Shown here: in pieces, positions 1 through 64,000 of the stretch
How the letters are laid out: every line of letters begins with the position of its first letter
How positions within the stretch are numbered: position 1 is the first letter of the stretch
From: a virus
IMG/VR virus record: IMGVR_UViG_3300014152_000001
Coordinates: 1-64,000 of that record
DNA length: 64,000 nucleotides
Direction: 5' to 3' (one strand)
Notes under the pieces: model-generated
Databases searched by the model: none
Seen by the model: only the letters and a program-made list of their open reading frames with translations
What the model was told of the DNA's origin: nothing
Program-made: the position numbers and the translations under genes

Positions 1-136
1 CTCGACCAAGAAGACCCCACTGAGGTTGCAAATTCCATTCGCTTTCCATTGCAAAGATGGAAGACTTACAGGTTGAAGGATATAGTATATACCCCTTATT
101 CAGAACCTTTATTAGAGATGAAGTAGAAGGGTATCT

Positions 137-373
137 ATGCAACTCTCAGACATCGGAAAGTATCTGAAGGAGCAGGCCATCTTCCTTGGTTCCACCTTTC
201 TATTCACAGTAGTAGGTGGTATCATAGGAGCAATTGTGGCATGGGTAATCTCTTGGTTTACAGGAGTGCCCGTCCTACAATCGGCCATAGTCGCGCCAGC
301 CTATGTTGCCCTAGCACCGCTAGGAGCATTGGCAGGATTCGTGACTTCGTTCCTTAGACGCATACTGGCGTAA
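137..373 (+). CDS. Small membrane protein (2 TM)
   Basis: Hydrophobic 78-aa ORF; gaacctttattag promoter at ~103-115. Confidence 0.7.
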   Translation: MQLSDIGKYLKEQAIFLGSTFLFTVVGGIIGAIVAWVISWFTGVPVLQSAIVAPAYVALAPLGALAGFVTSFLRRILA

Positions 374-397
374 AATCTACGCCAGCCTGTATTTTTT
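365..397 (+). terminator. Hairpin plus T-tract
   Basis: ctggcgta/tacgccag 8-bp stem followed by tttttt. Confidence 0.55.
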
Positions 398-447
398 CTA
401 TCCGAGGCTAATCTTTAAATAGGTTACTCTCTATAGTATGGACTACA

Positions 448-527
448 CAGTAGAGTGGCGTTGAGTTGAGTGAAGTGGAGTGTAGTGTGGTAAAGTATAG
501 TGAAGTCCAGTCTAGTGTAGTGAAGTC
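448..527 (+). repeat. Array of 16 NNGTN (mostly NAGTN) pentamers
   Basis: cagta gagtg gcgtt gagtt gagtg aagtg gagtg tagtg tggta aagta tagtg aagtc cagtc tagtg tagtg aagtc. Confidence 0.85.
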
Positions 528-559
528 CTGAATCTTTATATAAGTCAGCCTCTACTCAG

Positions 560-946
560 ATGGTGTTGCCAAAAAAATGTTATGGAGTTGTTGAAATCCG
601 AACCTCTCCCTCTGGATGGTGGGAAGGGTGTCTCAATATCACACCATTGGTCGAGCAGGTTCCTGCCGTTACAGGTGCTCTCTTCGATGTGGACAATATC
701 AAAGGCTTGAAACCGATTGCCGCCAGACGGGAGATACCAGAGGATAGGTCTTTCATGACTGAGACGCTTGTGCAGGAGATGAACCTCTTCTACTACAACG
801 CGACTTGGATACGCCCTGCTGAGATAAAGCAAGCCTTCAACGTCATAAAGACAGAGAAGGGATGGGCTACCGTATTCAAACTCATCTCAGACTTTGCCGA
901 GCAGTATGGCGAAAACAACTGTCGTTTAATCGTGTGGTTTAGTTAG
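560..946 (+). CDS. Hypothetical protein
   Basis: gaatctttatata promoter at ~530; C-terminal W..VF.L....AEQYG..N.RLIVWF motif. Confidence 0.7.
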   Translation: MVLPKKCYGVVEIRTSPSGWWEGCLNITPLVEQVPAVTGALFDVDNIKGLKPIAARREIPEDRSFMTETLVQEMNLFYYNATWIRPAEIKQAFNVIKTEKGWATVFKLISDFAEQYGENNCRLIVWFS

Positions 947-1461
947 ACTCGAATGAGGTTCTGAGCCTTAATGAAGTTGCACAAGATACACCACACTTCG
1001 TATCCTTCTGGATAGTTATGGAGACGAAGCCACACATAGAAACGCCATCCACCGTATCCTATTCTACGCCTTTCTTCAGCACCATTATTGTTGGGATGGT
1101 CAATGGTGAGACCTCTGATGTCAGCAACAGGACATAATCCCGTATGCCAACAATCTTTTCCTTTACACATACAACGTGGCGGATTTCCCGCATAATGAGT
1201 AAAAGCCATCATTCTTTCCTTATTGCGTTGTTCCTTTCCTCTTATTCGTTCTTTCGCTCTAATTTCTTCTCCATGAAGAGCATACCGTTTCTTTGCTTGT
1301 CTAAGAATCGCACTGTGATTCTCCTTGTAATACTTGGCCTTGTAAGCCAACTTCTTGGTTCGATTCTTCTGATACGACCTTCTGGCAATTTCCTTTGCTC
1401 TTTCAGGATTCTTCTCTCGCCATTCTTTCTGATACTCTGCACCAGTCTTCATAGCAACCAA
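943..1461 (-). CDS. HNH-like endonuclease, paralog 1 (start likely 1452)
   Basis: Basic N-terminus; TIDHPNNNG...FYVWL..HNYPEGYEVWC..CN. Confidence 0.8.
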   Translation of the reverse strand: MVAMKTGAEYQKEWREKNPERAKEIARRSYQKNRTKKLAYKAKYYKENHSAILRQAKKRYALHGEEIRAKERIRGKEQRNKERMMAFTHYAGNPPRCMCKGKDCWHTGLCPVADIRGLTIDHPNNNGAEERRRIGYGGWRFYVWLRLHNYPEGYEVWCILCNFIKAQNLIRV

Positions 1462-1552
1462 ACTATTTATAGCGTTTGGTCTATTTAAATGTTCTCATCG
1501 TCTGGTTTTCGTGATTTCGGCAAGAACCTTTATATAGGATGCAAACAAAGGG

Positions 1553-2560
1553 GTGTCTATGAACATGATGAAACTGACAGCAAAACGAGTTCTTCCTCCA
1601 GTCCTACTCATCACCATACTTGCTTTAGCCTTCCTCATACCAGCAGTGATGGCTTGGAACAGTGCGTGCACCAATAGTGATGGCACTTTCCTTGGAACAT
1701 CCGGTATTACTTCAAATGGGGTGTGGCACGTTTCTTGGAATGACCCATACGTTGTTCCTTCAGGACATTGGTGTTTCAACATTAATGTTAACGTTCCTAC
1801 CTCGACTGTAACCATCACACACACGCAAACTCAAACTCAGACTGTTACTGGCCCAACATCAACTGTGACTCAAACTAACACTGAGACTACGACTTTGCCA
1901 GTTGTGACAACCACAGTAACCAACACAACAACTCTGCCACAAGTAACAACTACAGTTACCGCAACACAAACCGAGACCACGACCACACCAATTACAACGA
2001 CTGAGACCACTACAGTCAACCAAACGTTGACGGAGACTCAGACTGAGACACAGACCAACACAGTGACTCAGAATAACACGATAACACAGACTGAGACTTC
2101 AACTCTGCCGCAAGCAACAACCACAGTGACCTCACCACCTGTCACAACTACCCAGACTAATACAGCAACCGTTACCCAAACTAAGACTCAGACCAACACA
2201 CAGACGCTTCCGGCAGTTACAGTGACGAACACACAAACTAACACAGAAACACAAGATATCACTACAACTCAAACAGAGACGGTTCCCACAACCGCGACTG
2301 AGACTCAGACTAACACAGAAACTCAGACACTACCCGCACAGATTGTCACTTCAACTGTAACCGCAAGTGTGACTTTACCAATCACCACTCGAACAGTAAC
2401 CACCACGCCTCAATCCCTGCCAACGTCTGCTTGGTATGTCTTAGACAACTACTGGCCTCTAATCATACTCCTACTGCTCACAATTGCTGGATGCGTGGGT
2501 GTAGGACTATACCAAGTATGGAAGTCACCACCGAAGCCGATAGAAACTCCAACTACATAA
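1553..2560 (+). CDS. Thr-rich cell-surface protein (signal peptide, Thr-rich stalk, C-terminal TM)
   Basis: N-terminal hydrophobic signal, TQTET/TVT repeats, C-terminal TM helix. Confidence 0.8.
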   Translation: MSMNMMKLTAKRVLPPVLLITILALAFLIPAVMAWNSACTNSDGTFLGTSGITSNGVWHVSWNDPYVVPSGHWCFNINVNVPTSTVTITHTQTQTQTVTGPTSTVTQTNTETTTLPVVTTTVTNTTTLPQVTTTVTATQTETTTTPITTTETTTVNQTLTETQTETQTNTVTQNNTITQTETSTLPQATTTVTSPPVTTTQTNTATVTQTKTQTNTQTLPAVTVTNTQTNTETQDITTTQTETVPTTATETQTNTETQTLPAQIVTSTVTASVTLPITTRTVTTTPQSLPTSAWYVLDNYWPLIILLLLTIAGCVGVGLYQVWKSPPKPIETPTT

Positions 2561-2570
2561 GAACATAAGT

Positions 2571-2597
2571 AGGGGCGAAACTCCCCTTCCTTTTCTT
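2571..2597 (+). terminator. Hairpin plus pyrimidine/T-tract
   Basis: aggggcgaaactcccc followed by ttccttttcttt. Confidence 0.5.
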
Positions 2598-2912
2598 TTA
2601 AAGAGCAACTCCAAGCAGATGGAGTATCGTTAGAATCGTGACAGTGAACCCTGCCGCACCAGTCAAAGTGATGCCAACCTTCTTCGCAAAGTCCTTGTAG
2701 TCTGTAGCAGTCTTGTTGGTCGATTCAAGTTTGCTGATTCGCTCCGCCATGATGGTGCTGTTGTGATTCATGACAGCACAACTTTCTTTCATCATATCCA
2801 TCTTTACTGAAAGTGCAGCTATGTCGGCTTTGCTATCGACCATAAAGTCTGTCAATTTCTGATTCAGTTGAAGCAATAGTTCTCGGGATGTGTTACCATT
2901 GCCACTCATCAC
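2598..2912 (-). CDS. Coiled-coil plus C-terminal TM protein (XhlA/holin-like architecture)
   Basis: Heptad pattern then hydrophobic C-terminus. Confidence 0.55.
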   Translation of the reverse strand: MMSGNGNTSRELLLQLNQKLTDFMVDSKADIAALSVKMDMMKESCAVMNHNSTIMAERISKLESTNKTATDYKDFAKKVGITLTGAAGFTVTILTILHLLGVAL

Positions 2913-3748
2913 GCTTCACCCTTCTCCGGCTCCTTCTCCTCCTCTGGCTCTGGAACATCCTTTTCCTTCGGCTCGGTTTCGGGTTCCTTCTCTGGACCAA
3001 ATGGGGTAGGCTTAGTGGGCTTCTTTGTCTGAGGCTTTGGTGAATCTGGTGAACTTGGGAAACCTATCTCTTTGGCATCCTTAAGGGCTTGAAAGATGTT
3101 GTTAACGACTTCAATGGTGTCGTCAATGTCGTCCATGTCTAACCCTTCGATGTCTTCCATGAATCCTTCGACTCCTGTGATTAGATTGCTTGCATTGGTC
3201 ATGGCTTCATCCAGAGCGTCTTTGACCGAACTAGCATCAATGGGCTTTACTTCCTCTTCCTCTCCTTTCTTTTGACAAGTGCAATCCATGTAAGAGTTTC
3301 CACAGCCCTTACAAACTCCCGGCATCATCCCTTCTGCTACAACCGCACTACCGCACCTTGGGCAAGTTCCTACCTTGTCCTCTTCCTCTCCGTGGGATGG
3401 GAACTTATGGTAGAGGTCTCTTGCTCTCGGTGACATCCTCTCTTCGGATATGTCGGGTGGTGCGTCATGCGCCCCTTGGATTGGGCTTTGGCTTGGAACC
3501 CTTGCCTTTCCTTCGTCTTCGCTTCTGCTTACCTCAATAGGTTCGGTAGGTGAGACCTTGCTGTTGGGAGTAAGACCCTCTTCAAGTTTTCTGATAGCGT
3601 CTTCAGCCTTCTCATAGTAGGCCATCTCAGTCCCTCTAACCTTGTCAATCTCGGTCATAGGGTCGTCCCGACTGTAGAACTCTTCGGCTTTAGAGACTTC
3701 CTCTTCAGTCTTCTGGAGCAGAGCAGGCCAAGATAGTTTGTAACTCAT
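2909..3748 (-). CDS. Acidic modular protein with Zn ribbon
   Basis: CPRCG..CKGCG motifs; repeated xGEEE/xxEE; tttaaatag promoter. Confidence 0.7.
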   Translation of the reverse strand: MSYKLSWPALLQKTEEEVSKAEEFYSRDDPMTEIDKVRGTEMAYYEKAEDAIRKLEEGLTPNSKVSPTEPIEVSRSEDEGKARVPSQSPIQGAHDAPPDISEERMSPRARDLYHKFPSHGEEEDKVGTCPRCGSAVVAEGMMPGVCKGCGNSYMDCTCQKKGEEEEVKPIDASSVKDALDEAMTNASNLITGVEGFMEDIEGLDMDDIDDTIEVVNNIFQALKDAKEIGFPSSPDSPKPQTKKPTKPTPFGPEKEPETEPKEKDVPEPEEEKEPEKGEA

Positions 3749-3792
3749 CCTATATCAAGTCTTTATAGTGCTATGCACTATTTAAAGCCTTC

Positions 3793-4485
3793 CTAGAGCA
3801 ACTCGTGTGGACTCTTCAAGAAGATACGCCAATCCAAAGGAATGGGCTCTCTCTTATAGAGAGCATACATTTCATCAACGTAATTTTCTGGGTATTGGGA
3901 GCGTCTAAGTATTTCTTGGAGACTCATATCTGGACTCACAGGGACTTTCCATCTTATAGGGGTAGGGTGTTCAGGGTTAACCGAGTGCTTAGTGAGGGTG
4001 ATGCGACAAATCCTGTCCAAACTGATGAAGACCCTCTTATCGTGACGATACTGAAGCCAAGTGGCTAGGTTCCAATAGAGTTCGTCTCGATACCCATGCA
4101 ACTCTTTGTAGGTGGTAGGAGTGATGTAGATGTAGAAATGAAAACCCTTTCCCGCACTGAAGAACATATCCACATTGTCCCAAAACCTAGTGCCAAAGAA
4201 CCTCGCTTTCTCCAAGACACCAGCAAAGGTGTCGCCCTCTTTCACATCTATATCTACAAAGAGCCTGTCCAACACCACGGCATCCTTTCGTGGCTGTGGC
4301 CAGTCTTTAGTCTTAAGTGGAGCATAGAAGGGGAAGTAGGCATCTTCCACACTAGAAAGCCTGTTCAAAACAAAGTTGTAGTAATCTGCTTTTGTTTCCA
4401 TGTGATAACGGTAGAGTCCTACGTCTGCCGGAATCTGAGGCAAATCTCTATCCCAATAGAGACGACCCAATTCAAGTAATGGCAT
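3793..4485 (-). CDS. priS: Archaeo-eukaryotic primase catalytic subunit (PriS-like)
   Basis: LFVDID, FSAGKGFHFY, DRICRI..TKH motifs. Confidence 0.85.
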   Translation of the reverse strand: MPLLELGRLYWDRDLPQIPADVGLYRYHMETKADYYNFVLNRLSSVEDAYFPFYAPLKTKDWPQPRKDAVVLDRLFVDIDVKEGDTFAGVLEKARFFGTRFWDNVDMFFSAGKGFHFYIYITPTTYKELHGYRDELYWNLATWLQYRHDKRVFISLDRICRITLTKHSVNPEHPTPIRWKVPVSPDMSLQEILRRSQYPENYVDEMYALYKREPIPLDWRIFLKSPHELL

Positions 4486-5830
4486 ATTTAATGGAGTCGA
4501 GATTCATCACCTTTATTTGTTCTACATAAGTCTTAGCCTGCTCGATGACATCATCCACAATCTTCTCCAAGTCGCCCACCATCAGAATCTCCACTGCGGC
4601 CAATCTGGGTAGGTTGTCCACTAGAGCGCAGTTCAAAGCCCCACCCCGAATGTGAGGAAAGGAGTGAGCGTAGTGCGCCTTGAGAAAGGACGAGACCTCT
4701 ATTATCTCACAATCCTCAATCTCTTCAAAAAGACCTCTCTCATATACGGGTGTGTTGCAGAAGTCTCGAACCTTGTGATTGAACCAGAACTTCCTCAGAG
4801 TCAGGGTTATCCTCTCTTCTAAGGCTCGATAGTCGTCAATCAATCCCTTATGCAAGTCGCTGTCGTATCCCATGTCCTGTAGTGGAGCATAGTCTCCATA
4901 GGCCAGAATACCGAACCTTCTTCCCATTGCGTAACTATTTCTACAGAGGAAGCCTAGAATATCTCTAAAGACCGATACATGGGTTCCTTGGAGAGCGAGA
5001 GGATTGGCCGTCACAACGAAGGGACACGCACCTGTCACCGATAGAGTTGTGCCACCGCCAGCCACCGTTGCCCTTCCCGATTCTAAGAATCCTAGCAGGA
5101 ATCCGGCCATGTTTTCCACCGTCTGGCTCTCAATCTGGTCTATCGCAAGCGGATAGTATTGCTCATGGAACAACCCATAAGCCTTATCGTCAGTCCACTT
5201 GGCCGACCCTAGAAGGGTGTTCTTGGTGGCCTTGTCAATCAATCTGCCAGCCAACTCGAAGAAGGTGCTCTTGCCAGTGTTAGGCGGAGTAATCTGTAAT
5301 TCGTGGGGCTGATACCTCATGACATAGCCTCTCGGTAGGGTGGCTCTGTTAGCCAGAACCAGAGCAGGGTCTCTTGTGCAGTTGTATTCCATGATGCCTT
5401 TGATGAGATTGTTATACTCTTCGGTAGGTTTGTCTGCAATAGCATCGAACCACTTGCCCAAAGTAATGTCATTGAACTGATAGTCCGTCCCAAAAACATA
5501 CATCCCCAAGTCATTCCATTCTTCTAGCCTTGGGTCGCCTCTCTGAATCTTGTTCATGATGTAGCCCTGTTCCTTCAATTCAAAGATAACATCTAAATCC
5601 TTAATAGTCATCTCAGTTAGAGGTAGGGCAGACTTCTTGCTATGGATAACGCTTTTAGTATCTACGATGTAGATAGGCGGAGTTATCACTGTTGGGTAAG
5701 CCCGATAGAGTTTGGCTCCTACGGTGATGAGGATTCCATTGTCGGTCTTCTCCATCTCAGACTTCTGATAGACGGGTTCGATTTGCTCAAAAGAATTGAG
5801 CACTTTGTTCTCAGACATTGGTTTCATCAC
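4472..5830 (-). CDS. MCM-like AAA+ ATPase, probable replicative helicase (start likely 5818)
   Basis: PPNTGKST Walker A, LAIDQIE Walker B variant, VVTANP sensor, RRF arginine finger. Confidence 0.7.
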   Translation of the reverse strand: MMKPMSENKVLNSFEQIEPVYQKSEMEKTDNGILITVGAKLYRAYPTVITPPIYIVDTKSVIHSKKSALPLTEMTIKDLDVIFELKEQGYIMNKIQRGDPRLEEWNDLGMYVFGTDYQFNDITLGKWFDAIADKPTEEYNNLIKGIMEYNCTRDPALVLANRATLPRGYVMRYQPHELQITPPNTGKSTFFELAGRLIDKATKNTLLGSAKWTDDKAYGLFHEQYYPLAIDQIESQTVENMAGFLLGFLESGRATVAGGGTTLSVTGACPFVVTANPLALQGTHVSVFRDILGFLCRNSYAMGRRFGILAYGDYAPLQDMGYDSDLHKGLIDDYRALEERITLTLRKFWFNHKVRDFCNTPVYERGLFEEIEDCEIIEVSSFLKAHYAHSFPHIRGGALNCALVDNLPRLAAVEILMVGDLEKIVDDVIEQAKTYVEQIKVMNLDSIKYAIT

Positions 5831-5990
5831 TCTCTATTGGGGCTATTAAGGATTGTGTTCTTGACCTCGCCCTTATCAACTCACGCCAATTGGCAAGGGT
5901 TCTCAGTATTCGCTCATCTTCGGCTGTATCGGGAAAGCCCTGTGTAAGTTCGATTATTCTATTGGCTAAACAGGGATACAGTATCTCCAT
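5811..5990 (-). CDS. 59-aa mini-protein with MCP-like N-terminal segment (not in ORF track)
   Basis: MEILYPCLANRIIELTQ vs MCP 16-30 LFYPALAKRIVELTM; own promoter aatccttattaa on minus strand at ~6013-6024. Confidence 0.75.
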   Translation of the reverse strand: MEILYPCLANRIIELTQGFPDTAEDERILRTLANWRELIRARSRTQSLIAPIESDETNV

Positions 5991-6071
5991 TACCTATCTT
6001 GCGTGAGTAAGGTTAATAAGGATTCTCACTCGTAAGCATTTAAATAGGCCAATTACGCAGGGTATAGTAGC

Positions 6072-6749
6072 ATGGCAGAACCAGAAGGAGAGAAGGAACC
6101 AGTCGAGAAGCCGACAAAAGAGGCACTCGAAGACCTTTATCCAGATGTGGATATGCCCCACCTTCAGGCCGTCATCCAACTTCTTTACCACACGGCCAAC
6201 GAGATTGACGACATTGAGAGCATAGACGCTACTCCCTATGTGACAGTCTATGTAGGTGGCGAAGAGTGGTTCGTTATGAACGACAGCGAGGCTGATGGGT
6301 ATGCTGAAGAGAGTGCAGAAGAGTTGTTTGATGAGATGGAAATGGATGCGTTGCCCGGAGACTGGCCCGACTTCATAATGAACAAAGATGAGTTCGATTC
6401 GGCTTTATCCGAAGCCATTCAAAACTACATTGAGACCGCTAGAGAGGAGCCGTCTAACGACCCTACAACCTACGATAGCAAACTAGACGAGGAGATGGCC
6501 GGAGCCAATACCGCCTCAGAACAGGAGTTCGAGGATTATCTCACTACTCAATGGGTTCCAGACGGAGACGTTATCCAGTGGTTCATCAACGAATATGGTC
6601 ACGAAGCCTTTAAAGAGACGGCCAATGTTGATGCTACAGCCCTCGCCAAGCACATCATGGAAACGGAAGGAAGAGGTTCTATCATCGCATCCCATGATGG
6701 AGAAGAGATTGACCTTGGTAAAGGTTACTACGGCTATCGTCTGAGTTAA
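6072..6749 (+). CDS. Highly acidic protein, possible DNA mimic
   Basis: Very D/E-rich; C-terminal GRGSIIASHDGEE..YYGYRL. Confidence 0.6.
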   Translation: MAEPEGEKEPVEKPTKEALEDLYPDVDMPHLQAVIQLLYHTANEIDDIESIDATPYVTVYVGGEEWFVMNDSEADGYAEESAEELFDEMEMDALPGDWPDFIMNKDEFDSALSEAIQNYIETAREEPSNDPTTYDSKLDEEMAGANTASEQEFEDYLTTQWVPDGDVIQWFINEYGHEAFKETANVDATALAKHIMETEGRGSIIASHDGEEIDLGKGYYGYRLS

Positions 6750-6787
6750 GCCGAGAATCCTTATAAGTCGAGAGTTCCCATTGATGT

Positions 6788-7183
6788 ATGAGAACTTTGA
6801 CCAGAGAAGATAAACTAAAGTATCTCAAGACCTACAGAGAAACGCATAGGAGAGAGCGTTATCTCTACAATCGAGAATACTTCCACAAGTTGAAACTTAC
6901 GGTTCTTACCCATTATTCTGGAACCAATCCACCCCAATGTGCCAATCCTTATGGAGAGCACAAAGAACCATACACTAACATAAAGGCTCTCTCAATAGAC
7001 CATATCAACGGTGGTGGGAATAAGCATAGGAAGACCATTGGTTGGAGTCTCTACTATTGGCTTATTGCCCACAACTATCCCAAAGGCTTTCAGGTGCTTT
7101 GTATGAACTGCCAATTCATCAAGAAGTATGAAGAGGCTTACACAGAATCCTTAAATAGAATAGAGAGGAAGGGTATGATATGA
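6788..7183 (+). CDS. HNH-like endonuclease, paralog 2
   Basis: HYSGTNPPQCANP...SIDHINGGG...YYWL..NYPKGFQVLCMNCQ. Confidence 0.82.
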   Translation: MRTLTREDKLKYLKTYRETHRRERYLYNREYFHKLKLTVLTHYSGTNPPQCANPYGEHKEPYTNIKALSIDHINGGGNKHRKTIGWSLYYWLIAHNYPKGFQVLCMNCQFIKKYEEAYTESLNRIERKGMI

Positions 7184-8163
7184 CACGATTCTTAGAATTG
7201 GATGAGCCAATGATACCGTTCATTTGTATGGGAACCTGCGGCAAGAAGCAGGCCGGGAAGAGCCTCTACTCTCGTGAGTTAGGCTATAAAGTAGTCAAAG
7301 AAGAGGGGGGCGAGATTCTGTGGCTGTCCACAGAAGAGCCTACCGACTTCATGTTCACCACCGCAATAGAAGAGCACGAAGGATGGGATAAGGTCTTTGC
7401 CAAGAAGTATGGCATTGAACCAGTAATTCATTGGGAATGGTGCCCGACTGCCGAAGACATGATGCGCTTCATCGGAGTCGAAGGAAAGGTCATAATCACC
7501 GAAGCAAGCGTATCCACACCAAAGCCTCTAAAGGACATAAAAGGTGAGAGTGCAGAAGACAGAACCAAGAGAGAGGCCGAAGCAAAGAAGGCGGCAGAGG
7601 AGAAGCAGAAGGGTAGCACACTTGCGTTCAAGACCATCAAAGTGGACACCGACAACTCGCCCCTGCTTAAGATGCTCAAAGCATATGACATACGTTACAT
7701 TGTGGTTGACTCCTTCACCAATCCTTTTGACGAACTGATAAGCGGTGGGAGACAGAACTTCAACATCAGGGCGCAACTCGAAGAAACGTTCCTTAACACC
7801 ATGCAACGCCTAGTCACCAGATACGGTCAATCGGTCAAGAGGAACACCTATATCATGACCACCAACCACATCACCAACAACCCGACAGACCCCTTCACAG
7901 CCATGATGATTGAGAAGGAACTTCATGAGAAAGGTGGTGGGGCGGTAGGTTACAACCTCAAAGTCCTGTATGGCTTCAAGCCGAGACAAACGCCTCATGG
8001 TCTGAGAGAGGTCTGGGTGATGAGATTCCCCAATCTGCCGGACTACGGTAAGATGTATAACTTGCTCATCACCAATAAGGGCTTCACCAAGACAACGAAG
8101 GACGCACTGAAGGATGTGAAAGAGGAGCAAAAGGAAGAGAGAAAAGAAGCGAAAGAATCATGA
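7180..8163 (+). CDS. RecA/RadA-superfamily ATPase
   Basis: GKKQAGKS Walker A, WLSTEE, IVVDSF Walker B, TNH, KGG.AVGY. Confidence 0.8.
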   Translation: MTRFLELDEPMIPFICMGTCGKKQAGKSLYSRELGYKVVKEEGGEILWLSTEEPTDFMFTTAIEEHEGWDKVFAKKYGIEPVIHWEWCPTAEDMMRFIGVEGKVIITEASVSTPKPLKDIKGESAEDRTKREAEAKKAAEEKQKGSTLAFKTIKVDTDNSPLLKMLKAYDIRYIVVDSFTNPFDELISGGRQNFNIRAQLEETFLNTMQRLVTRYGQSVKRNTYIMTTNHITNNPTDPFTAMMIEKELHEKGGGAVGYNLKVLYGFKPRQTPHGLREVWVMRFPNLPDYGKMYNLLITNKGFTKTTKDALKDVKEEQKEERKEAKES

Positions 8164-8291
8164 GCGAGAGCAGGAAGCATACAATAAACTGCAAGGCTCT
8201 TCAACAGATGCTTGAGTCCGAAGGATATTGCAACACCCATATGTATAGAAAACAAACCAAGTGCGATTGTTGGTGTCATCACCATGATTGA
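8160..8291 (+). CDS. Small Cys/His-rich protein (43 aa)
   Basis: Manual translation MSESRKHTINCK...KCDCWCHHHD; ATGA overlap with upstream gene. Confidence 0.45.
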   Translation: MSESRKHTINCKALQQMLESEGYCNTHMYRKQTKCDCWCHHHD

Positions 8292-8694
8292 CAAGGCGAA
8301 ATTCAACACCGAGAATTTTAAGGCCCAGTTCAAGAAGGAAGGGAAATACACTGGCGAAGTCTACGAAGGCGGGAGCATGGGTGGTGGTTACGGGTATATA
8401 GCCCAACTCTTGCTTCATCCTGTAACAGATGGCCGAAACAGAATCCTATGGCTGATTTTGGCTCCCTATGCCGTAACTATCCTCAAATTGGATAGAGAGA
8501 AAGCCATAGCCTTGGTGCGAGAGTATCTGGAAGCCTGTAATGAACTCAACCCCTGCCAAAGTGTGCTCGATAAGGTGGAACAGTATGTGGACAATGCGGC
8601 AAACGTAGAGAACGGATTAAAGCCGCCTCACTTGGATACTCTCCAACAGAGCGACCCCGAATTATACGACATTGTGATGGGTGCAATCACTTGA
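8284..8694 (+). CDS. priX: Primase non-catalytic subunit PriX-like
   Basis: P..DGRNRILWLILAPY....K.....A...V.EYL..CN...KPP.L..L...DPELY matches the PriX pattern. Confidence 0.75.
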   Translation: MIDKAKFNTENFKAQFKKEGKYTGEVYEGGSMGGGYGYIAQLLLHPVTDGRNRILWLILAPYAVTILKLDREKAIALVREYLEACNELNPCQSVLDKVEQYVDNAANVENGLKPPHLDTLQQSDPELYDIVMGAIT

Positions 8695-8912
8695 GCAAAG
8701 AAGAGGCATGGTGGAGAAAGTTTCCCAAGGAAACCTACGAGTATCCAGAGGAGGTACTGGAAGGAACCATCGTCATGGAGTATCTGAACTCAAAAGGAGA
8801 AGTTGTGATGAGTCAGCCCTGTTTTGCTTTTGCCAAATGGTCTCGGATTTGGAGTGACATAGACTACAACATCAGAGATGGGATGCTGGCTCTGTTTGGT
8901 GAGAAAGAATGA
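8691..8912 (+). CDS. Hypothetical protein
   Basis: Overlap-coupled ORF in the replication operon. Confidence 0.55.
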   Translation: MSKEEAWWRKFPKETYEYPEEVLEGTIVMEYLNSKGEVVMSQPCFAFAKWSRIWSDIDYNIRDGMLALFGEKE

Positions 8913-9067
8913 AACTAGCCAATCAAGAAGAGTTGAATAAGGCAAGAGGCTCACAGATAAGTGGCTTCGTTTCCTACGATGCACTATATGATATGATTAC
9001 TATTCCAAGTTGTGTCTATGGAATGAGGCCAATTCACGTTTCAAGAGAGGCGATTGAAGATTGGTAG
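8909..9067 (+). CDS. 52-aa mini-protein resembling MCP residues 80-104 (not in ORF track)
   Basis: YDMITIPSCVYGMRPIHVSREAIEDW vs YDSITVTPYKVGMR-VRVTRELIEDQ; overlaps both neighbouring genes. Confidence 0.75.
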   Translation: MKLANQEELNKARGSQISGFVSYDALYDMITIPSCVYGMRPIHVSREAIEDW

Positions 9068-11169
9068 TTCCTTTCGATTCGGCCACCTATACCACACAGA
9101 ATGGTAAGGTCAAGATGAAGGTCTATAGGAATGGAGAGGTCGAACTCATAGACCCTGACCCCATGCCTTATTGCTATGCGCCAGCCAAATACGAAATCCA
9201 GACACAAGCCAAGATGACGAGGACAGATATGAGGACTTTCGATACAGGAGAGAGCGTGAAGAGATACACCTTTCCACAACCTATGAACGTAAAGGCGTTC
9301 CGCACTTGGCAAGAGGGCAAGGGCATTCCCGTCTATGAAGCCGACAAAAAGTATGTGGGAGTTTGGATGGCAGACAACGGGTTCGTATGCGATGACTATC
9401 CCAACCAAGCCTCATGGGACACAGAAGAGGACGACTCCAAGTCCAAGCCCGACCCAGAGACGGCCAACGTTCCGATAACGGCTATAGGCATAGTCTATAA
9501 GGGACAGAAGTATGCGTGGACGGGCATCGAGAAAGAGATTCTTAAGGGAGCAGTAGACTTCATAGCAGAGAACAAGATTACTATGTTGAAGGGATGGAAC
9601 ACCCACTTCTGGGACGTTCCCTTCTTTTCCAAGAGGCTGGCTTACGCAGGCATCAAGTTCGACTTTAGTTCCGTCAGATTCCTAGACCTAGCCCTCTGCT
9701 ATCGTTTCATGGAGAAGAACTTCAGGAGCCAGTGGTCGCTGGAGAAGGTGGGTAGGAGATTGCTCAATGAGCAAAAGCCCTTCGTCAACACTAGACTCAG
9801 CACCCTGCCGCCAGAGCAACTAAAGGAGAGAGTCCTGTGGGATGCGAAAATGACGGAGAAGATAGACGCTAAGAAGGGATATACCGGAGTGGCCATACAA
9901 CTGGCCAAGCAGGGTCATATCTTTCCAGACCAGATATTTGGAATCCATCCCATCAAGAAATCCATCACCATCACCCCCGTCCTAGACCAATACTTCTTGA
10001 AGTATGCCCACAAGATTAACTATGTCTTGCCTTGCAAGTCGGGATATAAGCAGAGGCCCAAATATACAGGAGCATGGGTCGAAGTCTTCGAGCAGGGGTT
10101 CTTTGAAGATGTGCTACAGTTCGATGTGGACTCCCTGTATCCCAACATCATCCTAGCGTATAAGTTGGCCCCGTTGGGTAGGTTCGACTTGGTTGAACCC
10201 ATCGTCAGAGACCTGCTTGCTGGCAAGAGGAACGCCAAAGACGAGGTAGAGAGATGGGCATATAAGATTACCGTCAATGCCTTATACGGTCTCTTCGCCA
10301 GTTCCTATTACCGATTCAAGGCCGTAGAAGTGGCAGACAGTATAACCTATCACGGCAGAGACATAGTTACCCATACAGCAGAGTTTCTAAGAAGTATGGG
10401 TTATACGGTCTACTACATAGATACGGACTCCTGCTTCGTGAAGGGCAAATTCGGTGAAGCAGAGACCATAAGAGACATGATGAACTCTTATGTGGCCAAG
10501 ACATACAATGTAGATAACATCAAATTCGGGATGGAGAACCATTGGAGTCTGCTCGGATTCCCAAGGGGGGCCAAGGGCGAGAAGACCAAGAAGCGTTACT
10601 ATGGTATAGTCCATGTCAACAAGAAAGGTGAAGTGGTGGACAAGTTTGAAGAGGCTGGCATGGAAGGCTTGCGTGGGGATTGGTGTGAGTTGGCGAGGAA
10701 CGTGCAAGACACCATAAAGAGGTTCCAAGTCACCAAAGTCCCGAAGGAGAAGATGGTGGAGTTCTATGAGGATACAAAAGTCAGACTCTACAAGGGACTT
10801 TACGACCCCCTTCTGGTCATGGAGAAACATATGGGGAAGGATGTCTCAGAGTATGGTCAGATGAAGAAGGACGAGAAGACGGGAAAGATGCGGAAGATGC
10901 CTACCCCACAACACGTTAAGGCTTTACGAGATGCGATGGAACATGGGTGGGTTCCCAGTGATATGGTCCAATATGGTGTGGTCCAATACTATATGTGCAG
11001 AGGAGCCATACCCAAACTGGTCAATCTAGTAAGGCTGGGTGAGATAGACTATGCTTGGTATTGCTCCCATCAGATAGACCCCATAGTTTGGCGATTGGGA
11101 ATAATCGAACAGATGAGCAAATATAAGAAGGAGAAGGTTATAGCGGAAGACCAGTCTACCTTAGACTAA
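9061..11169 (+). CDS. polB: Family B DNA polymerase
   Basis: Exo motifs WDTEE and GWN..FWD.PF; DVDSLYPNI, KITVNALYG, YIDTDS. Confidence 0.96.
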   Translation: MVVPFDSATYTTQNGKVKMKVYRNGEVELIDPDPMPYCYAPAKYEIQTQAKMTRTDMRTFDTGESVKRYTFPQPMNVKAFRTWQEGKGIPVYEADKKYVGVWMADNGFVCDDYPNQASWDTEEDDSKSKPDPETANVPITAIGIVYKGQKYAWTGIEKEILKGAVDFIAENKITMLKGWNTHFWDVPFFSKRLAYAGIKFDFSSVRFLDLALCYRFMEKNFRSQWSLEKVGRRLLNEQKPFVNTRLSTLPPEQLKERVLWDAKMTEKIDAKKGYTGVAIQLAKQGHIFPDQIFGIHPIKKSITITPVLDQYFLKYAHKINYVLPCKSGYKQRPKYTGAWVEVFEQGFFEDVLQFDVDSLYPNIILAYKLAPLGRFDLVEPIVRDLLAGKRNAKDEVERWAYKITVNALYGLFASSYYRFKAVEVADSITYHGRDIVTHTAEFLRSMGYTVYYIDTDSCFVKGKFGEAETIRDMMNSYVAKTYNVDNIKFGMENHWSLLGFPRGAKGEKTKKRYYGIVHVNKKGEVVDKFEEAGMEGLRGDWCELARNVQDTIKRFQVTKVPKEKMVEFYEDTKVRLYKGLYDPLLVMEKHMGKDVSEYGQMKKDEKTGKMRKMPTPQHVKALRDAMEHGWVPSDMVQYGVVQYYMCRGAIPKLVNLVRLGEIDYAWYCSHQIDPIVWRLGIIEQMSKYKKEKVIAEDQSTLD

Positions 11170-11560
11170 ATATTCGTTTTTTCCATTGACAATTCCAACA
11201 CAAGTCTTGGAATCCAGAGGGAAAGTTATTTCTCTTGAGCCAAAGATAGAATGAACTACCATATCCAATCGTTTTACGTTCTTTTGTTCCACCATCATTG
11301 ATGTGGTCTACAGTAAGACAATCTATATCGGTAAGCATGGGGTCATTAGGTAAATGCAAATGAAAAGGGTCTGCACAAACTGGATATGGCTTAGTAGAGT
11401 AATGTGTAAGGACTTCAACTTTCAGGTCGTGCCTCTCTTTCCGAGTTTTGAGATTGGCTTCCTTCTTATGCTTACTATACCATGTTTTGAAATATCCTCT
11501 CCATTTGCTTCTATTTTTCTCATAGTAATCCTTATGATAGTTAGAATCCATAGAAGTCAC
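11156..11560 (-). CDS. HNH-like endonuclease, paralog 3
   Basis: TVDHINDGG...FYLWLKRNNFPSGFQDLCWNCQ. Confidence 0.82.
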   Translation of the reverse strand: MTSMDSNYHKDYYEKNRSKWRGYFKTWYSKHKKEANLKTRKERHDLKVEVLTHYSTKPYPVCADPFHLHLPNDPMLTDIDCLTVDHINDGGTKERKTIGYGSSFYLWLKRNNFPSGFQDLCWNCQWKKRIFSLR

Positions 11561-11808
11561 TTATATGCGGCTGGAAGTGGAGTGGCGTTCTCGTCTTTTT
11601 GCATGGCACTCTCAGTGGTCTTTATGAACTCATCGAAATTGTGAGCGTTGAGTAGGGTCATCTCCAAGTCGGCCTTGTAGTTGGCCATAATGACACCCAT
11701 CTTCCTCTCTTGGTCCTTGATGACACCAAATGCTCCTATTAGAAGCAGTGTGTCAAAGAGAGTAATCGCACCAAACAGAATCAAAAGAACCAGAGATACA
11801 ATGTCCAA
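11557..11808 (-). CDS. Membrane-anchored small protein
   Basis: N-terminal TM; gaatctttaaatag promoter. Confidence 0.65.
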   Translation of the reverse strand: MDIVSLVLLILFGAITLFDTLLLIGAFGVIKDQERKMGVIMANYKADLEMTLLNAHNFDEFIKTTESAMQKDENATPLPAAYK

Positions 11809-11848
11809 GGGATATGGTATATACCCTTCCTCGAACTATTTAAAGATT

Positions 11849-12250
11849 CTAACCGTCTGTTTGGGTTAGAGTCACATCTACGGTGTAGTAGAGAGGTTGG
11901 CCACCAGTATGCGAAGGACTGGCCTGAGTAACCCTTACATTATAGGACACGCCTTCAGCGTCTACAAGTATCTGGTCTAAGCCCTGCATACCCGCAAGCA
12001 GGGTCTCGATGTCCTCTCCACCGTATTGTGGAATGCCGCCAATCAATGTGAACTGTTGAGGAACAGCAATACTCAATGAGAACTCGGTATTAAACGACCC
12101 CATAATCAGTGAAACATCGGAAAAGGCTTGGACTCTCGAATAAGTCCTCAACTTGGCCTTCTTGCTCTCATCAAAGGTGGCTACCTCTAGAAGGATAGGG
12201 CTCCCATAAGGAATACCAGCAATGACGGACTGAAGCGTAATCTGAGTCAT
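11849..12250 (-). CDS. Putative tail (distal tail-like) protein
   Basis: Position at the end of the tail module; YYTVDVTLTQ beta-strand C-terminus. Confidence 0.5.
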   Translation of the reverse strand: MTQITLQSVIAGIPYGSPILLEVATFDESKKAKLRTYSRVQAFSDVSLIMGSFNTEFSLSIAVPQQFTLIGGIPQYGGEDIETLLAGMQGLDQILVDAEGVSYNVRVTQASPSHTGGQPLYYTVDVTLTQTDG

Positions 12251-12286
12251 CAGACAGTGAATGGTTGAAGCCCCTTATATACCTTA

Positions 12287-14221
12287 TCACAAAGAGTTTA
12301 TGTTGTAAATGGCATCTTGAGCAAGAATCATAGGTGCTCCTTTGTAGACTAACAATGAGAGTGTGCCGGGTGCTGTAAACTGCGTTTCACTGTCTGGAAG
12401 ATGCTTGGTTGCCGCTAGAGTCCAAGCGGGATAGTTGTAAATGTAGATTGTAGTAGGATTCGTCTTTGTCGCTACATATACTTCGTTACCAATAAGCGTC
12501 AGACTGCCTTCGATGTCTGTTTGGTTTGGAACCTGAAGAATGGTAGAGTGAGTAATATTTACTCCAGACACCCCTAATCTGTAGATACTTCCGCGAGTGC
12601 CTTGACCAACATTGCCACTACCAGTGTAAATGGAGCCACCAAAATAGGCAATGTCTGTTCTTGATAGGTCAAGCGTAGAATAGGCCACCAAATTCAAATT
12701 AGTATCGAGAACACAAGTAGTGATATTAGCACCACCATTATAGATACCATCGGCCCACCAGATATAGGTTCCATCAAAATTTATTTGTCCCGCAGAAGAC
12801 ACACCAATATGCCAAAAAACGTTCTTTTGAACAGTTAACGTGGGGTCAAACTGAAACAGGTCTCCCGCACCAGTTCCAAAATAAACATCACCACCAGCCG
12901 CTATGGTCATAAGTCCGGTACAACCTTCGCCAAATGGAACCTCAAGAGAGGCCGCAAGACTCATATCACTTGGGTTTAGTTTGTAGATATAGCCGGGAAT
13001 GCCGCTAACCGTATCAGTGGTATAGCCACCATACAAATAGAGCCCATCATACCAAAGATTATAGGCGTTGTTAGCGATTCCTACATAACTGGGGTCGAAT
13101 GTAGCAACAACGTTGCCAAGTGGGTCTATCTTATGAATCTTACCACTATCCGAGTAACTATGGGTAGAAACATAGAAGTAGATTCCATCTGTAACCATCT
13201 TAAGACCCGGAAAGCCTACTGGAAGAAGAACGATGGGTGGCGGTGGTATCGGGACTATTGGACAAGTGAGGTCTATATTCACTTCATTGTCTGCCTTTAT
13301 CAGAGAGAAGGAAACATCATACAACTGTTGACCTGTAGCAGTCACAGCAAGAGAGTCCGAACTTGGAAGGGGCACACCGACCCACCCGGCCTCACTGTGT
13401 CTTTTCACATCGCTAAGGTATCCAGTGGCTTGTTGAGTAGGAGTGACGAGTTCCAGAGGGATGCTCTTGTTGAGTTTGTCCTTCAACCAAGCATAGGTTG
13501 TAGTAGGAGCCTTTGGTATCACTACCGTTTTAGACCTGCTTGTGATGCCCAACTGTTGGATGATGTCATAACTATTGAGGATGGTCTGAGATTGAGTCTT
13601 CTTGGGGATGGAGACGTTCAGACTTAATCCACCTTGATTGATGTAATCACTAGACCCTAGAGCCACATAGTCTACGATGGCTCCATTGCTACAATGCATC
13701 CTAACTCCCCAAACAGGGCCATCGGTATAGTGGCCATCAAGATAGAAAGCAGGAATCGAGTAATGAGTATACAGAGAAGAGTCCAAAGAGATGGGACCAA
13801 AGGTTCCATCAGGAAGTGCAGAGAGAGTGCTATCCAAAAGAACAACGTAAAGATTAGAGGTTCCAAAACCAGAGTTCTTTGCCCTGATTCTCACATAGCC
13901 GATAATGTCAGTCGGAATCCCGACTGGAAAGTCTTTCTCTACCTCAATATTGCTCGGAAGATAGAGTTCGTCTCCATTTGAGAGAGCAGGACTTTGAATA
14001 AGACTCATAGCCCCGTTTGTAACCACCCCACCCGTTAGAACATTGCCAGTCGAAGGGATGTTGCTACCAGTATTGGAAAAGGTGATGGCGTTTCCAATAG
14101 TGTTATCCCACCAACCAAGAGTCCCGTATCCAGCCGCAGGTTCGTGGTCAGCCTGACGGAAGGAATCGTCTTTCCAACAAAGTCGTCTTACCTCAAGACC
14201 AGCAGAAATGGTTGTAGACAT
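12287..14221 (-). CDS. Tail protein with C-terminal beta-propeller-like domain
   Basis: Repeated xDGxYxY/W blades; tail module context. Confidence 0.6.
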   Translation of the reverse strand: MSTTISAGLEVRRLCWKDDSFRQADHEPAAGYGTLGWWDNTIGNAITFSNTGSNIPSTGNVLTGGVVTNGAMSLIQSPALSNGDELYLPSNIEVEKDFPVGIPTDIIGYVRIRAKNSGFGTSNLYVVLLDSTLSALPDGTFGPISLDSSLYTHYSIPAFYLDGHYTDGPVWGVRMHCSNGAIVDYVALGSSDYINQGGLSLNVSIPKKTQSQTILNSYDIIQQLGITSRSKTVVIPKAPTTTYAWLKDKLNKSIPLELVTPTQQATGYLSDVKRHSEAGWVGVPLPSSDSLAVTATGQQLYDVSFSLIKADNEVNIDLTCPIVPIPPPPIVLLPVGFPGLKMVTDGIYFYVSTHSYSDSGKIHKIDPLGNVVATFDPSYVGIANNAYNLWYDGLYLYGGYTTDTVSGIPGYIYKLNPSDMSLAASLEVPFGEGCTGLMTIAAGGDVYFGTGAGDLFQFDPTLTVQKNVFWHIGVSSAGQINFDGTYIWWADGIYNGGANITTCVLDTNLNLVAYSTLDLSRTDIAYFGGSIYTGSGNVGQGTRGSIYRLGVSGVNITHSTILQVPNQTDIEGSLTLIGNEVYVATKTNPTTIYIYNYPAWTLAATKHLPDSETQFTAPGTLSLLVYKGAPMILAQDAIYNINSL

Positions 14222-14222
14222 T

Positions 14223-15344
14223 TTACGTCACCACAATCACAACATAAGCAGAAGCAGTCACTCCATTGGCATCTGTTCCGGTTACTTTGATAGTGGCATG
14301 GCGTTCATAGAGAAACATAGAAGTAGGAGAAGCCGTGCCATTCAATTTGATATGAAGTCGGATTCTCGGAGTTGAAGGATTGTCTCTTGTGAAAGCGGGA
14401 GCAGGAGTCAAAACGGGCCAAGCATTAGTCCCACCACAAGAGGGGAAATTGTTGAATTGGTCATAGTCGGGTGCACCACCGCCTTCTTTACCAAACATAG
14501 ATGCGGTTTCATCGAAAATGGTGCTATTGAAAATGTTGAAACTGACCGTAATTGGTGTAAGTTCTGCGTCAGCAGGTAGGGCAGGTTCAAGCGGATACCA
14601 CTGAAAATAGAGGTCAGTTGGGCCGCCATTTTTTGGAAGACTGATACTGTTCGTGTAATTGCCGTCAGCATCAACTTCAAACACACCCAAACCATAGGTC
14701 TGGACGCTTGGCATCACAACCAAAGTGAAACTACATGAAGCATAAGTATTGGGAGTGACTGTTGTATCGGTTGCATAGATAGTAACTTGATAAGAAGGCG
14801 GGTGAGCAGAATTGATACTTCCACCAGTGGTGGTAGGATTAATCCAAAGGGTCACATAGTTGTAGGGTGAGTAGGTATTAAGCGGGTTTTGATAGATACC
14901 AAGAACTACCTTATTGGGAGTAAGAATAAGAGGGCCACCCCCCGGTGCAAGGATTGTTCCCGGCCATCCAAAATTGACGTTATCCCATGCTCCGGCAAAA
15001 GTCATATTGGCCGCACTCGTGCCAATCTCAAGAGGCAAGGCAACTCCATCAGCAGGGACGGTAGTGTAGTCATCTACTGGAAGAGTAGTTGTATCAGAAT
15101 TAACTCTGGCATCTATCTTCAGAATGAAGTAAGAGATGGTTAGAGGATGGTCGAATCCCTTTATCGCTGAGATGTAAAGAGTAACTGAATCTTTGGTCGT
15201 TCCATTCGGATTCACTACATCTGCACCATAAGGCGGATTATGAAGCGAAGGCGGGTTAGCAGGAACCGTATAGTTCTGGGGCACCTGAATCATCTGATTG
15301 TCTACGCCTATCTGGAAGTCGGCTGAAACAATGGGAACGGCCAT
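14223..15344 (-). CDS. Virion protein with Ig-like repeats
   Basis: Two repeats ending YQVTIYATD..ASCSFTLVV and IKVTGTDANG..ASAYVVIVV. Confidence 0.55.
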   Translation of the reverse strand: MAVPIVSADFQIGVDNQMIQVPQNYTVPANPPSLHNPPYGADVVNPNGTTKDSVTLYISAIKGFDHPLTISYFILKIDARVNSDTTTLPVDDYTTVPADGVALPLEIGTSAANMTFAGAWDNVNFGWPGTILAPGGGPLILTPNKVVLGIYQNPLNTYSPYNYVTLWINPTTTGGSINSAHPPSYQVTIYATDTTVTPNTYASCSFTLVVMPSVQTYGLGVFEVDADGNYTNSISLPKNGGPTDLYFQWYPLEPALPADAELTPITVSFNIFNSTIFDETASMFGKEGGGAPDYDQFNNFPSCGGTNAWPVLTPAPAFTRDNPSTPRIRLHIKLNGTASPTSMFLYERHATIKVTGTDANGVTASAYVVIVVT

Positions 15345-15383
15345 GCTAAGATTCTAAGGCGGTTGAGGGCTTATAAAGATTGC

Positions 15384-18300
15384 TCAAACTGGATAGCGGA
15401 AGGGCGGATATGTCCTCTGGACTATAGGATTGTAAGTGATAGACGTAGCAGGATTGAAGTTGGACGTATTCGAGATAGAGGCAGTCTTCGCAGGATTGGG
15501 ATGGAAAGAGACGTTTAAGAACGTCTGGTAAGTGTTGTTGTCGGCCCCAACGTATGGGCCATCATAGAGACCAAGAATGGCTCCTGTTGGCGTATAACTT
15601 CCATCATCTGTAAAAGATGTTGTGGTCACGTTTACATCTGTTCCGCCATCCTGAAGTAGATTGTAAGAGGCTTCTAACTGTGGTGAGAGGGGGTCGCCCA
15701 CACTATATGGCCCTGCCCGATAGATGTAATAACTCTGAGCCTCTGGAACGGTTGGCCACGAGATTTCAATCGCACCCAATACTATCTGATAGGGGTCGCC
15801 AACAACAAGGGTGTAAGGAAATGGGTGAGCAGGGTCAGTAGAGATGCTGTGAGTGCCATTGTCAACAATCAATCTATACTCCCCTGCATTGGCCGCAGGT
15901 GGAGTGTATGTTAACCATAGATTTTGGCTTACTCCTGCTATAAGACCAAACTCGTGTGCTACCCATCCTGTTACACCACTATCTTGTAAGACCGTAGTAG
16001 AAGAACCTGCGGTAGCAGTTGCACCAGTATAGTTACCCGTCAAATCGGTAGTGGGCAAAATGCGGGGATAGTGATTAGCCGCATTGGTTCCACCATAGCC
16101 CGGAACTACTGCTACTGTTGGTGCTCCTGCGGCTGAATATTCAACCTCTGTTCCTGTAGGATTGACTGCGGTAATTACATACCAATAGGTATTACCGCCT
16201 ATCTGAGCATTGAGATTGGACAGAACACTCCCAGAAGCAGGATTTCCTGTGAATCCTACGCTTGGGGGATAGGGCTGAGTGAGAGGAAGACCAGTTGGAT
16301 AGGTTGCTGTTGAAAAGGTGAAAGACGGTGCATTCACAAATTTACAGAACCAGAACGTAATAGGACTGTCAGAACCACTGATGGGGGGATAGGTAGAGAT
16401 GTAGACGTTATATCCTACAACGAGAGGATTGGGCGATGCTACCCAAGTCATCGTGAAATCTGCAAAGCCATTTACTTTGATGGGTGGAGATATACCTAGT
16501 TCACTCCCATCTGCACCTACAGGACAATATAAGAACCAAGTTACATTGGCTCCCCCAGATGTTATGGTAACAGAGGGGGGCAAAAGAGTGGTAAACAACG
16601 GCACAGGACACCACATTTGAGTAGAAACGTTACGAAGCAAAATCATATATTGACCAGTCAACGAGCCAACGAAGGGAGCCGAATCCGTCTGCTGAACAAT
16701 GCTCCCAAAGATATGGGCCTTGGTTGCGGGAGCAACAGTCAAGATTGTATTGCCTAAATGACTTGATATTCCTGCCACCTGAAGGACTTCGGAACTTGCA
16801 GACGGCAATGAAGGTGGGTCATAGATTGTAATGTAATCGCCTGTCTCGATACCAGTAATATCGTTCAGAGTAAACGAATTGTCTCCTATTGAACTGGCAA
16901 GATTCAAATTGTGCGTGAAGGTGTAAACAAAGGTCTTGTGCGACTTGGAGAGCAGTGAGAGGATGTTGCTCTGCTGACCAAGAGCAATTATGTCATCAAA
17001 GATGGTCATCCCATCTGGTTGAATCACGGTCATCCAAGCATTGGTCGTAGAAGAGGATAGACCAGATGCAAGATTGTTTTCTGTCAAAAACTGATAAATC
17101 AGAACATCGTCTCCTTTAACCTGCTGACCAGTCCCATCTACCACACTTACGTTGTTAGGTATCACCTGAGCGTTCAATATGACAGGAAGAATAGCAGTAT
17201 CTACAACAGTGCCAACAGAGCCATCTATTGCTTGCTCATTCAATTGAGGACTGGCTTTGTTAGTTATGAAATCGGCACCCGCTTGATAGGTGGCTCCCCC
17301 TTCGGCCTGTCGTCCCCTTCCGAGCATGGTTTTGGCGGCTGGCTGGACGGTGGTATACATGAATTGCATTGCTCCCCCCACAGACCCTTTGTTCATAGTT
17401 ACCTCTTGCCATGCACCAATCGGAACATTCTGAACAGGGAAGGTGAGAGTAAGAGTGATGTCCTCGCCATCGGTAGGATTCCACGTTATGTCTATAGTCT
17501 TGATTCTGGCGGTAAAAGCAAGGACTATTTGATTATAGGGGAAAATACTGCTATAGGACGCTTCCAAAAGATTGCCGTTGCTATCCTCTACCACACCCTT
17601 AAGACTTGGAGCGTTCACCAGAATGTAGTCGCCTGCATACATGGTGTGAGTGCTGGCGTAAACGTAGTCTGGCTTTATCACGATGTTGGGGATAGGATGC
17701 TGGAAAAAGTTGATGCTCGTTCCCACATATCGAGCAATCTCCCCTTGGTCTACCACATTGGAAAGAGATTGGGTAGTCTGTTTCAATCCATACTCAGCAA
17801 TGCTTCTCTGGTTGTCTATCGGCAGAGTGACCACATCCGACCCTTGGAAACTGCCGCCAGTGAGAACGTAACTGTTGTTCATCACCGTATAGTCGTAAGT
17901 GAGGTCAATTGAAACGATGTTGTCGCCTTCGGAAAAGATTATGGTATCTATAGGACAATAGCCATTGTAGACCCCAAACTCAATATAACTCATTGGATAG
18001 GCAAGTTCATCAAGAGTCAAACCCGAAGGAGTAGGAGTTGGGCCACAAGTTCCAGTAACCCATTGTGGGTCGATAGAATTGTCTCCAAGACATATTCCAG
18101 TCCTGTTATTACCATTGCCCAACTTGCTGTGGGTAGGGTCAAAGAGCATGACAGTGACAGTGGGCAACATCTCATTATAGAGATTCGATAACGAGGTAGT
18201 TGTCTCTACAATCTCACCAGCATAGTGATTGTAGGCCAGAGGCAACGTAAAAAGAAGATTGGGCGAAGGAATGAAAACGGTCTGCACCGTCATGGTTTCC

Positions 18301-19175
18301 TGAGTCGTAAGTCCATAGCCGACATAGACTGTCTGACCCGAAGCAAAGCCACTTACAGAAGTGACATCAATGTTGGTGCTTCCCGACCCTATACTCGTTC
18401 TCACATACGTTTGAATAAGATTGATGGGATAGTCTCCGATGTCCAACCTATATTCTGAGAGAAACGGTTGACTTTGGTTTGCATTGAATAGAGCAGACTG
18501 AACCAACCGATTTATCACAGCATCAATGGACTGATATTGGATGTTCATGTTGTCGTTTACAACAATAGCATCAAAGTCGGTAAGATAGGGGGGTATGATT
18601 CCTACATTAATGTTGCCCGACCCATCTGGTAACAAATTAGCCAAATGAATGGTCGGAAGATGACCTGTAGAATAAGACCCTTGGAATGCACTCGAAACAA
18701 TGTCTGACCAAAGGACTCCAAAGTTCAGACCCAACGTTGGATTGAGGTAGACGAGGTAGGGGTTGGTATTGGGTTGAAGAGGCGGTGGACTCTTGCCTGC
18801 GATACCAAACAATCTGGTCTGGAACATATACCACAGACTGGCGACTTCAACCGTGGTGACGAGTGCATCGTCAGCAACGTGAAAAGTAGGATTCGTGGTC
18901 ATCCCTCTGAACTTGAGCGTAAGGGTTCCATCCGAGTTTACTCTATAAATGTAGACCTCTCTAGCCGATTGAATGGGCTGAATCCCAGCAAGAGTGATAG
19001 AAGCATTGTCTTCAGACGGAGCAATATTGCGTTGAAACTGAAGATTCGTAATAGGAACTGAAACAGAAGCGGGTGGAGAACCAACAGTCATTAGAAGGCT
19101 CGAAGTCGTGAAAGGCCCGGTATAAGAAGTGATGTCAGAGTCGTATGTAACTACATAGTTGATGTTGTTAGACAT
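15384..19175 (-). CDS. Large baseplate hub / tail tip protein
   Basis: 1263 aa directly after the tape measure; SIAEYGLK hub-like motif, FN3-like C-terminal repeats. Confidence 0.65.
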   Translation of the reverse strand: MSNNINYVVTYDSDITSYTGPFTTSSLLMTVGSPPASVSVPITNLQFQRNIAPSEDNASITLAGIQPIQSAREVYIYRVNSDGTLTLKFRGMTTNPTFHVADDALVTTVEVASLWYMFQTRLFGIAGKSPPPLQPNTNPYLVYLNPTLGLNFGVLWSDIVSSAFQGSYSTGHLPTIHLANLLPDGSGNINVGIIPPYLTDFDAIVVNDNMNIQYQSIDAVINRLVQSALFNANQSQPFLSEYRLDIGDYPINLIQTYVRTSIGSGSTNIDVTSVSGFASGQTVYVGYGLTTQETMTVQTVFIPSPNLLFTLPLAYNHYAGEIVETTTSLSNLYNEMLPTVTVMLFDPTHSKLGNGNNRTGICLGDNSIDPQWVTGTCGPTPTPSGLTLDELAYPMSYIEFGVYNGYCPIDTIIFSEGDNIVSIDLTYDYTVMNNSYVLTGGSFQGSDVVTLPIDNQRSIAEYGLKQTTQSLSNVVDQGEIARYVGTSINFFQHPIPNIVIKPDYVYASTHTMYAGDYILVNAPSLKGVVEDSNGNLLEASYSSIFPYNQIVLAFTARIKTIDITWNPTDGEDITLTLTFPVQNVPIGAWQEVTMNKGSVGGAMQFMYTTVQPAAKTMLGRGRQAEGGATYQAGADFITNKASPQLNEQAIDGSVGTVVDTAILPVILNAQVIPNNVSVVDGTGQQVKGDDVLIYQFLTENNLASGLSSSTTNAWMTVIQPDGMTIFDDIIALGQQSNILSLLSKSHKTFVYTFTHNLNLASSIGDNSFTLNDITGIETGDYITIYDPPSLPSASSEVLQVAGISSHLGNTILTVAPATKAHIFGSIVQQTDSAPFVGSLTGQYMILLRNVSTQMWCPVPLFTTLLPPSVTITSGGANVTWFLYCPVGADGSELGISPPIKVNGFADFTMTWVASPNPLVVGYNVYISTYPPISGSDSPITFWFCKFVNAPSFTFSTATYPTGLPLTQPYPPSVGFTGNPASGSVLSNLNAQIGGNTYWYVITAVNPTGTEVEYSAAGAPTVAVVPGYGGTNAANHYPRILPTTDLTGNYTGATATAGSSTTVLQDSGVTGWVAHEFGLIAGVSQNLWLTYTPPAANAGEYRLIVDNGTHSISTDPAHPFPYTLVVGDPYQIVLGAIEISWPTVPEAQSYYIYRAGPYSVGDPLSPQLEASYNLLQDGGTDVNVTTTSFTDDGSYTPTGAILGLYDGPYVGADNNTYQTFLNVSFHPNPAKTASISNTSNFNPATSITYNPIVQRTYPPFRYPV

Positions 19176-19177
19176 GG

Positions 19178-20080
19178 CTAGTAGACACCTCTCTGCCTCT
19201 GGGCTTGCAGTAGGGTCTTGGCCAAAGCACTCTCCACTTCCTGTCTCACCCTCGCCAAGTCCACATTGCTTGAAGCATTGATAGTAATCTGAACGTTTCC
19301 CATCCCTGACCCACCACCCTTTGGAACCACAGTCTCGCCCTGATGAAGTAGATAGGGGCCAGTTCTGGGAACATAGCCACCAGTTTGCATACCGGGGGCT
19401 GTAACATGAGGCACTGTCAATGCTTGATACGCTCCAATTCCCATTGCAAGTAGACCACCTACAAGTGGGATGGCCGCAAGTGCCATTCTCGCACTACTGT
19501 CAGCCGCATTCAGAGCCACAGTTCCTAAAGCAATATCAAACAAATTCAAAGAAGTTATCACTTCAGTAAAAGATGTGCTAATGGTCGCCAAATTCTTAGC
19601 CGTTGCAGTTATGTAATCATTGAGAGCCACAGTCTCGTTTTTCTTAGACTGCGTGTAAAGAGCACCAACATAACTTGCGGCTGTGCTTGCTCTTGTTGCC
19701 TGTTCTGTGCCAGCACCATAGACCTTGACAGCAGTTGCCTGCAAAGCGAGTGCTTGAGTATATCTATTCTGAGTCTGAATGACGTTGATTTGAGCATTAT
19801 ACAAATCCACCAACTCATCAATGTTACCAGAGACCATATCGGCTGTAGCATTGAAGATGGTTCGCCAACTATCTATAACAGTAGAGAACGTTTTCACTCC
19901 CTGAATGGCTCCAGTTGTGGTTGTGCTAAGTTTGTTTAACTCTTCAGAATACTCTCTGGCAAAGGTAGCATCTTTTTGGAAAGCCTCTGCAAGTTCGTTA
20001 GCACTTCCCATAGCAAGCAATGAGGCTTTACTAGCCCTAGTATAACCGCCACCAAGTCCAGTAGTATCGTCTTCACTCAT
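19178..20080 (-). CDS. Tape measure protein (short, 300 aa)
   Basis: Ala-rich helical; C-terminal MQTGGYVP.TG..LLHQGETVVP; follows the chaperone genes. Confidence 0.8.
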   Translation of the reverse strand: MSEDDTTGLGGGYTRASKASLLAMGSANELAEAFQKDATFAREYSEELNKLSTTTTGAIQGVKTFSTVIDSWRTIFNATADMVSGNIDELVDLYNAQINVIQTQNRYTQALALQATAVKVYGAGTEQATRASTAASYVGALYTQSKKNETVALNDYITATAKNLATISTSFTEVITSLNLFDIALGTVALNAADSSARMALAAIPLVGGLLAMGIGAYQALTVPHVTAPGMQTGGYVPRTGPYLLHQGETVVPKGGGSGMGNVQITINASSNVDLARVRQEVESALAKTLLQAQRQRGVY

Positions 20081-20094
20081 ACTACTCTATATGG

Positions 20095-20373
20095 TTACGT
20101 TGTGGCATTTAAGGCTTGCGACTTCTTGCGTTCCTTCTCAAGTCTCCTCTTCTCGGCTTCAACAGTGAACTCATGGGCCAAAAGGAGTTCCTTTACTTCA
20201 AGAGTGGACATCTTGAGGGCTTCCTCTCTGGGGATGCCTATCTGGTCTTGAAGCACCTTCAGAACGACATACTTGTTGTATTTGTTCAGAATGGCCTTGG
20301 CTTCGCTTACTGTGGCAAGGTCTTTTCTTGTGGTGACTCCGGTGAGGGTGAGTTCCTTAAGAGCGATAAAAAA
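20095..20373 (-). CDS. -1 frameshift extension of the tail assembly chaperone (gpGT-like)
   Basis: The -1 frame opens right at the T TTT TTA heptamer (20373-20367) and runs ~90 codons to TAA at 20095. Confidence 0.8.
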   Translation of the reverse strand, partial: FFIALKELTLTGVTTRKDLATVSEAKAILNKYNKYVVLKVLQDQIGIPREEALKMSTLEVKELLLAHEFTVEAEKRRLEKERKKSQALNATT

Positions 20374-20657
20374 CTGGGTTCATATTGGTTGAACCTGTTT
20401 ATCTCAAGCCAAAGATGCAAAACCACTTCTCTATTCGTTATCTTCACCGCTTGTAGGGACTCAAACTTAGGGTCAATTGTTCCATAGAAGACATTGATGG
20501 CTTGCTGTTCTCTAACCAAAGCCCGTTGGTCTTTAATCCTGTCTCTGGCCTCGTCAACAAGGTCGTCTACAATTCCACCCTCTTCAAAGCCAAAACGTTG
20601 AATGACGTAGGGTTTGCCCTTAATCGTTAAAGTCTTAGTTTCGGTAGACACAAACAA
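20307..20657 (-). CDS. Tail assembly chaperone (gpG-like)
   Basis: Between tail tube and tape measure; contains the slippery site. Confidence 0.75.
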   Translation of the reverse strand: MFVSTETKTLTIKGKPYVIQRFGFEEGGIVDDLVDEARDRIKDQRALVREQQAINVFYGTIDPKFESLQAVKITNREVVLHLWLEINRFNQYEPSFLSLLRNSPSPESPQEKTLPQ

Positions 20658-20684
20658 TAGAGGAGCGAAAGGCTATATAAAGAT

Positions 20685-21068
20685 TTACCCTCTACGCAGT
20701 CTCTCGTGTCTCTCTCGTGCTTCCTCTGCATACCTGAGTTCCATAATCTCACTAGCGGCAGTCCCATACACGACATTCTGAAAGGGGTAGTCTCGCATGA
20801 CTTCGGCAACAGCATTCCCACTAGGATAAATTCCCATAGCCCGTAACATCTTTCCTACCTCTGCATCTCTCTTCGCTGACGTATAGATGCCCACAAAGGC
20901 AAGTGGAACGATTATTGCCCCCATCCCTATGAGTCCGTATACCAACACTTCAAAACTTCCCGTCAGCAATCCTAGCCCTGCCACTACAACCCCCATTAGG
21001 CAGACGATTCCTGAGACCCAATCCTTCTTCTTGTAGAAGTCCATGTGTTTTTTCACTCTCCTGAGCAA
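20685..21068 (-). CDS. 2-TM membrane protein inserted in the tail module
   Basis: Two TM helices; own TATA promoter. Confidence 0.65.
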   Translation of the reverse strand: MLRRVKKHMDFYKKKDWVSGIVCLMGVVVAGLGLLTGSFEVLVYGLIGMGAIIVPLAFVGIYTSAKRDAEVGKMLRAMGIYPSGNAVAEVMRDYPFQNVVYGTAASEIMELRYAEEARERHERLRRG

Positions 21069-21110
21069 TGGTATAGTCTGTGACCTTTATAAGGTTTCTT
21101 GCCGAAATCC

Positions 21111-22094
21111 TTAAGTTGTCAGTGAAACTGCGGCATTTGTGGCAGTCCAATCCAAACTTAGGGCAACTAGGTCAGCAATGGGTGTGGTGAGGTCTATCTT
21201 GGGCAGAACAGCACCAGTGTAATTCAAATAGTAGTTGGTTGCAGGCAGACTAAGTGTTCCCAACTTCAAAGAAATCTCTTGCTGAGACAGACCAGATGGA
21301 GCAGTCTCAGTGTCTGCATAAGCAGTGGTATATGGAATCTTGCTCTCGTTAGCAAATCCATAACTTCCTGCAACATCTATTGTATCGTAAGTTGCAGTGA
21401 GAGTGCCATCGGCTTTGCGTGTCAAAGTCGGAATGCTTCTGATGACATCCGTTCCAAACTGAGGCACACGCTGTAGGTTGTTGGTGATGGTAGCAGTGAA
21501 GGTCAAAGCCTGTGCTTTCGGAGTGCCAGCCGGAACCTGAATACTCTCCTGAGAGAAGTAGAATGGGATACAGACAGGAGTAGCAATGCCGGGGTCGTTA
21601 GGGAAGGTCACACCAGTAGGAAGCCCGTCAAGGATGTTTTGACACCAATAGGTGATTTCAACTTCGAGTGCCGCCCCTGTCTTACCACTAATCCTCACAC
21701 TGTTAGCCACTGCTCCAGTGACGGTGTAAACATTGCCATTCTCAAAGTCTTTGATAACGAAAGAATGAGAGACTGTATTGATTCCAATGTTGTTAATATC
21801 GTCAACTAGAAGGCCAAGGTCTGATAAGACTCCAGTATTACTAAGGGGTTGCGGCCAGTAGGTGATAGTGAAATCCACGTTTCTCTGTCCTTTCAGTAGG
21901 TAGGCAGGAAAGTTAGTGTTTCCATTCATTCTGTAAACAAAGATTGGGTTCTTGTCTATCGTTGCCTTTAAGTTCTGCACCGCACCAACCCAATAATATT
22001 GGACACTTGGAACTGCTGTTCCGTAGGTCGCCTCTGGATACCACCCTACTGCGGCACGCCAGCCTGCCGAGATTAACGGGAAAGTCGTTACCAT
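21111..22094 (-). CDS. Major tail tube protein
   Basis: EATYGT N-terminal motif, beta-rich, FTATITNNL; upstream of chaperone and tape measure. Confidence 0.8.
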   Translation of the reverse strand: MVTTFPLISAGWRAAVGWYPEATYGTAVPSVQYYWVGAVQNLKATIDKNPIFVYRMNGNTNFPAYLLKGQRNVDFTITYWPQPLSNTGVLSDLGLLVDDINNIGINTVSHSFVIKDFENGNVYTVTGAVANSVRISGKTGAALEVEITYWCQNILDGLPTGVTFPNDPGIATPVCIPFYFSQESIQVPAGTPKAQALTFTATITNNLQRVPQFGTDVIRSIPTLTRKADGTLTATYDTIDVAGSYGFANESKIPYTTAYADTETAPSGLSQQEISLKLGTLSLPATNYYLNYTGAVLPKIDLTTPIADLVALSLDWTATNAAVSLTT

Positions 22095-22134
22095 ACTAAG
22101 AAGATAAGGGCTTCCCTTCTATTTAAAGACTCTG

Positions 22135-22587
22135 CTACAAAGCGTAAGTCATCAAGAAGCCGTCTTCATCAGGATGACTGTAGTAGTGAGGAACAGTCAT
22201 ATTGACCACATATCCGAACTTCTTATACATCTGAATGGCAGACTCGTTGCTCTTCCGCACCTGAAGTGCGGCCATAGGCAGGTTCCTCGCCAACATCGCT
22301 CTGTGTGCCGTCTGCATCAATTTCTCTCCTATGCCCTGTCTCTGATGCTCCTTGTCCACGGCCACAGAAATGATAAGACCCATTCTAACATGGCTAACCA
22401 TCTCCTCTCTACACATGACGTAACCCACCACCTTACTGTCTACCTTGGCCACATAGAGCATATCTCCAAACTGATTAAGATGAACAGTCCAAAATCGAGG
22501 GGCATATGTTTCAGGCATACTGCTCTCGTTGAGAGCTATCATAGCGGCAAAGTCCTTCCTAGTAGGGTGCTCGATTAAGACGCTCAT
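22135..22587 (-). CDS. GNAT acetyltransferase (Ard1/RimI-like)
   Basis: N..SMPETY, ISVAVDKEHQRQGIGEKLM, LQVRKSN.SAI.MY, YY...EDG..M. Confidence 0.9.
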   Translation of the reverse strand: MSVLIEHPTRKDFAAMIALNESSMPETYAPRFWTVHLNQFGDMLYVAKVDSKVVGYVMCREEMVSHVRMGLIISVAVDKEHQRQGIGEKLMQTAHRAMLARNLPMAALQVRKSNESAIQMYKKFGYVVNMTVPHYYSHPDEDGFLMTYAL

Positions 22588-23165
22588 GACACCAACACCA
22601 TACGACAGATTTCTGCCTGTTCGATGGCATCTTGTAAGGCATTGTGAGTGTGCGGTGTAGTGATGCCTAAAGCCTTCTTAATATCCCCTTTATTTGTCTC
22701 ATACCAAGCCCTACCCATTTTTCCCATTGCATATGCCTTAATGTCTATGGCGTTGATACCAAATGGATTGTCTCCCAAGAAGTGATGGAAATACCAGTCT
22801 ACAAACTTGTAGTCGAAGACCGCATTGAAGCCCACAAAGACAGGTCTGCCTTTGGCGTTCTCTGCCAACCATTCAGCAAACTCCTTCATTGCAACTATTG
22901 GCATTGGGGCTTTCTCCCAACAACGTTTGATGAGGTCTGCCAGATGTGTGGCTGGCCACGCTGTCACTTCAGTATTCATGGGATGGATTTCGATGTAGAA
23001 CCTAACATTTGGGTTGGTCACTAAACAGGCTCCGATTGAGAGTAGAGAGTAATCACCGGGGATTGGGCCAGTTGCCTCTACATCAACAGAGACGTATCTA
23101 GACACATCTCCTTTCAACTCAAACCCACGGATTTCTAGGTCGCTCATGTGAACATCACTGCCCAA
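22584..23165 (-). CDS. DEDDh 3'-5' exonuclease
   Basis: VDVEATGP, FNAVFD, HNALQDA. Confidence 0.88.
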   Translation of the reverse strand: MGSDVHMSDLEIRGFELKGDVSRYVSVDVEATGPIPGDYSLLSIGACLVTNPNVRFYIEIHPMNTEVTAWPATHLADLIKRCWEKAPMPIVAMKEFAEWLAENAKGRPVFVGFNAVFDYKFVDWYFHHFLGDNPFGINAIDIKAYAMGKMGRAWYETNKGDIKKALGITTPHTHNALQDAIEQAEICRMVLVS

Positions 23166-23842
23166 ATCTCCTTACCCTTGGTCTCTCCGATTCTCCTTCC
23201 ACTTTCGAGTTTAATATCAGCAAGCCGCTTTACAATCCCTTCATCGAAGTCGCTGTTTTGCTCGATGAGATTCCGAACAGACCCATATTCCTTTCTGAGA
23301 GCCTTGCCCACCTTCGGCCCAAAAGCTTCCAAGAGATACTCCTTCTTCTTGGCTGTGTCCCAATTCCTGCGGAATCCGCCACGTTCAGGGAACTCTCTCT
23401 TTTCTTTGGCTTTGCCTAACTTAGCATTCTCATACGAAAGGAAGAGTGCTGTATCCTGCTTATCCATAGTGAGAATCAACCCTACCTTGAAAGCCCGAAA
23501 CGCTACTAATGCTTCATAGAATGCCATTTTACGGTCAGGATGTAAGTCCATCCACTGCTTGAGAGAGAGCCACCGCTTTTCGGCAAAGTCATAGAAACCA
23601 GTCCCTTCGAGTATAACGTAGGGTTCGTAGGCTTCTTTGTTGTCTGAAAGCATCTTCAACTGTTCCCAAATGCGACCATCTACAATAGAGGCAAGAAAAT
23701 CCTTAATCTCTTTCCTTTCATACATTCTATTCTTCTCTACGCCCTGCACTATAGCGTCTGTAGCAATCTCAGAGTCCACTACAGTATCGGGTGGAAGCCA
23801 CTCCTTCAATGTGTTGTATTCCTGTTGATTGACGTATAACAC
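23144..23842 (-). CDS. ERCC4 (XPF/Mus81/Hef-type) nuclease with HhH
   Basis: D.IV...ERK..KDF..SI.DGRIWEQ, VILEG, C-terminal HhH. Confidence 0.85.
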   Translation of the reverse strand: MLYVNQQEYNTLKEWLPPDTVVDSEIATDAIVQGVEKNRMYERKEIKDFLASIVDGRIWEQLKMLSDNKEAYEPYVILEGTGFYDFAEKRWLSLKQWMDLHPDRKMAFYEALVAFRAFKVGLILTMDKQDTALFLSYENAKLGKAKEKREFPERGGFRRNWDTAKKKEYLLEAFGPKVGKALRKEYGSVRNLIEQNSDFDEGIVKRLADIKLESGRRIGETKGKEIWAVMFT

Positions 23843-23844
23843 GA

Positions 23845-24069
23845 CTATCCCTTGTTCCTCTGTGTTAATAAGGATTTCAACGTCTTGAGGGAGGTATTAT
23901 CGTCCCAACTCACGTTCCTTTGAATGGACTTGGCGTAGCAAGAATCTCCCATAGGAAAAGACATTCCAGTAACGCCTAGCGTGGCCAACTCCTTCCCACC
24001 ACAAAAGATACACATCTTGGTATCAAATTCCGGCACATCTCCCAACAGATTAGTTGTTCCCTTTACCAT
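23845..24069 (-). CDS. Small Zn-finger-like protein
   Basis: CIFCG...DSC. Confidence 0.5.
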   Translation of the reverse strand: MVKGTTNLLGDVPEFDTKMCIFCGGKELATLGVTGMSFPMGDSCYAKSIQRNVSWDDNTSLKTLKSLLTQRNKG

Positions 24070-24121
24070 ACCACCCCCTATGACACAAACCTTTATATAC
24101 TTTTCGGTCTATTTAGTAAAC

Positions 24122-24475
24122 ATGAAACCTCTAACTCTCGAATACACGGCTGGAATCATAGATGGAGAAGGGAGTCTGGGTCTACATACTAACCACAAGA
24201 CGATGGTTCAGCAACCTGCTATATCGGTTAATCTGGTGAAAACACCCGAATCTGAGGCATTGCTCCAAGGTTTCTTGAATCTATTGGGTGGCCATGTTTA
24301 CACCAAACCCAAAGAGTATTGGACAAAGTATGGTCTTAATGCTAGAGACCAGATTGAATGGAGACTCTACGGCAGTAAAGAGATTTACGATGTATGTAAG
24401 ATACTCCTTCCTTATCTCAAATTGAAACAGAAAGATTGCAAAATTCTCATGAAATTCTGTGCAAAACACTTATAA
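24122..24475 (+). CDS. Single-motif LAGLIDADG homing endonuclease
   Basis: YTAGIIDGEGS, ILLPYLKLK; TATA at ~24092; ATG at 24122. Confidence 0.88.
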   Translation: MKPLTLEYTAGIIDGEGSLGLHTNHKTMVQQPAISVNLVKTPESEALLQGFLNLLGGHVYTKPKEYWTKYGLNARDQIEWRLYGSKEIYDVCKILLPYLKLKQKDCKILMKFCAKHL

Positions 24476-24498
24476 ACCTTTAGATGGTAGGGTAGGGC

Positions 24499-24633
24499 AT
24501 GGAATTGGGATTTAGTCATGTCTGTGCCTGCAAGTGCGGATGCAAAAGGCTGATTCCTGAGTTCCATAACATCTGCATAAAATGTCAACTAGGTGAACAC
24601 TTAAATAGGATGGCAAGAGAGGGTCTGGTATGA
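24499..24633 (+). CDS. 44-aa Cys-rich protein
   Basis: Manual translation MELGFSHVCACKCGCKR...CIKCQLGEH. Confidence 0.55.
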   Translation: MELGFSHVCACKCGCKRLIPEFHNICIKCQLGEHLNRMAREGLV

Positions 24634-24917
24634 GTTCGAGAAATCCAGACAGACCAGACCCAGACTCGCACAGTTGTTGGGGCAAGGCTCGTGAGATACA
24701 GCGAAGGACGGGTATCCTTCTAGGTCTAGAAGCCCACTCCATCATCTCAGAGATGTGCCGACTATGGGGCACACAAAATGCAGACGAGTTCTACATGAGG
24801 ATGAACTCCATGTCCGATGCCCAACTTGCGGCAGACGTAGAAGCGGCCAAGGCAAAGTTGAGAAAGAAAAAAGGTTTGACGATGGCAGACCAAATAGAGG
24901 TCGCGGCCTATGCTTGA
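24630..24917 (+). CDS. Hypothetical protein
   Basis: cttaaatag promoter at ~24600. Confidence 0.6.
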   Translation: MSSRNPDRPDPDSHSCWGKAREIQRRTGILLGLEAHSIISEMCRLWGTQNADEFYMRMNSMSDAQLAADVEAAKAKLRKKKGLTMADQIEVAAYA

Positions 24918-25077
24918 AGAGAAGTGTCGAAAACCATTGGACAGTTTGGTAGGGCCGATTGCCCTCTGTTGTCTTGACCCAAATCATAGTGGGTATCATA
25001 AGGGCATCACCTTCTATGGGCGATGGGTAGAATGGGAAGGATTCGATATAAGATTGGGTGAGTCAGCATTTGCCTGA
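24910..25077 (+). CDS. 55-aa protein with C.L...H.G.H motif
   Basis: Manual translation; overlaps both neighbours. Confidence 0.5.
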   Translation: MLEEKCRKPLDSLVGPIALCCLDPNHSGYHKGITFYGRWVEWEGFDIRLGESAFA

Positions 25078-25723
25078 GACCCACAAACTTTCTGACGTTG
25101 AGAGACAAACCGTCCAACAGAACATCCAAAGACGCATGGACGAACTCTTCCAGTGGACTCAAGTGAAGATGGCTCTCCGTCTACTCAAGGAAGACGAGGG
25201 CATAAATCAGGAAGAACTGAAGTATACGGAACAGGGAGTGAACGGTGTCTTTAATGATATGCTCAAAAGTTTCGTGCCAAGAGTGGAGAAGAGAAAGAAG
25301 ACCTTTATCGAGATGGCGGATACAGACTTCGACAAGAGTGTGATGAGCGACCCTTTGCTTACTCTCTTCCGAAAGGGAGAGTTCATTTACCACATCACTG
25401 CCCCAGACTACGAAGAGAAAGAGCACCCTATCAAAGACCTTGCCTACGCCCCACCTAGCACCAATCGTTTCATGTTGATTGGAACTGTGGGTGGACAAGA
25501 TTGGGCAATCGTAGACTCCAATCCAGTCACTTCAGCAGTTGTTTCAACCAAACCAGATGGCACACCAGACCAAACGGTCAGCCACGGAGTCTACAGGATA
25601 TACTGTTTCAAGTGTAAAGAGTTCTTCGTCTACGAAATGAACGAGGGACAGAACGCAGACCAGATAGCCTGCGACAAGTGCAACAGCACTATCATTGAGA
25701 GACGGGCTCGGATTCGTCAGTAG
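25058..25723 (+). CDS. Hypothetical protein with C-terminal Zn ribbon
   Basis: CFKC...CDKC. Confidence 0.65.
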   Translation: MSQHLPETHKLSDVERQTVQQNIQRRMDELFQWTQVKMALRLLKEDEGINQEELKYTEQGVNGVFNDMLKSFVPRVEKRKKTFIEMADTDFDKSVMSDPLLTLFRKGEFIYHITAPDYEEKEHPIKDLAYAPPSTNRFMLIGTVGGQDWAIVDSNPVTSAVVSTKPDGTPDQTVSHGVYRIYCFKCKEFFVYEMNEGQNADQIACDKCNSTIIERRARIRQ

Positions 25724-25898
25724 TTTCAAAGACACAAACCCAATCCAAGAAAGTAATACTACCATCCGCTTCTATCCTGTGATATGGCGGCTCAGAAGAC
25801 GAGAAGGGTAGATAGGTCAACTCTCCTGTATGCTCAAGTCCCTCTTCAGGGATGTCACAAATGAGACCGTAATATAAGACCTTAACCCGCTTAGTCAC
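25692..25898 (-). CDS. Hypothetical protein
   Basis: aatctttatatag promoter on minus strand. Confidence 0.5.
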   Translation of the reverse strand: MTKRVKVLYYGLICDIPEEGLEHTGELTYLPFSSSEPPYHRIEADGSITFLDWVCVFETTDESEPVSQ

Positions 25899-25938
25899 AA
25901 CAGTTATTAAGGTGTGGATACTATATAAAGATTTGATG

Positions 25939-26373
25939 TCATAAATACTGATTATGAAGTTCTGTGTTCTTGAAACGTTTTACAAATTGACAATTCATGC
26001 AAAGCACCTGATAGCCAGTTGGATAGTTATTGGCTCGAAGCCATGTGTAGAATGCCCATCCCCCATGTTTATTTAACTTGCTTCTCTCTTTACCACCTTT
26101 TCCATTAATATGGTCTATCGAGAGAGCCAGAATGTTTGTATAGGGCTTTTCGTGCTCACCGAATGGGTTGACACATTGGGGTGGGTCTGTGCCAGAATAG
26201 TAGGAAAAGACATCATGTTTCAACTTACTCTTAGACCGCACAACTGCTTCTCTATTGTAGAGCCTAACCTTGGCTCGATTGGTAGAATAGTATTCTCTTT
26301 CCTTTAGCCTTATTTCTTCTCTATGCTTTACACGATAGCGTCTATTACGTTCTAACTTCTTAGCGTCATTCAT
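25939..26373 (-). CDS. HNH-like endonuclease, paralog 4
   Basis: YSGTDPPQCVNPFGEH...SIDHING...YQVLCMNCQ. Confidence 0.82.
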   Translation of the reverse strand: MNDAKKLERNRRYRVKHREEIRLKEREYYSTNRAKVRLYNREAVVRSKSKLKHDVFSYYSGTDPPQCVNPFGEHEKPYTNILALSIDHINGKGGKERSKLNKHGGWAFYTWLRANNYPTGYQVLCMNCQFVKRFKNTELHNQYL

Positions 26374-26390
26374 TATTCTATAAAGGAATG

Positions 26391-26416
26391 AGGGACTATT
26401 TAAACCTTTATATAGG
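26391..26416. promoter_or_regulatory. Back-to-back divergent TATA boxes (HNH4 / terminase)
   Basis: gggactatttaaacctttatatagg; each box lies ~25 nt from its start codon. Confidence 0.7.
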
Positions 26417-26441
26417 ATTATCCCAATAATACATTGGTGAT

Positions 26442-28001
26442 GTGTCCATAAGCACCGTCAATGAACGACTCCTCAAGACCATAGAGACTGAGTTCGGTCA
26501 AATCAAGGACATCCAACCAAAGAACGTAACGTTAGACCTTAGTGACCCCGTTACCTTCGTTGAGAAGTATGTAGCCATCCCAGACAAGGCTCCACCCGAA
26601 CAGACGACTTGGTTCGAGAAGCGGCCTTGGCTCCCAGAACTCTACCGAGATGAAAGCAAACGTATCATCATAGTGAAAGGAAGACAGATGGAAGTCTCCG
26701 AGTATGCTGTCAATATGCTCTTCTACTGGGGTCTCAAATGGCCGGGAAAGTATATCTACGCCTCATCTTCGGGTGAGAAGGCAGACAACTTCAGCCATGA
26801 CCGTTTCCAAAAGCAACTGCTCCGAAGCCCCACCCTTCAAGCCCTTGTAAGTGGGCAAGCGGTCAGAAGGATTGTCTATGGCAATTCCCAACTCTACTTC
26901 ATGACAGGTTATGAGGACACCAAGACCTTGAGAAGCATTGACGCTGATGGCATCATCCTTGACGAGTTCCAAGACTATAGAGCCAATGCCGTCCCTATCG
27001 CAGAAGAGGGCATCCAACACAGTGCTCTGAAGAGGTTGTGGGTAATCGGAACACCTCTACTGACCGGAACCAACTTCTCCAACCTATGGGACAACAGCAC
27101 AAAGAAAGAATGGAAAACAGACAAACAAATATGGGAAGTGGGCAATCCTGAGTCTGATAAGGCGTGGTCTGGATACCACATCAGTCAAGATTTCGCTGTG
27201 AATGTCTGGATTACACCAGAAGACATGGAATACAGACGCAAAAAGAAGCCACGACAGGAGTTCATGAACGAAGTCTTAGGACTGTTCTATGCAGGTCTTG
27301 GTAGACCAACCGACTACGGTTACATGAGAACCCTCTTCAGTCCAACCTTGTCAAAGGGGCAGTTTGCAACAAACGACTTGCTACTGGCTGGTGTGGATTG
27401 GGGTGTCTCTAAGGCCAACACCGTCTTCTACGTCATCCGCCCCAGACTCTTGGAGTTGCCAGACATCTACACTCTCGACACCATCTACATAGAGAAGGTA
27501 GAAGACCCCGACCTCACCAAACAAATTGACAGAGTAGAGACCTTACTCAAGACTTTTCCCATAAGACTGGCCATGTTAGATTATGGTTCGGGCTTTGTCC
27601 AGAATCAGACTCTCTTTAAGAAGTTCGGCAATCGTGTGATGCAAGTGGAGTTGGGCAGTGGCAAAGCAGGTCAACCCATCACCATCGAGAACACTGCCTT
27701 TGGCAACTTTGTGAAGGTGAACAGAACATGGGCCATTGATACGGCTATGGATTTCGTCACCAAACCGGAGAGGTTCAGATTCTACAATGAAGTAGACGAA
27801 GGGACGCGAGATTGGATTATCAGCGACTTCCTAGCGGAGTATCCAGAGAACAGCACAACCACAGGCAAGAAGATATGGGTTCACAACCCCGATACTACAG
27901 ATGACGTTCTCATGGCCTTTGTCAACGCTGTAATAGGCTTTAATCTCCAGAAGAGAACCACAGTCTCAGGAGACGCATCAGATTGGATTAGTTTCGTTTG
28001 A
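26442..28001 (+). CDS. terL: Terminase large subunit
   Basis: VKGRQMEVSE Walker A, IILDEFQD Walker B, IGTP, GVDWG nuclease motif, DD.LMA. Confidence 0.92.
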   Translation: MSISTVNERLLKTIETEFGQIKDIQPKNVTLDLSDPVTFVEKYVAIPDKAPPEQTTWFEKRPWLPELYRDESKRIIIVKGRQMEVSEYAVNMLFYWGLKWPGKYIYASSSGEKADNFSHDRFQKQLLRSPTLQALVSGQAVRRIVYGNSQLYFMTGYEDTKTLRSIDADGIILDEFQDYRANAVPIAEEGIQHSALKRLWVIGTPLLTGTNFSNLWDNSTKKEWKTDKQIWEVGNPESDKAWSGYHISQDFAVNVWITPEDMEYRRKKKPRQEFMNEVLGLFYAGLGRPTDYGYMRTLFSPTLSKGQFATNDLLLAGVDWGVSKANTVFYVIRPRLLELPDIYTLDTIYIEKVEDPDLTKQIDRVETLLKTFPIRLAMLDYGSGFVQNQTLFKKFGNRVMQVELGSGKAGQPITIENTAFGNFVKVNRTWAIDTAMDFVTKPERFRFYNEVDEGTRDWIISDFLAEYPENSTTTGKKIWVHNPDTTDDVLMAFVNAVIGFNLQKRTTVSGDASDWISFV

Positions 28002-28039
28002 GAGGCTTTAAATAGTCCCTTTACCTTATTCAATGTAGT

Positions 28040-29506
28040 ATGGCACAGCCACCGGATGAAGGAGTCATCCCTAGCAACCCAGATGTTTGGAATTACATTG
28101 AACCAAATACCTCAGAGCCAGAGTCAGAGCCAACGCCACAACAGCCAGAAACGCCTGCTCCTTACGACACAATAGAGGTTGCATTGGACGGATGGACTTA
28201 TCGCCTTTGGAGACAATGGTTAGGAGAGGACGAGCAAGAGCAAAGGAAGAACGTAGACCTGCTCACTGATATACTTCAACGATATGACCCCTCCGCAACA
28301 TCGCTTTTGGAAGGGTCAAAGTCCCAACCAGACTCTCCCGACCCCTACTCATGGGTATTTAGATTTGGTCTGTATGGAGACCCTGCAAAAGTGACGGAAG
28401 CAATCGAAAACCTTGACTCTCAATTCCTTAAGATAACCCAAAAATTCAAGGTCATACCCGGAACAGCAAAGGCACTCGTAACAAGAATGGACGGGACAGA
28501 AGAGGCCGTTGAACTTCCAAAGGATATGGTTTCCGCAGACATCGCTACTACCACATATAGGCTTCTCGATTTGGTGCAGACGGGTGGAAGAGTTAAATCG
28601 TCTCCTGAAACCGAATCTAGAACCTCGGAACTTCGTCAAATCACATCCCCTGCTTCTGGTGAGTATTGCACTGCACATGGTAAGACGGGTGAGGAACATA
28701 CCGATGAAGAGAGAGAACAAGACATACTGGGAGTAAAAGGAGAGGAAGGTGCACAATGTATCGAATGCGGTGCTCCAATGAATCCTGTTCAAAGTATGCT
28801 GAGTTCGTCTTCAGGGAAGTGTGCAGATTGTATCCAAAAGGCACACAACAGAGCCGTTGGAAAGGGCGAGGAAGAGCCGTGCCAAAAGCATAATAAGGAA
28901 TGGAAAGACCACTCCTTTGACGAGGCGATGGAAGACATGACCAGAGAAGTGGACACACTATACGAAGAGCAAGCATGGTTGCCGGGGTATCAGGCCGTTC
29001 CGAAAGCACTGAAAGAGGGAAAGCCAACAGACCATCTTCCAAAAGACACAAAAGGGCTACCATATACAGATGACTTGCCCACTTCCGAGACTACTGAGTT
29101 CGATAAGATGGGAAGACCCATCATACCTTACACTGAACAAGAACCCACTCCAGAACCAGAGCCACAACCTAACTGGGGCAGATGGAGAAAGGACGTAGAC
29201 ACCTACAACACAGAGATGTCCAACCTCATTGACACCGTTCTTCAAATCGGAGATGACCCAACAGGAACTCCTGAAGCCATCGAAAAGACGACAAAAGTGG
29301 CCGGAGACAGAATGAAAGAGATTGTAGACTGGGCAACAGAGTTGCTTGAGAAGGTCACGGAAGCGATGAAAACCTCTCTAGATACGGGCCAAGACTCTGA
29401 GTATATCATAGACAACCTACAGAACATAATCGACTACGGAAACCGCTTCCATATGCTTCTCATTCAGAACGAGGAAAAGGCCAAATCAATGGACATCCCT
29501 CAGTAA
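28040..29506 (+). CDS. Acidic modular protein with Zn-binding modules
   Basis: KGEE-delimited modules, CIECG..CADC; tttaaatag promoter. Confidence 0.7.
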   Translation: MAQPPDEGVIPSNPDVWNYIEPNTSEPESEPTPQQPETPAPYDTIEVALDGWTYRLWRQWLGEDEQEQRKNVDLLTDILQRYDPSATSLLEGSKSQPDSPDPYSWVFRFGLYGDPAKVTEAIENLDSQFLKITQKFKVIPGTAKALVTRMDGTEEAVELPKDMVSADIATTTYRLLDLVQTGGRVKSSPETESRTSELRQITSPASGEYCTAHGKTGEEHTDEEREQDILGVKGEEGAQCIECGAPMNPVQSMLSSSSGKCADCIQKAHNRAVGKGEEEPCQKHNKEWKDHSFDEAMEDMTREVDTLYEEQAWLPGYQAVPKALKEGKPTDHLPKDTKGLPYTDDLPTSETTEFDKMGRPIIPYTEQEPTPEPEPQPNWGRWRKDVDTYNTEMSNLIDTVLQIGDDPTGTPEAIEKTTKVAGDRMKEIVDWATELLEKVTEAMKTSLDTGQDSEYIIDNLQNIIDYGNRFHMLLIQNEEKAKSMDIPQ

Positions 29507-29545
29507 GTAGAATCTTTATATAGCAAGAAGGGGCATAGACACATC

Positions 29546-29872
29546 ATGAGTCTTACAAACGAGGTTCCAAAGACCGAAGCACAAGTAATGAAAGTAATGC
29601 GAAACCTCTTCACATCCGAATATGCCCTTGAGAAGCCCGACAGAGAACTTGTCTTTCGCCTTATGCAATATGGCAAAGACAAAGCAGGATTGGATAAGGA
29701 AGAAATAACGCTTCTTCAGAATCGAGGACTGATGGATAAGGACGAGACCTTTCTGATACCAGATGAGTTCTGGTTTCGGGGCTTGGTCACACCGTCCTTT
29801 TGGCTCAAGTGTCTGCTGGCTTTCCACGGTTTGATGGACTTCAACGGACTTCAAGGTGAAGCGAAGAAATGA
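29546..29872 (+). CDS. Hypothetical protein
   Basis: gaatctttatatag promoter. Confidence 0.6.
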   Translation: MSLTNEVPKTEAQVMKVMRNLFTSEYALEKPDRELVFRLMQYGKDKAGLDKEEITLLQNRGLMDKDETFLIPDEFWFRGLVTPSFWLKCLLAFHGLMDFNGLQGEAKK

Positions 29873-30234
29873 AACTCCATCCACAAGATGTGGTCGCAAT
29901 AGTCTCGGTTGCATGGGACATCTGCACAGGCGTTCCGCTTCTGTTAATAGGCCAAACTCTCATAGCGGCATTGGTTCTGATGGGCGGGGTCGTCATAGTC
30001 ATAGGAGCCGACCTGTATGAAGACCGCTTCTACAGGAGAGGCGGGAAGATTAGTTGGCTAGACTTCATGCAAATAAGAGACCTCATGTCTCACGGAAACA
30101 ACTTTGAGGCTATAAGGTTCACCATGAAACGAGCCTTCGATATGGACGATGAAGAGATTCTTGCTCTCAAACCAGAGGACTTCTCAACCCTTATGAACAA
30201 GTTGCGTATAGAACAACAGAATGGTGAATCGTAG
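29869..30234 (+). CDS. Membrane protein with soluble helical C-terminal domain
   Basis: N-terminal TM segments. Confidence 0.6.
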   Translation: MKLHPQDVVAIVSVAWDICTGVPLLLIGQTLIAALVLMGGVVIVIGADLYEDRFYRRGGKISWLDFMQIRDLMSHGNNFEAIRFTMKRAFDMDDEEILALKPEDFSTLMNKLRIEQQNGES

Positions 30235-30528
30235 TTGGCTTGGCTTCCACCTGACTTTGCCGAAGGTCTGCAAGGACTAGACACCAGTAAATATGTGTTC
30301 GTGAAGTGTTTGGTCTGTAAGTCGGTCTACAGATGGGGCATCTACGGCTTCCAAGAAGGGGCCGTCCATTGTCCAATCTGTGGGGCTGTGACTTGGAATC
30401 CTATGCTCGTAAGCAAGATGGACTACATCCACTTCCTACAGAAGATGGGCAACGTCAAGAACCTATACGACATACAGAAACGACTCTGGGATTATAGAAG
30501 AAACGATGAGTCGGAACAGCGTAGATAA
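30235..30528 (+). CDS. Zn-ribbon protein
   Basis: CLVC...CPICG. Confidence 0.6.
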   Translation: MAWLPPDFAEGLQGLDTSKYVFVKCLVCKSVYRWGIYGFQEGAVHCPICGAVTWNPMLVSKMDYIHFLQKMGNVKNLYDIQKRLWDYRRNDESEQRR

Positions 30529-30546
30529 AAACTACGCTAGATTCGA

Positions 30547-30753
30547 CTAAGGCGAAGGTGCGACCTGTTCTTGCGTAGTGAGGTAGACAATCACGCCACC
30601 TACAACAGCCGCTACGAAGACGACAAGTGCTCCTGCTTCAACTGTATTTGGAACATAAATCGGTATGAATGTTCCAACGAGAGCACCAACCGCACCCACG
30701 ATTGCGATAATTAGAGCAAGAAACGACTTGCTCACACTAAGGATTGTGGTCAT
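30547..30753 (-). CDS. 2-TM small protein (holin-like)
   Basis: Two hydrophobic helices in 68 aa. Confidence 0.55.
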   Translation of the reverse strand: MTTILSVSKSFLALIIAIVGAVGALVGTFIPIYVPNTVEAGALVVFVAAVVGGVIVYLTTQEQVAPSP

Positions 30754-31166
30754 GTCTTTACCCTACGTTTTCGAGGTTTATAAGTGTTCTTGCTTCTTTT
30801 AGACATTGTGAAGTTAGGTATATCCATCAATTCCTTTGGTAAAAGACCACGTTCTATCATTTCTTCGGTATGAATTGCACTTGCAAGATTCCATGCTCCC
30901 GCAGTTAAATGGTCTTCATCTTTCAATCCTTCTCGATATTCATTAATGTGTCTCAATGCACTATCCAAAAAACGACCTATTGGAATGCCTTTCGACCAAT
31001 TCCAATCTCCATATTTAACAGCCCCGTTCTCATAGTGCTTGGCTAGTCTACGAAGGAAGATTGGTGAAATAAGGTCGAAACGTCCTTTACCCTGTTGGAT
31101 GTCTCGCACTGCACCCGTCTTGAACTTCTGCCGTCTTCCACTATCTTTGACTTTTTTGTAGTCCAT
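30750..31166 (-). CDS. dATP/dGTP diphosphohydrolase-like protein (DUF5664)
   Basis: TGAVRD...KGRFDLI...GAVKYG.WNW.KG....DSALRH....EDHL...AWN. Confidence 0.85.
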   Translation of the reverse strand: MDYKKVKDSGRRQKFKTGAVRDIQQGKGRFDLISPIFLRRLAKHYENGAVKYGDWNWSKGIPIGRFLDSALRHINEYREGLKDEDHLTAGAWNLASAIHTEEMIERGLLPKELMDIPNFTMSKRSKNTYKPRKRRVKT

Positions 31167-31593
31167 TGTAGTTCCTCTTATACCATGCTTCAAACTCTGA
31201 AGGCGATTTAAAGATTTCTGTGGCGCAATAGCGAAGCCAAGGGTGCGTTTGGAGACGTTTGTAGGTTATAATGAGATAGGTTGGATGCTTCAGAACCCAC
31301 GCATTATAGAAGATTTCCATGAATGTGCCAACTGAAACGCTTGGTGTTACAAAGGCTACAAGACCATTGGACTTGTTAATCTCATTCAGGTCTCCAAATA
31401 CAATCTCGTTTGGTTTGAGTTGGATACCATAAGGCATGACCTTTCCAGCGTCTATTGATTTGATGTCACCACGCTCTGGTCCATCATAGAACGGATTGGC
31501 AAGTTCGATATGGAGAGTCCTTTCAAGCCTTCGCTCTTCCTTCCGAACCCACTTTCTATCGAGGATGGGATGGGCTAAGTAATATCTAACCAT
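31141..31593 (-). CDS. Nucleoside 2-deoxyribosyltransferase / NMP N-glycosidase-like protein
   Basis: YYLAHP, DLNEI..S..LVA, SVGTFMEI.Y. Confidence 0.75.
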   Translation of the reverse strand: MVRYYLAHPILDRKWVRKEERRLERTLHIELANPFYDGPERGDIKSIDAGKVMPYGIQLKPNEIVFGDLNEINKSNGLVAFVTPSVSVGTFMEIFYNAWVLKHPTYLIITYKRLQTHPWLRYCATEIFKSPSEFEAWYKRNYNGLQKSQR

Positions 31594-31718
31594 GGACTTC
31601 ACCCTCAATTATTTTGAAGACCTCTTCCTCAGAGACCATCAGGATAGGACCGCTATATCCTTGAGTCATATAGCCAGTCAGTTTCCTGATACGGTTAATA
31701 AGGATTTGGGCTTCTTCC

Positions 31719-32024
31719 TCAGTCAAAGACCTCACCATTTTCGTGACACTTCACGTTCTCATAGGGAGCCACTCGTTTCCGATAGAACTCCAACTTCACT
31801 GCTTCAAGCACACCAAGACCACGATTCATCATTTCGTAGTGCGAGAAGCGTCCACCATACATCCTATCAATGAGACGAGTAATCACATAGTTCACATCAC
31901 CATCGGTAACATACGATTCATCGTCTCTCCCCTTATTCAAGGGTTCCAAAGCGAAGAACGCATCAAGAAGTTGGCCGAAACCAACGTCCAATATCCGCCT
32001 TCGCTCTTCTTTGATATAAGGCAT
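31719..32024 (-). CDS. DUF6899-like phage protein
   Basis: MPYIK..RR, GD.NY.ITR, GVLE.VKLEFYR..VAPYE..K..ENG.V. Confidence 0.75.
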   Translation of the reverse strand: MPYIKEERRRILDVGFGQLLDAFFALEPLNKGRDDESYVTDGDVNYVITRLIDRMYGGRFSHYEMMNRGLGVLEAVKLEFYRKRVAPYENVKCHENGEVFD

Positions 32025-32212
32025 ACCAACCCCATACTTCTCAGTCTATTTAAAGATTCTCGGAAAGTGGAGAGGAATTCTTCGCTCTTCTTTGCTGGGT
32101 GTCATATTCCTCTTGGCTCGTATTCTCTCCACTACCGCCCACCCTTGGTAAGCAGGTTATTTAAATGTTCAGTTCAGAACCTTTATATAGCCCCAGAGTC
32201 TAAAGATTAGTA

Positions 32213-32404
32213 ATGACTAAAGACTGGAAAAAACTAATCAGCACGGCCCATGCTTGCACCAGAATTGCCCACATCAATGCCGACCTCATCCGAGAGATTA
32301 TCCCAAATGCCAACGCTAAAACCATAATCAGAGGAAGGTGGACTGTCGAACAGAGAGGAGATATGAAGGTTCTTATCCTAGAGATAAAGGAGACAACCGA
32401 GTGA
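32213..32404 (+). CDS. Hypothetical protein
   Basis: gaacctttatatag promoter. Confidence 0.55.
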   Translation: MTKDWKKLISTAHACTRIAHINADLIREIIPNANAKTIIRGRWTVEQRGDMKVLILEIKETTE

Positions 32405-32408
32405 AAGC

Positions 32409-32717
32409 ATGGCTCAAGAGCAAACTCCGCCTAAAAAGGGACGTAGAGAACAGCATCGGACATTGTTCGTGCAGATAGACGACTTGAACCTCAATACACC
32501 AAAAGGTCAGGATGAGATGCTGGAACGGATGCAGACCCTTCTAGCGACCCATGACCACAACGGACTCGACCTTAATGCCTTCAAGATTCTACAAGCCACG
32601 GTGAAGACCAAGACCGACCTGAACGTGCTGAGACTCTTCACTGAGATGAGGAAGGAGATGGATGAATGGAGAGCCAGACAAAAAGACCAAGAACACTTAA
32701 ATACAAAGCCGCAGTAG
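32409..32717 (+). CDS. Helical hypothetical protein (terminase small subunit candidate)
   Basis: Size and helical pattern only. Confidence 0.35.
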   Translation: MAQEQTPPKKGRREQHRTLFVQIDDLNLNTPKGQDEMLERMQTLLATHDHNGLDLNAFKILQATVKTKTDLNVLRLFTEMRKEMDEWRARQKDQEHLNTKPQ

Positions 32718-32727
32718 GGTAGTGGCT

Positions 32728-32838
32728 ATGAATGGCGAAAGAGAGGAAAGAAGATACTACTTCTGGAGAACGGTGACAGGGACGATTTCAGCGGTAGGCA
32801 CGGTGCTCGTTCTCTTGAAGGTCTTTGGAATCATATAG
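32728..32838 (+). CDS. 36-aa single-TM peptide
   Basis: MNGEREERRYYFWRTVTGTISAVGTVLVLLKVFGII; TATA at ~32697. Confidence 0.55.
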   Translation: MNGEREERRYYFWRTVTGTISAVGTVLVLLKVFGII

Positions 32839-32888
32839 GCTTCATTGCTCATGCTTTAAATAGTGGTATTGCTCATACTATCCTTAGA

Positions 32889-33362
32889 TTGAGCCAGAAT
32901 ACACCGATTCCCTACTGTGACACTCAAGACCTAGTAAAGCAGTTGAATCTACAACAGTCGGCCACCGACCCCAATAAGTATGTCATCTATGCGATTCCGA
33001 CTTCAGTGGATGTAATCAATACCTTCGTGAAGCAGGCTAACGAGCAGACTACCATCCTCTTTGGAGACCTCACCAAGACCAATTCATATGGACTTGCCAA
33101 ACAATACGCGACTTGGAGAGCCGTTCTCAACATGATTGAAACGATGACTATCAGTTGGGTAATCTCTGGTATGCCTGTGACAGTAGGCGACATCAGCATC
33201 CAACGTCTCTCAGCCATGCAAGCGGCAACTGTCGAACTTAAGGAAAACACACTCAGAGAACTAGCGAGACTCTACATCATGCTATCCGATTTCAGTTACC
33301 CCAACAACTACCAGAGTCCAAGCCCGTTTGTGGATACGGGAGGTCAGATGTTCTTCAGTTAG
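32889..33362 (+). CDS. Head-tail adaptor protein
   Basis: YCD.QD. N-terminus, helical core, VGDISI strand. Confidence 0.65.
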   Translation: MSQNTPIPYCDTQDLVKQLNLQQSATDPNKYVIYAIPTSVDVINTFVKQANEQTTILFGDLTKTNSYGLAKQYATWRAVLNMIETMTISWVISGMPVTVGDISIQRLSAMQAATVELKENTLRELARLYIMLSDFSYPNNYQSPSPFVDTGGQMFFS

Positions 33363-34957
33363 TGATAAAAATGGCTACAACAATAGATAATGGTTTCTTC
33401 GCTACAGTCAGTAATCAACAAAACGTCTTTTTTGTCAATGGACTTTATTGGGTTTTCTACTATGAGACAGGAAAACCACCCAATGAAGTAGGATACAAAA
33501 CAAGTTCAGATGGTGCATCATGGTCAGCCTATACAATGGCTATTGCCAATGTCGGTGGTGGCCAAGAAGAGGTAGATTTTGTCGTTGTTGGCACTACAAT
33601 TTATTACGCAACTTGCTTAGGCAATTACAGATATGGAAATCTTGATGTGGCTGGAACTATAACTTGGGCTATCCCAGAAACAAGTATAGGATTTCCTGCC
33701 TATGACTACCCAAGTATTGCGGTAGATAGTGGCGGCTTCATTTACATTGCCACACTTGGGACGAATGTGGTCAATGTTTACACAAACAGAACTGGAAGTT
33801 GGACACTAGATTTGACTGTTCCATTTGTTTCAGTGCCGGGAGCAAGATATAAGATTGTAGCCCTCACAGGTGGAAAGATGCTCCTTGTATATGGTGATTT
33901 CAACCCAAGCACTTGGTATACTCAAAGATTTGATGGAGCAAATTGGAGTGCTGGCTCAAACACTGTTTCTAATGAATACGATATGATATACAGTGAATTT
34001 ACGTCAAGCGGTGATGTAGCCTATGGTTCGGCTGTAAGAGAGAGTGGTGGCTCAATTGTAGGTATAGATTTTGTCAAGTATGATTACAATACCGATACTT
34101 GGAGTGCGACTGTGATTGATACCGGACAAACTTATCCATCTACAATTCTTATCAATTCTTCTAACACATTGCTAATAACCTATGCCACTACCTCTGGGCC
34201 TATCTCTTATACATTTTCTAACAATTATGGTGCATCATGGACACCCATTGCAACCATTGCTGTGTCACCAAGTCCATTTGACCTAACGGCTATCCTTACC
34301 AATGCTAATGAATTTTCTGTGGTCTTTGATGACCAAATTTCAATTTACATAACTCCCGACCCACCCATTCTCATAACAACAGCAATAATCATAACAGACT
34401 ATGCCTATGCCGAAGACAGCATCTCAATTAATAGAGGCACATTACCAGTCTGCGGAATGACCTCTGGAGCCTACCCTCTCTCGCCTATGGAGAAAGATTA
34501 CATAAATCTCGGCTACCAGCAGATAATAGACATAAGCGGGCTTCCTATCACCTATAAGACTATGAACATAATTGGTGAAGACGCATACGAGCATCCTATC
34601 ATCACATACACCAATAAAACCATCACAGCCTTCATCACCATCCTCAGAAACGATGAGTATGAGTATGTTGAACCGGGCTTCCTACCCAACCACTACGCCA
34701 GTATGTGGGTCTATTGCGTGACTCCACAAGTAGGAGACCATGTAGTATGGCAAGGCATTGAATGGGAAGTAAGGAACTCCATACCAAAGGTCATCGGTAA
34801 CGATACCGTTTACTATCAAACCGTCCTCAGAAGGGTGCTTGCTCGTGTGCCCCTCACAGGTGAAGTGGGAGATGGAACCGACTTAGGCGATACAACAGGG
34901 TCAGGCGGAACACTTCAGTCTGGCGGTGTCCAATACCCGCCAGAAGGAGACCCATAG
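33362..34957 (+). CDS. BNR/beta-propeller domain fused to a head-closure-like C-terminal domain
   Basis: SSDGASWS and SNNYGASWT Asp-boxes; C-terminal P.VGD.V.WQG.EWEV...LRR. Confidence 0.6.
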   Translation: MIKMATTIDNGFFATVSNQQNVFFVNGLYWVFYYETGKPPNEVGYKTSSDGASWSAYTMAIANVGGGQEEVDFVVVGTTIYYATCLGNYRYGNLDVAGTITWAIPETSIGFPAYDYPSIAVDSGGFIYIATLGTNVVNVYTNRTGSWTLDLTVPFVSVPGARYKIVALTGGKMLLVYGDFNPSTWYTQRFDGANWSAGSNTVSNEYDMIYSEFTSSGDVAYGSAVRESGGSIVGIDFVKYDYNTDTWSATVIDTGQTYPSTILINSSNTLLITYATTSGPISYTFSNNYGASWTPIATIAVSPSPFDLTAILTNANEFSVVFDDQISIYITPDPPILITTAIIITDYAYAEDSISINRGTLPVCGMTSGAYPLSPMEKDYINLGYQQIIDISGLPITYKTMNIIGEDAYEHPIITYTNKTITAFITILRNDEYEYVEPGFLPNHYASMWVYCVTPQVGDHVVWQGIEWEVRNSIPKVIGNDTVYYQTVLRRVLARVPLTGEVGDGTDLGDTTGSGGTLQSGGVQYPPEGDP

Positions 34958-35004
34958 AGGTCAATACCAATACATTTATATAGGAATAGACCTTATTAGA
35001 GAGT

Positions 35005-35415
35005 ATGCCATATAAGAATCCAGAAGATAAGAAGGCTTGGTTTCAACGAAACAAAACCAGAATGGAAGAGAAGTCTCGTATTTGGAAAAGGACTCACAAA
35101 TCGTCAATCAACAAAAGCAATAATAAGAGTCGAAAGAAGTTACGTCTTAAAGTATTGATTCATTATTCTGGAACAGACCCGCCCCAATGCGTTAATCCTT
35201 TCAATTTGCATCTTCCTAACGACCCATTTCTCACAGACCTCAGAGTTCTCTCTATTGACCATATTAATGGTGGTGGACGAAAGGACAGAAGAGAAGGCAA
35301 AAGCGGTTCCTTGTTCTACTATTGGCTTCAGAGAAACAACTTCCCAAAGGGCTTTCAAGTGCTCTGTATGAATTGCCAGTATGTGAAGAGAGAACTTAAT
35401 AAGGAGCACAACTAA
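35005..35415 (+). CDS. HNH-like endonuclease, paralog 5
   Basis: SIDHINGGG...YYWLQRNNFPKGFQVLCMNCQ. Confidence 0.82.
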   Translation: MPYKNPEDKKAWFQRNKTRMEEKSRIWKRTHKSSINKSNNKSRKKLRLKVLIHYSGTDPPQCVNPFNLHLPNDPFLTDLRVLSIDHINGGGRKDRREGKSGSLFYYWLQRNNFPKGFQVLCMNCQYVKRELNKEHN

Positions 35416-35427
35416 AGACAATATGAT

Positions 35428-35889
35428 ATGGTGCTGATTTCCCAACCGCCTTCAGGGATAGACCCCATCCTCTTCCTAGAGAACTTGCTAGAAGGTTTCG
35501 TCAAAGATGAGAAAGGAAACGATGTTCCCTTAGGAACCGTCTTTCCAAAGTCCATAAACAAACTACCGAGAGTGATAATCAACCAAAAGACAGAAGAGAT
35601 GAAATTCATCAGCATCCCTGCTATCAGACGCAGATGGACTACGCCCTTCACCCTAGAATGTTGGGCCTTGAGCGTGGCCCAAAGATACGCCATAAAGCAA
35701 AGCCTGATGGCTAGACTGGATACTCTTACTGGCAACCCCGGAGTGCAACTTGCAGACAACTACATCTATATGTGGTTCAAGATTCACGAGCCGAAAGACC
35801 AACCAAGCAGATTTGGGCAACCCATATTCACGATAGGTTTCGAGATTACACTGGTTTACGATACCTTAACAGGAAGTGTGCCTCCATGA
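35428..35889 (+). CDS. Tail terminator-like protein
   Basis: LPRVII, F.LECWA motifs; neck gene context. Confidence 0.55.
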   Translation: MVLISQPPSGIDPILFLENLLEGFVKDEKGNDVPLGTVFPKSINKLPRVIINQKTEEMKFISIPAIRRRWTTPFTLECWALSVAQRYAIKQSLMARLDTLTGNPGVQLADNYIYMWFKIHEPKDQPSRFGQPIFTIGFEITLVYDTLTGSVPP

Positions 35890-35942
35890 TAACAATTAGA
35901 ATCATGGTAAACCTTATATAGTCAAGTAACCATTACTTCCAT

Positions 35943-36332
35943 GTGTCAGCACAAAAGAGATACTACCAAAATCACAAAACCGCAATGCTACAGAAGAGTA
36001 AAGACTACTATTGGAGCCACAAACCAAAAATACAAAGGGAACAAAAAGAGTATCGGGAGCAAGTTCGTATACAAGTTTTTACTCATTATGGCGGCAATCC
36101 ACCCAAATGCGCTTGTTGTGGGGAGAGCAGAATCGAGTTTCTCACTATAGACCACATCAACAACGATGGTGCAAATCAACGGAGACGTATATGGGGCCAG
36201 AAAGTATCTGGTTTTGGATTCTATGCGTGGTTAGTTAGAATGAACTTTCCTGAAGGCTATCAAGTTTTATGTTTCAACTGCAACTGTGGCAGAGCACATA
36301 CTTTAAATAAGGTATGCCCTCATAAACAGTAG
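35943..36332 (+). CDS. HNH-like endonuclease, paralog 6
   Basis: CACCGE..IEFLTIDHINNDG...YQVLCFNCN..CPH. Confidence 0.82.
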   Translation: MSAQKRYYQNHKTAMLQKSKDYYWSHKPKIQREQKEYREQVRIQVFTHYGGNPPKCACCGESRIEFLTIDHINNDGANQRRRIWGQKVSGFGFYAWLVRMNFPEGYQVLCFNCNCGRAHTLNKVCPHKQ

Positions 36333-36333
36333 A

Positions 36334-36399
36334 ATGGTCACGCGAGAACAGGTTCCTATCGTCAATACAGGAGCATTATTCTATCCCGGAGTAGGTTGA
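36334..36399 (+). CDS. 21-aa micropeptide copying the MCP N-terminus (not in ORF track)
   Basis: MVTREQVPIVNTGALFYPGVG vs MCP MAMTREQFPIVNTGALFYPAL; tttaaata at 36302-36309. Confidence 0.8.
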   Translation: MVTREQVPIVNTGALFYPGVG

Positions 36400-36866
36400 G
36401 ATTTACGCTTTCGTAAGGCTTCTTTCTTGAATTGACAATTCATACATAACACTTGGTATCCTTCTGGGTATCCTCTAACAAAGAGCCACCAATAGATGTT
36501 AATACCACCCCAATTCTTGGTCTTAGCCACTAATCTTCGCTCCTTTGCTCCATCATCATTGATATGGTCTATCGTAAGACAATCTACATCTGTAAACGGT
36601 TCTTTGTGCATTCCAAAAGGATTGGCACATTGAGACGGGTTAGTGCCAGAGTAATGAATCAACGTCTTAACTTTCATCTGATATTTGGCCTTCTTCCGAT
36701 TTGCGTTATACTTCTTTCTATGTTTTCTATAATATCCTCGTTCTCTATTATTTTTTGCAGACTGTTTTTTGTCGCACTCTTTACAGACCCGACTGTTGAT
36801 TCGCTTATGACATGGATACCAATTTTCATCGGCTAACAATATTCCACAGACACGGCAATTGGTCAT
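36381..36866 (-). CDS. HNH-like endonuclease, paralog 7
   Basis: N-terminal CRVC..CKEC; TIDHINDDG...YQVLCMNCQ. Confidence 0.82.
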   Translation of the reverse strand: MTNCRVCGILLADENWYPCHKRINSRVCKECDKKQSAKNNRERGYYRKHRKKYNANRKKAKYQMKVKTLIHYSGTNPSQCANPFGMHKEPFTDVDCLTIDHINDDGAKERRLVAKTKNWGGINIYWWLFVRGYPEGYQVLCMNCQFKKEALRKRKSQPTPG

Positions 36867-36901
36867 ATATCAAACATATAGCCTCTGCCCTATTTAAGTG
36901 T

Positions 36902-37210
36902 TTATTGGAGAAGTTGGAGGTCGGAAACATCCAAAACGGCTGTCGCAAATTTCTTGAAATAGGGAGACATAACAATATCGCCCATCAAACCAAAGCGTTC
37001 TCCAAGTTCTCCTATTAAGACTAAGACATCTTCTTCGCTCACTATCTCATCTCCGCAATAGATAGCCAATGGTTCTTGGGTCTCTTTGCAAAATACAAAC
37101 TGATAATCATTTACCCTAGCGATGTGCTTAGTGTGTTTGCAGTCTTCGTGCCCCCCTTCAAATAGTAAAACATAATGGCCATCACTGGCTCTCGCTCCGG
37201 TGAGTTGCAT
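36902..37210 (-). CDS. Hypothetical protein with weak MCP-like segments
   Basis: QLTGAR, DGHYVL and D.......IVMSP segments; divergent promoter shared with 37274. Confidence 0.5.
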   Translation of the reverse strand: MQLTGARASDGHYVLLFEGGHEDCKHTKHIARVNDYQFVFCKETQEPLAIYCGDEIVSEEDVLVLIGELGERFGLMGDIVMSPYFKKFATAVLDVSDLQLLQ

Positions 37211-37273
37211 GGGTATATACTGTATCCTACCCTTAATAAACATTTAAGTAGGTCGCGGAGAGAGGCTGTGGCT

Positions 37274-37636
37274 ATGGTATACAATGAAGAAATCAATCAC
37301 GAATGGGGCACTGAGGTCTATCCGTTAGTCCTCAAGCCAACGATGAAAGACCTTACGACAAGCAAAGGTAAGGTTTGGATAAACACTGAGAAAGAACGAG
37401 TAGAGGAATGGCAAGGAAAGCCGTGGGTCGTTGAAAAGAGCGACATCGCAGACCGTCTTGCCCAGAAGACAGGCATCAAGTCAAAGGGCACTCACTTCAA
37501 GATGAACATAGGCCAGAAGAAGGTGGGCCTGAGTGAGTTACTGGTCATCCGAGCCAGAGAAGACAGCCTAAACGACTTCACCAAGAAAGTCGAACTGATG
37601 GCCATCTCTCTCAAGAGTGGCAGAAGCCGAAAGTAA
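37274..37636 (+). CDS. Diverged truncated homolog of the MCP N-terminal third
   Basis: Colinear blocks LVLKPTMKDL....G and KVGL(x9)EDSL vs MCP LALKPLLQDF....G and KVGM(x9)EDQI. Confidence 0.65.
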   Translation: MVYNEEINHEWGTEVYPLVLKPTMKDLTTSKGKVWINTEKERVEEWQGKPWVVEKSDIADRLAQKTGIKSKGTHFKMNIGQKKVGLSELLVIRAREDSLNDFTKKVELMAISLKSGRSRK

Positions 37637-37673
37637 GGAAGCCTTTAAATAGTCCAATCCCCCTATTTATCTC

Positions 37674-38396
37674 ATGCCAATGGGAGACTATACAGATTTC
37701 GCTGATTGTGTGTCTAAGAACAAATCGAAAGACGACCCGAAAGCCTACTGCGGTTATATCAAGAACCAGATAGAAGGGGGCAAAAAGAAAGAAGAGTGTC
37801 TGGAAGCCACAGAACACGAAGCCTACCATCTTGAAGAAGAGGTTAAGAAGTTGGAATCATTAGCAACCTGTCCAAATTGCGGTTCTTCAGTCGCTCCTTC
37901 ACCCGAAGCCCCCGGCCCCGGTGGATTCTACACTTGCGATAAGTGCGGCAAACTCTACAAGAAAACAGAAGAGACAGACCGCCAGACAAGACTACCAAAG
38001 GGTGTTCGCCATACCGTAGAAAGGATGGGTGGAGAAGACTGGACTCCAGAGAGCGAGATAGAGAAGGCCAAAGCAGAGTTCTTGAATACACTAAAGGCGA
38101 CCATTGATGAAATGACACTGATGGCAAAGGACGTTGGTTACAGCAACGTATCCGAGAAGACTTCACCAACTCCGTCAACCTATATGTATGAGGTCAAACA
38201 ACCGATGGCTGATGTCTTCGTAAAGCAGGCCAAGGGCTTCGGTGTAGAAGTCAATTGGTTCAACACAACTATGGACGAACTCCAAGACATCGTGAAGAGT
38301 GCCAACAAGTTCTTTACCGATGCTGGCTGGAACTCCAAAGAGACAGTCAAAGAGTATGAGAAGCACGCCAAGAAGTGGGGCAAGGACTTCACCTAA
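37674..38396 (+). CDS. Acidic modular protein with Zn ribbon
   Basis: N-terminal DFADCV.KN....DP.AYC motif, CPNCG..CDKCG, EE-delimited modules. Confidence 0.7.
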   Translation: MPMGDYTDFADCVSKNKSKDDPKAYCGYIKNQIEGGKKKEECLEATEHEAYHLEEEVKKLESLATCPNCGSSVAPSPEAPGPGGFYTCDKCGKLYKKTEETDRQTRLPKGVRHTVERMGGEDWTPESEIEKAKAEFLNTLKATIDEMTLMAKDVGYSNVSEKTSPTPSTYMYEVKQPMADVFVKQAKGFGVEVNWFNTTMDELQDIVKSANKFFTDAGWNSKETVKEYEKHAKKWGKDFT

Positions 38397-38428
38397 ACTG
38401 TTAAATAGGACTCCTACGCAATAGACGT

Positions 38429-38857
38429 ATGGAATACAAAACTTCTGAAGAGAAGAGAGCCTACCAAGCAGACTACGCCAAAACACATAAGGAAGAGAAA
38501 CAGGCTTACGATAGGAAGTATTGGAAAATCCGTTATGCTAAAAATAGCAAGCAATACTTGGAAAACAGAGCGAAAGCGACAAGAGAACGGAAACTACTTG
38601 TCCTAAGTCATTACAGTAGTAATCCGCCCAAGTGTGCTTGTCCACCTTGCGGAGAGACCATTATCGAATTTCTCTCAATAGACCATATTATCCCTATTGG
38701 TAATAAAGCGAGAGACAATCAACTAGGCACGCGACACGGAAGCAATCTCTACGGCTGGCTCATTAGACACAACTTTCCAGAGGGCTTCCAAGTGCTCTGT
38801 ATGAATTGCAACTTCGCCAAAGGACACTACGATAAATGTCCTCACGAGAGACTGTAG
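38429..38857 (+). CDS. HNH-like endonuclease, paralog 8
   Basis: SIDHIIP...YGWL..HNFPEGFQVLCMNCN..CPH. Confidence 0.82.
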   Translation: MEYKTSEEKRAYQADYAKTHKEEKQAYDRKYWKIRYAKNSKQYLENRAKATRERKLLVLSHYSSNPPKCACPPCGETIIEFLSIDHIIPIGNKARDNQLGTRHGSNLYGWLIRHNFPEGFQVLCMNCNFAKGHYDKCPHERL

Positions 38858-38888
38858 GTTTAAATAGTCCTAACCCCTATCTCTACTC

Positions 38889-38942
38889 ATGGTAAAGGAC
38901 AGTCTCGGCCACGAAGTCGAGTTTCGTGACTATTGGGATTAG
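38889..38942 (+). CDS. 17-aa micro-ORF with own promoter
   Basis: MVKDSLGHEVEFRDYWD; tttaaatagtcc at 38859. Confidence 0.5.
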   Translation: MVKDSLGHEVEFRDYWD

Positions 38943-38979
38943 AAAAGCCCTTATATAGTCGGCTGTCCAATTAAGTCTC

Positions 38980-41325
38980 ATGAGCAGTGATGGTGCTAGA
39001 CGACCTGAAGAGGCTTTCGGCAAGACGACTCCATATGCCACCTGTCCAATCTGCCACGCCTTCATGCTAACTGAAGAGTATGACAAACACATGGCTCAAA
39101 ATCACTCACAAGAACAACGAAACAAATATACCCCAAAAGATGAAGAGAGTGGACCACAGGGCCACTTCTATGGTGATGTCTGGTCGAAGTATGAGGCCAC
39201 ACAAAGTCCGGCTTATCAACTCACCCAAGACGAGTTGGACAAGATTACTAATGAAGCGTGGGAAGGAGAAGGTTGTGAAGATTGTCGAAGCATAATTCAA
39301 AGCACCGAGATGGATAAGAAGGGCAACTATGCCATCTATCCTACATCAAGTCAAGTCGGACACATGAGCGACCTCTTCGGATACCAAACCGAGCCATCCA
39401 TGCCTACCACTGGTTATCTAGACCCAGAAGACCCCAAATGGCAACAGTCGGTTGAGCACATCCAAGAGCGACAGAAGACCCCGAAAGGGGTAGGAACCTT
39501 TGGGCCACAGTCTGGAATGACGAGAGACGAACCCACTCGTGATGAATGGCAAGTGACCAGTTATCTAGACAGCGTTGGTGTGACCTATATCCATAAGATG
39601 AAGTTAGGAGAACTAGACTCTACAACAGAGAAGCCAAAGGTTGAGTATGACCTCTATCTTCCAGACCTAGTTATGGCCATCGAAACCTCACCGGGTTGGC
39701 ATGAGGGTGGGCCACAAGCAGGAAGATTTCCACAAGTAATTGAGAATGACCACTTCAAAAAGAACTTTGCTGAAGAGCATGGAATAGACTTGGTGAGTTT
39801 CGACCCTGCTCAGGGAACGGAAAAGTTTATCAACGAAACCCTAGTGCCCAAGTTGAGGGCTGTGGGTGTGAATGCCTTTGAAGTGCCTACAACAAAGAAC
39901 GAAGAAAAGGAGAGGCTGGTATGGTGTATGGATTGTGGTGGTCTCTTTGATGACAAACCATCTCTGAACACACACTTCCAACAGACTGGACATAGTTCCG
40001 TAGGCGAAGGGACGGTAGAGAAGTATGAAGAGTTTGAGAAGGGCAATCCCTTCAATCAGCAATACATCTACCGAGAAGAAGACACGCTCCCAACATCTTG
40101 GCTTGCTCCGGTCTTCAAGTATGAGGGCTATGGGAAGGGCGAAGAGGAAGGTGGTGGAAGATTCCCAGACCCCGCTAACCATATAATGGGACCGGGAGTT
40201 GAGGTCAAGAAATGTCCTCATGGTAATGGTGTCTTCGCTACTCGTGACTTCAAAGAAGGAGAACTAATTTCAAGTTTCAAATCCCCATTTGTAAAGGAAC
40301 TTCCCGACCCTGCTCGTGGATGGGCCACTCTAAGAGTGGGAGACCTGTGGTGGGAAGAGCCAGCATCAGGAGAAGAGGACGAATGGGCCAACTTCTTAGA
40401 CCATGAGAAGTCGCCTAACTCTGTCTTTGTCAACTTCAACTTTGATGAAGGGACGGGAGACCTTATGACGACCCGACCTATCAAAACAGGAGAGGAAGTC
40501 TACATCGATTACGGTGCATACTCACCAGAGAACATAGGCGATGTCAGCGAAGACTTCGCCCCAGAAGACCTACCCCCAGAAGTTGTTCCTGCGGTCCCAG
40601 AGACGACAACTCTACCACCCACAGAGCCAGAAAAGGACTTAGGACAGGAAACAGCAGGATACGATTGGGATTACAACGTGAAGTATCGAGAAAAGCCTAT
40701 TCTTGAAGAGCAGTCTGGAATCAACCAGAATATTCCGACTGGAATATATTCCAGAGTGGAACCTCTTGCCTTTGACCAGTCCCAAAACGTGCCCAGATAC
40801 CCAGAGCGTGGGAAGGTCAATACCATAGAACAAGAGAGTGGTGGTGAAGAGTTGGCGGCTGATAGTCACCTGTTCCAAGAACAAGAGGAAGGTGGAGTCT
40901 ACCTAGCCTGTCCGAAATGCACTGGCGGTGGCGGCTTCTACAATAGGAGAGGCGATAAATGGATTACCTGCCCAATGTGTGGTGGAACGGGTAGCGGAGA
41001 GAAGCAGTTCGATTGGCCTGAAGACGAGAGAGACACCAAAAACGAGGGACGATGGGACGCACCAACACCAGACAAACAGAATGAAGCCGAGAAGATGGCC
41101 TACTATCAGTTGGCTGACGAAACAGGAGACTACATAATGAAAGCAAGAGAAGACGGCTCTCTCACAACACCAGAAGCCGATGCTCTAATGGCTCTACAAA
41201 CTCAAGCCAAAGAAGCAGTATTAGTAGACAATCTGGAGAAGGCACAAGAAATACTGGCTAAAATGGCAGAACTTGTTACGACTAAACTGGGAGTTCAAGA
41301 CCTAGACGTTGAAGGACAGCAGTGA
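38980..41325 (+). CDS. Multidomain protein: C2H2 ZnF, PD-(D/E)XK (Vsr/DUF559-like) nuclease, SET domain, DnaJ-type Zn finger
   Basis: YDLYLPD...AIE..GWH; GNGVFATRDFKEGE...ANFLDH..SPN...TRPIKTGEEVYIDYG; CPKC.G.G..CPMCGGTG. Confidence 0.8.
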   Translation: MSSDGARRPEEAFGKTTPYATCPICHAFMLTEEYDKHMAQNHSQEQRNKYTPKDEESGPQGHFYGDVWSKYEATQSPAYQLTQDELDKITNEAWEGEGCEDCRSIIQSTEMDKKGNYAIYPTSSQVGHMSDLFGYQTEPSMPTTGYLDPEDPKWQQSVEHIQERQKTPKGVGTFGPQSGMTRDEPTRDEWQVTSYLDSVGVTYIHKMKLGELDSTTEKPKVEYDLYLPDLVMAIETSPGWHEGGPQAGRFPQVIENDHFKKNFAEEHGIDLVSFDPAQGTEKFINETLVPKLRAVGVNAFEVPTTKNEEKERLVWCMDCGGLFDDKPSLNTHFQQTGHSSVGEGTVEKYEEFEKGNPFNQQYIYREEDTLPTSWLAPVFKYEGYGKGEEEGGGRFPDPANHIMGPGVEVKKCPHGNGVFATRDFKEGELISSFKSPFVKELPDPARGWATLRVGDLWWEEPASGEEDEWANFLDHEKSPNSVFVNFNFDEGTGDLMTTRPIKTGEEVYIDYGAYSPENIGDVSEDFAPEDLPPEVVPAVPETTTLPPTEPEKDLGQETAGYDWDYNVKYREKPILEEQSGINQNIPTGIYSRVEPLAFDQSQNVPRYPERGKVNTIEQESGGEELAADSHLFQEQEEGGVYLACPKCTGGGGFYNRRGDKWITCPMCGGTGSGEKQFDWPEDERDTKNEGRWDAPTPDKQNEAEKMAYYQLADETGDYIMKAREDGSLTTPEADALMALQTQAKEAVLVDNLEKAQEILAKMAELVTTKLGVQDLDVEGQQ

Positions 41326-41503
41326 AATGCCAGCATTTCCGGTTATTGAAAAATCCCTCACAATCGCATGACCCTACCTTGTCAATCTTGTTGTAGAAGA
41401 CATTATGCCAAATGTTTGAGTATCGTTTAGACTTAACTCTGGCGAAGACCAAATCACCATCTTGTAAAATTTCAACTACCTCAGACATTGTGCCATCTCC
41501 CAT
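41282..41503 (-). CDS. SWIM zinc-finger protein
   Basis: V.S.......V.....SCDCEGF....KCWH. Confidence 0.7.
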   Translation of the reverse strand: MGDGTMSEVVEILQDGDLVFARVKSKRYSNIWHNVFYNKIDKVGSCDCEGFFNNRKCWHFTAVLQRLGLELPV

Positions 41504-41996
41504 AATACTCTTCTAACAATGGTTCAATAACTTCTCTAAGATGTTTATACCATCGCCCAACCTTTGCCTCATAAGCCATTTGACAACTGCCACAACAAGT
41601 TTCCAAGTCATCTGTCTTTCTTGAGCCATTAATTATAGCCCTATACAAATCAGTTCCAACTCTATCTTTAGTTCCACCACCATTCTTGTGATTGATGGTG
41701 AGCACAATAGGATTGGTTTCTCCACAATAAACACAACTCTTTCCAACAATTTCAAGTGCTCTCATCTTCACTTTCCATGTATGTCTATCTTGATATTCGG
41801 GATGGTTCTTGTTGAAGTTCTTCACATAAATCTGTCGTTTAGGCCAATTTCGCTTTGTTCGATTCACAGTATCAACACTGGTGCACATTTTACACTCTTT
41901 ACGATACCAGATTTGACCTTTTACACCAATACCATTAATGTAAAAATCTTCAACATTCTTTGTTCTACCACACTTTGAGCAAACTCTAGAAGTCAT
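41481..41996 (-). CDS. HNH-like endonuclease, paralog 9 (divergent)
   Basis: CSKC..CKMC N-domain; CVYCGE...LTINHKNGGG...CGSCQ. Confidence 0.72.
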   Translation of the reverse strand: MTSRVCSKCGRTKNVEDFYINGIGVKGQIWYRKECKMCTSVDTVNRTKRNWPKRQIYVKNFNKNHPEYQDRHTWKVKMRALEIVGKSCVYCGETNPIVLTINHKNGGGTKDRVGTDLYRAIINGSRKTDDLETCCGSCQMAYEAKVGRWYKHLREVIEPLLEEYYGRWHNV

Positions 41997-42065
41997 CTAA
42001 CCATAGGTATAGTATTCACTACTATTTAAGGCTTTTTAGCCTTTTCCTGTAATACTTCGATGTCT

Positions 42066-42332
42066 TCACTTAGTCTCTGTCTTTTCTGGCTCTGGAATTC
42101 CAAGACCTTTTCGCCTCGCCTTCTTTTCCTCTTCGGTTTCAAAGGGCATGATGACTCCTGATTCATAGGTCAGCCCCTCTTCGGCATAACCGGATTCCGA
42201 AGTGACTGGGGTGATTTCGCCAAGTCCACCACCTGACTCTACGGTGATACACTCTGGTCCCATGTGCTTCAGGTCGTCTTCTGTGGTCTTGATAGCCACA
42301 TGATGCGTGAGACAGATTTTCTCTATTCCCAT
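42066..42332 (-). CDS. Hypothetical protein
   Basis: gaatctttatatagg promoter points to ATG at 42332. Confidence 0.55.
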   Translation of the reverse strand: MGIEKICLTHHVAIKTTEDDLKHMGPECITVESGGGLGEITPVTSESGYAEEGLTYESGVIMPFETEEEKKARRKGLGIPEPEKTETK

Positions 42333-42375
42333 ACTAGGACTACTTAATGGTATTGCCCTATATAAAGATTCGTTG

Positions 42376-42531
42376 TCAAGGGTATTCAAATATCCCTGTT
42401 GGTCCCATTCCTTGAGCCGCACACGCGGCTGTAGGAATGAGAGTATGGCAACTGCACCCACAACCGAAGTTCAACCTTGCATGACCGCAAGAGTCACAGA
42501 CCCCGCAACCACACTTAGAACAGAATCCCAT
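42376..42531 (-). CDS. 51-aa Cys-rich metallothionein-like protein
   Basis: MGFCSKCGCGVCDSCGH...CGCSCH (manual translation). Confidence 0.55.
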   Translation of the reverse strand: MGFCSKCGCGVCDSCGHARLNFGCGCSCHTLIPTAACAAQGMGPTGIFEYP

Positions 42532-42833
42532 CACTTCAACCCCAGATTGCGTTTAATACCCGCGATATAGACATCCAACAGAGAAGAGAAGACATTAGTG
42601 AAGGCATAGACCTCATTAGTGAAGGCATAGACCTCATTCAACTCTTTATGTGACCAGAACTCGCACTCAGATTTATGGGCTATTGGAAAGAGATACCGCA
42701 AAAGAGTGGCGAGGGCTGGCCTTGGAATATACATTGTTTCCGTGTAAGTAGGGAGCATGATTTTGTCCTTCTCAAAGTCTCCTGTCTCAAGGTCTTTGAC
42801 GATTGCATCAATACACTTTTGGCAGAGTTTCAT
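42531..42833 (-). CDS. Hypothetical protein with internal 21-bp tandem duplication
   Basis: NEVYAFT x2; cattagtgaaggcatagacct repeated at 42593-42634. Confidence 0.6.
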   Translation of the reverse strand: MKLCQKCIDAIVKDLETGDFEKDKIMLPTYTETMYIPRPALATLLRYLFPIAHKSECEFWSHKELNEVYAFTNEVYAFTNVFSSLLDVYIAGIKRNLGLK

Positions 42834-43519
42834 TTTTCCTCATCCTCTTCCTCCTTCTCCGGCATCTTAGTCTCAAAGTCCTCAATAGTGAGGGGTGTTT
42901 TAGTCATGGCATCAAATATCTCCTCATCTGCCTTTATCTTCTCAGAGTGAAGCAAGATAGACCTAGCCAAGAGATAGAAGACCGTGGCTATGGCCTTTGC
43001 GCCAGTGTTGTTGGCCGGAATGCAGAGGTCCAAATCCTCGAAAGTGGCGTTGGTGTTGCAGATGGCAATAACGGGGATACCAACGCTTCCGGCCTCTTGC
43101 ATGGCCCTTCGGTCTCCTTTTATGGCTTCTCCTATCTTCTTCGGTATGCCATTGGTAGGGTCGGAGACAATCAACACATTTGCATCAATGTAGTATTTCG
43201 ATTGAGAGTTTGTAAGACAACCCGGCATGAAGCGATGAAAGACGGTGGGTATGAGAGTGGCCTTCTCAAATGCCGTAAGAGCGTTCTCAAATCTCGCATC
43301 AGTGGCATAGAGCACAGCACCTTCGGTCTTGACTATGAACTTACCAGCCGTGTCAAGCCGAGTAAGGATGGCGTTCACATCCAAAATGGGATTGCCACTT
43401 GGAGCGATGCTAGAGACATACTGAGCCATGTCTTTAGTAACTGCTCCCTTAATGCCTAAGTGTATACCAGTGGCCTTTAGTGGCTCTTCTGTAAGGGTTT
43501 TAGGTAGGATATGACTCAT
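42830..43519 (-). CDS. rps2: Ribosomal protein uS2 homolog (archaeal type, divergent)
   Basis: GIHLG, TKDM..YV, ILDV, RFMPGCLTN, VSDP..D..A..EA...GIPVIAICNT, DLCIPANNTG.KAI..VFYLLAR.IL, IEDFETK. Confidence 0.9.
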   Translation of the reverse strand: MSHILPKTLTEEPLKATGIHLGIKGAVTKDMAQYVSSIAPSGNPILDVNAILTRLDTAGKFIVKTEGAVLYATDARFENALTAFEKATLIPTVFHRFMPGCLTNSQSKYYIDANVLIVSDPTNGIPKKIGEAIKGDRRAMQEAGSVGIPVIAICNTNATFEDLDLCIPANNTGAKAIATVFYLLARSILLHSEKIKADEEIFDAMTKTPLTIEDFETKMPEKEEEDEEK

Positions 43520-44745
43520 TGTTTGCTTACCCCTACACATCTAACCAACTCGTCCAGTATGGCCTCTACATCGTTGGTGTGAGTCTTAGCACTGCCAGCA
43601 GGTTTCAATCCACCCCCTTCCATGATGGCAGGATTGGCACTTCTGAAGGCCTTGCCAATGTGGATTGTGCTGTCCCTTCCGCCCCTACCAGAGACATGAA
43701 CCCCATACTTAGGAATGGTGTTAATGACGAACCAAGTCTTATGGTTGGTGTTGGTAAACTTACTGCATAGTGCAGAACCCATGTTCCATTTGCTACTGAT
43801 GATGGTCACACCGAAGTCTGGGTAGTCTAGTTGGGTGTAGTTGCCCCGCTTCTCTACATCTCCCTTGTCCTTTCTGTAGTTCACAGTGAGTTCCAGAAGC
43901 ATCTTAGTGTTGGAGTTCTTTGGTGTTGGAGTGGTCGTTGGAAATACAGTCGGCTCCCAGAAGAGGTCGCCCTCAATCTTTTCCTTGTTGACCATCGCAT
44001 AGAAGTCTAGCCAATTAGGAATCTTCTCCATCTCTTTCATGGCTTCATAGCAGATGGGCGGGGCTTTGTTGAATATCATCCTTCGAGGATTGTGAAGCAA
44101 TTGGGCGTAGAATGCAAGAATGCTCCAATCGTAACTACTGTTCAGACTCTTGGAAGCAAGCAATCCCCGCATAGAAGGATGCTTGTTGAGGAGTTCTTGG
44201 AAGAGAGGGCCACCTTCTTTGGTCCCAGTTGCTACATCTCCTTCTAACCCTAGCAAGGCCCACTTCTCCATGTTGACTACCGACCATCCCATCCTCTTGG
44301 CAAATGCGTAAGAGATGCCAGTAGTGCAATTCTCGGTGGATGACTCATAGTAGAAGAAGGGGAGATTGGGGAAAGGAAACTTCCCTTGGAGATTGGCTAA
44401 AGTCTTTGCATACTCTCCATAGGCTTCTGCGGTTTCAACCAAAAGGTCTGGCGGGTGGTTGTCCAAGATGATGACATTGATGCCACTGGCCAAAAATGCT
44501 ACTGCATAGTTCAGCATCTCTTGACCGCTTCCAAGGTCTAGAATGAAGACCGTTGCTGGCTTCAAGTCCATTATGTCTGAGACATTCTTATCCGTCATCC
44601 CGAAGACATCCCAATCTTGCCACATAATAGTGTGGGTAGCCTTGGGAGCATTCAGGGAGATGGCATTATGGATGATGCGACAGGCGCACATCCCATCGGT
44701 ATCTTCATCGCTGAAGATTACGGTATCCTGATTTGCTTTACTCAT
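43516..44745 (-). CDS. DHH-family phosphoesterase (RecJ/GAN-like)
   Basis: DEDTDG, ILDLG, LDNHPP, GD, SGR, GGG...AG. Confidence 0.8.
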   Translation of the reverse strand: MSKANQDTVIFSDEDTDGMCACRIIHNAISLNAPKATHTIMWQDWDVFGMTDKNVSDIMDLKPATVFILDLGSGQEMLNYAVAFLASGINVIILDNHPPDLLVETAEAYGEYAKTLANLQGKFPFPNLPFFYYESSTENCTTGISYAFAKRMGWSVVNMEKWALLGLEGDVATGTKEGGPLFQELLNKHPSMRGLLASKSLNSSYDWSILAFYAQLLHNPRRMIFNKAPPICYEAMKEMEKIPNWLDFYAMVNKEKIEGDLFWEPTVFPTTTPTPKNSNTKMLLELTVNYRKDKGDVEKRGNYTQLDYPDFGVTIISSKWNMGSALCSKFTNTNHKTWFVINTIPKYGVHVSGRGGRDSTIHIGKAFRSANPAIMEGGGLKPAGSAKTHTNDVEAILDELVRCVGVSKQ

Positions 44746-44911
44746 GACTATAGGTATCCTCTCTAACCTATATAAAGATTCTAATGGTTTAACCAGTAGA
44801 GGCAACATCTAATATGGACAAAGTGCCACGCCCAATTCCATTTGTCCCCAACCTTGCATCTAGTCAATTTACCACACTCTTTGTTCTTATAGAGACATCT
44901 CAGTGACTTCA

Positions 44912-45568
44912 TTAGATGCTCCTACGCAAACCTTTGATGTAAGGCAGTAGTCTTTCGTGGGCCTTCTCCAGAAGGATGACATCTCGCTTGTTGTGGTCTT
45001 GGATGTAGTCTCTAGCCTTCGGACTGAGCAAGGCTTGAGTCCAGATGTCGGGGTCTAGGTGCGTCTTAAGGTCTCCAAAGCCCAAGAGACTGCCTGCGTT
45101 CTCCAGTCTATTTCTGCTCATCTTCAGTTTGGACTTCACAACATAGTAGAGGTCGTGATGGATGATTGAGCCATACTCTGGGAATGGCACATTCCACTTC
45201 AGAGCACGAGTTCTCATGAAGGGGATGTCGTAACCTGTTCCGTAGTAGGTCACTACCATGTCGAATTTGAGCATATCCTCAATGCACTGAATCACTAGAG
45301 GCTTGTCCAACCTCAGTGCATCAATGTCCTTCTGTTGAATCACGTTTGAATAGATGATGTCTTTGCCTCTTACTTTGAAAGCGTAACTCAGAAGGATGCC
45401 AAAGTCTGCGTCAAGATTGGTCGCTTCGATGTCAAAGTAACCGATTCTGAAGTCGTTTTCGGTATTCGCCACAAACTCGTCCCAACATTGTGGGTGCTCC
45501 GTTCCACGATGACCGTGAACGCAATGCCAATGTTCGGCAACTATCAGTAATTTCTTTGGGTCTTTCAT
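44912..45568 (-). CDS. RNase H-fold (DnaQ/YprB-like) exonuclease
   Basis: FDIEAT, YYG..YD.PF, HHDLY, HN..DV..L. Confidence 0.85.
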   Translation of the reverse strand: MKDPKKLLIVAEHWHCVHGHRGTEHPQCWDEFVANTENDFRIGYFDIEATNLDADFGILLSYAFKVRGKDIIYSNVIQQKDIDALRLDKPLVIQCIEDMLKFDMVVTYYGTGYDIPFMRTRALKWNVPFPEYGSIIHHDLYYVVKSKLKMSRNRLENAGSLLGFGDLKTHLDPDIWTQALLSPKARDYIQDHNKRDVILLEKAHERLLPYIKGLRRSI

Positions 45569-46290
45569 ATCACTACCATACCCTTCGTTTCTACTCCTAA
45601 TAAGTGTTTGGCTTTACCCAGTCTCTCTGGAGTTCCACAATCCATGTAAGGACATTTGGCCTTGACTACCTTGAAATCGGTTCCTTTCAACATCATCAAT
45701 GAAACAACATCTGCCATAGTTCCTCTTTGGAATTGGCCATACTTTGAGAGTTGTTTCACCGTAGTCTTCATCATATCTGTGAACACCCAACCTTCTGAAT
45801 GAACGTTAAGCGTCCCACAAACGTAGGGCGGAGTCTTGATTTTTCCTTTCCAATCGAGAGTTAGAGCAGGTCGTCCAAGCATATCACCCTTCGCCACCAC
45901 TATTGCGTGTTCTTGTTCCATCAACTCATCCATGAAGTTGAAGTTCTTGAAGTAGGAGTCGATGGCTGAGAAGACGACCTCAGTAATCACACTGTGCGTC
46001 AGATACACAGGAACGTTACTGGTTATCCAAAGGGCCGGATTGTTCACCTTCTGAGCGTCTACATAGATACCAAGATTCTTATCCTTGAAAGTAGTATCCA
46101 TGTTATCCAAACGCCACTTGGCCCACCAACCTTGATTCCACTTGCTATGGACTATCCACACCGTATCCGCAGGCACGGCATCGATAATCCTCTCAAAGAG
46201 AGGAAGTCCATCAACAGAGAGCAGATGCTTCTGCACTGCTTCGGCTGAATAGCCACCAGCCAACAAAACTAAGATTCTCTTCTCACTCAT
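45565..46290 (-). CDS. Sugar-phosphate nucleotidyltransferase-like protein
   Basis: LLAGG, K.LL.VDG.PL..RII, YMDCGTPERL. Confidence 0.7.
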   Translation of the reverse strand: MSEKRILVLLAGGYSAEAVQKHLLSVDGLPLFERIIDAVPADTVWIVHSKWNQGWWAKWRLDNMDTTFKDKNLGIYVDAQKVNNPALWITSNVPVYLTHSVITEVVFSAIDSYFKNFNFMDELMEQEHAIVVAKGDMLGRPALTLDWKGKIKTPPYVCGTLNVHSEGWVFTDMMKTTVKQLSKYGQFQRGTMADVVSLMMLKGTDFKVVKAKCPYMDCGTPERLGKAKHLLGVETKGMVVI

Positions 46291-46475
46291 CTCAGTTGAC
46301 CCTTTATGAATCGTGCCTTCTGAATTGCTCTGAATAAGACATTGTTGACTTCTTCATTAGCCGCTATTTGAGCCGTCCTTTCGTCTATTCCGTTTTTCAC
46401 CATATAGTCGTAGAGAAGACGAAATATTGTGTTGGCCTCTTCCTTGGTAGGATAACTTCCAACTGATTTTTCCAT
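46287..46475 (-). CDS. Hypothetical protein
   Basis: gaatctttaaatagg promoter. Confidence 0.55.
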   Translation of the reverse strand: MEKSVGSYPTKEEANTIFRLLYDYMVKNGIDERTAQIAANEEVNNVLFRAIQKARFIKGQLR

Positions 46476-46509
46476 ACCTACCCCTACTACCCTATCCTAT
46501 TTAAAGATT

Positions 46510-47406
46510 CTATGCTTCCTTGAGCATATTCATTCCTTTACGAACCGTCCAAAAGTCGCTGGCGAGAGTTGGGTCGGACAGATAGGCGTAAGGTATCGTG
46601 AAATACCCTTCTTGCCCCCAGTCTGTTCCCCAACTGTTACGGCAGATGAATCTCTGTGAGGCATCGTTATATCCGAGACACATGACAGCATGACCACCCA
46701 CTGTATAGTCATTCGACCCCGGCATCGGCACGACTCCTGTTACTTCAACTGAGAGACTCTCAAAACTGTTGTAGACGGTGAAACCATAGACGAAAGGAAA
46801 CCCCGCGTCTAAACACGCTTTCATGTCAGCCAGTGTGGTGATACTGAAGTATTGGGTAATCTCGTGATTCGTCCCTTCAGTATAGGCATTGGTTGGCGGC
46901 TGGACAGCGAACTTGCCGATGTCATATGCCCATGTTGCTTCGTAACACGACCCTTGCTGTGCAAGAGTCTTCGCCCCATCACGAAGTTCTGCCCCAGAAT
47001 CAGTGTTTACTGTTCCTTCGATAACCCTCTCATTATAGTAGATAAAGAGTCGACTGAAATTGAGTGCTCCCGTCTGCTCCTGAAGCCCGTCCTTAATCTC
47101 AAGGAAGGCTAGTGCCCCGGCCCAAGCATTCGCAGTGCAACTTCCTAAGTCTCCTTGGTCTACGATTGGTGAATCCAGACACCGCATATCCACTACACTA
47201 TTATCAGGCGGTGTTGGCGATGGATTCGGTTTTGGGTCGAAAATGCTCATGAGCCAATTCCAGAAGTCCTGCCATATTCCTTTCTCAACAGTCTCAACCT
47301 TCATAATGTCCTGTCCTGCGTGATAGATGAAATCATTAGGGTCGTAATGGTCTTTCTTCCAACCACTGAGATTATGTTTCTTGGGTTCTTTCTTAGTTTC
47401 TGACAT
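46510..47406 (-). CDS. Papain-like (C1A) cysteine peptidase
   Basis: DQG.LGSCTAN, SRLFIYYNER, GGHAV..LGY, RNSWG..WG..GYF. Confidence 0.93.
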   Translation of the reverse strand: MSETKKEPKKHNLSGWKKDHYDPNDFIYHAGQDIMKVETVEKGIWQDFWNWLMSIFDPKPNPSPTPPDNSVVDMRCLDSPIVDQGDLGSCTANAWAGALAFLEIKDGLQEQTGALNFSRLFIYYNERVIEGTVNTDSGAELRDGAKTLAQQGSCYEATWAYDIGKFAVQPPTNAYTEGTNHEITQYFSITTLADMKACLDAGFPFVYGFTVYNSFESLSVEVTGVVPMPGSNDYTVGGHAVMCLGYNDASQRFICRNSWGTDWGQEGYFTIPYAYLSDPTLASDFWTVRKGMNMLKEA

Positions 47407-47442
47407 CGGATGTTATTACGTTTTCTTCCTATTTAAGGATTC

Positions 47443-47745
47443 TCAAAGCCTTGGAACGTCTTTTTCTGTATAGGTCATGACAGTCCTTCCTTTCTCATGC
47501 TTGAGGGTGAAGACTACCGCCACCAGAACTAGAGTCTGATACTCGCTCTTGATGGTCTTGAAGAGTTGAGAAGCGTAGAGTTGGGGATTGGCCCTGCTCT
47601 CCTGTGAGATGTTCATCATAATCGTGTAGAGGTCGAGACGGGTCTTCCATACTGTCTTCGGAGCAACCTCTCCTTCTCGCGTCTTTGGAACATCCACTAT
47701 GAGAGCGACTTCCGGCTCTCCATCGAAGGTGTAAGTCAGTTGCAT
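47443..47745 (-). CDS. Hypothetical protein
   Basis: Divergent TATA pair at ~47752-47777. Confidence 0.5.
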   Translation of the reverse strand: MQLTYTFDGEPEVALIVDVPKTREGEVAPKTVWKTRLDLYTIMMNISQESRANPQLYASQLFKTIKSEYQTLVLVAVVFTLKHEKGRTVMTYTEKDVPRL

Positions 47746-47776
47746 AGCAAGTTTATATACGAGCAGAGGCTTATAA

Positions 47777-48244
47777 ATGTTCATGGCAGTAGGTTCCGCA
47801 TTCGGCACCACAGAAGCCCCAATGTTTTATCGCGTCTCAACAGACAAGAATCCGGCTCACAAGACCATCCAAATCCAGTCGGATACTGCTGTAGTCTATG
47901 TCTTCTCTACCCTAGAGGACGCACCGTTGGGCGCGGCATATACCCCAGACAACGTGTTCAGCCCTTTCATAGTAACGTGGGACTTCCCACAGTTGCCCTA
48001 TCCAGCCACCATAGAAGTGAACGTCCTAGACGCGGCCAGTCACCAGTCATTAGGAACGACCAACCTACAACTCTTTGGTCTAGATGTCTTCAAGATGAGA
48101 GTGACTTATTCGAGCAACAACCCTGCTTCACACGGTTACATTGACGCTATGATAAACGGGAACCGCCAAACCGTCTTCGGTCAGGACTATATACAACAGG
48201 ACTTCTACAATGACGACTGTTGGACAAGAGGAAGCGATGGGTAA
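47777..48244 (+). CDS. Hypothetical beta-rich protein
   Basis: tttatata promoter at ~47752. Confidence 0.55.
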   Translation: MFMAVGSAFGTTEAPMFYRVSTDKNPAHKTIQIQSDTAVVYVFSTLEDAPLGAAYTPDNVFSPFIVTWDFPQLPYPATIEVNVLDAASHQSLGTTNLQLFGLDVFKMRVTYSSNNPASHGYIDAMINGNRQTVFGQDYIQQDFYNDDCWTRGSDG

Positions 48245-48277
48245 AGGCTTATTAGTTACCACTTCCTATTATAGAGT

Positions 48278-48808
48278 ATGACAAAAGGACACGGATGGAA
48301 ATCAAAATATGAAAGAAACTGGTATGCTGAACATAGAGACGAGCAACTTTTGAAAATGAAAGCATGGCGAGAAGAAAATCCAGAGAAGATGAAAGTGGCT
48401 CATCAACGATGGAATGCTACTCATAAAGAACAGAACAAACAAACTCAAAAAGAGTATCGTCAAAAGAACAGAAGTCGTGTTCGCAAGTGGAAAGACGAAT
48501 GGTATCATAACAATCTAAATAAGGGAAGAGAGATGCACCGTAGATATTATTACAAGCGAAAGTATGGTATAACTCCTAATGATTATGAAAGAATGATACA
48601 AGAACGGGAAGGCAAATGCGACCTTTGTGGAAAGCCCATTGAAAGAACTAAATATCAGCCTTGTATAGACCATGACCACGAAACTGGAAAGATAAGGGGT
48701 CTTTTACATACTAATGAAAATAAGGCTCTTGGGTTGTTAGAAGACAACCCAGAACTATTAACTAAAGCATTAGACTACCTAAAGAGGACACGAGGCTCTG
48801 GTAATTAG
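48278..48808 (+). CDS. Endonuclease VII-family nuclease
   Basis: KYGIT..DY......G.C.LC......IDHDH.TGKIRGLL....N..LG...DN...L..A..YL. Confidence 0.88.
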   Translation: MTKGHGWKSKYERNWYAEHRDEQLLKMKAWREENPEKMKVAHQRWNATHKEQNKQTQKEYRQKNRSRVRKWKDEWYHNNLNKGREMHRRYYYKRKYGITPNDYERMIQEREGKCDLCGKPIERTKYQPCIDHDHETGKIRGLLHTNENKALGLLEDNPELLTKALDYLKRTRGSGN

Positions 48809-48827
48809 CATTATGTATAATTAGCAT

Positions 48828-48986
48828 TTAGTCTCGTCTGGCGTATGCACCACGACTCTTGTAGAAGCACTCCATAGAGCAGAATACCGTTTTCAACACT
48901 CCATTGTCGTTGTCAAGGAACTGGATGTATGTCTGCCCCACCTTCAAGTGTTTGGGGTCTACCTCATTTCCACAGGCGCACTTCAT
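48828..48986 (-). CDS. TRASH/FCS-type Zn-binding small protein
   Basis: MKCACG...FCSMECF (manual translation). Confidence 0.55.
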   Translation of the reverse strand: MKCACGNEVDPKHLKVGQTYIQFLDNDNGVLKTVFCSMECFYKSRGAYARRD

Positions 48987-48992
48987 AAGTGA

Positions 48993-49241
48993 CTACCCAA
49001 ACATACTGCTCATATCGTTTAAAGCCGCCTTTTCTTCCTTGGCAAACTGCTCGTTGAGTGTAGACTGGAAGAGGGTTCTCATCAAAAGAACCTTTGACGA
49101 TACCAACCAATGCTCCTTCTCTATTTGGTCGTAAAGTTCTATAACCTCTAGTGACCCCAAGTCTGGACGCAGGGTAGAGGCAAACTCCACAAGTTTCTTC
49201 TCCATCTCCTTATCCACTATTCCGTTGTATTTCGCTACCAT
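48993..49241 (-). CDS. Hypothetical protein
   Basis: cttaaatag promoter. Confidence 0.55.
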   Translation of the reverse strand: MVAKYNGIVDKEMEKKLVEFASTLRPDLGSLEVIELYDQIEKEHWLVSSKVLLMRTLFQSTLNEQFAKEEKAALNDMSSMFG

Positions 49242-49322
49242 ACACTATCCTATCTCTGAATGCTATTTAAGTATTTTTGTGGTGTAGAATCCTTAATAAC
49301 TCTGCAATACATAGCGAGCCCT

Positions 49323-49397
49323 ATGGCACGCCTCCCCTATATGCGAGCCGTCATCTCTTTGGGTTCTTCGGAAAAGAAGAACCTTAGAAAGGTCTGA
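49323..49397 (+). CDS. 24-aa micro-ORF, candidate MCP 194-208 mimic
   Basis: MARLPYMRAVISLGS vs LSRIPQFAALLFYGQ; gaatccttaataa promoter. Confidence 0.45.
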   Translation: MARLPYMRAVISLGSSEKKNLRKV

Positions 49398-49516
49398 AAT
49401 GGAAGAACAAATGTCAGCACTATGGCTCATTGGGGAATCATCCTTAATAGATGTATTTTGTGGGGCCGAGCCTTGGCTATAGAATCTTTATATAGGTTGC
49501 CGAGTATGGGGTTGGT

Positions 49517-49756
49517 ATGAGTTCAGTAACAATGCCGATAACAGCGCAGACGAGAGCCGAGTTCGAGACAAAGGTGAAGGACGCTCTCAAGAAGGACTAT
49601 CCCGCGGGTTCTGAGGTTAATGTGAACGAGTTCTCTATGAAGTATGGTGTGAGGACCGCTAACGTAAGGAAGATGGTAGATGCACTTGAGAAGGAAGGCT
49701 ATGTCCTGAAGGTGCCAGCAGTCGTGAAGATGCCAATACCAAGTGGTCAAAAATGA
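49517..49756 (+). CDS. Winged-helix DNA-binding protein
   Basis: VNEFS.KYGV....VRK.V..LEKEGYV. Confidence 0.75.
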   Translation: MSSVTMPITAQTRAEFETKVKDALKKDYPAGSEVNVNEFSMKYGVRTANVRKMVDALEKEGYVLKVPAVVKMPIPSGQK

Positions 49757-49853
49757 GTGAGAAACCATTAATCCTAGTCAAAGTAGAACGTCTTGATGGA
49801 AAACCAGTGAATAAGACACAATTCAAAAAGATTGTGAATGCGGTGAGACAAGC

Positions 49854-50219
49854 ATGAGCACAACAACTGATACTGTCTCTATAACAGGAGCAAATTTGCA
49901 ACCTACACCTGAGAAGGAACACTTTCCAGCCTTCGAGGACGCTGAAGGGAACATCCGAGTCATCGAGGGCAAGACTCTCAGTTGCAACAACGGATGGTGG
50001 AGCGCAGTCCTGCTTGTAGACACCTATGGCAAGATACAGGTCAAGTGGTATCTCTGGCAACAGAGAACCGATAAAACCACGGGAATTTCCACTTGGAAGC
50101 GTAAGCAGAGTTATACTATAAATCCTTTCAGTTGGCCAGACTCCAAGAAAGTAACGGATGAATATTTAGAGAAACGTAAGAGTGTCAAATCAACAACCGC
50201 AGGGTATGTAAGAAAATGA
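49854..50219 (+). CDS. Putative PC4/Whirly-like ssDNA-binding protein
   Basis: GWWSAVLL...YLWQ...WKRKQ.Y.I..W strand-helix pattern. Confidence 0.45.
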   Translation: MSTTTDTVSITGANLQPTPEKEHFPAFEDAEGNIRVIEGKTLSCNNGWWSAVLLVDTYGKIQVKWYLWQQRTDKTTGISTWKRKQSYTINPFSWPDSKKVTDEYLEKRKSVKSTTAGYVRK

Positions 50220-50449
50220 GCGACATAGATGAGAGAGTTAAGATAGCCTTTACAGGCACCATCAGAGCCAATGATTCTGCTCTATCTACAGACCAAATTC
50301 GGGCTATCGCAATCATTTGTCAAAACATCGACTTTGCAAGGGCTGTGGGCAGAGAAATATTTAGGTTGGGAATACTCAATCCTCCGAAGGAACCCACTTC
50401 TGTCGAAACTGAAAAAACCGAACCAAGTTCTTCCGGTAAAGATTCATAG
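50216..50449 (+). CDS. Hypothetical protein
   Basis: ATGA-coupled to the upstream gene. Confidence 0.5.
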   Translation: MSDIDERVKIAFTGTIRANDSALSTDQIRAIAIICQNIDFARAVGREIFRLGILNPPKEPTSVETEKTEPSSSGKDS

Positions 50450-50590
50450 CCTGATGTTTCGTGTAGCCATTGGCGACTAGAGTGGCTATAATATCGTCTC
50501 TCCTCTTAAGTTCCATGAGACAAGTGTAGATATATCGAGACACTGTAGGATAGCCCAAGAACGGCTTGGAACCTAGATGTTTGGTGGGCA

Positions 50591-50971
50591 TTATGGTATA
50601 GGGTGGCGAGGTATGATGTTAAAGGAGAACGTCTCGGTGTCTTCTAAGAAGGTTGTAACAGGTGGAAGGATGGGTGGAGGAACGGGAGTGACCAGAGTAA
50701 TCATCTCTAGTTCGGCATCGAAGGTTCCTATCTGAGATAGATTGGTGCTTACCACCGAATAGGTGCATATACCAGTGGTGGGGGTGATAGAGTTACATGG
50801 CCCTGAGAAGAGAAGAGTAGGGGTCTGCTCTTGAGTGTAGACATAGAGGGTTGTAGTGCCATTTGGAGCAAAGAAGTCGGTGAGGTCTCTTATCGTTCCA
50901 TCAGCATTCTGAATCGTGAATGTGAGGTCAAATCCGAAATTATTTACTTTAACAACGAGTCCTGCTGGCAT
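50591..50971 (-). CDS. BppU-like virion protein
   Basis: FTIQNADG...DLT, GICTY......L...GTF.AELE. Confidence 0.6.
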   Translation of the reverse strand: MPAGLVVKVNNFGFDLTFTIQNADGTIRDLTDFFAPNGTTTLYVYTQEQTPTLLFSGPCNSITPTTGICTYSVVSTNLSQIGTFDAELEMITLVTPVPPPILPPVTTFLEDTETFSFNIIPRHPIP

Positions 50972-50996
50972 AGGTTACATTGGGAGACGGGAGTAT

Positions 50997-51113
50997 TTAA
51001 GTCTGTTTGCTGGCCATCTCAAACTCGGCTTCCTTGTTCGCAATCTTAGCAGTGAACTTCTTATTTGTGACCTTAAGTGTTATCTCACGCACTTCATCAG
51101 GTGGAGTGACCAT
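50997..51113 (-). CDS. 38-aa mini-ORF between duplicated promoters
   Basis: MVTPPDEVREITLKVTNKKFTAKIANKEAEFEMASKQT. Confidence 0.5.
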   Translation of the reverse strand: MVTPPDEVREITLKVTNKKFTAKIANKEAEFEMASKQT

Positions 51114-51138
51114 AGGTTACATTGGGAGATGGAGGTAT

Positions 51139-52692
51139 TTAGGTATTTTCTTCTGGCTTTACCCTCAACTTCAGTGCTTTCTTAAAGGTCTTGACTATCA
51201 AGTCCTTAGATGAGAGTTCTCTCACCTTGATGGGTCTGAAGATGGGAAGTGTCCTTGTTCCAGATACTCTCACACCGATGGAACCCTTTACTGCTTGATG
51301 GAGTATCCGAGTAACACCAGAGAGATTCACACCTATCTCTCCTCGCACCACCTGACTAATCCTCACTACTCCTTGTAGTCTAGACCCTATCGTTCCTGTT
51401 GTTATCTGTCCTGTTCTGACCACACCATTCAATGCGCCACCTATACTACCACCTACCACCTGATGGAGTATCCTAGTGATACCAGTAAGATTGGCCCCTA
51501 TCTCACCCCGCACCACTTGGCTGATGACTTCCTTTTCTGTGACTCTGCTACCCACTTCACCCTTTACAACATCTTTAGTGACCACCTTTCCAGATGTCTT
51601 CTCACCGATTTTACCCTTTACAACATCGTGGGTTCTGGACTTCTTAGTCTCCTTGACTCCAATCTCTCCTTTGACCATATCACTGGTTATGACCTTTGCT
51701 CTGAAACTCACACCGATTGTGCCATACACATCCTCGCCCTCTCTCTTTACCTTCCCAGACTCTCCCGCACCTATCTCGCCTGATACCACATCGTTAGTGA
51801 TTACCACTCCACTTACAAGTGTTCCAATCTCACCTGAGACGACCTGATGGACTGCTACAACCCCATTTAGACTGTCTCCTATAGAACCAGCCACTACATC
51901 ACTGGTAATCGGCACACCAGACATAACGATACCAACTTCTCCTGTGACTTCTTGGTGGGTGATTTTCGTTACACCAGAGACTTGAGTTCCGATGCTTCCG
52001 GTTACCAAATCGTTAGTGATTGTTATTCCAGTTACATTGCCACCTACAACTCCATTCACCTTTTGGTTGACGACCTCTGCTCCTGAGAGTGTGGTCCCTA
52101 TGCTTCCGGCCACTGAGTCACTAACTACGACCTTTGCTGAAAGACTAACACCTATCACACCAGAAGCCTTTACTCCACCTGCATTTGCCTTTCCAGACTC
52201 TCCTGCACCTATTTCACCCGACACTACATCGTTGGTGATTACTACACCAGAGACGGCATCTCCTATAGTCCCGCTTACTGTTTGGTGAGGTATCTGAGTT
52301 GCACCAGACACCGAGACACCAATACTTCCAGACGCTACATCATTGGTGTTTGTCTTTTCAGACACACTGGTTCCAATCGAACCTGAAACTACCTCGTTAA
52401 CCACCACTTTTCCAGAGAGGTCTGCACCAGTGCCTATGTAGACATCAACGTGTTCACCAGTGGTGGCCACACCCTTCAGTGCGGCTCCAACCGAACCTGT
52501 TACCTTCTGGCTTATATTCACAGCACCAGACGCTCTCGCACCCACATAACCTTGAACCACTTGGCTAACCACAACCGTTGCCGAGAATCCGCTATGGACG
52601 GTCCCAGAGACAGAAATGGGCACGACTCCGCTATAAATCTCCTCTTCTTGAGGGAAGGGCGTAGTTAGGAAGTTAGCCTCTGGATATGACAT
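51139..52692 (-). CDS. Val/Gly/Ser repeat virion protein
   Basis: About 20 copies of a ~21-22-aa V.G.IG..VSG repeat. Confidence 0.7.
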   Translation of the reverse strand: MSYPEANFLTTPFPQEEEIYSGVVPISVSGTVHSGFSATVVVSQVVQGYVGARASGAVNISQKVTGSVGAALKGVATTGEHVDVYIGTGADLSGKVVVNEVVSGSIGTSVSEKTNTNDVASGSIGVSVSGATQIPHQTVSGTIGDAVSGVVITNDVVSGEIGAGESGKANAGGVKASGVIGVSLSAKVVVSDSVAGSIGTTLSGAEVVNQKVNGVVGGNVTGITITNDLVTGSIGTQVSGVTKITHQEVTGEVGIVMSGVPITSDVVAGSIGDSLNGVVAVHQVVSGEIGTLVSGVVITNDVVSGEIGAGESGKVKREGEDVYGTIGVSFRAKVITSDMVKGEIGVKETKKSRTHDVVKGKIGEKTSGKVVTKDVVKGEVGSRVTEKEVISQVVRGEIGANLTGITRILHQVVGGSIGGALNGVVRTGQITTGTIGSRLQGVVRISQVVRGEIGVNLSGVTRILHQAVKGSIGVRVSGTRTLPIFRPIKVRELSSKDLIVKTFKKALKLRVKPEENT

Positions 52693-52731
52693 CCTACAGT
52701 AGATAAAGCAGTAGACCTATTTAAAGTCATT

Positions 52732-53106
52732 TTAGGCGTTGAAAATCTGAATAATCGAAGCGAGAGGATAGACTCTGGCTGTGCCGCCTGTCTGTTTAAC
52801 CGTGACCTTGTAGAGCATACCCAACTCAAGCAACTTGCCGTGAAGCCTCAAAAGCGGCTCTGTCTGAACATCTTTGAAGGTCTTTTGAAAGTAGATTCTT
52901 TGGTTGATTCCATCTACTGAGATATACTCAGTGACAATCGTAGTGTCTCCGGCTTGCATATTCCCAAGGTCGAGATACAACTCTGGAACGTAGTCAGCGG
53001 CTTGGGCGGCTATATTCACTACATCGGTTTCCACATTAAGGCTAGGGGAGATACTAGACTGAGCATCGGTCTTAGTCGTAATGGCGTAATTGGTCATCCC
53101 TACCAC
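52732..53106 (-). CDS. Putative virion beta-sandwich protein
   Basis: LDL.NMQAGD, YKVT.KQT.GT.R.YP. Confidence 0.5.
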   Translation of the reverse strand: MVGMTNYAITTKTDAQSSISPSLNVETDVVNIAAQAADYVPELYLDLGNMQAGDTTIVTEYISVDGINQRIYFQKTFKDVQTEPLLRLHGKLLELGMLYKVTVKQTGGTARVYPLASIIQIFNA

Positions 53107-53134
53107 CTAAAGGAGTGTGCCCCTATTTGAGTCT

Positions 53135-53410
53135 TTATGGTTGCCGCCTTACAGTAGATTCTTTCGGCTTCTCGTTAACCTTCTCTTTGCCCTTGTTTTC
53201 CTCGTTAATCCGTTTTTGAACCTCTGCGGCTTTCTCTCTTGCATCCTTCTGTTCTTTCTGTAACTGATTCACAGCAATGTAGATGAGGCCAGTGATGTCG
53301 TCATCCAACTGTCTCACGGTCTGTCGTATCTGAGCGAACTTCGTCAGAACGTCATTTGTGTCGTGAACATCGAACTCCTTCTGCGGCTGTTGGTTTTGAT
53401 TCTGAGCCAT
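53135..53410 (-). CDS. Coiled-coil protein
   Basis: Heptad pattern; own promoter. Confidence 0.55.
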   Translation of the reverse strand: MAQNQNQQPQKEFDVHDTNDVLTKFAQIRQTVRQLDDDITGLIYIAVNQLQKEQKDAREKAAEVQKRINEENKGKEKVNEKPKESTVRRQP

Positions 53411-53469
53411 ACCAGATAGAGGGGAATCAATCTATATAAAGATTCTGATGGAATGCTTTAAATAAGACG

Positions 53470-54732
53470 TTGCTCCTCTGTATCATGAAGACAATGCCAG
53501 AACTCGTTCTTACAGCGGTAGTCAACCAACTTACCTCAACGGGTGGAACACTCACTCTCTCACCCACAACAGGGCTAGGAGTTGTAGATGTATCCATTGC
53601 TCTTGCCCATGCTAATACTTGGTCTGGGTCACAGACATTCTATAGTTCGGGCCTGCTTCTCAATAATCCTGCTAATACCTTTGCCTACACCTTTGTAGGG
53701 GCGGCTATTGCGGCAAGTCACAACATCACTCTTCCTCTCTTAACTGGAAGCGACACTATGGCTGTGCTAGGGTTTGCTCAAACTTGGACTGCGGCACAGA
53801 CCTTCTACAGTTCCGACTTCCTTATTAACAATCCTGCCAACACCTTTGCTTACACATTCGTAGGTGCGGCTATAGGCGCTTCACACGACATAACCCTACC
53901 ATTGCTTACTGGAAACGATACAATGGCCGTCTTAGGGTTTGCACAAACTTTCACTGCAACTCAGACCTTCCACGAGATAGACACTGCTACAGATGCTACC
54001 TATGCAATAGGAACGACAACCAATAGATGGACTTCAGTTCATGCTCAAAACTTCCAAGTAGAAGCCGCTTCAGGCGATGCCAACCCAACTGCCAAACTTA
54101 CTAATGGAGCACTCTACTTTGGTGCGGGTGGAGCAAGCGCATTGGACATTGAAATAAACCGCACAGGTTCGACAACCCTCACTATGACTGCTGGAACCTT
54201 TGCCTTTGGTAATACTGGTATCAGTATTGGTGGTGCGTCTTACGACATTACCAAAGTCACTGCATTAGCCACAGGAGACATTGTTTTCTATGACGGGACC
54301 AATTGGATTAACTTGGCGGTTGGAGTCAGCACCAGTTATGTGCTTGGAGTCAGTGCCGGAAAACCATCATGGGTAACTTTCTCAAGTCTTGGTGGTGTCT
54401 CTGCTCCTCAGAACATATACACTGAGTATGAACTTCCAGATGTGGCTTCACATAACATCGCCACCTACACGCCAAGTGCGGCAGGAAATCTTATGCTTAT
54501 GGTTTACTATAGAGTTACTGTGGGCGCAACTAATGTGACTCTTACTGCGACTTGGACAGACCAAGCAGGGGCGCAATCCTATTCATGGATGAGTGCCGTT
54601 TCAAACGCAACTGGTTCTTACTCAGTCCTGCCTTTGTTCATCAACAGTGCGGCTTCACAGCCAGTTACAATTGCGGCAACAGCCGGAACAGCAAACCAAG
54701 TCTACACAACTGCCTCAATAATGTTGATGTAA
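53470..54732 (+). CDS. Tail fibre protein A
   Basis: ANTW..QTF repeats, GDIVFYDGTNWINL; paralog of the next gene. Confidence 0.7.
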   Translation: MLLCIMKTMPELVLTAVVNQLTSTGGTLTLSPTTGLGVVDVSIALAHANTWSGSQTFYSSGLLLNNPANTFAYTFVGAAIAASHNITLPLLTGSDTMAVLGFAQTWTAAQTFYSSDFLINNPANTFAYTFVGAAIGASHDITLPLLTGNDTMAVLGFAQTFTATQTFHEIDTATDATYAIGTTTNRWTSVHAQNFQVEAASGDANPTAKLTNGALYFGAGGASALDIEINRTGSTTLTMTAGTFAFGNTGISIGGASYDITKVTALATGDIVFYDGTNWINLAVGVSTSYVLGVSAGKPSWVTFSSLGGVSAPQNIYTEYELPDVASHNIATYTPSAAGNLMLMVYYRVTVGATNVTLTATWTDQAGAQSYSWMSAVSNATGSYSVLPLFINSAASQPVTIAATAGTANQVYTTASIMLM

Positions 54733-54733
54733 A

Positions 54734-56176
54734 TTGGGTATTTTACATCGGAGGACCAAGAAGAAGGATGCTACGTTAGTGTTGCCCGTCCTTAAACATG
54801 AATATTACCCTACTGGTGGCCTCAGTGCTGAAGCCCTCTACGCAGTCACTCAACTTACTTCTACAGGTGGTTCTCTTACTCTCTCGCCTACAACCGGAAT
54901 AGGAGTAGTAGATGTTAGTCACAATCTCAGTCACGCCAACACTTGGATTGCTACCCAAGCCTTCGGGAATACCTACCTAAGTCTGGGTGGGGCCACATTC
55001 GATATAACCAAGAACACTGCGTTGGCTACAGGAGACATCATCATCTACGATGGAACCAACTGGATTAATCTGGCGGTGGGCACTGGAAGTCAAGTGCTTG
55101 GAGTAAGCGGTGGAATCCCAACATGGGAAGCCGTGCCAGCAACAGCAGGAGTCACATCATTGGGCGGTGTGACGGGGGCCATAACTCTGAGTTCTGGGCT
55201 TTCAATGGCGGCTTCTGTTCTAACAGTTACCTTCCCAACTGTTGTTACCTCTTTTGCGACAAAGACAGGAGCCATTACATTAGGTTCAGGACTCTCAATG
55301 TCCAGCAACGAATTAGACGTTACTTTTCCAACTGTAGTCACAAGTTTTGCTACTAAGACAGGAGCGATTACACTAGGCTCAGGTCTTTCAATGTCGAGCA
55401 ACGAATTAGATGTTACATTCCCAACTGTAGTGACCTCATTGGGCGCACAAACGGGAGCCATTACTCTAAGTTCGGGACTTTCAATGGTAGGGTCTGTTCT
55501 TACGGTGACATTTCCAACTGTTGTCACCTCAATAGATTCATTGACTGGAGCAGTGACTACATCAAGTCCAAACAGCACTCTATCTCTTAGCACGACATCT
55601 CAGAATAGGAACTTTGACATCAATCTTGGCAACGCCAACAGTTGGACTGGCGTTCAGTCTTTTGGTAATACCTACCTAAGTTTGGGCGGAAAAGCATTCG
55701 ACATCACTAAGAACACTGTGTTGGCTACAGGAGACATCATTTTCTATGATGGAACCAACTGGATTAACTTGGCGGTTGGGGCCAGTGCCAGTTATGTGCT
55801 TGGAGTCAGCGGTGGTCTACCAGCATGGGTTGTAGGTAGCAATCCTCTTGTAGCGAGTGCTAAAGAAACCAAGTTAACAACTACAGGTGCTACCAACGTA
55901 ATCAATTACACTACAGTCGCGGCTGGAAACTATGCCGTCAATGTATACTTCAGAGTCGTCACTGGGGCTACCGTAGTAACGCTTACTTACGTTTGGACAG
56001 ACGTTACCGGAGCGCAATCCTACACTTACCTCAGTGCCGTCTCAGAATCTACTGGCTCCTACACTATGCAACCACTCTTCTTCAATGCGACAAATAGCAG
56101 TGCCATCCAAGTCACTGCCACCGCTGGAACGGCCAACCAAGTGTATGTCTCAGCATCGGTGATATTAGAATCATGA
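54734..56176 (+). CDS. Tail fibre protein B
   Basis: VTS....TGAITL ~30-aa repeats; shares N- and C-terminal domains with fibre A. Confidence 0.7.
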   Translation: MGILHRRTKKKDATLVLPVLKHEYYPTGGLSAEALYAVTQLTSTGGSLTLSPTTGIGVVDVSHNLSHANTWIATQAFGNTYLSLGGATFDITKNTALATGDIIIYDGTNWINLAVGTGSQVLGVSGGIPTWEAVPATAGVTSLGGVTGAITLSSGLSMAASVLTVTFPTVVTSFATKTGAITLGSGLSMSSNELDVTFPTVVTSFATKTGAITLGSGLSMSSNELDVTFPTVVTSLGAQTGAITLSSGLSMVGSVLTVTFPTVVTSIDSLTGAVTTSSPNSTLSLSTTSQNRNFDINLGNANSWTGVQSFGNTYLSLGGKAFDITKNTVLATGDIIFYDGTNWINLAVGASASYVLGVSGGLPAWVVGSNPLVASAKETKLTTTGATNVINYTTVAAGNYAVNVYFRVVTGATVVTLTYVWTDVTGAQSYTYLSAVSESTGSYTMQPLFFNATNSSAIQVTATAGTANQVYVSASVILES

Positions 56177-58422
56177 CCAAGTTTGCTGATAACACTCTCT
56201 ATTATCTTCCTGTTACGCTGACTAACAGTGCAAGTGGGGCTACTTCGGCAAATCTTCAGGTTAAGATAACAGTCAACTCAAACACCTACAATTCTTATGA
56301 AGCCTCGAACCTAATTAATCTTAATTGGCAGGACGGTGCGGGAAACATCCTCAACTCTTGGCTCGAAAGCGGTTTGACGAATGCTTCGACTGCGAGTGTC
56401 TATTGGGTCAATCTCGGAAGCCTCACCATTGCAGGAAGCAATGGCACCTTAGTAATCTATCTGTGCTTTTACAACACATCAACAAACAATTTTAGTTCAG
56501 GAGGCACGACAGGCGCACAACCGAACTTCGATGGAACCTATGGTCATTATGATAACGGGTCTCAGGTCTTCGATTACTACACAGACTGGCCTAGCACAAG
56601 TCTTCCATCAGGATGGATTGTGGGCACAGGAACGGGCTCCAGCGTTAGCAATGGATTGATATTAACGTCTACCAGTGCAACTACTGAAGTATATTACAAC
56701 GTGGCAATCAACTCAAAAACTGAGATTCTTGAGGCTTACGAGTCAGCCATTGGGTCGGCCAACGCTGTCTATCCTCTTGGTCTAAGCACGACAGGTAACT
56801 CAGGCAACCCTTATGGTGCTTCCTCTGTTGCATGGGCCATGAGACTAAATGCTGTCAATGGAACTTGGGCTGAGTTCAATTGGAGTTCTGGTGCGTCAAA
56901 CGCAGTTGCCGATACAATTACAGGAGCCGTCAACACATACCATGTAATCTCTCTCTGGGAAAACGGCACGACTAACATCCAAGGACTCTACGATTACGCT
57001 AACGGGACGAGCAACGCTGTCGATTACGTTGCTGAAACCGTGCAATACATCTTCTTACAAATCAACGCCAATTCATCAACTGTGAATGTGGCATGGCTCA
57101 GATACCGTCAGGCTCCGCCTTCTTACACCGCACCAACATCAGCCTTTGGCTCAATAACAGTAGTTACTGTAATCCATTGGGTCGAACCAAGTCACACACA
57201 CGCAATAGCCGCACCCACGACAGGCTCAGGTCTATTAACACTGATTAACGGTGGCCTTGTTACAGGAGTATACATGGCTCTTGGTTCTCTCACCACCGCA
57301 CCCGGATTTACAAGTGTTGCGACTTCTGTAAGTGTAGGGTCTTCGATTCACACTCATACAATGAATGCGAGTGGAACGGCCTGTGCAAGTGGTGCTTGTA
57401 TAAGTAGCAATAACACTGCCGCGGCATCATCATCAACATCTGTTGCGGCCACAGCCAACTATACTAACTTTGTGACCGGAAGAAACTCAGATACAACTGG
57501 GACTTTTTGGTCAGGGGTTAACACCACAAGTGGAAGTCCAGTAACAGTCATACCTGTCAATACAGGTAACACCACTCAAACCTACGTTGCCTCTGTAACC
57601 TACGTTCTACCGATTCATACGCATTCAATAGCCGCGGCTACCACTGGAAGTATTCTAACTTCAGCAAGTGGAACTGGTAGTGCTACTGTTGTTACTGGCG
57701 GATGCGTATTTAACACCAATGGCTTTTTCACCACTTTCACAGGCACAACTGGAACGACCTCAACTCATACTCATACAGAAACGGGTGCTGGTAGTGCTTG
57801 CACCTTAGGAACTTGTGTTAATGCTGGAAACACAGGTTCTCCATCCGCCACAACAGCCATATTAGGCTCAAGTAACTCCACAAATTTTGTTACAACTATG
57901 ACCAGTGCTACCACTACAGGTGGTGTTAACACCGGAATATCAACAACCCCGGTAACGGTTGTAACAGCTATTCCTGCTTCAACAGGAAACAATACTCAGA
58001 CTGCCACTCTTCCTGTGCCCATCCACACTCATACGATAGGGGCGGCTGGCACTACCACATTCATTGCAACTGCAACCGCAGTCACTTCTACTGCTCTTAC
58101 ATCCGTTGGTTCCCTCGTCACTGGAACAGCCTGTGTAAACGGAATAAATAATACCGTAGTAGCAGGCAATAGTCATATTCATGCCCAAGGAGCCACTGGA
58201 AGCAGTTGCGTTGTAGGAACTTGTGTTAAAAATGGGGTAGATGTGACGGGTGCTCCATCTAACACGGTATCTGTTTGTTTTTCAGTCGCTACCACTTCTT
58301 CTACTCCCGCAACCAGTAGAAATTCAGATACTACTACCAGCGGCCTTACTAACACAAGTAATACTACTAAGAGTTGCGTTACCAGCATCCCTTCCACCAC
58401 AGGGGCGAATGTAACACCATGA
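56173..58422 (+). CDS. Fibre/adhesin: DUF2341-like N-domain plus three His-x-His repeats
   Basis: YYLPVTLTN...W.E.......YWV N-domain; periodic HTH motifs with C....C. Confidence 0.65.
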   Translation: MTKFADNTLYYLPVTLTNSASGATSANLQVKITVNSNTYNSYEASNLINLNWQDGAGNILNSWLESGLTNASTASVYWVNLGSLTIAGSNGTLVIYLCFYNTSTNNFSSGGTTGAQPNFDGTYGHYDNGSQVFDYYTDWPSTSLPSGWIVGTGTGSSVSNGLILTSTSATTEVYYNVAINSKTEILEAYESAIGSANAVYPLGLSTTGNSGNPYGASSVAWAMRLNAVNGTWAEFNWSSGASNAVADTITGAVNTYHVISLWENGTTNIQGLYDYANGTSNAVDYVAETVQYIFLQINANSSTVNVAWLRYRQAPPSYTAPTSAFGSITVVTVIHWVEPSHTHAIAAPTTGSGLLTLINGGLVTGVYMALGSLTTAPGFTSVATSVSVGSSIHTHTMNASGTACASGACISSNNTAAASSSTSVAATANYTNFVTGRNSDTTGTFWSGVNTTSGSPVTVIPVNTGNTTQTYVASVTYVLPIHTHSIAAATTGSILTSASGTGSATVVTGGCVFNTNGFFTTFTGTTGTTSTHTHTETGAGSACTLGTCVNAGNTGSPSATTAILGSSNSTNFVTTMTSATTTGGVNTGISTTPVTVVTAIPASTGNNTQTATLPVPIHTHTIGAAGTTTFIATATAVTSTALTSVGSLVTGTACVNGINNTVVAGNSHIHAQGATGSSCVVGTCVKNGVDVTGAPSNTVSVCFSVATTSSTPATSRNSDTTTSGLTNTSNTTKSCVTSIPSTTGANVTP

Positions 58423-58661
58423 AAGTAGTCTTAGAAGGGAAGGACATCAAAGAATGCAGTTGCAAGACTGGCGGTGCTATCGCAGAGGAATTTATCTGGG
58501 CCTTGGAAAAGGGATGGATTGCCCTCTTTTGCGACATATGTAAACAGAGGATTGAACTGAAAGATATTGTCATTTTCGCGCCAAGAGCAGTGCAAGAAGA
58601 CCCAATCTTCTATCATTTGGATAAGAAGTGCTTCAAAGAGTGGTTGGCCAAAAATCCTTAA
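58419..58661 (+). CDS. Small Zn-binding protein
   Basis: CDIC...H...C. Confidence 0.55.
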   Translation: MKVVLEGKDIKECSCKTGGAIAEEFIWALEKGWIALFCDICKQRIELKDIVIFAPRAVQEDPIFYHLDKKCFKEWLAKNP

Positions 58662-58687
58662 ATAGCCTCAAATCGTAGATAGAACCA

Positions 58688-58840
58688 TGATTCTGTGCGA
58701 CAAGTGTGGAAAGCCTATAGACATTGCTTCAGGTTACTATACTGCCACTGTAAATGTTATGATGGCAGGAGAAGTGCCAACAATCTATCAGTTCCACAAA
58801 GACTGTCTAAAAGCCATTGCTACTTCTACGACTGTCTAAG
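58688..58840 (+). CDS. 50-aa Zn-finger protein
   Basis: MILCDKCGKPI...FHKDC (manual translation); TATA at ~58658. Confidence 0.55.
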
Positions 58841-59492
58841 TAACGGTTATTGTGTAGGTTACTCCGACAGTTCCAGCAGGTGAGACAACGTATCCAGCCG
58901 CACCGTTGGTTTGGTCATGAGCGAGTAGGAAGTAAGTTGGTCCTGCAACGAGACTTGCAAGGATGACGTAGATGCCGATGTTGCCGTAGGTCTCGTTGGC
59001 TAGAGAAGTGTTGTTGAAGGTTCCAGTAATCGTGGTGATGCTACTTGTGTAAGGTGGTCCAATAACTGGAAGACGAGTGACGGTTCCTGTTATGAGGGCG
59101 GCAGTAGGACTATCAGGATTAGGAATACCTGTTACAATCTCACTCTCTATGATATAGTCATCAGCACTAGGAGCAGTTGTGCCAGTTCCAGCACCAATCT
59201 CGAAAGTGCCGGGAGTCATGAGGGCTGTTCCATCCCAAGCAGTTCCGGTTGAATCTGTCATGGGAGTGCCTGTAGTGGGTGTATTGAAAATCTGAGTGAT
59301 AATCATAGAAGTGAAGTTGCCTGTTCCCATGTCATACTCTTTATTGGTTATCCCAATCAACCCGCCTTGACATCCTGCATTCGAGTCGGGCTGGCCTCCT
59401 TTCAACCCGTCCCAATGGGCATAACTGTGTTCAGGACAGGGGTTCCTTGCTACAATCTTCAGCCCTATTCTTAGACCACCGAAACCAGACAT
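58836..59492 (-). CDS. Putative virion protein
   Basis: IGAGTGTTAP..DDY motif; T/G-rich. Confidence 0.6.
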   Translation of the reverse strand: MSGFGGLRIGLKIVARNPCPEHSYAHWDGLKGGQPDSNAGCQGGLIGITNKEYDMGTGNFTSMIITQIFNTPTTGTPMTDSTGTAWDGTALMTPGTFEIGAGTGTTAPSADDYIIESEIVTGIPNPDSPTAALITGTVTRLPVIGPPYTSSITTITGTFNNTSLANETYGNIGIYVILASLVAGPTYFLLAHDQTNGAAGYVVSPAGTVGVTYTITVT

Positions 59493-59535
59493 ATCTAACC
59501 TATTATTGGGGAGAGGAGTATTTAAGGATGGTGGT

Positions 59536-60237
59536 CTAGTGCTGTTGGATATTCTGAGTCAAGACCCAAGTTTGCCCTGCCCCCTTCACGGCTTGGTTGC
59601 TTACATATCTGTTGTAGAGACCGATGTTTGGCGTTGCACTCCCCGTTCCTGAGTTTTCATAAGACGTAACGGCTGAAAAGTCGGAAGTAGGGAGAGTCCA
59701 CCCGTAACTTCCATCCCAATCAGGGGTTCCATCGTTGTCAACTCCAAAGGATTGCCATCCTGTGGCCCATTCAGCAATGCCGGGGCCAAAAGTCGCTTGC
59801 CATGTGACCGTATCCCCAGAAACCTGTGGATAGCCAGCATCTACATTCATTGCATAGAAGTTGTTGGTAGCGGAAGGATTGTTGCTAGGATTGGTGTAAC
59901 TCGTATCCACGAAATTCTGACTAGCATCGAAAGCGGTGGTGTCATCCGAAACACAAAGCCTTGAAATTGTAAGGGAATACGAAGGTGAGCCAGTGTTAGC
60001 AAGAGCACCAATTAGCAGATTCCATCCAAGTGTCTTACCAAAATTAGTCAAACCATTAGGCCCAGACTCGGACTTATTGATTAGTCTTTTGGGAAAATGT
60101 AGAGCCGCTTCTGCGGCAGAGTGCCCTGCCTTCGTGAACTTGGCAACCTCGCCATCTGGGTCTTTGAAGCGAGTGATACCCCATGTAATGCCTCTGGGTG
60201 AGGAAAGTCTTTGAATCGATACACTTTCTGTGGCCAT
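59536..60237 (-). CDS. Putative virion protein
   Basis: N.LTN.G, DAGYPQVSG.TVTWQATF...A...W..FG, K..GQTWVL. Confidence 0.6.
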   Translation of the reverse strand: MATESVSIQRLSSPRGITWGITRFKDPDGEVAKFTKAGHSAAEAALHFPKRLINKSESGPNGLTNFGKTLGWNLLIGALANTGSPSYSLTISRLCVSDDTTAFDASQNFVDTSYTNPSNNPSATNNFYAMNVDAGYPQVSGDTVTWQATFGPGIAEWATGWQSFGVDNDGTPDWDGSYGWTLPTSDFSAVTSYENSGTGSATPNIGLYNRYVSNQAVKGAGQTWVLTQNIQQH

Positions 60238-60276
60238 TCTAAGATATAATGGGCAGTAGGAGTATTTAAGTATGTT

Positions 60277-60323
60277 GAAAAATCGTGGGAAGAGGAGTGG
60301 TCCAGTAAAGGCGACCACGCCTC
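60277..60323 (-). terminator. Hairpin plus T-tract after the MCP gene
   Basis: gagg-c-gtggtc / gaccac-t-cctc stem then ttttt on the minus strand. Confidence 0.55.
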
Positions 60324-60373
60324 AACTTTGTCAGTTAACCGTGCTTAGAGGTTCGATATTGGCTTTCCGGTGA

Positions 60374-61324
60374 CTACAATGACCTTAGACCTGTTAATTG
60401 CACGACACTCTCCGGGTATGTGATAACCGGGGCATAGCGAGCAGTGATAACAATGTCTATCGAATCGAAAGTAGGTTGAGGCCAGACATCCACACTGATG
60501 GGTCTCTTCGTTGCGAAGTAACCCAACGGTGCATATGAGGCTGAATAGTTGCTACCAGCCGCGGCAAGGACGTATGCGCGTCCATCGAAGCCGCTGTTTG
60601 GTAACAGTGGAGCCTGTGGGATGTTCGGGGTGACTATCTGCTTCAGTCCATACAACTGAGGTGCTGAAACCACTGTTCCAGTTCCCTGAGCGTATACGGG
60701 CTGTCCGTAGAAGAGTAGGGCGGCAAACTGAGGTATCCTTGACAGGTCTTGATGAGCCATTGGGTTCATCGCAATCGTGTCAGGTTCCAAAGCAAGGTTC
60801 TGTATCACTTGCTTCGCCTGAGTTATGTCGTTAATCCCTATTGTTCCACCATACGCAGTTGTCGTCCCATCCATGAACACTGAAGCCCCTGTAACGGGCT
60901 GTGCGATGCCGTGACCAGCCGGGGCATTGAGTGCTTTCTCAACGTCTTGGTCGATGGTCATAACGACCCGTCTCGCGGCTCGTTTCAGTTGGTCTTCTAC
61001 AATGTTCACTATTTGGTCTTCAATCAACTCTCTAGTGACTCGGACTCTCATACCCACCTTGTAAGGTGTAACGGTAATCGAGTCGTAAGGTGTGAAGTCA
61101 GCCATAATCTCGGCTCCCTCTGCCGTCTTTCCTATGACGGCTGTAGCACGAGCACCCTTCTGCTTCGGTATCGAAGCAGTCGCTCCAACCTTGATGAAGA
61201 AGTCCTGAAGTAGAGGCTTCAATGCCAAGTTAGGCATTGTGAGTTCTACTATCCTCTTCGCCAGTGCTGGATAGAATAGAGCACCTGTGTTAACTATTGG
61301 GAACTGTTCACGAGTCATAGCCAT
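60374..61324 (-). CDS. Major capsid protein (HK97-fold)
   Basis: AEGAEI, K.G....VTRELIED, I..NDI..A...I, IAMNP, LYGL..IVTP.IP; follows protease/scaffold/cement genes. Confidence 0.9.
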   Translation of the reverse strand: MAMTREQFPIVNTGALFYPALAKRIVELTMPNLALKPLLQDFFIKVGATASIPKQKGARATAVIGKTAEGAEIMADFTPYDSITVTPYKVGMRVRVTRELIEDQIVNIVEDQLKRAARRVVMTIDQDVEKALNAPAGHGIAQPVTGASVFMDGTTTAYGGTIGINDITQAKQVIQNLALEPDTIAMNPMAHQDLSRIPQFAALLFYGQPVYAQGTGTVVSAPQLYGLKQIVTPNIPQAPLLPNSGFDGRAYVLAAAGSNYSASYAPLGYFATKRPISVDVWPQPTFDSIDIVITARYAPVITYPESVVQLTGLRSL

Positions 61325-61339
61325 TCTCTTTCACCTGTT

Positions 61340-61771
61340 TTAGAACAGAAGTGCTACGATAGGCAAAGGCGTGGCAACATATGTGCCGCCCTGCAATGCG
61401 ATAAGTCTAGTTGGCCCTGCTATGGGTGCAACATAACCATCGGTGGTTGCAGAAACGTCAAGATACTGACCAGCCGTGACAGTAGCATCGCAAAGCACAG
61501 TTACCTCACCACGACAAATGACATCAATTGCCGCGTTGAGTTGACCAGAGGTTTGGGCAATTCCAAGTAGGAATCCGCCTGTTACCGTTGCGGCCACAAC
61601 TTCACAAGTGAAGTCTGCCGTAGTAGCCAACGTAACCAATGCTCCAATGTATATTGCTGTCCCGTTTACATTTGCTATCGCATTGAAAGAGAGAAGGAAT
61701 GAATCATTGTGGAAGGGTGCGCCTTCAAGAGTTCCGGGGAGCGAACTGCCGTGTGGAATTGGGATAGCCAT
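61340..61771 (-). CDS. Capsid cement/decoration protein (DUF2190-like)
   Basis: GA.V.L, LGIA, V..RG.V.V.....V.AG..L. Confidence 0.7.
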   Translation of the reverse strand: MAIPIPHGSSLPGTLEGAPFHNDSFLLSFNAIANVNGTAIYIGALVTLATTADFTCEVVAATVTGGFLLGIAQTSGQLNAAIDVICRGEVTVLCDATVTAGQYLDVSATTDGYVAPIAGPTRLIALQGGTYVATPLPIVALLF

Positions 61772-61784
61772 TTTCTATCTCACT

Positions 61785-62300
61785 TTAACCCGACAGTAGA
61801 CCCAGTTCCTTGAAGCGGCTTGAAGCACCTGTAATCTCCTTCCAGTAGTCTGGGAACTCCGCAGAGGCACCAAAGCCAGCGAGTGGACTCGTCTCTTCCT
61901 TGACCGCCCCAACGTTACCCTTTCCGGTAACTTCGGGAGCCTTGGCAGACGCTTCCCTTGCTTTCTTGGCTTCCTCTACCTTGCTCTTGACTTCCTGAAG
62001 TCTCGACTTCAGTTCTTCAAGTTTCTTGCGCTTAACTTCCTCTTCTTCCTTCTTTTTCTTTTGGGCTTCCTCGTTTTCCTCGCTCTTTGCTTCAGATGCT
62101 CTCCTCAAGGCAATCCTCTGAGACAGCAACGCGGCTCTTTTACCGCGAAGGTCTTGCTGTTCCAGTTTTATGTTGACTTCCTTGATGATGGACATCAGAC
62201 CATCGAGTTTGGATTCGAGAGAACCCATCTGCTTCACAATTTGGTCATAACTGAGAGCCTTGCCCTCAGATATATCACCAGAAGGTGCGACAGTAGACAT
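61785..62300 (-). CDS. Scaffolding protein
   Basis: Charged coiled coil between protease and capsid genes. Confidence 0.7.
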   Translation of the reverse strand: MSTVAPSGDISEGKALSYDQIVKQMGSLESKLDGLMSIIKEVNIKLEQQDLRGKRAALLSQRIALRRASEAKSEENEEAQKKKKEEEEVKRKKLEELKSRLQEVKSKVEEAKKAREASAKAPEVTGKGNVGAVKEETSPLAGFGASAEFPDYWKEITGASSRFKELGLLSG

Positions 62301-62301
62301 T

Positions 62302-62373
62302 TTAGTTAGTTTTTTCTGGGTAGTATAGCATCGCCTTAGCCATCAACACTACCATAAAAGTTGAAGGAGTCAT
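62302..62373 (-). CDS. 23-aa leader ORF of the capsid operon
   Basis: MTPSTFMVVLMAKAMLYYPEKTN; ATG 25 nt after tttaaata; stop 1 nt before the scaffold ATG. Confidence 0.5.
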   Translation of the reverse strand: MTPSTFMVVLMAKAMLYYPEKTN

Positions 62374-62422
62374 AGGTAGTTTATATAGGAGTTTCGCCTT
62401 ATTTAAACTCTGCGGTCAGGCT

Positions 62423-63703
62423 TTAGAGCCCCTCTTCATGAGACCGTTCCCTTCGATAGAAGTCGTAACCACAATTGGTGCATTTGAATGTATCCATACC
62501 CGTCTCGTCTGCATAGGTAGTCTGATAGGGTGTGGCAGTGCTTCCGCAATTGGCACAACTCTTAAGAGCCTCGTCCTTTCCTTTTTCCTTTCCCCTCTCC
62601 ACCAAAGGAAAGTCTTCTATTGAGCCGCCCTTGCCTTCGTCCTTCCAAGTAAGTGGGTCGCAAGTGTCGCAAACCAGATACTCACCAATCGGATGGGTTC
62701 CGGTCCTCTTATGGCAGAAGTCGCAGGAGCCACCTTCCTCGTCCTCTGGTTTGCACGGTGGCAGAGAATCTAGAAAGGCTTGCTCATCGGGAGTGAATCC
62801 TTCATCCTCTATGGGCTTGGCCGAAGGCAGACCTCTCTCCTTTTGAGAGTAATGAATATCAACTCGGTCTTCTGGATAGCCTTCCATCTGTATCTTAGCC
62901 ACTCTAAGAGTGATTTCAGACACTCCAATGATGGCCATTGCGACTGCATCAAAGGCCGAGATAAGCACTGGTGTCAAGTCCGGCATAATCACTTTAGCCT
63001 TCTTCGGGGTCTGTTTAGGCTGTAGAATGCCATAAGACTTGTCTTGAGGCGCAAATCTCTTCTGAAGAGCCCTGTCTAGACTGGCTTTGAAGCCAATCGG
63101 GGTCACTTCAGCCTTCTCGTAAGCCGGAATTGCGACCATGCTTTGCTCCAAAACCATCGGATGTCGGATGAGCATATCGAGACTTCCGCACCTTGGGCAC
63201 GGCAAATCGAGGTCATCTATCCCCGCTTCCTCTTCTTTCTTGCCCATTGCGGCAATGCAATTATCGCAGTAGGCTTGTGGAACTGCAATCTGAATACTGT
63301 TAAACCTCACATAGCCTAACAGAATCTTCTGAATGAGGCTCTCGTCAACGGTTTGACCAGCCCACAAGACCTTTCCAGTCTTCTCATCCTGTTCATCCTT
63401 CTCTACCCAAGCGTCTTCGACCTTACCGATGATTGAATCTACATGGTCGATGTCGTGGTCTTTCATCAGAGGAGCACCCTTCAGTTGGTCAGCGATGGCC
63501 TGAAGGTCTTCGATTGGGACACGCCACTTGTTTCTGTTCCTTGAGGTATCAATTGCCATGCCACCAAGGTTCAGAATGTGCGGAAACTGACCTGTGGCTT
63601 TGTAGTTTTTAATGAGTTCTTGGTATTCTTTTCCTGTAATCAGTGGAGCGATACCAGAACTGTAGCGAAATTTGAAGCCCCTGCCGTCAAGAGGATTAGT
63701 CAT
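62423..63703 (-). CDS. Prohead protease with C-terminal Zn-ribbon modules
   Basis: NRNKW, PLMKDH, IGKV, SI, EQS.VAIPAY..A. Confidence 0.8.
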   Translation of the reverse strand: MTNPLDGRGFKFRYSSGIAPLITGKEYQELIKNYKATGQFPHILNLGGMAIDTSRNRNKWRVPIEDLQAIADQLKGAPLMKDHDIDHVDSIIGKVEDAWVEKDEQDEKTGKVLWAGQTVDESLIQKILLGYVRFNSIQIAVPQAYCDNCIAAMGKKEEEAGIDDLDLPCPRCGSLDMLIRHPMVLEQSMVAIPAYEKAEVTPIGFKASLDRALQKRFAPQDKSYGILQPKQTPKKAKVIMPDLTPVLISAFDAVAMAIIGVSEITLRVAKIQMEGYPEDRVDIHYSQKERGLPSAKPIEDEGFTPDEQAFLDSLPPCKPEDEEGGSCDFCHKRTGTHPIGEYLVCDTCDPLTWKDEGKGGSIEDFPLVERGKEKGKDEALKSCANCGSTATPYQTTYADETGMDTFKCTNCGYDFYRRERSHEEGL

Positions 63704-63855
63704 CCTAGTAGGTTTAGGGTCGTAGGACTATTTAAACCCTACCTAGAATGTTTAAATAGTGTGCTACTGTAGGGTATGAGCGATAGTAGAGAGAAACCTA
63801 TAATAAGATACCGAGCCAGACCAAAGATGATACCCCATGGGTATCTGCGTTCTCT

Positions 63856-63999
63856 CTACTTCTTCTTCTTCTCTACTGATTTGGCGAACACACATATCGC
63901 CTGCCCTTCAGCGTGAACTATCTTCACTATCTGAGCCTTTCGATTCCATAGATAGACTCTGGCAAAGTCAGCAGGTAAGGCTATAATGACTTGTCCATC
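63856..63999 (-). CDS. Partial ORF, AbrB-like regulator candidate
   Basis: DGQVIIALPADFAR...; runs off the window edge. Confidence 0.4.
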   Translation of the reverse strand, partial: DGQVIIALPADFARVYLWNRKAQIVKIVHAEGQAICVFAKSVEKKKK

Positions 64000-64000
64000 T

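Follow-up and report, generated by a model that had tools for sequence, protein, structure and literature searches.

A conserved capsid-derived micro-gene and an HNH cassette in a 105.7-kb tailed virus

Comparison with described systems

In 80alpha the capsid protein, the scaffolding protein and ribosomal protein L27 share an N-terminal processing motif of the Prp protease (PMC5744158). The locus described here is similar in that a short N-terminal sequence of the major capsid protein (MCP) is repeated on another product, and in 80alpha one common partner reads the motif. However, the 80alpha motif is carried on full-size proteins and its partner is a host protease, whereas here the second carrier is the motif alone, encoded by a micro-gene of 19–36 residues. 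The internal proteins of T4 are brought to the assembling prohead by an N-terminal capsid-targeting peptide of ~10–20 residues, which the prohead protease removes. By description only, the micro-gene product is comparable as a short N-terminal peptide that may be a prohead signal; the T4 sequences bear cargo, whereas the micro-gene has none. The Gol peptide of T4 gp23 is sensed by the Lit protease and triggers host defence. Both Gol and the micro-gene product are short MCP stretches, and biological activity of such a stretch alone is a property of Gol. However, Gol is an internal segment of the MCP with no separate gene, whereas the micro-gene is a separate gene conserved by the virus.

The satellite proteins CpmB (SaPI1) and Ccm (SaPIbov5) mimic the capsid/scaffold interface, compete at the contact between the MCP N-arm and the scaffold, and alter assembly (PMC8569155, PMC5744158). 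The micro-gene product also copies part of a capsid. However, CpmB and Ccm are full domains encoded by a parasite, whereas this is a 21-residue self-copy that is encoded by the virus and conserved with it. The Seg and Mob genes of the T-even phages encode free-standing homing endonucleases that spread by intronless homing, and phage endonucleases of this free-standing type are known to convert flanking DNA along with their own gene (PMC2988022, PMC2790892). Like these, the HNH gene at our locus lies between or within phage genes, is present in some relatives and absent from others, and appears to move with flanking DNA. It differs from Seg and Mob in that its insertion breaks a 60-nt micro-gene and that its cassette brings a complete recoded replacement with a promoter-like box.

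One capsid-derived micro-gene in the window

The window analyzed covers the initial 64 kb of a tailed-virus genome that is complete at 105.7 kb and has promoters of the archaeal type. Its MCP, an HK97-type protein of 316 amino acids encoded on the minus strand (60374–61324), matches Pfam Phage_capsid_4 (42 bits, cut-off 27) and Phage_capsid (37.2 bits, cut-off 24.2) as well as the PHROG major head protein family (E = 9e-15). The original prediction was that seven short ORFs dispersed over the window reproduce segments of this protein. The coordinates and translations of all seven agree with that description. To judge MCP-likeness, we used as controls shuffled MCPs, a profile of the MCP family, and other real proteins as queries. 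Only one ORF passes, a micro-gene of 21 amino acids on the plus strand (36334–36399), and it is the window's single genuine MCP-like fragment. Exactly one MCP and one micro-gene, the latter being the sole significant fragment, are present in each of three complete genomes.

The micro-gene aligns with MCP residues 3–21 and is identical at 15 of 16 core residues. Its tblastn score of 35.8 bits was reached by none of 150 shuffled MCPs, and a profile of 17 MCPs identifies it with E = 4.5e-4 among 14,331 six-frame segments from three genomes. The claim that most identical residues use different codons also holds for this ORF, with ten identical residues recoded. The HK97 fold domains (the A and P domains and the E-loop) are absent; the reading frame ends after 21 codons with nothing MCP-like beyond. 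The micro-gene is a partial paralog of ancient origin that corresponds to the first ~20 codons of the MCP gene, with MCP residues 1–21 as the template, and the product is best described as a fragment paralog and no capsid protein itself. The invariant positions common to both are M, R-E and G-A-x-F-x-P, and the residues kept in the micro-gene are largely those invariant in MCP N-termini, a region that is nearly unchanged among 17 relatives. The structure model of the MCP (pLDDT 33) is too poor for placing the N-terminal segment.

The other six ORFs are not distinguishable from background. The best match of a shuffled MCP averages 24.4 bits, and other real window proteins used as queries give off-target best matches of 24–32 bits. 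Against this background, a lineage-specific 59-aa ORF on the minus strand (5811–5990) resembles MCP residues 16–29 with 23.9 bits (9/14 identities, profile E = 1.9), and a 52-aa ORF on the plus strand ahead of the DNA polymerase gene (8909–9067) resembles residues 80–103 with 25.0 bits (13/25 identities, profile E = 4.4). The former has no counterpart at the syntenic place in the three relatives checked (G006, G001 and G002); the latter is present in G006 and absent in G001. The Smith-Waterman scores of the remaining four (37274–37636, 62302–62373, 49323–49397 and 36902–37210) are equalled by 135–478 of 1000 shuffles, as expected by chance. One of these, 62302–62373, is an upstream ORF of the scaffold gene that is conserved in position and not in sequence, and its MCP-like residues are not kept. 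The TATA boxes originally predicted could be confirmed upstream of 36334 and 62373.

Conservation of the micro-gene and its HNH cassette

The relatives of this virus form a group of ~105-kb tailed viruses from peat metagenomes. We identified ORFs of 19–36 residues containing M-x-T-R-E and G-A-L-F-Y-P in five further related lineages, with orthologs at L138:3459-3518, L136:3465-3527, L108:1950-2030, L109:1291-1401 (minus strand) and L153:1833-1934. In G001, G002, L136/L150, L138/L146 and L153 the ORF lies directly 3' of the ortholog of a tail-terminator-like gene (153 aa; 35428–35889, plus strand in the window), which is ahead of the micro-gene in all relatives. This upstream gene has no match in Pfam, PHROG or NCBIfam. 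Its top Foldseek matches are T4 gp15, lambda gpU, T5 p142 and other neck or terminator chains (E ~2e-4, TM 0.4–0.55, from a weak model with pLDDT 61), and the Atlas points the same way. Stop and start codons overlap as ATGA in G001, G002, L136 and L138, and a 1-nt spacer is found in L153 and in the window. The micro-gene is a resident gene, predicted to be translated from its own ATG, and this codon overlaps or abuts the upstream stop.

Differences among orthologs are mostly silent. Over 17 ungapped codons, the window and L138 differ at 16 nucleotides, 13 of them synonymous (pS 0.97, pN 0.08, binomial P = 6.5e-6), and the remaining two ungapped pairs give P = 0.003 and 0.005. Within the conserved blocks, pN/pS is 0.07–0.6 in all 15 pairs. 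These ratios indicate that the micro-gene is maintained by purifying selection. Since the relatives keep the ORF intact, syntenic and under purifying selection, the decay anticipated for recombination debris is not seen and a selected micropeptide is supported for 36334–36399. A linker of 0–9 residues is tolerated between the two motif blocks and the C-terminal tail is free. Nothing like the linker-bearing variants (G001, G002 and L153) is seen among 17 colinear MCP N-termini; these variants therefore evolved at the locus itself and not by renewed copying of MCP genes. The known variants comprise six sequences only, all from related peat samples. The tail-terminator gene is present without a micro-gene in L151, so the micro-gene is dispensable at least there. 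As a separate observation, this case shows that in archaeal-type viruses a conserved gene can be far too short to pass annotation cut-offs.

In the window and in L147–L149 only the first 10 nt of the ancestral micro-gene remain at the end of the tail-terminator gene (35886–35895, plus strand, overlapping its stop). Where HNH-free relatives (G001, G002, L136, L138 and L153) continue with the micro-gene, these sequences continue with a mobile cassette (35896–36333, plus strand) that contains an HNH homing-endonuclease gene (35943–36332; PHROG HNH endonuclease, E = 3.4e-5). The gene is a stand-alone ORF outside any intron or intein and is one of eight HNH paralogs with a common motif in the window. 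The window and L148 are 100% identical from 35894 to the end of the L148 contig (window position 36350), whereas the adjoining gene is ~75% identical, and the switch at 35894 is sharp. The HNH gene thus has the presence/absence polymorphism and the apparent recent lateral spread of a free-standing homing endonuclease, and the junction indicates insertion 10 nt into the ancestral micro-gene. The original prediction included neither this invasion of the micro-gene nor its synteny with the tail-terminator-like gene.

The cassette appears to bring its own complete version of the micro-gene, recoded at synonymous positions and preceded by a TATA box. This box, TTTAAATA (36302–36309, plus strand), is located 24 nt before the micro-gene ATG within the 3' end of the HNH gene, inside the stretch that is 100% identical to L148. 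The motif occurs 20 times in the window compared with 1.7 expected (12-fold over-represented), mostly 22–26 nt before start codons. That the window's copy of the micro-gene came with the cassette is suggested by the 17 nt shared and by synonymous-site saturation in the comparison with its nearest relative; no right-hand boundary of the cassette was found. A second, convergent HNH-family gene (36381–36866, minus strand) adjoins the conserved core of the micro-gene and overlaps its variable 3' tail by its last 19 nt. G001, G002 and L136 lack it at this site, and G006 has a different HNH gene on the plus strand at the same spot. The endonuclease may target the micro-gene because its sequence is constrained. 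Recoding would likely shield the invaded allele from re-cleavage, and recoding of the first codons as protection of the occupied allele is only suggestive.

Alternative explanations and a possible role in head assembly

The original prediction interpreted the seven ORFs as a tiled set of expressed MCP-fragment peptides that would jointly serve as decoys for capsid-sensing host defences or as dominant-negative inhibitors, with assembly regulation as a further suggested function. The alignments of 5811–5990 and 8909–9067 each beat shuffles of that single ORF, both could plausibly be expressed, one from a TATA-like box and the other through overlap coupling, and an ORF in G001 has a motif resembling that of 8909–9067. 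However, correction for the search of the whole window leaves six of the seven at or below background, and a motif profile finds no further copies in the three complete genomes. The tiled set is unsupported because the shuffled-MCP control, named beforehand as a possible refutation, removes these six. Together with the profile and real-protein controls it largely refutes the decoy set, which we regard as extremely improbable, and the set is rejected in favor of one capsid-derived micro-gene. By-eye likenesses of 10–25 residues across 64 kb are mostly background, as this case shows. It is also very unlikely that the 21-aa ORF is debris with no function, brought here as the "rescue" flank of an HNH cassette that was once located at the start of the MCP gene in a related virus. 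The ORF does lie between two HNH genes, at the codon level it departs from the resident MCP gene as far as a foreign MCP gene would, with 36 of 48 nt identical, in the range of the MCPs of other viruses, and relatives do have HNH genes within the head module. However, the ORF is also found at this site, coupled to the tail-terminator gene, in relatives free of the HNH gene, and the cassette junction falls within the micro-gene itself. The synonymous differences among orthologs and linker-bearing variants that resemble no MCP also argue against debris.

Retention of MCP-invariant residues is equally expected if the peptide is real and its target is a host factor, such as a sensor or a protease that reads the MCP N-terminus and that the peptide could block, and capsid proteins are triggers of several defence systems. 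We consider this unlikely, though the most probable of these alternatives. The micro-gene ends a late structural operon, which suggests expression past the most useful time for a decoy, no defence-related neighbours are seen, and no related provirus or host genome was found in genome collections. Conservation might instead have a reason other than the product: the ORF could be a coupling ORF in terminal position or an RNA element, or could be kept solely as the recognition site of the endonuclease. The ORF is tiny, it adjoins the upstream stop codon in every case, and this virus group has short coupled ORFs elsewhere, such as the one ahead of the scaffold gene. However, amino acids are kept and nucleotides are poorly conserved, whereas an RNA or DNA element would show the reverse pattern, and there is no same-strand gene downstream for coupling. 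The scaffold upstream ORF, in contrast, retains its position without its sequence. Such a reason appears slightly less probable still than debris. Overall, we think it probable that the locus is a conserved micro-gene for the MCP N-terminus that was invaded by an HNH element and whose product acts in head assembly or maturation.

The MCP N-terminal region is an assembly interface in 80alpha (PMC5744158), phi29 (PMC11922011) and SPP1 (PMC6813328). Here the same N-terminal motif is found on two viral products, the MCP and the micro-gene product, as for a prohead-targeting or protease-recognition peptide. Because both are constrained at the same residues, the peptide would be expected to share the partner of the MCP N-terminus, and it most likely binds whatever binds that segment in head assembly or maturation. 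Candidate partners are the prohead protease, the scaffold/N-arm interface, or a groove of the neighbouring subunit. The prohead-protease-like protein (62423–63703, minus strand) has C-terminal zinc ribbons and matches the PHROG family "major head and protease protein" at residues 74–134 (E = 1.9e-4). The scaffolding protein (61785–62300, minus strand) has a coiled coil and a conserved C-terminal motif, and in G001 a natural fusion joins this motif to an MCP paralog at the site of A-L-F-Y-P.

The best inference is that the peptide, as an unattached copy of the N-terminal segment of the MCP, functions while heads assemble or mature and would tune assembly or processing. Its gene belongs to the tail/neck module and lies 24 kb away from those for the head, a location that does not obviously match this role. 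More tentatively, and with rather less than even confidence, we propose a "self-mimic" that would serve head assembly or maturation as a stoichiometric regulator or a component and would be so important that homing endonucleases find a safe landing site in its gene and have to carry a recoded spare copy. Such a peptide could time the prohead protease or fill the binding sites of the N-terminal segment.

If the self-mimic proposal is correct, the peptide would represent a new class of virus-encoded micropeptide and the locus a natural case of a mobile element repairing the gene it breaks. A role of the peptide in head assembly would make it a very small, genetically separate handle on what the N-terminal segment of the MCP binds and when, a step normally hidden within the capsid protein itself. 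The locus offers a clean, naturally occurring case of a homing endonuclease apparently invading a constrained micro-gene with a recoded replacement, and it bears on how mobile nucleases persist without harm to their carriers.

Calibration of the capsid-like ORFs

The original prediction held that seven short ORFs dispersed through the window reproduce segments of the major capsid protein (MCP; 60374–61324, minus strand) as a tiled set, with a decoy function among the roles proposed. All seven translations proved correct on re-translation, and the resemblance to MCP was calibrated in four ways. When MCP was compared by tblastn with the window after masking of the MCP gene, the match at 36337–36393 scored 35.8 bits, a value reached by none of 150 shuffled MCPs, but the next matches (25.0, 23.9, 23.9 and 23.1 bits) were at the level of the shuffles, a typical one of which has a best match averaging 24.4 bits. 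Nineteen other real proteins from the window, used as queries, routinely gave off-target best matches of 24–32 bits. A profile of 17 related MCPs, run on every six-frame segment from three complete genomes, was significant only for the MCP genes, a second MCP paralog in the related genome G001, and the micro-genes described below; the ORFs at 5811–5990 (minus strand) and 8909–9067 (plus strand) received E-values of 1.9 and 4.4. Smith-Waterman scores for the ORFs at 37274–37636, 62302–62373, 49323–49397 and 36902–37210 were not distinguishable from chance in 1000 shuffles of each. The tiled set therefore shrinks to one member, the 21-residue ORF at 36334–36399 (plus strand), which is paralogous to MCP residues 1–21 and alone survives the shuffle, real-protein and profile controls. 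The analysis does not support a tiled decoy system as originally proposed.

The ORF at 5811–5990 (59 aa) is not found at the syntenic place in the related genomes G006, G001 or G002. It sits in a stretch of about 200 nt (5818–6022) that is missing from G006 and replaced in G001 by an unrelated 83-aa cysteine-rich ORF. This stretch is a variable slot upstream of a conserved 452-aa gene. The ORF at 8909–9067 is present in G006, the closest relative, and absent from G001. It shares the motif I-H/R-V-S/T-R-E-x-I-E, following I/V-T-I/V, with a 154-aa ORF of G001 (89233–89697, minus strand) and MCP residues 80–103, and within the three genomes the motif is confined to this ORF, the 154-aa ORF and the MCPs. 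A three-way kinship is unproven because every pairwise E-value is 0.1 or worse.

The ORF at 62302–62373 (minus strand) is a leaderless upstream ORF of 22–25 codons that precedes the scaffold gene, with its stop abutting the scaffold ATG and a TATA box (62400–62407, minus strand) 26 nt ahead of its own ATG. Nine related loci have an ORF at this position. Since position and length are kept and the sequence only loosely, it has the look of a starter ORF through which translation of the head operon would be coupled.

The micro-gene in related viruses

The micro-gene at 36334–36399 begins 1 nt past the stop of an HNH gene (35943–36332), and its tail runs into the end of another HNH gene that is convergent with it (36381–36866). 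The first impression given by these flanking genes, that it is homing-endonuclease cargo, was overturned by HNH-free relatives that keep the ORF. Both HNH genes are absent from the locus in G001 and G002, complete relatives of about 105 kb with 85% and 83% MCP identity, respectively, to the window. In both, the ortholog of 35428–35889 (plus strand) is directly followed by a short ORF carrying the motifs of the micro-gene, and the ATG of this ORF overlaps the stop codon of the ortholog. The 153-aa product of 35428–35889 resembles tail terminators in a fold search, on a weak model. The same order of tail-terminator-like gene and short ORF occurs in the related loci L136/L150, L138/L146 and L153. 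In another relative (L151, Ga0187874_10004210, approximately 2440–2470) the tail terminator gene is 70% identical, the micro-gene is absent, and the convergent downstream gene is immediately next.

Six sequence variants of 19–36 residues were aligned. Each has a start codon, the pair R-E close to its N-terminus and the block G-A-[LI]-F-[YI]-P, and half of them carry additional residues between the two blocks. In each of the three complete genomes there is a single MCP N-terminus and a single micro-gene. Scanning viral contigs for G-A-L-F-Y-P-A returned MCP genes and the micro-genes of G001 and G002, and otherwise nothing but chance matches in contigs that are unrelated; a degenerate scan of viral contigs for the valine-type peptide gave no match. 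Production of the peptide as a frameshift fusion to the tail terminator was also considered and rejected, as the peptide frame is open for only 3–6 codons ahead of the ATG in G002 and L153, and in the window the HNH cassette stands between the two genes.

The decay in relatives that would have counted against the original prediction was not seen for 36334–36399, which is kept open with mostly synonymous differences. Of the 16 nucleotide differences that separate the window from L138 over the full 17 ungapped codons, 13 are synonymous (pS 0.97, pN 0.08; binomial P under neutrality = 6.5e-6), and the other two ungapped pairs gave P = 0.003 and 0.005. Within the two conserved blocks pN/pS was 0.07–0.6 in 15 of 15 pairs; the 17-codon test is the cleaner one, because the blocks were picked for being conserved. 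All but one of the invariant positions of the micro-gene (M, R, E, G, A, F, P) are also invariant in MCP residues 3–19. The MCP N-termini are colinear in 17 of 17 relatives and include no counterpart of the linker-bearing micro-gene variants, so the micro-genes evolved in place rather than being re-copied repeatedly from MCP genes. The relatives examined decide against debris: 36334–36399 is a conserved gene, real and unusual. We found no description of a capsid-N-terminus micro-gene in the open-access papers searched.

The HNH cassette

In HNH-free relatives the micro-gene opens with a 10-nt string that overlaps the tail terminator stop. This ancestral string persists in the window at 35886–35895 and is followed by foreign DNA. 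Three metagenome contigs (L147–L149) share this junction and the HNH gene with the window, yet their tail terminator gene is of the G001 type. Up to 35894 the window and L148 are about 75% identical; from there the identity is 100% as far as the contig end, 17 nt inside the window's micro-gene. Synonymous sites of the window's micro-gene are saturated relative to the closest relative, though the flanking gene is 89.5% identical. From the jump in identity and the synonymous saturation we infer that the cassette carried in a recoded micro-gene copy of its own, along with the TATA box at 36302–36309. An exact-match scan of viral contigs for the right junction of the cassette gave no match.

A second landing site lies after the micro-gene; the HNH gene there is on the minus strand in the window, and G006 has one on the plus strand. 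Both insertions spare the 18-codon core of the micro-gene. It is established that free-standing phage endonucleases home and co-convert the DNA flanking them (PMC2790892, PMC2988022), and the endonuclease part of the locus is a probable variant of such intronless homing. The window contains eight HNH paralogs (946–1494, 6785–7180, 11159–11560, 25942–26457, 35005–35415, 35943–36332, 36381–36866 and 38429–38857). Several are missing at the same places in relatives, which carry other HNH genes; in L010, for instance, one sits between the genes for protease and scaffold. A 781-aa protein (38980–41325, plus strand) combines a homing-endonuclease-like region (residues 186–288) with a SET methyltransferase domain (residues 415–512).

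Genome setting and possible role of the peptide

The full virus record is a complete genome of 105,748 bp with direct terminal repeats, the first 64 kb of which form the window. The large terminase subunit is encoded at 26442–28001, and the head module consists of minus-strand genes for a protease-like protein (62423–63703), the scaffold (61785–62300), a 143-aa protein and MCP. The octamer TTTAAATA occurs 20 times in the window compared with 1.7 expected, mostly 22–26 nt upstream of start codons (ATG), with examples at 6039, 28007, 32855, 36302 and 37644. These copies are archaeal-type promoters that give leaderless transcripts. The virus also encodes a ribosomal protein uS2 of archaeal/eukaryal type (42830–43540, minus strand; TIGR01012, E = 1e-38, under the curated cut-off). 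Genome features including the octamer and uS2 suggest an archaeal host that uses leaderless transcripts. Searches of genome contigs with the tail terminator and MCP alignments found no relatives and yielded no host genome.

In other tailed phages the N-terminal region of MCP contacts the scaffold in the procapsid and re-docks onto neighbouring subunits on maturation (PMC5744158, PMC11922011, PMC6813328). In 80alpha, one protease reads a short N-terminal motif common to the capsid protein, the scaffold and L27 (PMC5744158). The virus described here has a gene for a protease-like protein, and the C-terminal motif of its scaffold is strongly conserved. Family profiles begin aligning at about MCP residue 14–18, which places the copied segment on the N-terminal side of the canonical mature fold; the MCP structure model (pLDDT 33) is too poor to place residues 1–21 in the fold. 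The second MCP paralog of G001 (87524–88423, minus strand, within L128; 299 aa), which has no equivalent in the window's genome, carries at its N-terminus the scaffold C-terminal motif and a linker, joined to MCP at the A-L-F-Y-P position. This natural fusion is a hint that the scaffold motif and the MCP N-terminal element meet.

A free peptide constrained at the same residues would presumably occupy the site of the MCP segment. That the peptide is instead a host-directed decoy, one of the roles originally proposed for the whole set, seems improbable. The closest known parallels are shared N-terminal motifs for processing or targeting, and the mimics of capsid or scaffold that satellites encode. 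We tentatively favour a role in assembly or maturation over the decoy, at somewhat less than even confidence: the virus would then supply, from a gene of its own, a short peptide counterpart of its capsid protein's N-terminus that may act as the capsid is built or matures.

Follow-up and report, generated by a model that had tools for sequence, protein, structure and literature searches.

A strain-variable small open reading frame with a capsid N-arm-like motif at the head of an ATPase-primase operon in an archaeal-type tailed virus

Introduction

What is a 59-codon open reading frame doing at the head of a viral replication operon, and why does its beginning look like a piece of the virus's own capsid protein? 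The locus lies in a window of 64,000 nucleotides (the whole stretch of DNA analysed here). The virus record from which it comes (IMGVR_UViG_3300014152_000001) is 105,748 bp long and has direct terminal repeats, and the window covers its first 64 kb. Other genes in the window are those for a tail tube protein, a large terminase and a family B DNA polymerase, and the virus is an archaeal-type tailed virus with leaderless mRNAs.

The original prediction was that this frame, here called ORF59, imitates the N-terminal helix of the major capsid protein (MCP), has a promoter of its own, lies directly upstream of helicase and primase genes and is probably expressed early, before the MCP itself. The reading that we favour, with a probability of about 0.55, is that ORF59 is a strain-variable small accessory gene, moron-like, in a recurrent slot that heads the ATPase-primase operon.

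Results

ORF59 and Its Neighbouring Genes

The genes at the locus are the following:

5811–5990, minus strand: ORF59, ATG start, 59 aa; AF2 helices at residues 6–17, 23–33 and 35–57
4472–5818, minus strand: P-loop ATPase, putative replicative helicase, 448 aa; Walker A motif PPNTGKST by direct reading
3793–4485, minus strand: archaeo-eukaryotic (AEP-type) primase-like protein, 230 aa; DxD and sGxGxH-type motifs by direct reading
6788–7183, plus strand: HNH endonuclease gene, beyond the gene at 6072–6749; absent from the close relative L002

The position, strand, start codon and length of ORF59 are as originally described. Gene calls recover an exact copy on four contigs, and its frame has the best codon-usage score of the six. 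That score (2.1) is low for a real gene, with only 3% of long-gene in-frame windows at or below it. An open frame on the opposite strand (5818–6006) likewise runs through the 172-nt segment that ORF59 spans, so an open frame alone is weak evidence for a gene here. The AF2 model comprises three helices with a mean pLDDT of 76.6, and the product is predicted to be a small three-helix protein. Neither Pfam, PHROG nor NCBIfam holds a match for ORF59, the fold search with the model in PDB and BFVD gave nothing at an E of 0.001 or better, and Protein Atlas gave no usable match. A structured RNA or leader element was rejected, as the segment has no Rfam match at an E of 1 or better and a folding energy not beyond that of shuffles (z +0.8). 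Judged from its sequence, ORF59 is a plausible real ORF, positioned for transcription and translation.

A search of about 5.8 billion clustered proteins and 1.84 billion representatives gave a single homologue of ORF59: P0002, a protein of 57 aa that is 70% identical. The two proteins agree at 31 of 32 N-terminal residues, their tails have strongly diverged, there is no frameshift, and the sole indel in the alignment is in frame and two residues long. Residues 1–34 would form the conserved core of ORF59. A further protein, P0003 (535 aa, three GTPase-like repeats), was rejected even at an E of 9e-8: its three near-identical repeats inflate the score, and its best single stretch reaches 31 bits, far below database-wide significance.

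ORF59 does head an ATPase-primase operon, as predicted, whereas the name "helicase" finds no match in Pfam, PHROG, NCBIfam or PDB sequences. Helicase is a plausible but putative assignment for the ATPase; its language-model look-alikes are DUF927 proteins, a lead only. The primase-like gene overlaps the end of the ATPase gene by 14 nt, and its product has a weak LigD_pol match (E 0.13). The HNH gene at 6788–7183 is one of eight paralogues in the window. Early expression of ORF59 would be expected from the gene module in which it lies.

Promoter and Junctions

A TATA-type octamer is found at −40 to −28 of the start codon in 35 of 135 crude gene calls. Strong TATA matches are followed by a start codon at a fitting distance, opening an ORF of at least 40 aa, in 62 of 78 cases, and 27 of 40 relaxed-motif sites stand ahead of an ORF of 40 aa or more that opens with ATG, usually by 30–31 nt. 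This spacing indicates that most first genes are leaderless or nearly so. Four elements lie at or around ORF59:

6011–6027, minus strand: TATA-type promoter motif with a AATCCTTATTAA core, beginning 30 nt before the ORF59 ATG
5819–5990, minus strand: 172-nt segment absent from L002, from the ORF59 ATG to just before the ATPase ATG
5841–5857, minus strand: second promoter-like motif, with a AATCCTTAATAG core, inside the 3′ part of ORF59
5811–5818, minus strand: 8-nt overlap, ATGTCTGA, of the ORF59 stop with the ATPase start codon

The distance of 30 nt from the first motif to the ATG is the modal distance for the TATA motif and fits the leaderless genes of this virus. ORF59 spans the 172-nt segment, running from a canonical leaderless start to the 8-nt stop/start overlap. 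The predicted promoter is therefore present, but it belongs to the operon and is not private to ORF59, because in L002 its orthologue directly precedes the ATPase gene and drives it.

The second motif sits 32 nt before the ATPase ATG and, from its geometry, might act as a promoter. The two motifs form a direct repeat with 12 of 14 positions matching, 170 nt apart. Simple recombination between them does not explain the indel, since the first promoter still has its spacer in L002. An origin of the segment by tandem duplication of the intergenic region was also rejected (local alignment score 18, matched by 15% of shuffles). No stem-loop or T-run was seen at the segment.

Relatives and the Slot ahead of the ATPase Gene

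The contig IMGVR_UViG_3300018005_000012 (L002, also G001) encodes an ATPase 96% identical in protein, in surrounding DNA that is about 86% identical, and is wholly without ORF59: the alignment shows a single clean gap of ~172 nt. The segment is an exact presence/absence difference, by insertion or deletion. In L002 the start codon of the ATPase gene is TTG, which follows the orthologous TATA motif by 21 nt, and the ORF59 start occupies the point where this start codon follows the equivalent promoter.

In five contigs of the G004 lineage (L047, L048, L049, L051 and L054) the slot is empty, the promoter being followed by 22 nt and then the ATPase ATG. The complete relatives G004 and G005, with ATPases 63% and 55% identical to that of the window, have no ORF59 match even at an E of 10. 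In G004, the equivalent promoter is followed by an unrelated Cys-rich ORF of 83 aa that ends in TAAATG at the ATPase start, with no second promoter-like motif in this cassette; in G005, ORFs of 82 aa and 70 aa lie upstream of the ATPase gene. The presence of different ORFs in one position across lineages points to a recurrent slot for unrelated small ORFs.

Conservation in relatives, on which the original prediction was to stand or fall, largely does not hold: ORF59 is absent from G001, G004 and G005, the slot is empty in the L047 lineage, and there is one homologue only. There was likewise no ORF59 match in the fragments G002, G003, G006, G007 and G008, in GenBank phages (blastn and tblastn) or in GTDB genomes (two scans), and scans of IMG/VR and JGI metagenomes gave only chance 8-mer matches. 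One of these, in IMG/VR L005, is a FPDTAEDE stretch inside the baseplate-J protein of an unrelated phage; the genome studied here has no Baseplate_J, and in a collection as large as IMG/VR chance alone should yield an exact 8-mer. In metagenome L008, the 8-mer lies in a frame antisense to a long ORF on an unrelated contig, and was dismissed as chance.

A Short Motif in Common with the Capsid Protein

The features that bear on the resemblance to the capsid protein are:

5943–5984, minus strand: MCP N-arm-like motif, ORF59 codons 3–16, with pairwise, profile and hhalign matches
60374–61324, minus strand: MCP, HK97 fold, 316 aa (Pfam PF25209 and PF05065; PHROG major head protein)
61238–61279, minus strand: MCP N-arm motif, residues 16–29
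61785–62300, minus strand: probable scaffolding protein, a charged coiled coil with a conserved C-terminal motif, assigned from composition and gene position only
36334–36399, plus strand: mini-ORF of 21 aa that copies MCP residues 3–21, separate from ORF59

The gene directly before the MCP gene (61340–61771) looks beta-rich and decoration-like.

The predicted resemblance exists: ORF59 residues 3–16 align without gaps to MCP residues 16–29, with 9 of 14 residues identical, 11 of 14 similar and a score of 24.3 bits. The codons for identical residues, described as mostly different, differ at five of nine positions (P, L, A, R, L) and are the same at four (Y, I, E, T), and the motif DNA is identical at 27 of 42 positions (about 64%).

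The significance of this match depends on how it is scored. In an all-against-all BLASTP of the 445 window ORFs of at least 40 aa, the ORF59-MCP pair ranks about 30th among non-paralogous pairs, some 29 of which score at least as high. With the MCP as tblastn query against the whole 105.7-kb genome, ORF59 is found at an E of 0.63, alongside obviously spurious matches of equal score. A profile HMM was built from the first 60 residues of 81 MCP homologues and searched against 4015 six-frame segments of the genome. ORF59 scores 16.0 bits (E 0.0021, genome-wide), after the MCP itself (116.7 bits, E 7.5e-35) and the mini-ORF region at 36307–36396 (21.7 bits, E 3.6e-5); the next real segment reaches 5.6 bits (E 3.7). 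In 60 shuffled six-frame sets, the best score was 13.2 bits and none reached 14. The check by shuffling that had been proposed thus gives a divided answer, the family profile beating all 60 shuffles and plain BLAST remaining within the noise of the window. A separate profile run from a 14-row alignment gave 15.9 bits for ORF59, hhalign gave a probability of 75% and an E of 2.6e-5 over 14 columns, and P0002 retains the motif at 14.6 bits against the MCP N-terminal HMM.

The N-arm motif is the best-conserved part of the MCP N-terminus among 92 homologues (31–93% identity). Its consensus, Y-P-x-L-x-x-[RK]-[IV]-[IV]-E-L-T, is matched by ORF59. All six residues that the family keeps invariant or nearly so (Y, P, L, E, L, T) are present in ORF59, which departs from the MCP only at positions where members of the MCP family differ too. 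AF2 places a helix in each protein (residues 6–17 of ORF59 and 19–28 of the MCP), with low confidence for the latter, as expected of a free N-arm. Against all 92 MCP homologues, no similarity extends beyond 14–15 residues. The HK97-fold MCP family model (P and A domains) has no match in ORF59, which has 59 aa against about 300 aa, and phmmer with ORF59 against 1.84 billion proteins returned no MCP.

The resemblance is probably real though very short, and would reflect a captured or a convergent helix. That it goes beyond chance is suggestive and no stronger, because it was noticed post hoc and is only 14 residues long. Recent capture from the MCP DNA of a relative was rejected, as none of 21 MCP loci exceeds 27/42 identity to the motif; any capture from an MCP gene would therefore be old.

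Other pieces of the MCP N-terminus occur in this group of viruses. The mini-OR​F of MCP residues 3–21 is syntenic, lying after the same ~153-aa gene in G000, G001, G004 and G005. G004 further carries an MCP paralogue of 305 aa whose N-terminus has a scaffold-like extension, as well as an MCP N-terminal relic at 54542–54580 that scores 15.3 bits, about as weak as ORF59. Carriage of such fragments as HNH cargo was considered and rejected, the 36334-type fragment being syntenic with and without adjacent HNH genes. The recurrence of MCP N-terminal pieces raises the prior for mimicry a little.

Discussion

The features of the locus fit an accessory cassette: ORF59 shows a presence/absence polymorphism with clean junctions, and unrelated ORFs occupy the same slot elsewhere. 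In the mechanism that we propose, the operon promoter would now yield a leaderless mRNA with ORF59 as its first cistron, and the ATPase would be translated by termination-reinitiation coupling and/or from the internal promoter-like motif. ORF59 would have an accessory, dispensable and early function in the replication module, and its first helix would bear the capsid N-arm consensus, whether captured or convergent. One point against this reading is the N-arm profile match (E about 0.002), which could signal a capsid-related role; the cassette reading gives such a role second place.

ORF59 might instead be a functionless relic, in which an MCP-like 5′ coding piece or an unrelated stretch arrived by illegitimate recombination at a promoter-proximal hot spot, with a frame that is open by luck and tolerated since the ATPase gene can still be expressed. 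True MCP N-terminal relics do exist, that of G004 being equally weak, and the atypical codon usage, the openness of both strands and the patchy occurrence of ORF59 all suit this explanation. Against it, the 34-residue N-terminal core agrees with P0002 at 31 of 32 positions although the tail has diverged heavily, and the only indel is in frame. The ATG stands exactly at the leaderless start position, the stop/start overlap is neat, and an independent lineage has a different full-length ORF in the same slot. Furthermore, invariant residues survive even though the capture would be old. We consider a relic unlikely.

Chance resemblance is a slightly less probable account, in which ORF59 is a real accessory protein whose amphipathic N-terminal helix looks like the MCP N-arm by coincidence. 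The window pairs with equal BLAST scores, the tblastn E of 0.63 and the failure of phmmer to return an MCP are all consistent with coincidence, and the many proteins and motifs that could have been noticed call for a large post hoc correction. Against it stands the size of the profile gap: ORF59 has 16 bits, whereas the real segment that comes next has 5.6 and the 60 shuffles peak at 13.2.

The third alternative, which we hold to be the least probable of these and quite doubtful, is that the first helix of ORF59 imitates the MCP N-arm helix and occupies the partner of the N-arm, either the C-terminal helix of the scaffold or the N-arm docking site on the MCP. Such a decoy would delay or poison assembly, be it premature assembly of the virus itself or the assembly of a relative infecting the same cell. 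ORF59 does stand out by its profile and hhalign scores, the near-invariant residues are kept while differences fall at family-variable positions, both segments are predicted to be helical, and the motif persists in the diverged P0002 despite only about 64% DNA identity of the ORF59 and MCP motifs. The scaffold of phage 80alpha packs its C-terminal helix onto the N-arm helix of the capsid protein (PMC5644958), a contact that leads to the prediction that ORF59 binds the scaffold C-terminus or the N-arm docking site. The syntenic retention of other MCP N-terminal mini-ORFs in four genomes points the same way; that ORF59 (MCP 16–29) and the mini-ORF at 36334–36399 (MCP 3–21) together are purposely made N-arm decoys is equally doubtful.

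Several observations weigh against decoys. A mimic should be kept wherever its copied target is kept, whereas the N-arm is identical or near-identical in relatives with a recovered MCP locus and no ORF59, including G001, G004 and G005 (100% identity in G004, 98% in G005), and nothing fills the slot in the L047 lineage. The absence of ORF59 from relatives with an identical N-arm makes a core role impossible. The similarity ends after 14 residues and is extended by no MCP homologue, the match was picked post hoc with BLAST-level statistics within noise, and the virus's own assembly would be hit too. If the decoy explanation were true, ORF59 and its counterpart would either govern when their own virus assembles or sabotage relatives infecting the same cell, as a virus-encoded capsid-assembly inhibitor built from a piece of the virus's own capsid gene. 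The resemblance to the capsid motif matters only if binding holds; if binding is real, ORF59 would be a testable small inhibitor of HK97-type assembly, linked to the MCP N-terminal mini-ORFs.

The accessory-gene reading has parallels in known systems. The morons of lambdoid phages are additional, autonomous genes that sit between conserved ones and carry a promoter of their own. Like them, ORF59 adds a strain-specific gene to a genome that is otherwise colinear and, judged from the relatives that lack it, is dispensable; unlike them, it has no promoter-terminator pair of its own, relying on the operon promoter and being coupled by overlap to the next gene. Translationally coupled upstream ORFs have overlapping stop and start codons, in keeping with the 8-nt overlap of ORF59 with the ATPase start and with a slot that is conserved while its sequence is not, as the different ORF of G004 and its TAAATG illustrate. 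Unlike the situation with such ORFs, the relatives express the ATPase without any upstream ORF, so ORF59 is not needed for ATPase expression.

In T4-type phages, hyperplastic regions contain cassettes of small ORFs with PeSL promoter-terminator motifs on either side (Arbiol et al. 2010, PMC2839356; PMC4122927). ORF59 resembles these in that close relatives either have it or lack it at one set place beside conserved genes, in having a promoter motif at one end and a promoter-like copy at the other (the 12/14 repeat, 170 nt apart) and in occupying a slot filled by unrelated ORFs in different lineages. It differs in its archaeal-type TATA promoter and leaderless start, in the lack of a visible stem-loop or terminator, and in junctions that lie at start codons and not within repeated motifs.

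To our knowledge, the CpmB type is the only well-described assembly "mimic" of this size. The C-terminus of SaPI1 CpmB, a small helical protein, copies the 80alpha scaffold, and CpmB binds the capsid protein beside the N-arm helix (PMC5644958). ORF59 is likewise small and predicted to be helical, with a short helix in common with a capsid-assembly component. CpmB, however, belongs to a phage parasite and copies the scaffold, whereas ORF59 is encoded by the virus and would copy the capsid N-arm; and the binding of CpmB is established by structure and genetics, whereas that of ORF59 would be a prediction.

The robust outcome is that the locus shows cleanly how small ORFs come and go in the genomes of archaeal-type viruses. 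The cargo sits exactly between a leaderless promoter and the first codon of an essential operon, where it captures the leaderless start and would pass expression on through the stop/start overlap. Unrelated ORFs have entered this same nucleotide position at least twice, which is useful both for the annotation of such genomes and for understanding how they gain genes.

A mini-ORF copying the MCP N-terminus

A mini-ORF with likeness to the N-terminus of the major capsid protein (MCP) directly follows a conserved gene of ~153 codons (window 35428-35889), and this order is the same in four genomes whose replication ATPases are only 55-96% identical.

Window 36334-36399 (+), mini-ORF, copy of MCP residues 3-21
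L039 1501-1554, L044 1501-1539 and L041 1501-1626, counterparts in relatives

GALF is present in every copy across the four genomes, GALFYP is kept by all except that of the close relative G001, and the copy in the complete relative G005 reaches to about MCP residue 31. The window carries eight paralogous HNH endonuclease genes (30-56% mutual identity), and one of them (6788-7183) accounts for a 431-nt presence/absence difference from G001 (contig L002).

HNH endonuclease paralogues, window:
943-1461, 6788-7183, 11156-11560, 25939-26373
35005-35415, 35943-36332, 36381-36866, 38429-38857

HNH genes adjoin the mini-ORF in some of the four genomes and are absent beside it in others, which rules out the mini-ORF as HNH cargo; it is an old syntenic feature.

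MCP-like and capsid-associated proteins

A second MCP-like protein occurs in the complete relative G004 and as proteins P0063, P0084 and P0090, and there is none in the window's own genome.

L040 859-1770 (-), second MCP-like protein, about 300 aa
Window 61340-61771 (-), gene immediately before MCP
Window 61785-62300 (-), charged coiled-coil protein gene, next upstream

In the second MCP-like protein, an extension at the N-terminus is similar to the motif conserved at the scaffolding protein's C-terminus, and the MCP N-arm motif comes after it, an arrangement suggestive of a paralogue in which a scaffold tip is fused to MCP. The 61340-61771 product has a weak PHROG "scaffolding" match but looks decoration-like, being beta-rich and Gly/Ala/Thr-rich; the coiled-coil protein is more likely the true scaffold.

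Small ORFs, paralogues and mosaicism

The promoter-to-ATPase slot, occupied in the window by a 59-aa ORF, holds in G004 an 83-aa ORF of unrelated sequence (CxxC ... CxC ... CxxC). Small ORFs starting M-[KE]-x-A-N-Q adjoin polB or the ATPase gene in the window and G005, and this recurrence suggests a small accessory family; the similarity of the window member to MCP residues 80-104 (25 bits, genome-wide E 0.28) is at noise level.

L034 2842-3093 (-) = L050 2249-2500 (+), cysteine-rich 83-aa ORF, G004
Window 8909-9067 (+), L052 2009-2221 and 2218-2466, M-[KE]-x-A-N-Q ORFs
Window 53470-54732 and 54734-56176 (+), two large neighbouring paralogous genes

The large paralogues share 57% identity across 178 aa and contain internal repeats. 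Between the window's genome and G004 or G005, MCP identity is 83-85%, rising to 98-100% in the N-terminal 45 residues, and ATPase identity is only 55-63%; by whole-genome comparison, the three genomes are mosaic.

Follow-up and report, generated by a model that had tools for sequence, protein, structure and literature searches.

A small gene upstream of polB in an archaeal-type virus, its LANQ leader and the resemblance of its tail to a segment of the major capsid protein

Duplicated major capsid protein (MCP) genes have given rise to proteins acting on capsid assembly, such as the vertex protein gp24 of phage T4 and the capsid-size redirector Ccm of the SaPIs, both of which are full-length HK97 folds. 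Short stretches of an MCP can also have an activity of their own, as in the case of the Gol peptide, which belongs to the N-terminal region of gp23, the HK97-fold MCP of T4, and is recognized by the defense protease Lit. In archaeal-type viruses, to our knowledge, almost no small proteins have known roles. The internal proteins of phage T4 are characterized by a capsid-targeting sequence (CTS), which has been reviewed (PMC9026906, PMC7697877). Our literature searches yielded no description of micro-proteins consisting of MCP fragments, nor of the N-terminal LANQ leader dealt with below.

The DNA analyzed here is a stretch of 64,000 nucleotides (the window) taken from the start of G000, the complete record, 105,748 bp long and with direct terminal repeats, of an archaeal-type tailed virus that is uncultured. 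It contains a 52-residue open reading frame, ORF52, located immediately before the family-B DNA polymerase gene polB. A previous reading of the letters and the open reading frames (the sequence-only reading) had compared the tail of this protein with a segment of the HK97-type MCP encoded by the same virus. The features concerned are listed in Table 1.

Table 1. Positions of the features discussed, in the numbering of the window unless another genome is named
Feature	Position	Strand	Remarks
ORF52 (52 aa, ATG start)	8909..9067	+	Very probably a real, selected small gene
LANQ leader, ORF52 residues 1-13	8909..8947	+	x-L-A-N-Q-x-E-L-[ND]-x-A
ORF52 C block, residues 26-52 (strand and helix start)	8984..9064	+	MCP-like; invariant C35, G38, H43, R46, E47, I49
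Upstream 73-aa ORF	8691..8912	+	Overlaps ORF52 by 4 nt (ATGA)
PriX-like protein	8212-8694		PF18689, 6.6e-10
polB, family-B DNA polymerase	9061..11169	+	PF00136 7.5e-26, phrog_262 6.7e-33
TATA-like box	6039..6046	+	Likely promoter of the operon 6072-11169 containing ORF52
59-aa ORF	5811..5990	-	N-terminus resembles MCP N-arm helix (MCP 16-29) and P0006 middle block
MCP, HK97-type, 316 aa	60374-61324	-	PF25209 1.8e-10, PF05065 2.8e-9, phrog_1650 8.8e-15
MCP residues 78-105, segment resembled by the C block	61010..61093	-	Inside MCP gene 60374-61324
21-aa ORF copying MCP residues 3-21	36334..36399	+	15/19 identical; between two convergent HNH genes
HNH genes	943-1461, 6788-7183, 11156-11560, 25939-26373, 35005-35415, 35943-36332, 36381-36866, 38429-38857		
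LANQ ORFs, G000	8909 (window); 72722, 97885, 98275, 98468		
LANQ ORFs, G001	994, 23707, 26487, 41025, 41556, 41741		
LANQ ORFs, G003	221, 6053, 6869, 36776, 39488, 52198, 54673, 54855		
MCP paralog and upstream ORFs, G002	G002 87524-90284	-	L018, L050

ORF52 as a gene of the replication operon

The sequence-only reading had described ORF52 as overlapping both of its neighbors, and this is indeed the case: the overlap amounts to 4 nt with the 73-aa ORF upstream, for which no family match was found in Pfam or PHROGs, and the stop codon of ORF52 overlaps polB by 7 nt (TTGGTAG) if the polymerase begins at the TTG codon at 9061. This start is credible, since the 18 residues preceding the first ATG (PFDSATYTTQNGKVK) have been kept in the relatives, via synonymous changes in L001 and at the protein level in L002/L007. 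The exact ORF52 protein is carried by four contigs of the public collection. In the closest relative (L001/G001), the polB of which is 92% identical, a 49-aa homolog occupies the same slot and again forms part of a chain of ATGA overlaps. The two small proteins are 55% identical with an intact reading frame, and the dN/dS ratio is 0.26 at a dS of 1.55, as compared with 0.07 in the case of polB and 0.13-0.15 in that of the RadA-like and PriX-like neighbors in the same relative. ORF52 is under purifying selection, and we are very confident that it is a real, selected gene. The residues conserved in G001 number 8 out of 13 in the leader, 1 out of 11 in the middle part and 17 out of 25 in the C block.

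ORF52 has homologs in another five clusters or loci. Protein searches, both exhaustive and word-based, yielded P0003 and P0007 (both 49 aa), P0006 (92 aa) and P0008 (44 aa), the latter having a C block that looks frameshifted, and two more short contigs carrying the long form were found on scanning metagenomes. Residues M1, L3, N5, Q6, L9, C35, G38, H43, R46, E47, and I49 are invariant in the family (alignment A1). No fused longer forms of the family were found, which is weak evidence. The absence of the ORF from close relatives had been named beforehand as an observation that would count against the capsid reading of ORF52: the gene is present in the closest relative, G001, but missing in the complete relatives G002 and G003, and among the viral contigs, that of G001 alone holds a member of the family. 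The ORF52 family is small and its distribution is patchy.

The archaeal TATA motif TTTAWATA occurs 35 times in the window versus 3.2 times expected (an 11-fold enrichment), and most of these boxes are located 20-30 nt before start codons, which points to archaeal-type promoters and to largely leaderless first genes. The box at 6039-6046 is the sole plus-strand copy between this position and polB, and the genes from 6072 to 11169 either overlap or are separated by short gaps. Judging from the spacing and the TATA boxes, ORF52 is probably transcribed from this promoter together with the RadA-like, PriX-like, and polB genes, and it is in this inferential sense that the co-expression with polB proposed previously holds. 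The only genome match of the viral uS2-like gene was a Bathyarchaeota MAG (32% identity, a weak pointer), which makes an archaeal host likely. In G002, nothing lies between the PriX-like gene and polB, while this slot contains two LANQ ORFs of the Zn-ribbon kind in G003 and small ORFs numbering three in G001 and two in G000. It is a variable accessory slot.

Resemblance of the ORF52 tail to the capsid protein

The MCP segment resembled by the C block, residues 78-105, is nearly invariant across 10 MCPs. Residues 66-125 of the MCP align with residues 158-217 of the solved HK97 gp5-like MCP 8qpq, although weakly (E 0.1), and the sole long helix predicted in the protein, the spine helix in a low-confidence model, extends from residue 98 to 132. 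Since residue 98 is the start of this helix, MCP 80-97 would be the strand leading into the spine helix and MCP 98-104 would form its first turns. On this basis, the E-loop/P-domain placement suggested in the sequence-only reading holds. The AlphaFold2 models, with a pLDDT of 31 in the case of the MCP (10 sequences) and of 51 in that of P0006, were too poor for mapping or for a fold search, and the ESM Atlas gave no usable match.

When ORF52 is compared with the MCP on its own, the resemblance is marginal. The pattern GMR...V.RE had been said to be identical in the two proteins: it fits ORF52, but a regular expression finds ORF52 only, since the MCP reads GMR..V.RE, and a one-residue gap after GMR is therefore needed. 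With this gap, 13 of 25 residues are identical between ORF52 and MCP 80-103. The echo of MCP GAEI claimed for the upstream GSQI corresponds to two identical residues out of four and requires a further 3-residue indel, and is hence weak. Pairwise shuffling gave a p of ~3e-5 to 2e-4, and tblastn inside the window gave E-values of 0.004 with ORF52 and 0.17 with the MCP as the query, no match being reported under the default composition-corrected settings. The pair ranks 93rd among all the ORF pairs of the window, beside several plainly accidental matches 24-25 residues long, and ORF52 matches the MCP-family HMM with an E-value of 1.6. At the DNA level, 43 of 75 nt (57%) are identical and 6 of the 13 identical residues use the same codon, so that the nucleotides are no more alike than the protein match would entail; a DNA-level repeat or a recent duplication was rejected on account of this nucleotide identity and the mixed codons. 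In Pfam and PHROGs, no capsid family was found at E<=0.01 in the case of ORF52 or at E<=10 in that of the six family members. With its 52 residues, ORF52 does not have a complete HK97 fold (N-arm, E-loop, P domain with spine helix, and A domain; ~250-400 aa) and represents at most one strand and two helical turns of it.

The picture at the level of the family was obtained with an HMM built from the homologs only, the ORF52 of the window being left out. Among 1147 six-frame ORFs, the MCP of the window was the top non-family match (E 1.1e-4, 17.7 bits), and the next match had an E-value of ~1. In a wider set of 9418 six-frame ORFs from the four genomes G000-G003, the C-terminal half of the HMM matched just three MCPs (G000, G002, and G003; E 6e-4 to 1.2e-3) and one 154-aa ORF of G002, which begins with the C block and was found with an E-value of 4.8e-4 using the family HMM. 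In a decoy control on 21 shuffled or reversed databases, the top decoy reached 12.8 bits versus 16.7 bits in the case of the MCP, and dropping ORF52 from the profile raised the MCP score from 13.8 to 16.7-18.3 bits. A match with a capsid profile, which had been proposed as a check, was obtained with hhalign: columns 29-57 of the family alignment A1 correspond to residues 78-105 in the alignment of ten MCPs (A2), with an E-value of 6.8e-5 and a probability of 63%. The family HMM score declines with the distance of the MCP (11.6 bits with L038, ~4 bits with L042/L043, and 7.5 bits with the G002 paralog), as would be expected if the family arose recently inside the clade, and equally in the case of a winner's-curse accident.

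The gene of P0006, the long form of the family, was found on L012 and L014, after polB and before the gene of the MCM-like helicase. Between the leader and the C block, P0006 carries GAIFYPCLSEEIVAAT, which can be compared with GALFYPALAKRIVELT at MCP residues 14-29, and its alignment with MCP 10-105 consists of two colinear blocks (BLASTP E 9e-6 in a single comparison). The middle 44 residues, from which both the leader and the C block are excluded, have nothing in common with ORF52, and the five best matches of this middle part among the 9418 ORFs were an N-terminal fragment of the G003 MCP, three MCPs, and the 59-aa ORF of the window. In the reverse search with the MCP HMM, the ten best non-MCP matches were all MCP-like pieces; the E-values were 0.002 for P0006 (two colinear domains), 0.034 for P0007, 1.6 for ORF52, and 3.6 for the G001 homolog. 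The fact that the N-arm helix of the MCP (MCP 10-29) is copied in the long relatives as well, in the same order as in the MCP, suggests that the family originated from a 5' fragment of the MCP gene, and we think it probable that the tail of ORF52 descends from the MCP in this way. The likeness to the MCP is a property of the ORF52 family, and this is the principal finding: the match is significant at the family level, where local homology with the part of this virus's MCP comprising the E-loop return strand and the spine-helix start is credible, and it is marginal in the case of ORF52 alone. The family-invariant residues C35 and H43 are not MCP residues.

Two other similarities were encountered. 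PF16780 (AIMP2_LysRS_bd), the metazoan family of the AIMP2 peptide binding lysyl-tRNA synthetase, gave weak matches in three of the six family members (best E 1.1e-4), based on the 15-residue motif PTC.Y..P.[IV]H, the carriers of which include P0006 and L001 5626-5772. This match, in which P0006 scores 12.3 bits versus a curated cut-off of 27 bits, is almost certainly a coincidence, and the E-values of short motifs must be regarded as fragile since this match reaches 1.1e-4. Over their best stretches of 23-25 residues, the MBG-repeat proteins P0002 and P0004 share 44-48% of their residues with P0001. The kinship with MBG repeats (E 3.5e-9 in the exhaustive search) was also discarded, because this E-value is the sum of six repeats and the match is specific to P0001: the best single-repeat score was 4-5.5 bits, and only ~0-1 bit was left once P0001, the query, had been removed from the profile, the reverse of what was seen with the MCP.

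LANQ leaders and capsid-gene pieces in the clade

The LANQ leader, which makes up the N-terminal quarter of ORF52 and had been overlooked in the sequence-only reading of this ORF, is a module separate from the MCP-like tail. The N-terminus of ORF52, MKLANQEEL, contains the signature x-[LI]-A-N-Q-x-x-L within the first 8 residues, as required in our definition of LANQ. The [LI]ANQ..L pattern is present in 17 strict copies in G000, G001, and G003, all at the N-termini of ORFs of at least 30 aa, while none were found in G002 or with reversed or permuted controls; with the LANE variants of two further G001 ORFs, there are 17-19 leader ORFs in all. The first 18 columns of the family HMM also match many small ORFs. 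LANQ is conserved at the peptide level, since the Leu, Ala, Asn, and Gln codons vary freely. The downstream parts of the LANQ ORFs are unrelated, and several of them are Zn-ribbon-like. The sequences following the leader showed no cut motif that recurred, and a candidate protease was weakly identified (phrog_4523, E 1.9e-4). ORF52 is the one gene carrying both clade-wide patterns, the LANQ leader and the MCP fragment. In the slot between the RadA-like and PriX-like genes, G001 has a 51-aa LANQ-type ORF (L001 4910-5065), and the window has a different, Cys/His-rich ORF of 43 aa (8160-8291, plus strand) with a possible decayed remnant of the leader in another frame (QEAYNKLQGS).

Other pieces of the MCP are dispersed in these genomes. 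The 21-aa ORF of the window copying MCP residues 3-21 was detected by tblastn with E-values of 4e-5 to 7e-5 (1.3e-4 on the whole genome) and by the MCP HMM with an E-value of 1e-3, which shows that 5' fragments of the MCP gene do disperse in this genome. An equivalent fragment lies directly upstream of an HNH gene in G001 (L017 1501-1554), and G003 contains a decayed stretch resembling MCP 10-53, with stop codons inside. The second MCP paralog of G002 (303 aa) has lost much of the A-domain region and is 53-63% identical at both ends. Two genes upstream of this paralog, an N-block-like ORF and a C-block ORF adjoin each other: the 136-aa ORF starts with an N-arm-like peptide (EMVYPVLSKEIM..GFP) and the 154-aa ORF with a C-block-like peptide (YVTV..GYCHQRIHVSRELIEES), both being followed by a Cys-rich, Zn-ribbon-like sequence. 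In the case of the 59-aa ORF of the window, each of the matches is marginal when taken singly (E 0.05-0.4), and G001 has not conserved the ORF, which has the look of a mosaic or relic. This ORF is located upstream of the MCM-like helicase gene, and has both an MCP N-arm-like start (ILYPCLANRIIELT) and, further inside, a LANQ-like stretch (TLANWRELIRAR), for which there is a match, SLANFRELVRAR, at G000 67774-67809.

At least eight HNH endonuclease paralogs, 30-53% identical to each other, are scattered throughout the window, and the virus has about nine. It is plausible that these endonucleases drive the dispersal of gene fragments. The window also contains a tandem duplication consisting of two adjacent large plus-strand ORFs (53470-54732 and 54734-56176), which are 39% identical over 451 residues (E 5e-79) and both weakly similar to 56173-58422.

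Possible origin and role of ORF52 and comparison with known systems

The explanation we favor, tentatively and with somewhat less than even confidence when it is taken as a whole, is that ORF52 is a selected accessory mosaic protein consisting of a LANQ leader and an MCP-derived tail, with capsid docking as its supposed mode of action. ORF52 would be translated as a 52-residue accessory protein of the replication operon, maintained by selection and composed of two modules separated by a variable linker. The LANQ leader would presumably be an address or a docking helix for one common partner, and residues 26-52 would be a diverged copy of MCP 78-105, comprising the E-loop return strand and the spine helix as far as its second turn. 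Most likely, a 5' fragment of the MCP gene was captured behind a LANQ leader and was later trimmed by deletions, and the MCP-derived tail may then have gained its own invariant Cys and His residues. The MCP-like strand and helix might bind the partner of that segment in head assembly, either a neighboring MCP subunit or the scaffold (61785-62300), in which case ORF52 would be a small peptide acting in docking or competition, and might link the LANQ partner to the capsid protein. Taken by itself, a capsid-related docking or mimic function is conceivable rather than probable; the position of the gene among those for replication does not link it directly to head assembly.

A more general proposal, which we consider very unlikely, is that the clade uses short peptides copied from its own MCP (from the N-arm helix, and from the E-loop strand plus the beginning of the spine helix) as portable docking tags. 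These tags would be found singly or in combination, following the LANQ leader, or heading Zn-ribbon proteins; non-structural proteins might thereby be placed on capsids, assembly might be disturbed, or host sensors recognizing the MCP might be blunted. ORF52 would then be the minimal form, with two tags and no cargo, and might act as an early adaptor or competitor peptide made along with the replisome.

The resemblance to the MCP might also be due to chance. ORF52 might be an ordinary LANQ-leader protein, the conserved C-terminal motif of which, C.YGM..IHVSRE.IE, looks like the MCP strand/helix junction without being related to it by origin: the statistics obtained with the single sequence are marginal (E 0.17 and 1.6; pair rank 93), an equally "significant" but biologically absurd match with AIMP2_LysRS_bd exists, the likeness between P0001 and the MBG repeats (44-48% over 23-25 residues) vanishes without P0001, the score decays against more distant MCPs, and the invariant C35 and H43 are absent from the MCP. 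The improvement of the MCP match once ORF52 leaves the profile (13.8 to 16.7-18.3 bits) argues against such an accident, as does the fact that 21 database-equivalents of decoys included none reaching the MCP score. The long form, moreover, has an independent second block matching the MCP N-arm in colinear order, and both blocks recur in adjacent G002 genes beside the MCP paralog. We therefore regard a chance resemblance as unlikely. We find it somewhat less unlikely that the tail is an MCP-derived relic with no role at the capsid, kept either mainly because its translation brings ribosomes to the weak TTG start of polB, termination at ORF52 being coupled with reinitiation, or for an unrelated early function exerted through the LANQ leader. 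The overlap between the ORF52 stop and the TTG start speaks for this idea, and so do the chains of overlapping small ORFs, differing in content, in the PriX-like/polB slot of every relative with inserts, the patchy distribution of the family with one copy apparently frameshifted, and the lack of conservation, even in G001, of the 59-aa N-block ORF. On the other hand, the C block is the best-conserved part at saturated synonymous divergence, which suggests that the peptide sequence matters, beyond the act of translation; the polB gene of G002 has an ATG and needs no upstream ORF, and G002 has the same C block at the start of a different protein.

The leader could also be taken for a capsid-targeting sequence of the T4 type, ORF52 being a small cargo loaded into the head, since one N-terminal peptide common to 17-19 unrelated small proteins is the pattern known in T4. 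The LANQ ORFs are nevertheless situated in replication or early-looking regions, outside the head module, there is no evident protease cut motif after the leader, and the match of the candidate protease to phrog_4523 (E 1.9e-4) is weak, which leaves this possibility highly improbable. We give practically no credence to the idea that ORF52 is an N-terminal extension of polB produced by a programmed -1 frameshift, even though polB overlaps ORF52 and is read in the -1 frame with respect to it: positions 9040-9067 contain no slippery heptamer, the RNA structure at the junction is not unusual (z -0.84) and has no Rfam match, and polB has its own conserved N-terminus and directly follows the PriX-like gene in G002. 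The frameshift fusion was rejected on the grounds of the missing heptamer and RNA fold and the conserved N-terminus of polB, and an RNA element at the junction was rejected in view of the z value and the Rfam result.

If the tail of ORF52 does descend from the capsid gene and is under selection, the virus would have a micro-protein drawn from its own structural protein and expressed with the replication genes. This would provide a testable route to capsid mimicry, the timing of assembly, and the exclusion of related viruses in archaeal-type viruses. ORF52 joins two genome-wide patterns of the clade, the dispersed MCP fragments and the LANQ leader on unrelated small proteins; if the resemblance were due to chance, it would be one more small accessory ORF in a variable slot.

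The LANQ proteins resemble the T4 internal proteins in that a short N-terminal peptide is common to otherwise unrelated small proteins and the content of the same genomic slots varies. They differ in that the LANQ.EL peptide is not that of the CTS, no cleavage motif is recognized, the genes belong to replication or early regions, and the virus is of the archaeal type. As regards gp24 and Ccm, a full MCP paralog is also present in this clade, in G002, whereas ORF52 keeps just a 27-residue MCP-like piece. The Gol peptide is likewise a short piece from the N-terminal region of an HK97-fold MCP, but it is part of the MCP itself, whereas ORF52 is a separate gene. Unlike the HK97-fold MCPs (PF05065/PF25209; 8qpq), which have ~300 residues, the members of the ORF52 family have 52 or 92 and lack the A and P domains, and ORF52 has its own invariant Cys and His and is located in a replication operon. 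What ORF52 and its relatives share with these capsid proteins is the C block, which aligns with the conserved V.RE.IED region, where the E-loop return strand is followed by the start of the spine helix, and, in the long-form relative, the N-arm helix motif FYP.L..[IV]V.

Follow-up and report, generated by a model that had tools for sequence, protein, structure and literature searches.

Between two convergent HNH-type genes of the virus analysed here lies a reading frame of 21 codons whose product repeats the beginning of the virus's own major capsid protein (MCP). The question raised by this locus is whether the small open reading frame (small ORF) is a gene kept for its peptide or a piece of a capsid gene brought in with a homing nuclease, the two alternatives offered by a preliminary description. 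The stretch of DNA analysed, from now on called the window, covers the first 64 kb of a virus record that consists of one contig of 105,748 bp and has terminal repeats. The genes concerned are:

35428-35889, plus strand: tail-terminator-like gene, 153 aa, final gene of the neck module
35943-36332, plus strand: HNH6, free-standing HNH-type nuclease gene, 129 aa, GTG start
36334-36399, plus strand: small ORF, 21 codons, start 1 nt past the HNH6 stop, copying about MCP residues 4-19
36381-36866, minus strand: HNH7, free-standing, 161 aa, paralogue of HNH6
36902-37210, minus strand: conserved gene in convergent orientation, 102 aa when counted from the ATG at 37210
60374-61324, minus strand: MCP gene, 316 aa, HK97 type according to Pfam, source of the copied N-terminus

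A reading frame resembling the start of the capsid gene

When the product of the small ORF is aligned with the MCP, its residues 3-18 correspond to MCP residues 4-19 and 15 of the 16 are identical, the sole mismatch being a V for an F. The near-perfect copy described earlier, with other codons at 10 of the 15 identical residues, was thereby confirmed, and at the DNA level the two starts share 36 of 48 nt (75%). A tblastn search with the 193 long ORFs against the whole 105.7-kb genome recovered the pair at an E-value of 1.2e-4 (19 residues, 79% identity), a likeness that exceeds chance.

The 316-aa ORF from which the segment derives matches the Pfam families Phage_capsid_4 (E 1.8e-10) and Phage_capsid (E 2.8e-9), and the gene directly upstream of it (61340-61771, 143 aa) shows a weak match to the scaffolding family phrog_673. 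Its N-terminus is nearly invariant across 25 relatives from IMG/VR. The structure model of the MCP is poor (pLDDT 31.6) and a search for a solved relative by sequence returned none, so the copied segment is assigned from the Pfam alignment and general knowledge to the N-arm, which we take it to be in HK97-fold proteins lacking a delta domain. The Pfam capsid domain match extends over MCP residues 18-254, and the part copied by the small ORFs (MCP residues 1 to ~31 at most) lies ahead of this match and at its very beginning. With its 19-39 codons in different viruses the small ORF stands against a full HK97 fold with E-loop, P domain and A domain of at least ~280 residues. Judged by its sequence, the small ORF is a derivative of the MCP gene and not an MCP.

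A search of a phage GenBank collection gave no DNA match, and a protein database search with the longest allele, of 39 aa, returned only that allele itself, which is annotated as a gene on seven contigs by JGI (a prediction). Elsewhere in the window, ORF 37262-37636 was considered as the remainder of a split MCP paralogue and rejected, the collinearity with the MCP being unsupported (profile-profile probability 0.45%, E 0.13). ORF 5811-5990, considered as a second MCP mimic, likely reflects chance, with a within-genome E-value of 0.63 and no match in the related genomes G001, G002 and G004.

The small reading frame in related viruses

Upstream of the locus, the predicted structure of the 153-aa protein (AlphaFold2, pLDDT 68.5) gave Foldseek matches which include T5 p142, lambda gpU, T4 gp15 and the P74-26 neck (E 3e-4 to 2e-3), and its homologues in the relatives are 55-93% identical. 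With a tail-terminator fold predicted for this protein, the small ORF would be the final reading frame of the neck module. In the same region a 531-aa protein (window 33362-34957) carries ~150 C-terminal residues that weakly match the head-closure family phrog_161 (E 0.007) and that form a separate gene of 151 aa in G002 (see also L116, 1889-2344); the N-terminal part of this protein varies widely among the relatives.

Two of the 25 MCP relatives are complete genomes (G001 and G002), and further loci were retrieved via the 153-aa gene and via the convergent downstream gene (L121/L124, L119/L128, L131, L136 and L130). A small ORF is found directly behind the tail-terminator gene in six other lineages: L121/L124, L119/L128, G001, L136, L131 and G002/L130. 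No HNH gene lies beside it in G001, G002, L119/L128, L131 or L136, and in the two complete genomes HNH5, HNH6 and HNH7 are all absent from the syntenic place while the MCP-like small ORF is present. Between 19 and 39 codons long, the aligned copies all keep the first residues and the block GALFYP, the length, middle and tail being variable, and in L136 and G002 the match to the MCP extends to residue ~31.

In five lineages the start codon of the small ORF overlaps the upstream stop (ATGA or GTGA), and in L131 the two are separated by 1 nt, with the ATG beginning 2 nt beyond the stop. At its other end, in L119 and G001, the small ORF also overlaps the convergent gene stop to stop, so that it occupies the entire gap between its neighbours. 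To judge by these signals, the small ORF of the relatives is translationally coupled to the tail-terminator gene. Its frame relative to the upstream gene differs between the start types, which favours separate initiation over a frameshift fusion; a fusion to the tail terminator was rejected on that ground and because no slippery site is conserved and in G002 a stop lies three codons upstream. One relative, L129, has no small ORF, which is thus dispensable at least there.

When the small ORF of the window is compared with that of L121, 13 synonymous and 3 non-synonymous differences are found in 17 codons (pS 0.97, pN 0.08, binomial P 6.5e-6); other pairs behave alike, each test being based on 16-18 codons. 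Neither frameshifts nor internal stops occur in any of the seven alleles, and the small ORF displays what is looked for in a translated small protein, namely a conserved start and stop, no disabling mutations and an excess of synonymous change. The MCP starts of the relatives differ among themselves at synonymous sites as much as the ORF of the window differs from them, so that the "recoding" reported earlier corresponds to ordinary divergence under purifying selection and calls for no special process.

The pattern of changes also bears on whether the locus is kept as a nucleic-acid signal, i.e. a regulator binding site common to the 5' end of the MCP gene or an antisense RNA against HNH7 expressed from a promoter-like box at 36302. 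A transcript starting at 36334 would indeed run antisense into HNH7, but the alleles differ at third codon positions with the amino acids, not the bases, being kept, and the small ORF is retained in relatives without HNH7. Moreover, no Rfam family was matched at E ≤ 1 across 35300-37400, and a search for an unusual RNA fold gave an ordinary fold energy (z -0.72). Such a signal is considered very improbable.

The small ORFs share states that are absent from the MCPs examined: they carry V or I where F is invariant in 11 MCPs, and the codon pair GTC AAT where three MCP starts (window, G001 and G002) have GTT AAC. This points to one orthologous lineage of small ORFs instead of repeated fresh copies of the MCP gene. 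At the same time, the small ORF of G001 contains a 20-nt run identical to its own MCP DNA and that of G002 has the same S-F variant as its own MCP, and gene conversion from the MCP gene may in these two genomes have added to the apparent conservation.

The same two observations could be taken for an old duplicate of the MCP 5' end that is without function and has been kept MCP-like by repeated conversion from the selected MCP gene, a neutral relic to which the loss in L129 and the variable length and tail of the peptide would also fit. Such a relic is, however, difficult to reconcile with the V or I at the invariant F, the GTC AAT codons and a start shorter by two residues, states seen in none of the MCPs examined, and with a DNA identity of only 75% between the window copy and the MCP gene of the same virus. 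Coupled start codons are furthermore kept in all lineages, all seven alleles are free of frameshifts, and in the window the sequence preceding the small ORF includes a correctly spaced promoter (see below). We regard this explanation as quite unlikely. The selected micropeptide, one of the two alternatives proposed at the outset, instead gains support from conservation at one syntenic position in six other lineages, with the start kept and synonymous changes in excess.

The HNH6 cassette and its promoter boxes

Around HNH6 and HNH7 the following additional features were identified:

35886-35921, plus strand: stump left of the original small ORF, 11 codons before a stop; ATG and tail-terminator TGA overlap
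35895-36342, plus strand: putative HNH6 homing cassette, ~448 nt, right edge approximate
35913-35920, plus strand: TATA-like box, 30 nt before the HNH6 GTG
36302-36309, plus strand: TATA-like box in the final codons of HNH6, at -32 from the small-ORF ATG (24 nt between box and ATG)
36891-36898, minus strand: TATA-like box directly adjacent to the convergent gene's stop, at -32 from the HNH7 ATG

Both genes flanking the small ORF had been described as HNH-type, which agrees with the match of HNH6 to the HNH endonucleases of phrog_2255 (E 3.4e-5) and with the membership of both in a family of 12 paralogues in this genome. One paralogue, at 38429, matches several HNH/EndoVII PHROGs and, weakly, Pfam HNH; Pfam gave no match for HNH6 or HNH7 themselves. 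With moderate confidence, HNH6 is predicted to encode a His-Me finger (HNH) nuclease.

The first three codons of the stump are ancestral and everything thereafter is foreign cassette sequence, the 9-nt start being identical in L121, L119 and G001. Compared with the closest backbone, L121, the identity is 89.5% up to position 35895 and 70-77% beyond, a drop to the right of the insertion which would fit co-conversion of flanking DNA. In L126, 130 mismatches occur in 467 nt up to 35885 (the flanking tail-terminator gene being 72% identical in DNA) vs no mismatch in the 456 nt from 35886 to the end of the L126 contig at 36350. HNH6 lies within this identical span, as do the 17 nt with which the rebuilt small ORF begins; these are thus the same in a second background, up to the point where the contig ends. 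L125-L127 are three metagenome contigs from three peat samples which share the same left junction nucleotide and all break within or just past HNH6. The site is accordingly filled in the window and in L125-L127 and empty in L121, L119/L128, G001, G002, L131 and L136.

An identical cassette beside a flanking gene with no more than 72% identity implies that the HNH6 cassette has moved recently, and the pattern as a whole marks a site-specific element with recent mobility, as read from these alignments. The parts of the cassette are a promoter box for HNH6, the nuclease gene itself, another promoter box and, for the small ORF, a start of three re-spelled codons. It differs from a group I intron or an intein, since no Rfam family is matched and HNH6, with a promoter and a start codon of its own, is out of frame with the ORF it interrupts. 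A search for the exact right junction in viral contigs returned nothing, and next to the MCP start of the relatives no close homologue of HNH6 or HNH7 was found, some of them having HNH genes 1.4-1.7 kb upstream of the MCP gene and none adjacent. The two ends of the cassette (35897-35912 and 36329-36341) form an imperfect direct repeat consisting of TAGAAT followed, after a few bases, by GGT, which could be a remnant of a stop-plus-start arrangement in the donor or a product of chance.

That the small ORF is a recent piece of another virus's MCP gene, brought in by HNH6 or HNH7, was the second alternative of the preliminary description. In its favour, 17 nt at the start of the small ORF are carried along by the HNH6 cassette, and the DNA distance of the ORF to all MCP starts (33-36 of 48 nt identical) resembles that between distant MCPs. 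Synteny nevertheless contradicts a recent capture: a small ORF stands at the exact site in G001, L119/L128, L131, L136 and G002, all without an HNH gene there, and an ancestral start is visible upstream of the cassette. The ORF, moreover, shows the states of its own lineage and not those of the MCPs examined, and the near-exact DNA match to another MCP start that would mark a recent remnant was sought in 25 relatives and not found. A capture of this kind is considered extremely improbable; the small ORF predates the two nuclease genes beside it.

A box ending 24 nt before the ATG and embedded in the end of HNH6 had been pointed out before and is located at 36302-36309. Of all 8-nt boxes of this type in the genome (72 on both strands), 40 lie upstream of genes and 31 of these start 30-34 nt before the start codon. 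Boxes at -30 to -34 precede the ATG of about a quarter of the long ORFs, with no space for a leader, and the chance of a box at this spacing for one given ATG is ~0.002. The spacing suggests archaeal-type promoters and leaderless mRNAs, and the virus looks archaeal by this feature; among 185,579 genomes in GTDB no relative of the MCP was found. The HNH gene at 6788-7183 likewise has a box in its last codons (window 7149-7183); the ATG of the gene that follows (7180) is 31 nt downstream of it, which is the same layout as that of HNH6 and the small ORF.

At the other end, the HNH7 insert separates the small ORF from the convergent gene and spans ~36389 to 36901. The overlap of the 3' end of the small ORF with the HNH7 stop, noted previously, is correct, HNH7 covering its last 19 nt, and the small ORF owes its final three codons and its stop to the HNH7 insertion. 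HNH7 is missing from the site in G001, G002 and L119, whereas in L121 (3591-4118) a different HNH-type gene of 175 aa, on the plus strand and overlapping the end of the convergent gene by 43 nt, occupies the slot. The 3' side of the small ORF thus appears as a repeated landing place.

Outside the window, other HNH genes of the same genome adjoin diverged duplicates of the ends of neighbouring genes. The HNH gene at 105051-105554 (minus strand) overlaps the end of the gene 103959-105065, and a diverged copy of the last ~31 residues of the latter (61% identity) lies just beyond the HNH gene at 105600-105698; this duplicate recurs at genome positions 2-73 because of the terminal repeat. The HNH gene at 94299-94850 (plus strand) is situated between the end of the gene 93881-94387 and a diverged copy of it at 94789-94926 (35% identity, E 1.8e-4). 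In both cases the HNH stop is succeeded by an ATG at a distance of 0-1 nt (1 nt for 94299-94850). Elsewhere, the last 27 residues of the gene 87408-87695 are repeated at 87967-88047 (78% protein identity, 63/81 nt), with a 99-aa ORF without HNH similarity between the gene end and its repeat. The duplicates beside HNH genes are counted in favour of the account of HNH6 given below.

Proposed history and possible role of the peptide

Taken together, we consider it probable that the small ORF is a real small gene which originated from the capsid N-arm and which was interrupted, and at the same time rescued, by the mobile HNH6 cassette. An ancestor of the group would have duplicated approximately the first 32 codons of the capsid gene, i.e. 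the N-terminal arm, behind the tail-terminator gene, where the copy would have been translated by coupling, its start overlapping or abutting the upstream stop, and the peptide would have been retained while synonymous changes accumulated in its DNA. Within the clade to which the window belongs, the gene would have been shortened to 19-21 codons. The HNH6 cassette would have entered after codon 3 as a "cut in and repair" unit, re-supplying the three displaced codons in another spelling together with a promoter hidden in the last codons of the nuclease gene, and HNH7 would have entered after codon 18, replacing the variable tail. With promoter and start carried on the cassette the small gene would still be made, from its own leaderless transcript.

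The re-spelling relative to the MCP gene and to the other alleles would be explained by an allele from a diverged donor carried on the cassette. HNH6 would cut the uninterrupted allele, and the re-spelling probably makes the rebuilt site uncuttable by HNH6. A target or immunity site had been suggested for the locus as part of the capture now set aside; this part comes close to the data: the 5' end of the small ORF is itself the insertion site of HNH6, and the re-spelled start travels with the cassette. We infer that the peptide is produced.

The capsid N-arm is the region that contacts the scaffold in 80alpha, P22 and phi29. Our best guess is that the peptide would act as a low-copy surrogate of the capsid N-arm in head or neck assembly. 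Coupling to a neck protein present in six copies points to low amounts, and for this reason bulk competition with the MCP is considered less plausible than a low-copy function, either at the portal vertex or together with the scaffold. Any role of the peptide in assembly, whether structural or regulatory and at the portal vertex or with the scaffold, is nevertheless a tentative and doubtful proposal.

The codons for the T-R pair of the MCP are ACA AGA in most relatives, as in the uncut small gene, while they are ACT CGT in the window and its two nearest MCP relatives, a pattern from which it follows that HNH6 might also recognise the capsid genes of rivals. A more specific formulation, in which the micropeptide fills empty N-arm sockets at the portal vertex or binds the scaffold, or in which HNH6 attacks the capsid genes of competitors with its own being re-spelled and immune, seems unlikely.

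Free-standing nuclease genes that move with flanking DNA ("intronless homing") are described for T4-type phages, among them mobE, segB and their relatives (PMC2790892, PMC2330249 and PMC2988022), and such genes are reported to be located at boundaries of sequence exchange (PMC10448857). The case of HNH6 is similar in having no intron or intein, in being present or absent at a fixed site, in the little flanking DNA that may move along and in marking an exchange boundary. It differs from that description in the setting, a virus that looks archaeal with boxes 30-34 nt before its starts, in the insertion within a coding sequence and not between genes, and in a cassette that would equip the interrupted gene with a new start and promoter, the cleavage by HNH6 being putative.

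A second parallel is offered by mitochondrial genes of Tremella fuciformis, in which the insertion of mobile elements is accompanied by N-terminal duplications (cited in PMC8393795). There, as proposed for HNH6, the element enters a coding region, co-converted donor DNA rebuilds the end and a short diverged duplicate is left behind. Those elements, however, are introns or LAGLIDADG/GIY-YIG genes in mitochondria, compared with an HNH gene in a tailed virus here, and they differ from an insertion that would rescue a gene of ~20 codons by a promoter embedded in the nuclease gene.

With regard to the peptide, the SaPI1 protein CpmB competes with the 80alpha scaffolding protein by mimicry (PMC5644958), and the capsid N-arm of 80alpha, P22 and phi29 contacts the scaffold and neighbouring subunits (PMC5644958 and PMC11922011). 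Like the product of the small ORF, CpmB is a short protein copying a contact surface of a partner in head assembly; unlike it, CpmB mimics the scaffold and is encoded by a parasite of the phage, whereas the small ORF is the virus's copy of its own capsid N-arm, with a putative role in assembly.

Literature searches returned no description of a conserved micro-gene derived from the capsid N-arm, and we know of no described counterpart to a copy of this arm of 19-39 codons at the end of a neck operon. Homing nucleases are usually thought to be harmless by lying in introns, in inteins or between genes. A cassette that inserts within a coding sequence and brings the means of repairing it, namely a promoter and a re-spelled start, would be a clean natural example of another way of being harmless, and what is new in this case is the probably archaeal virus setting, the built-in promoter and start, and the target, a micro-gene of the capsid N-arm. 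If the peptide is made, it would offer an easy means of studying what the capsid N-arm does during assembly, and the small ORFs would represent a new class of virus micro-genes missed by gene callers.
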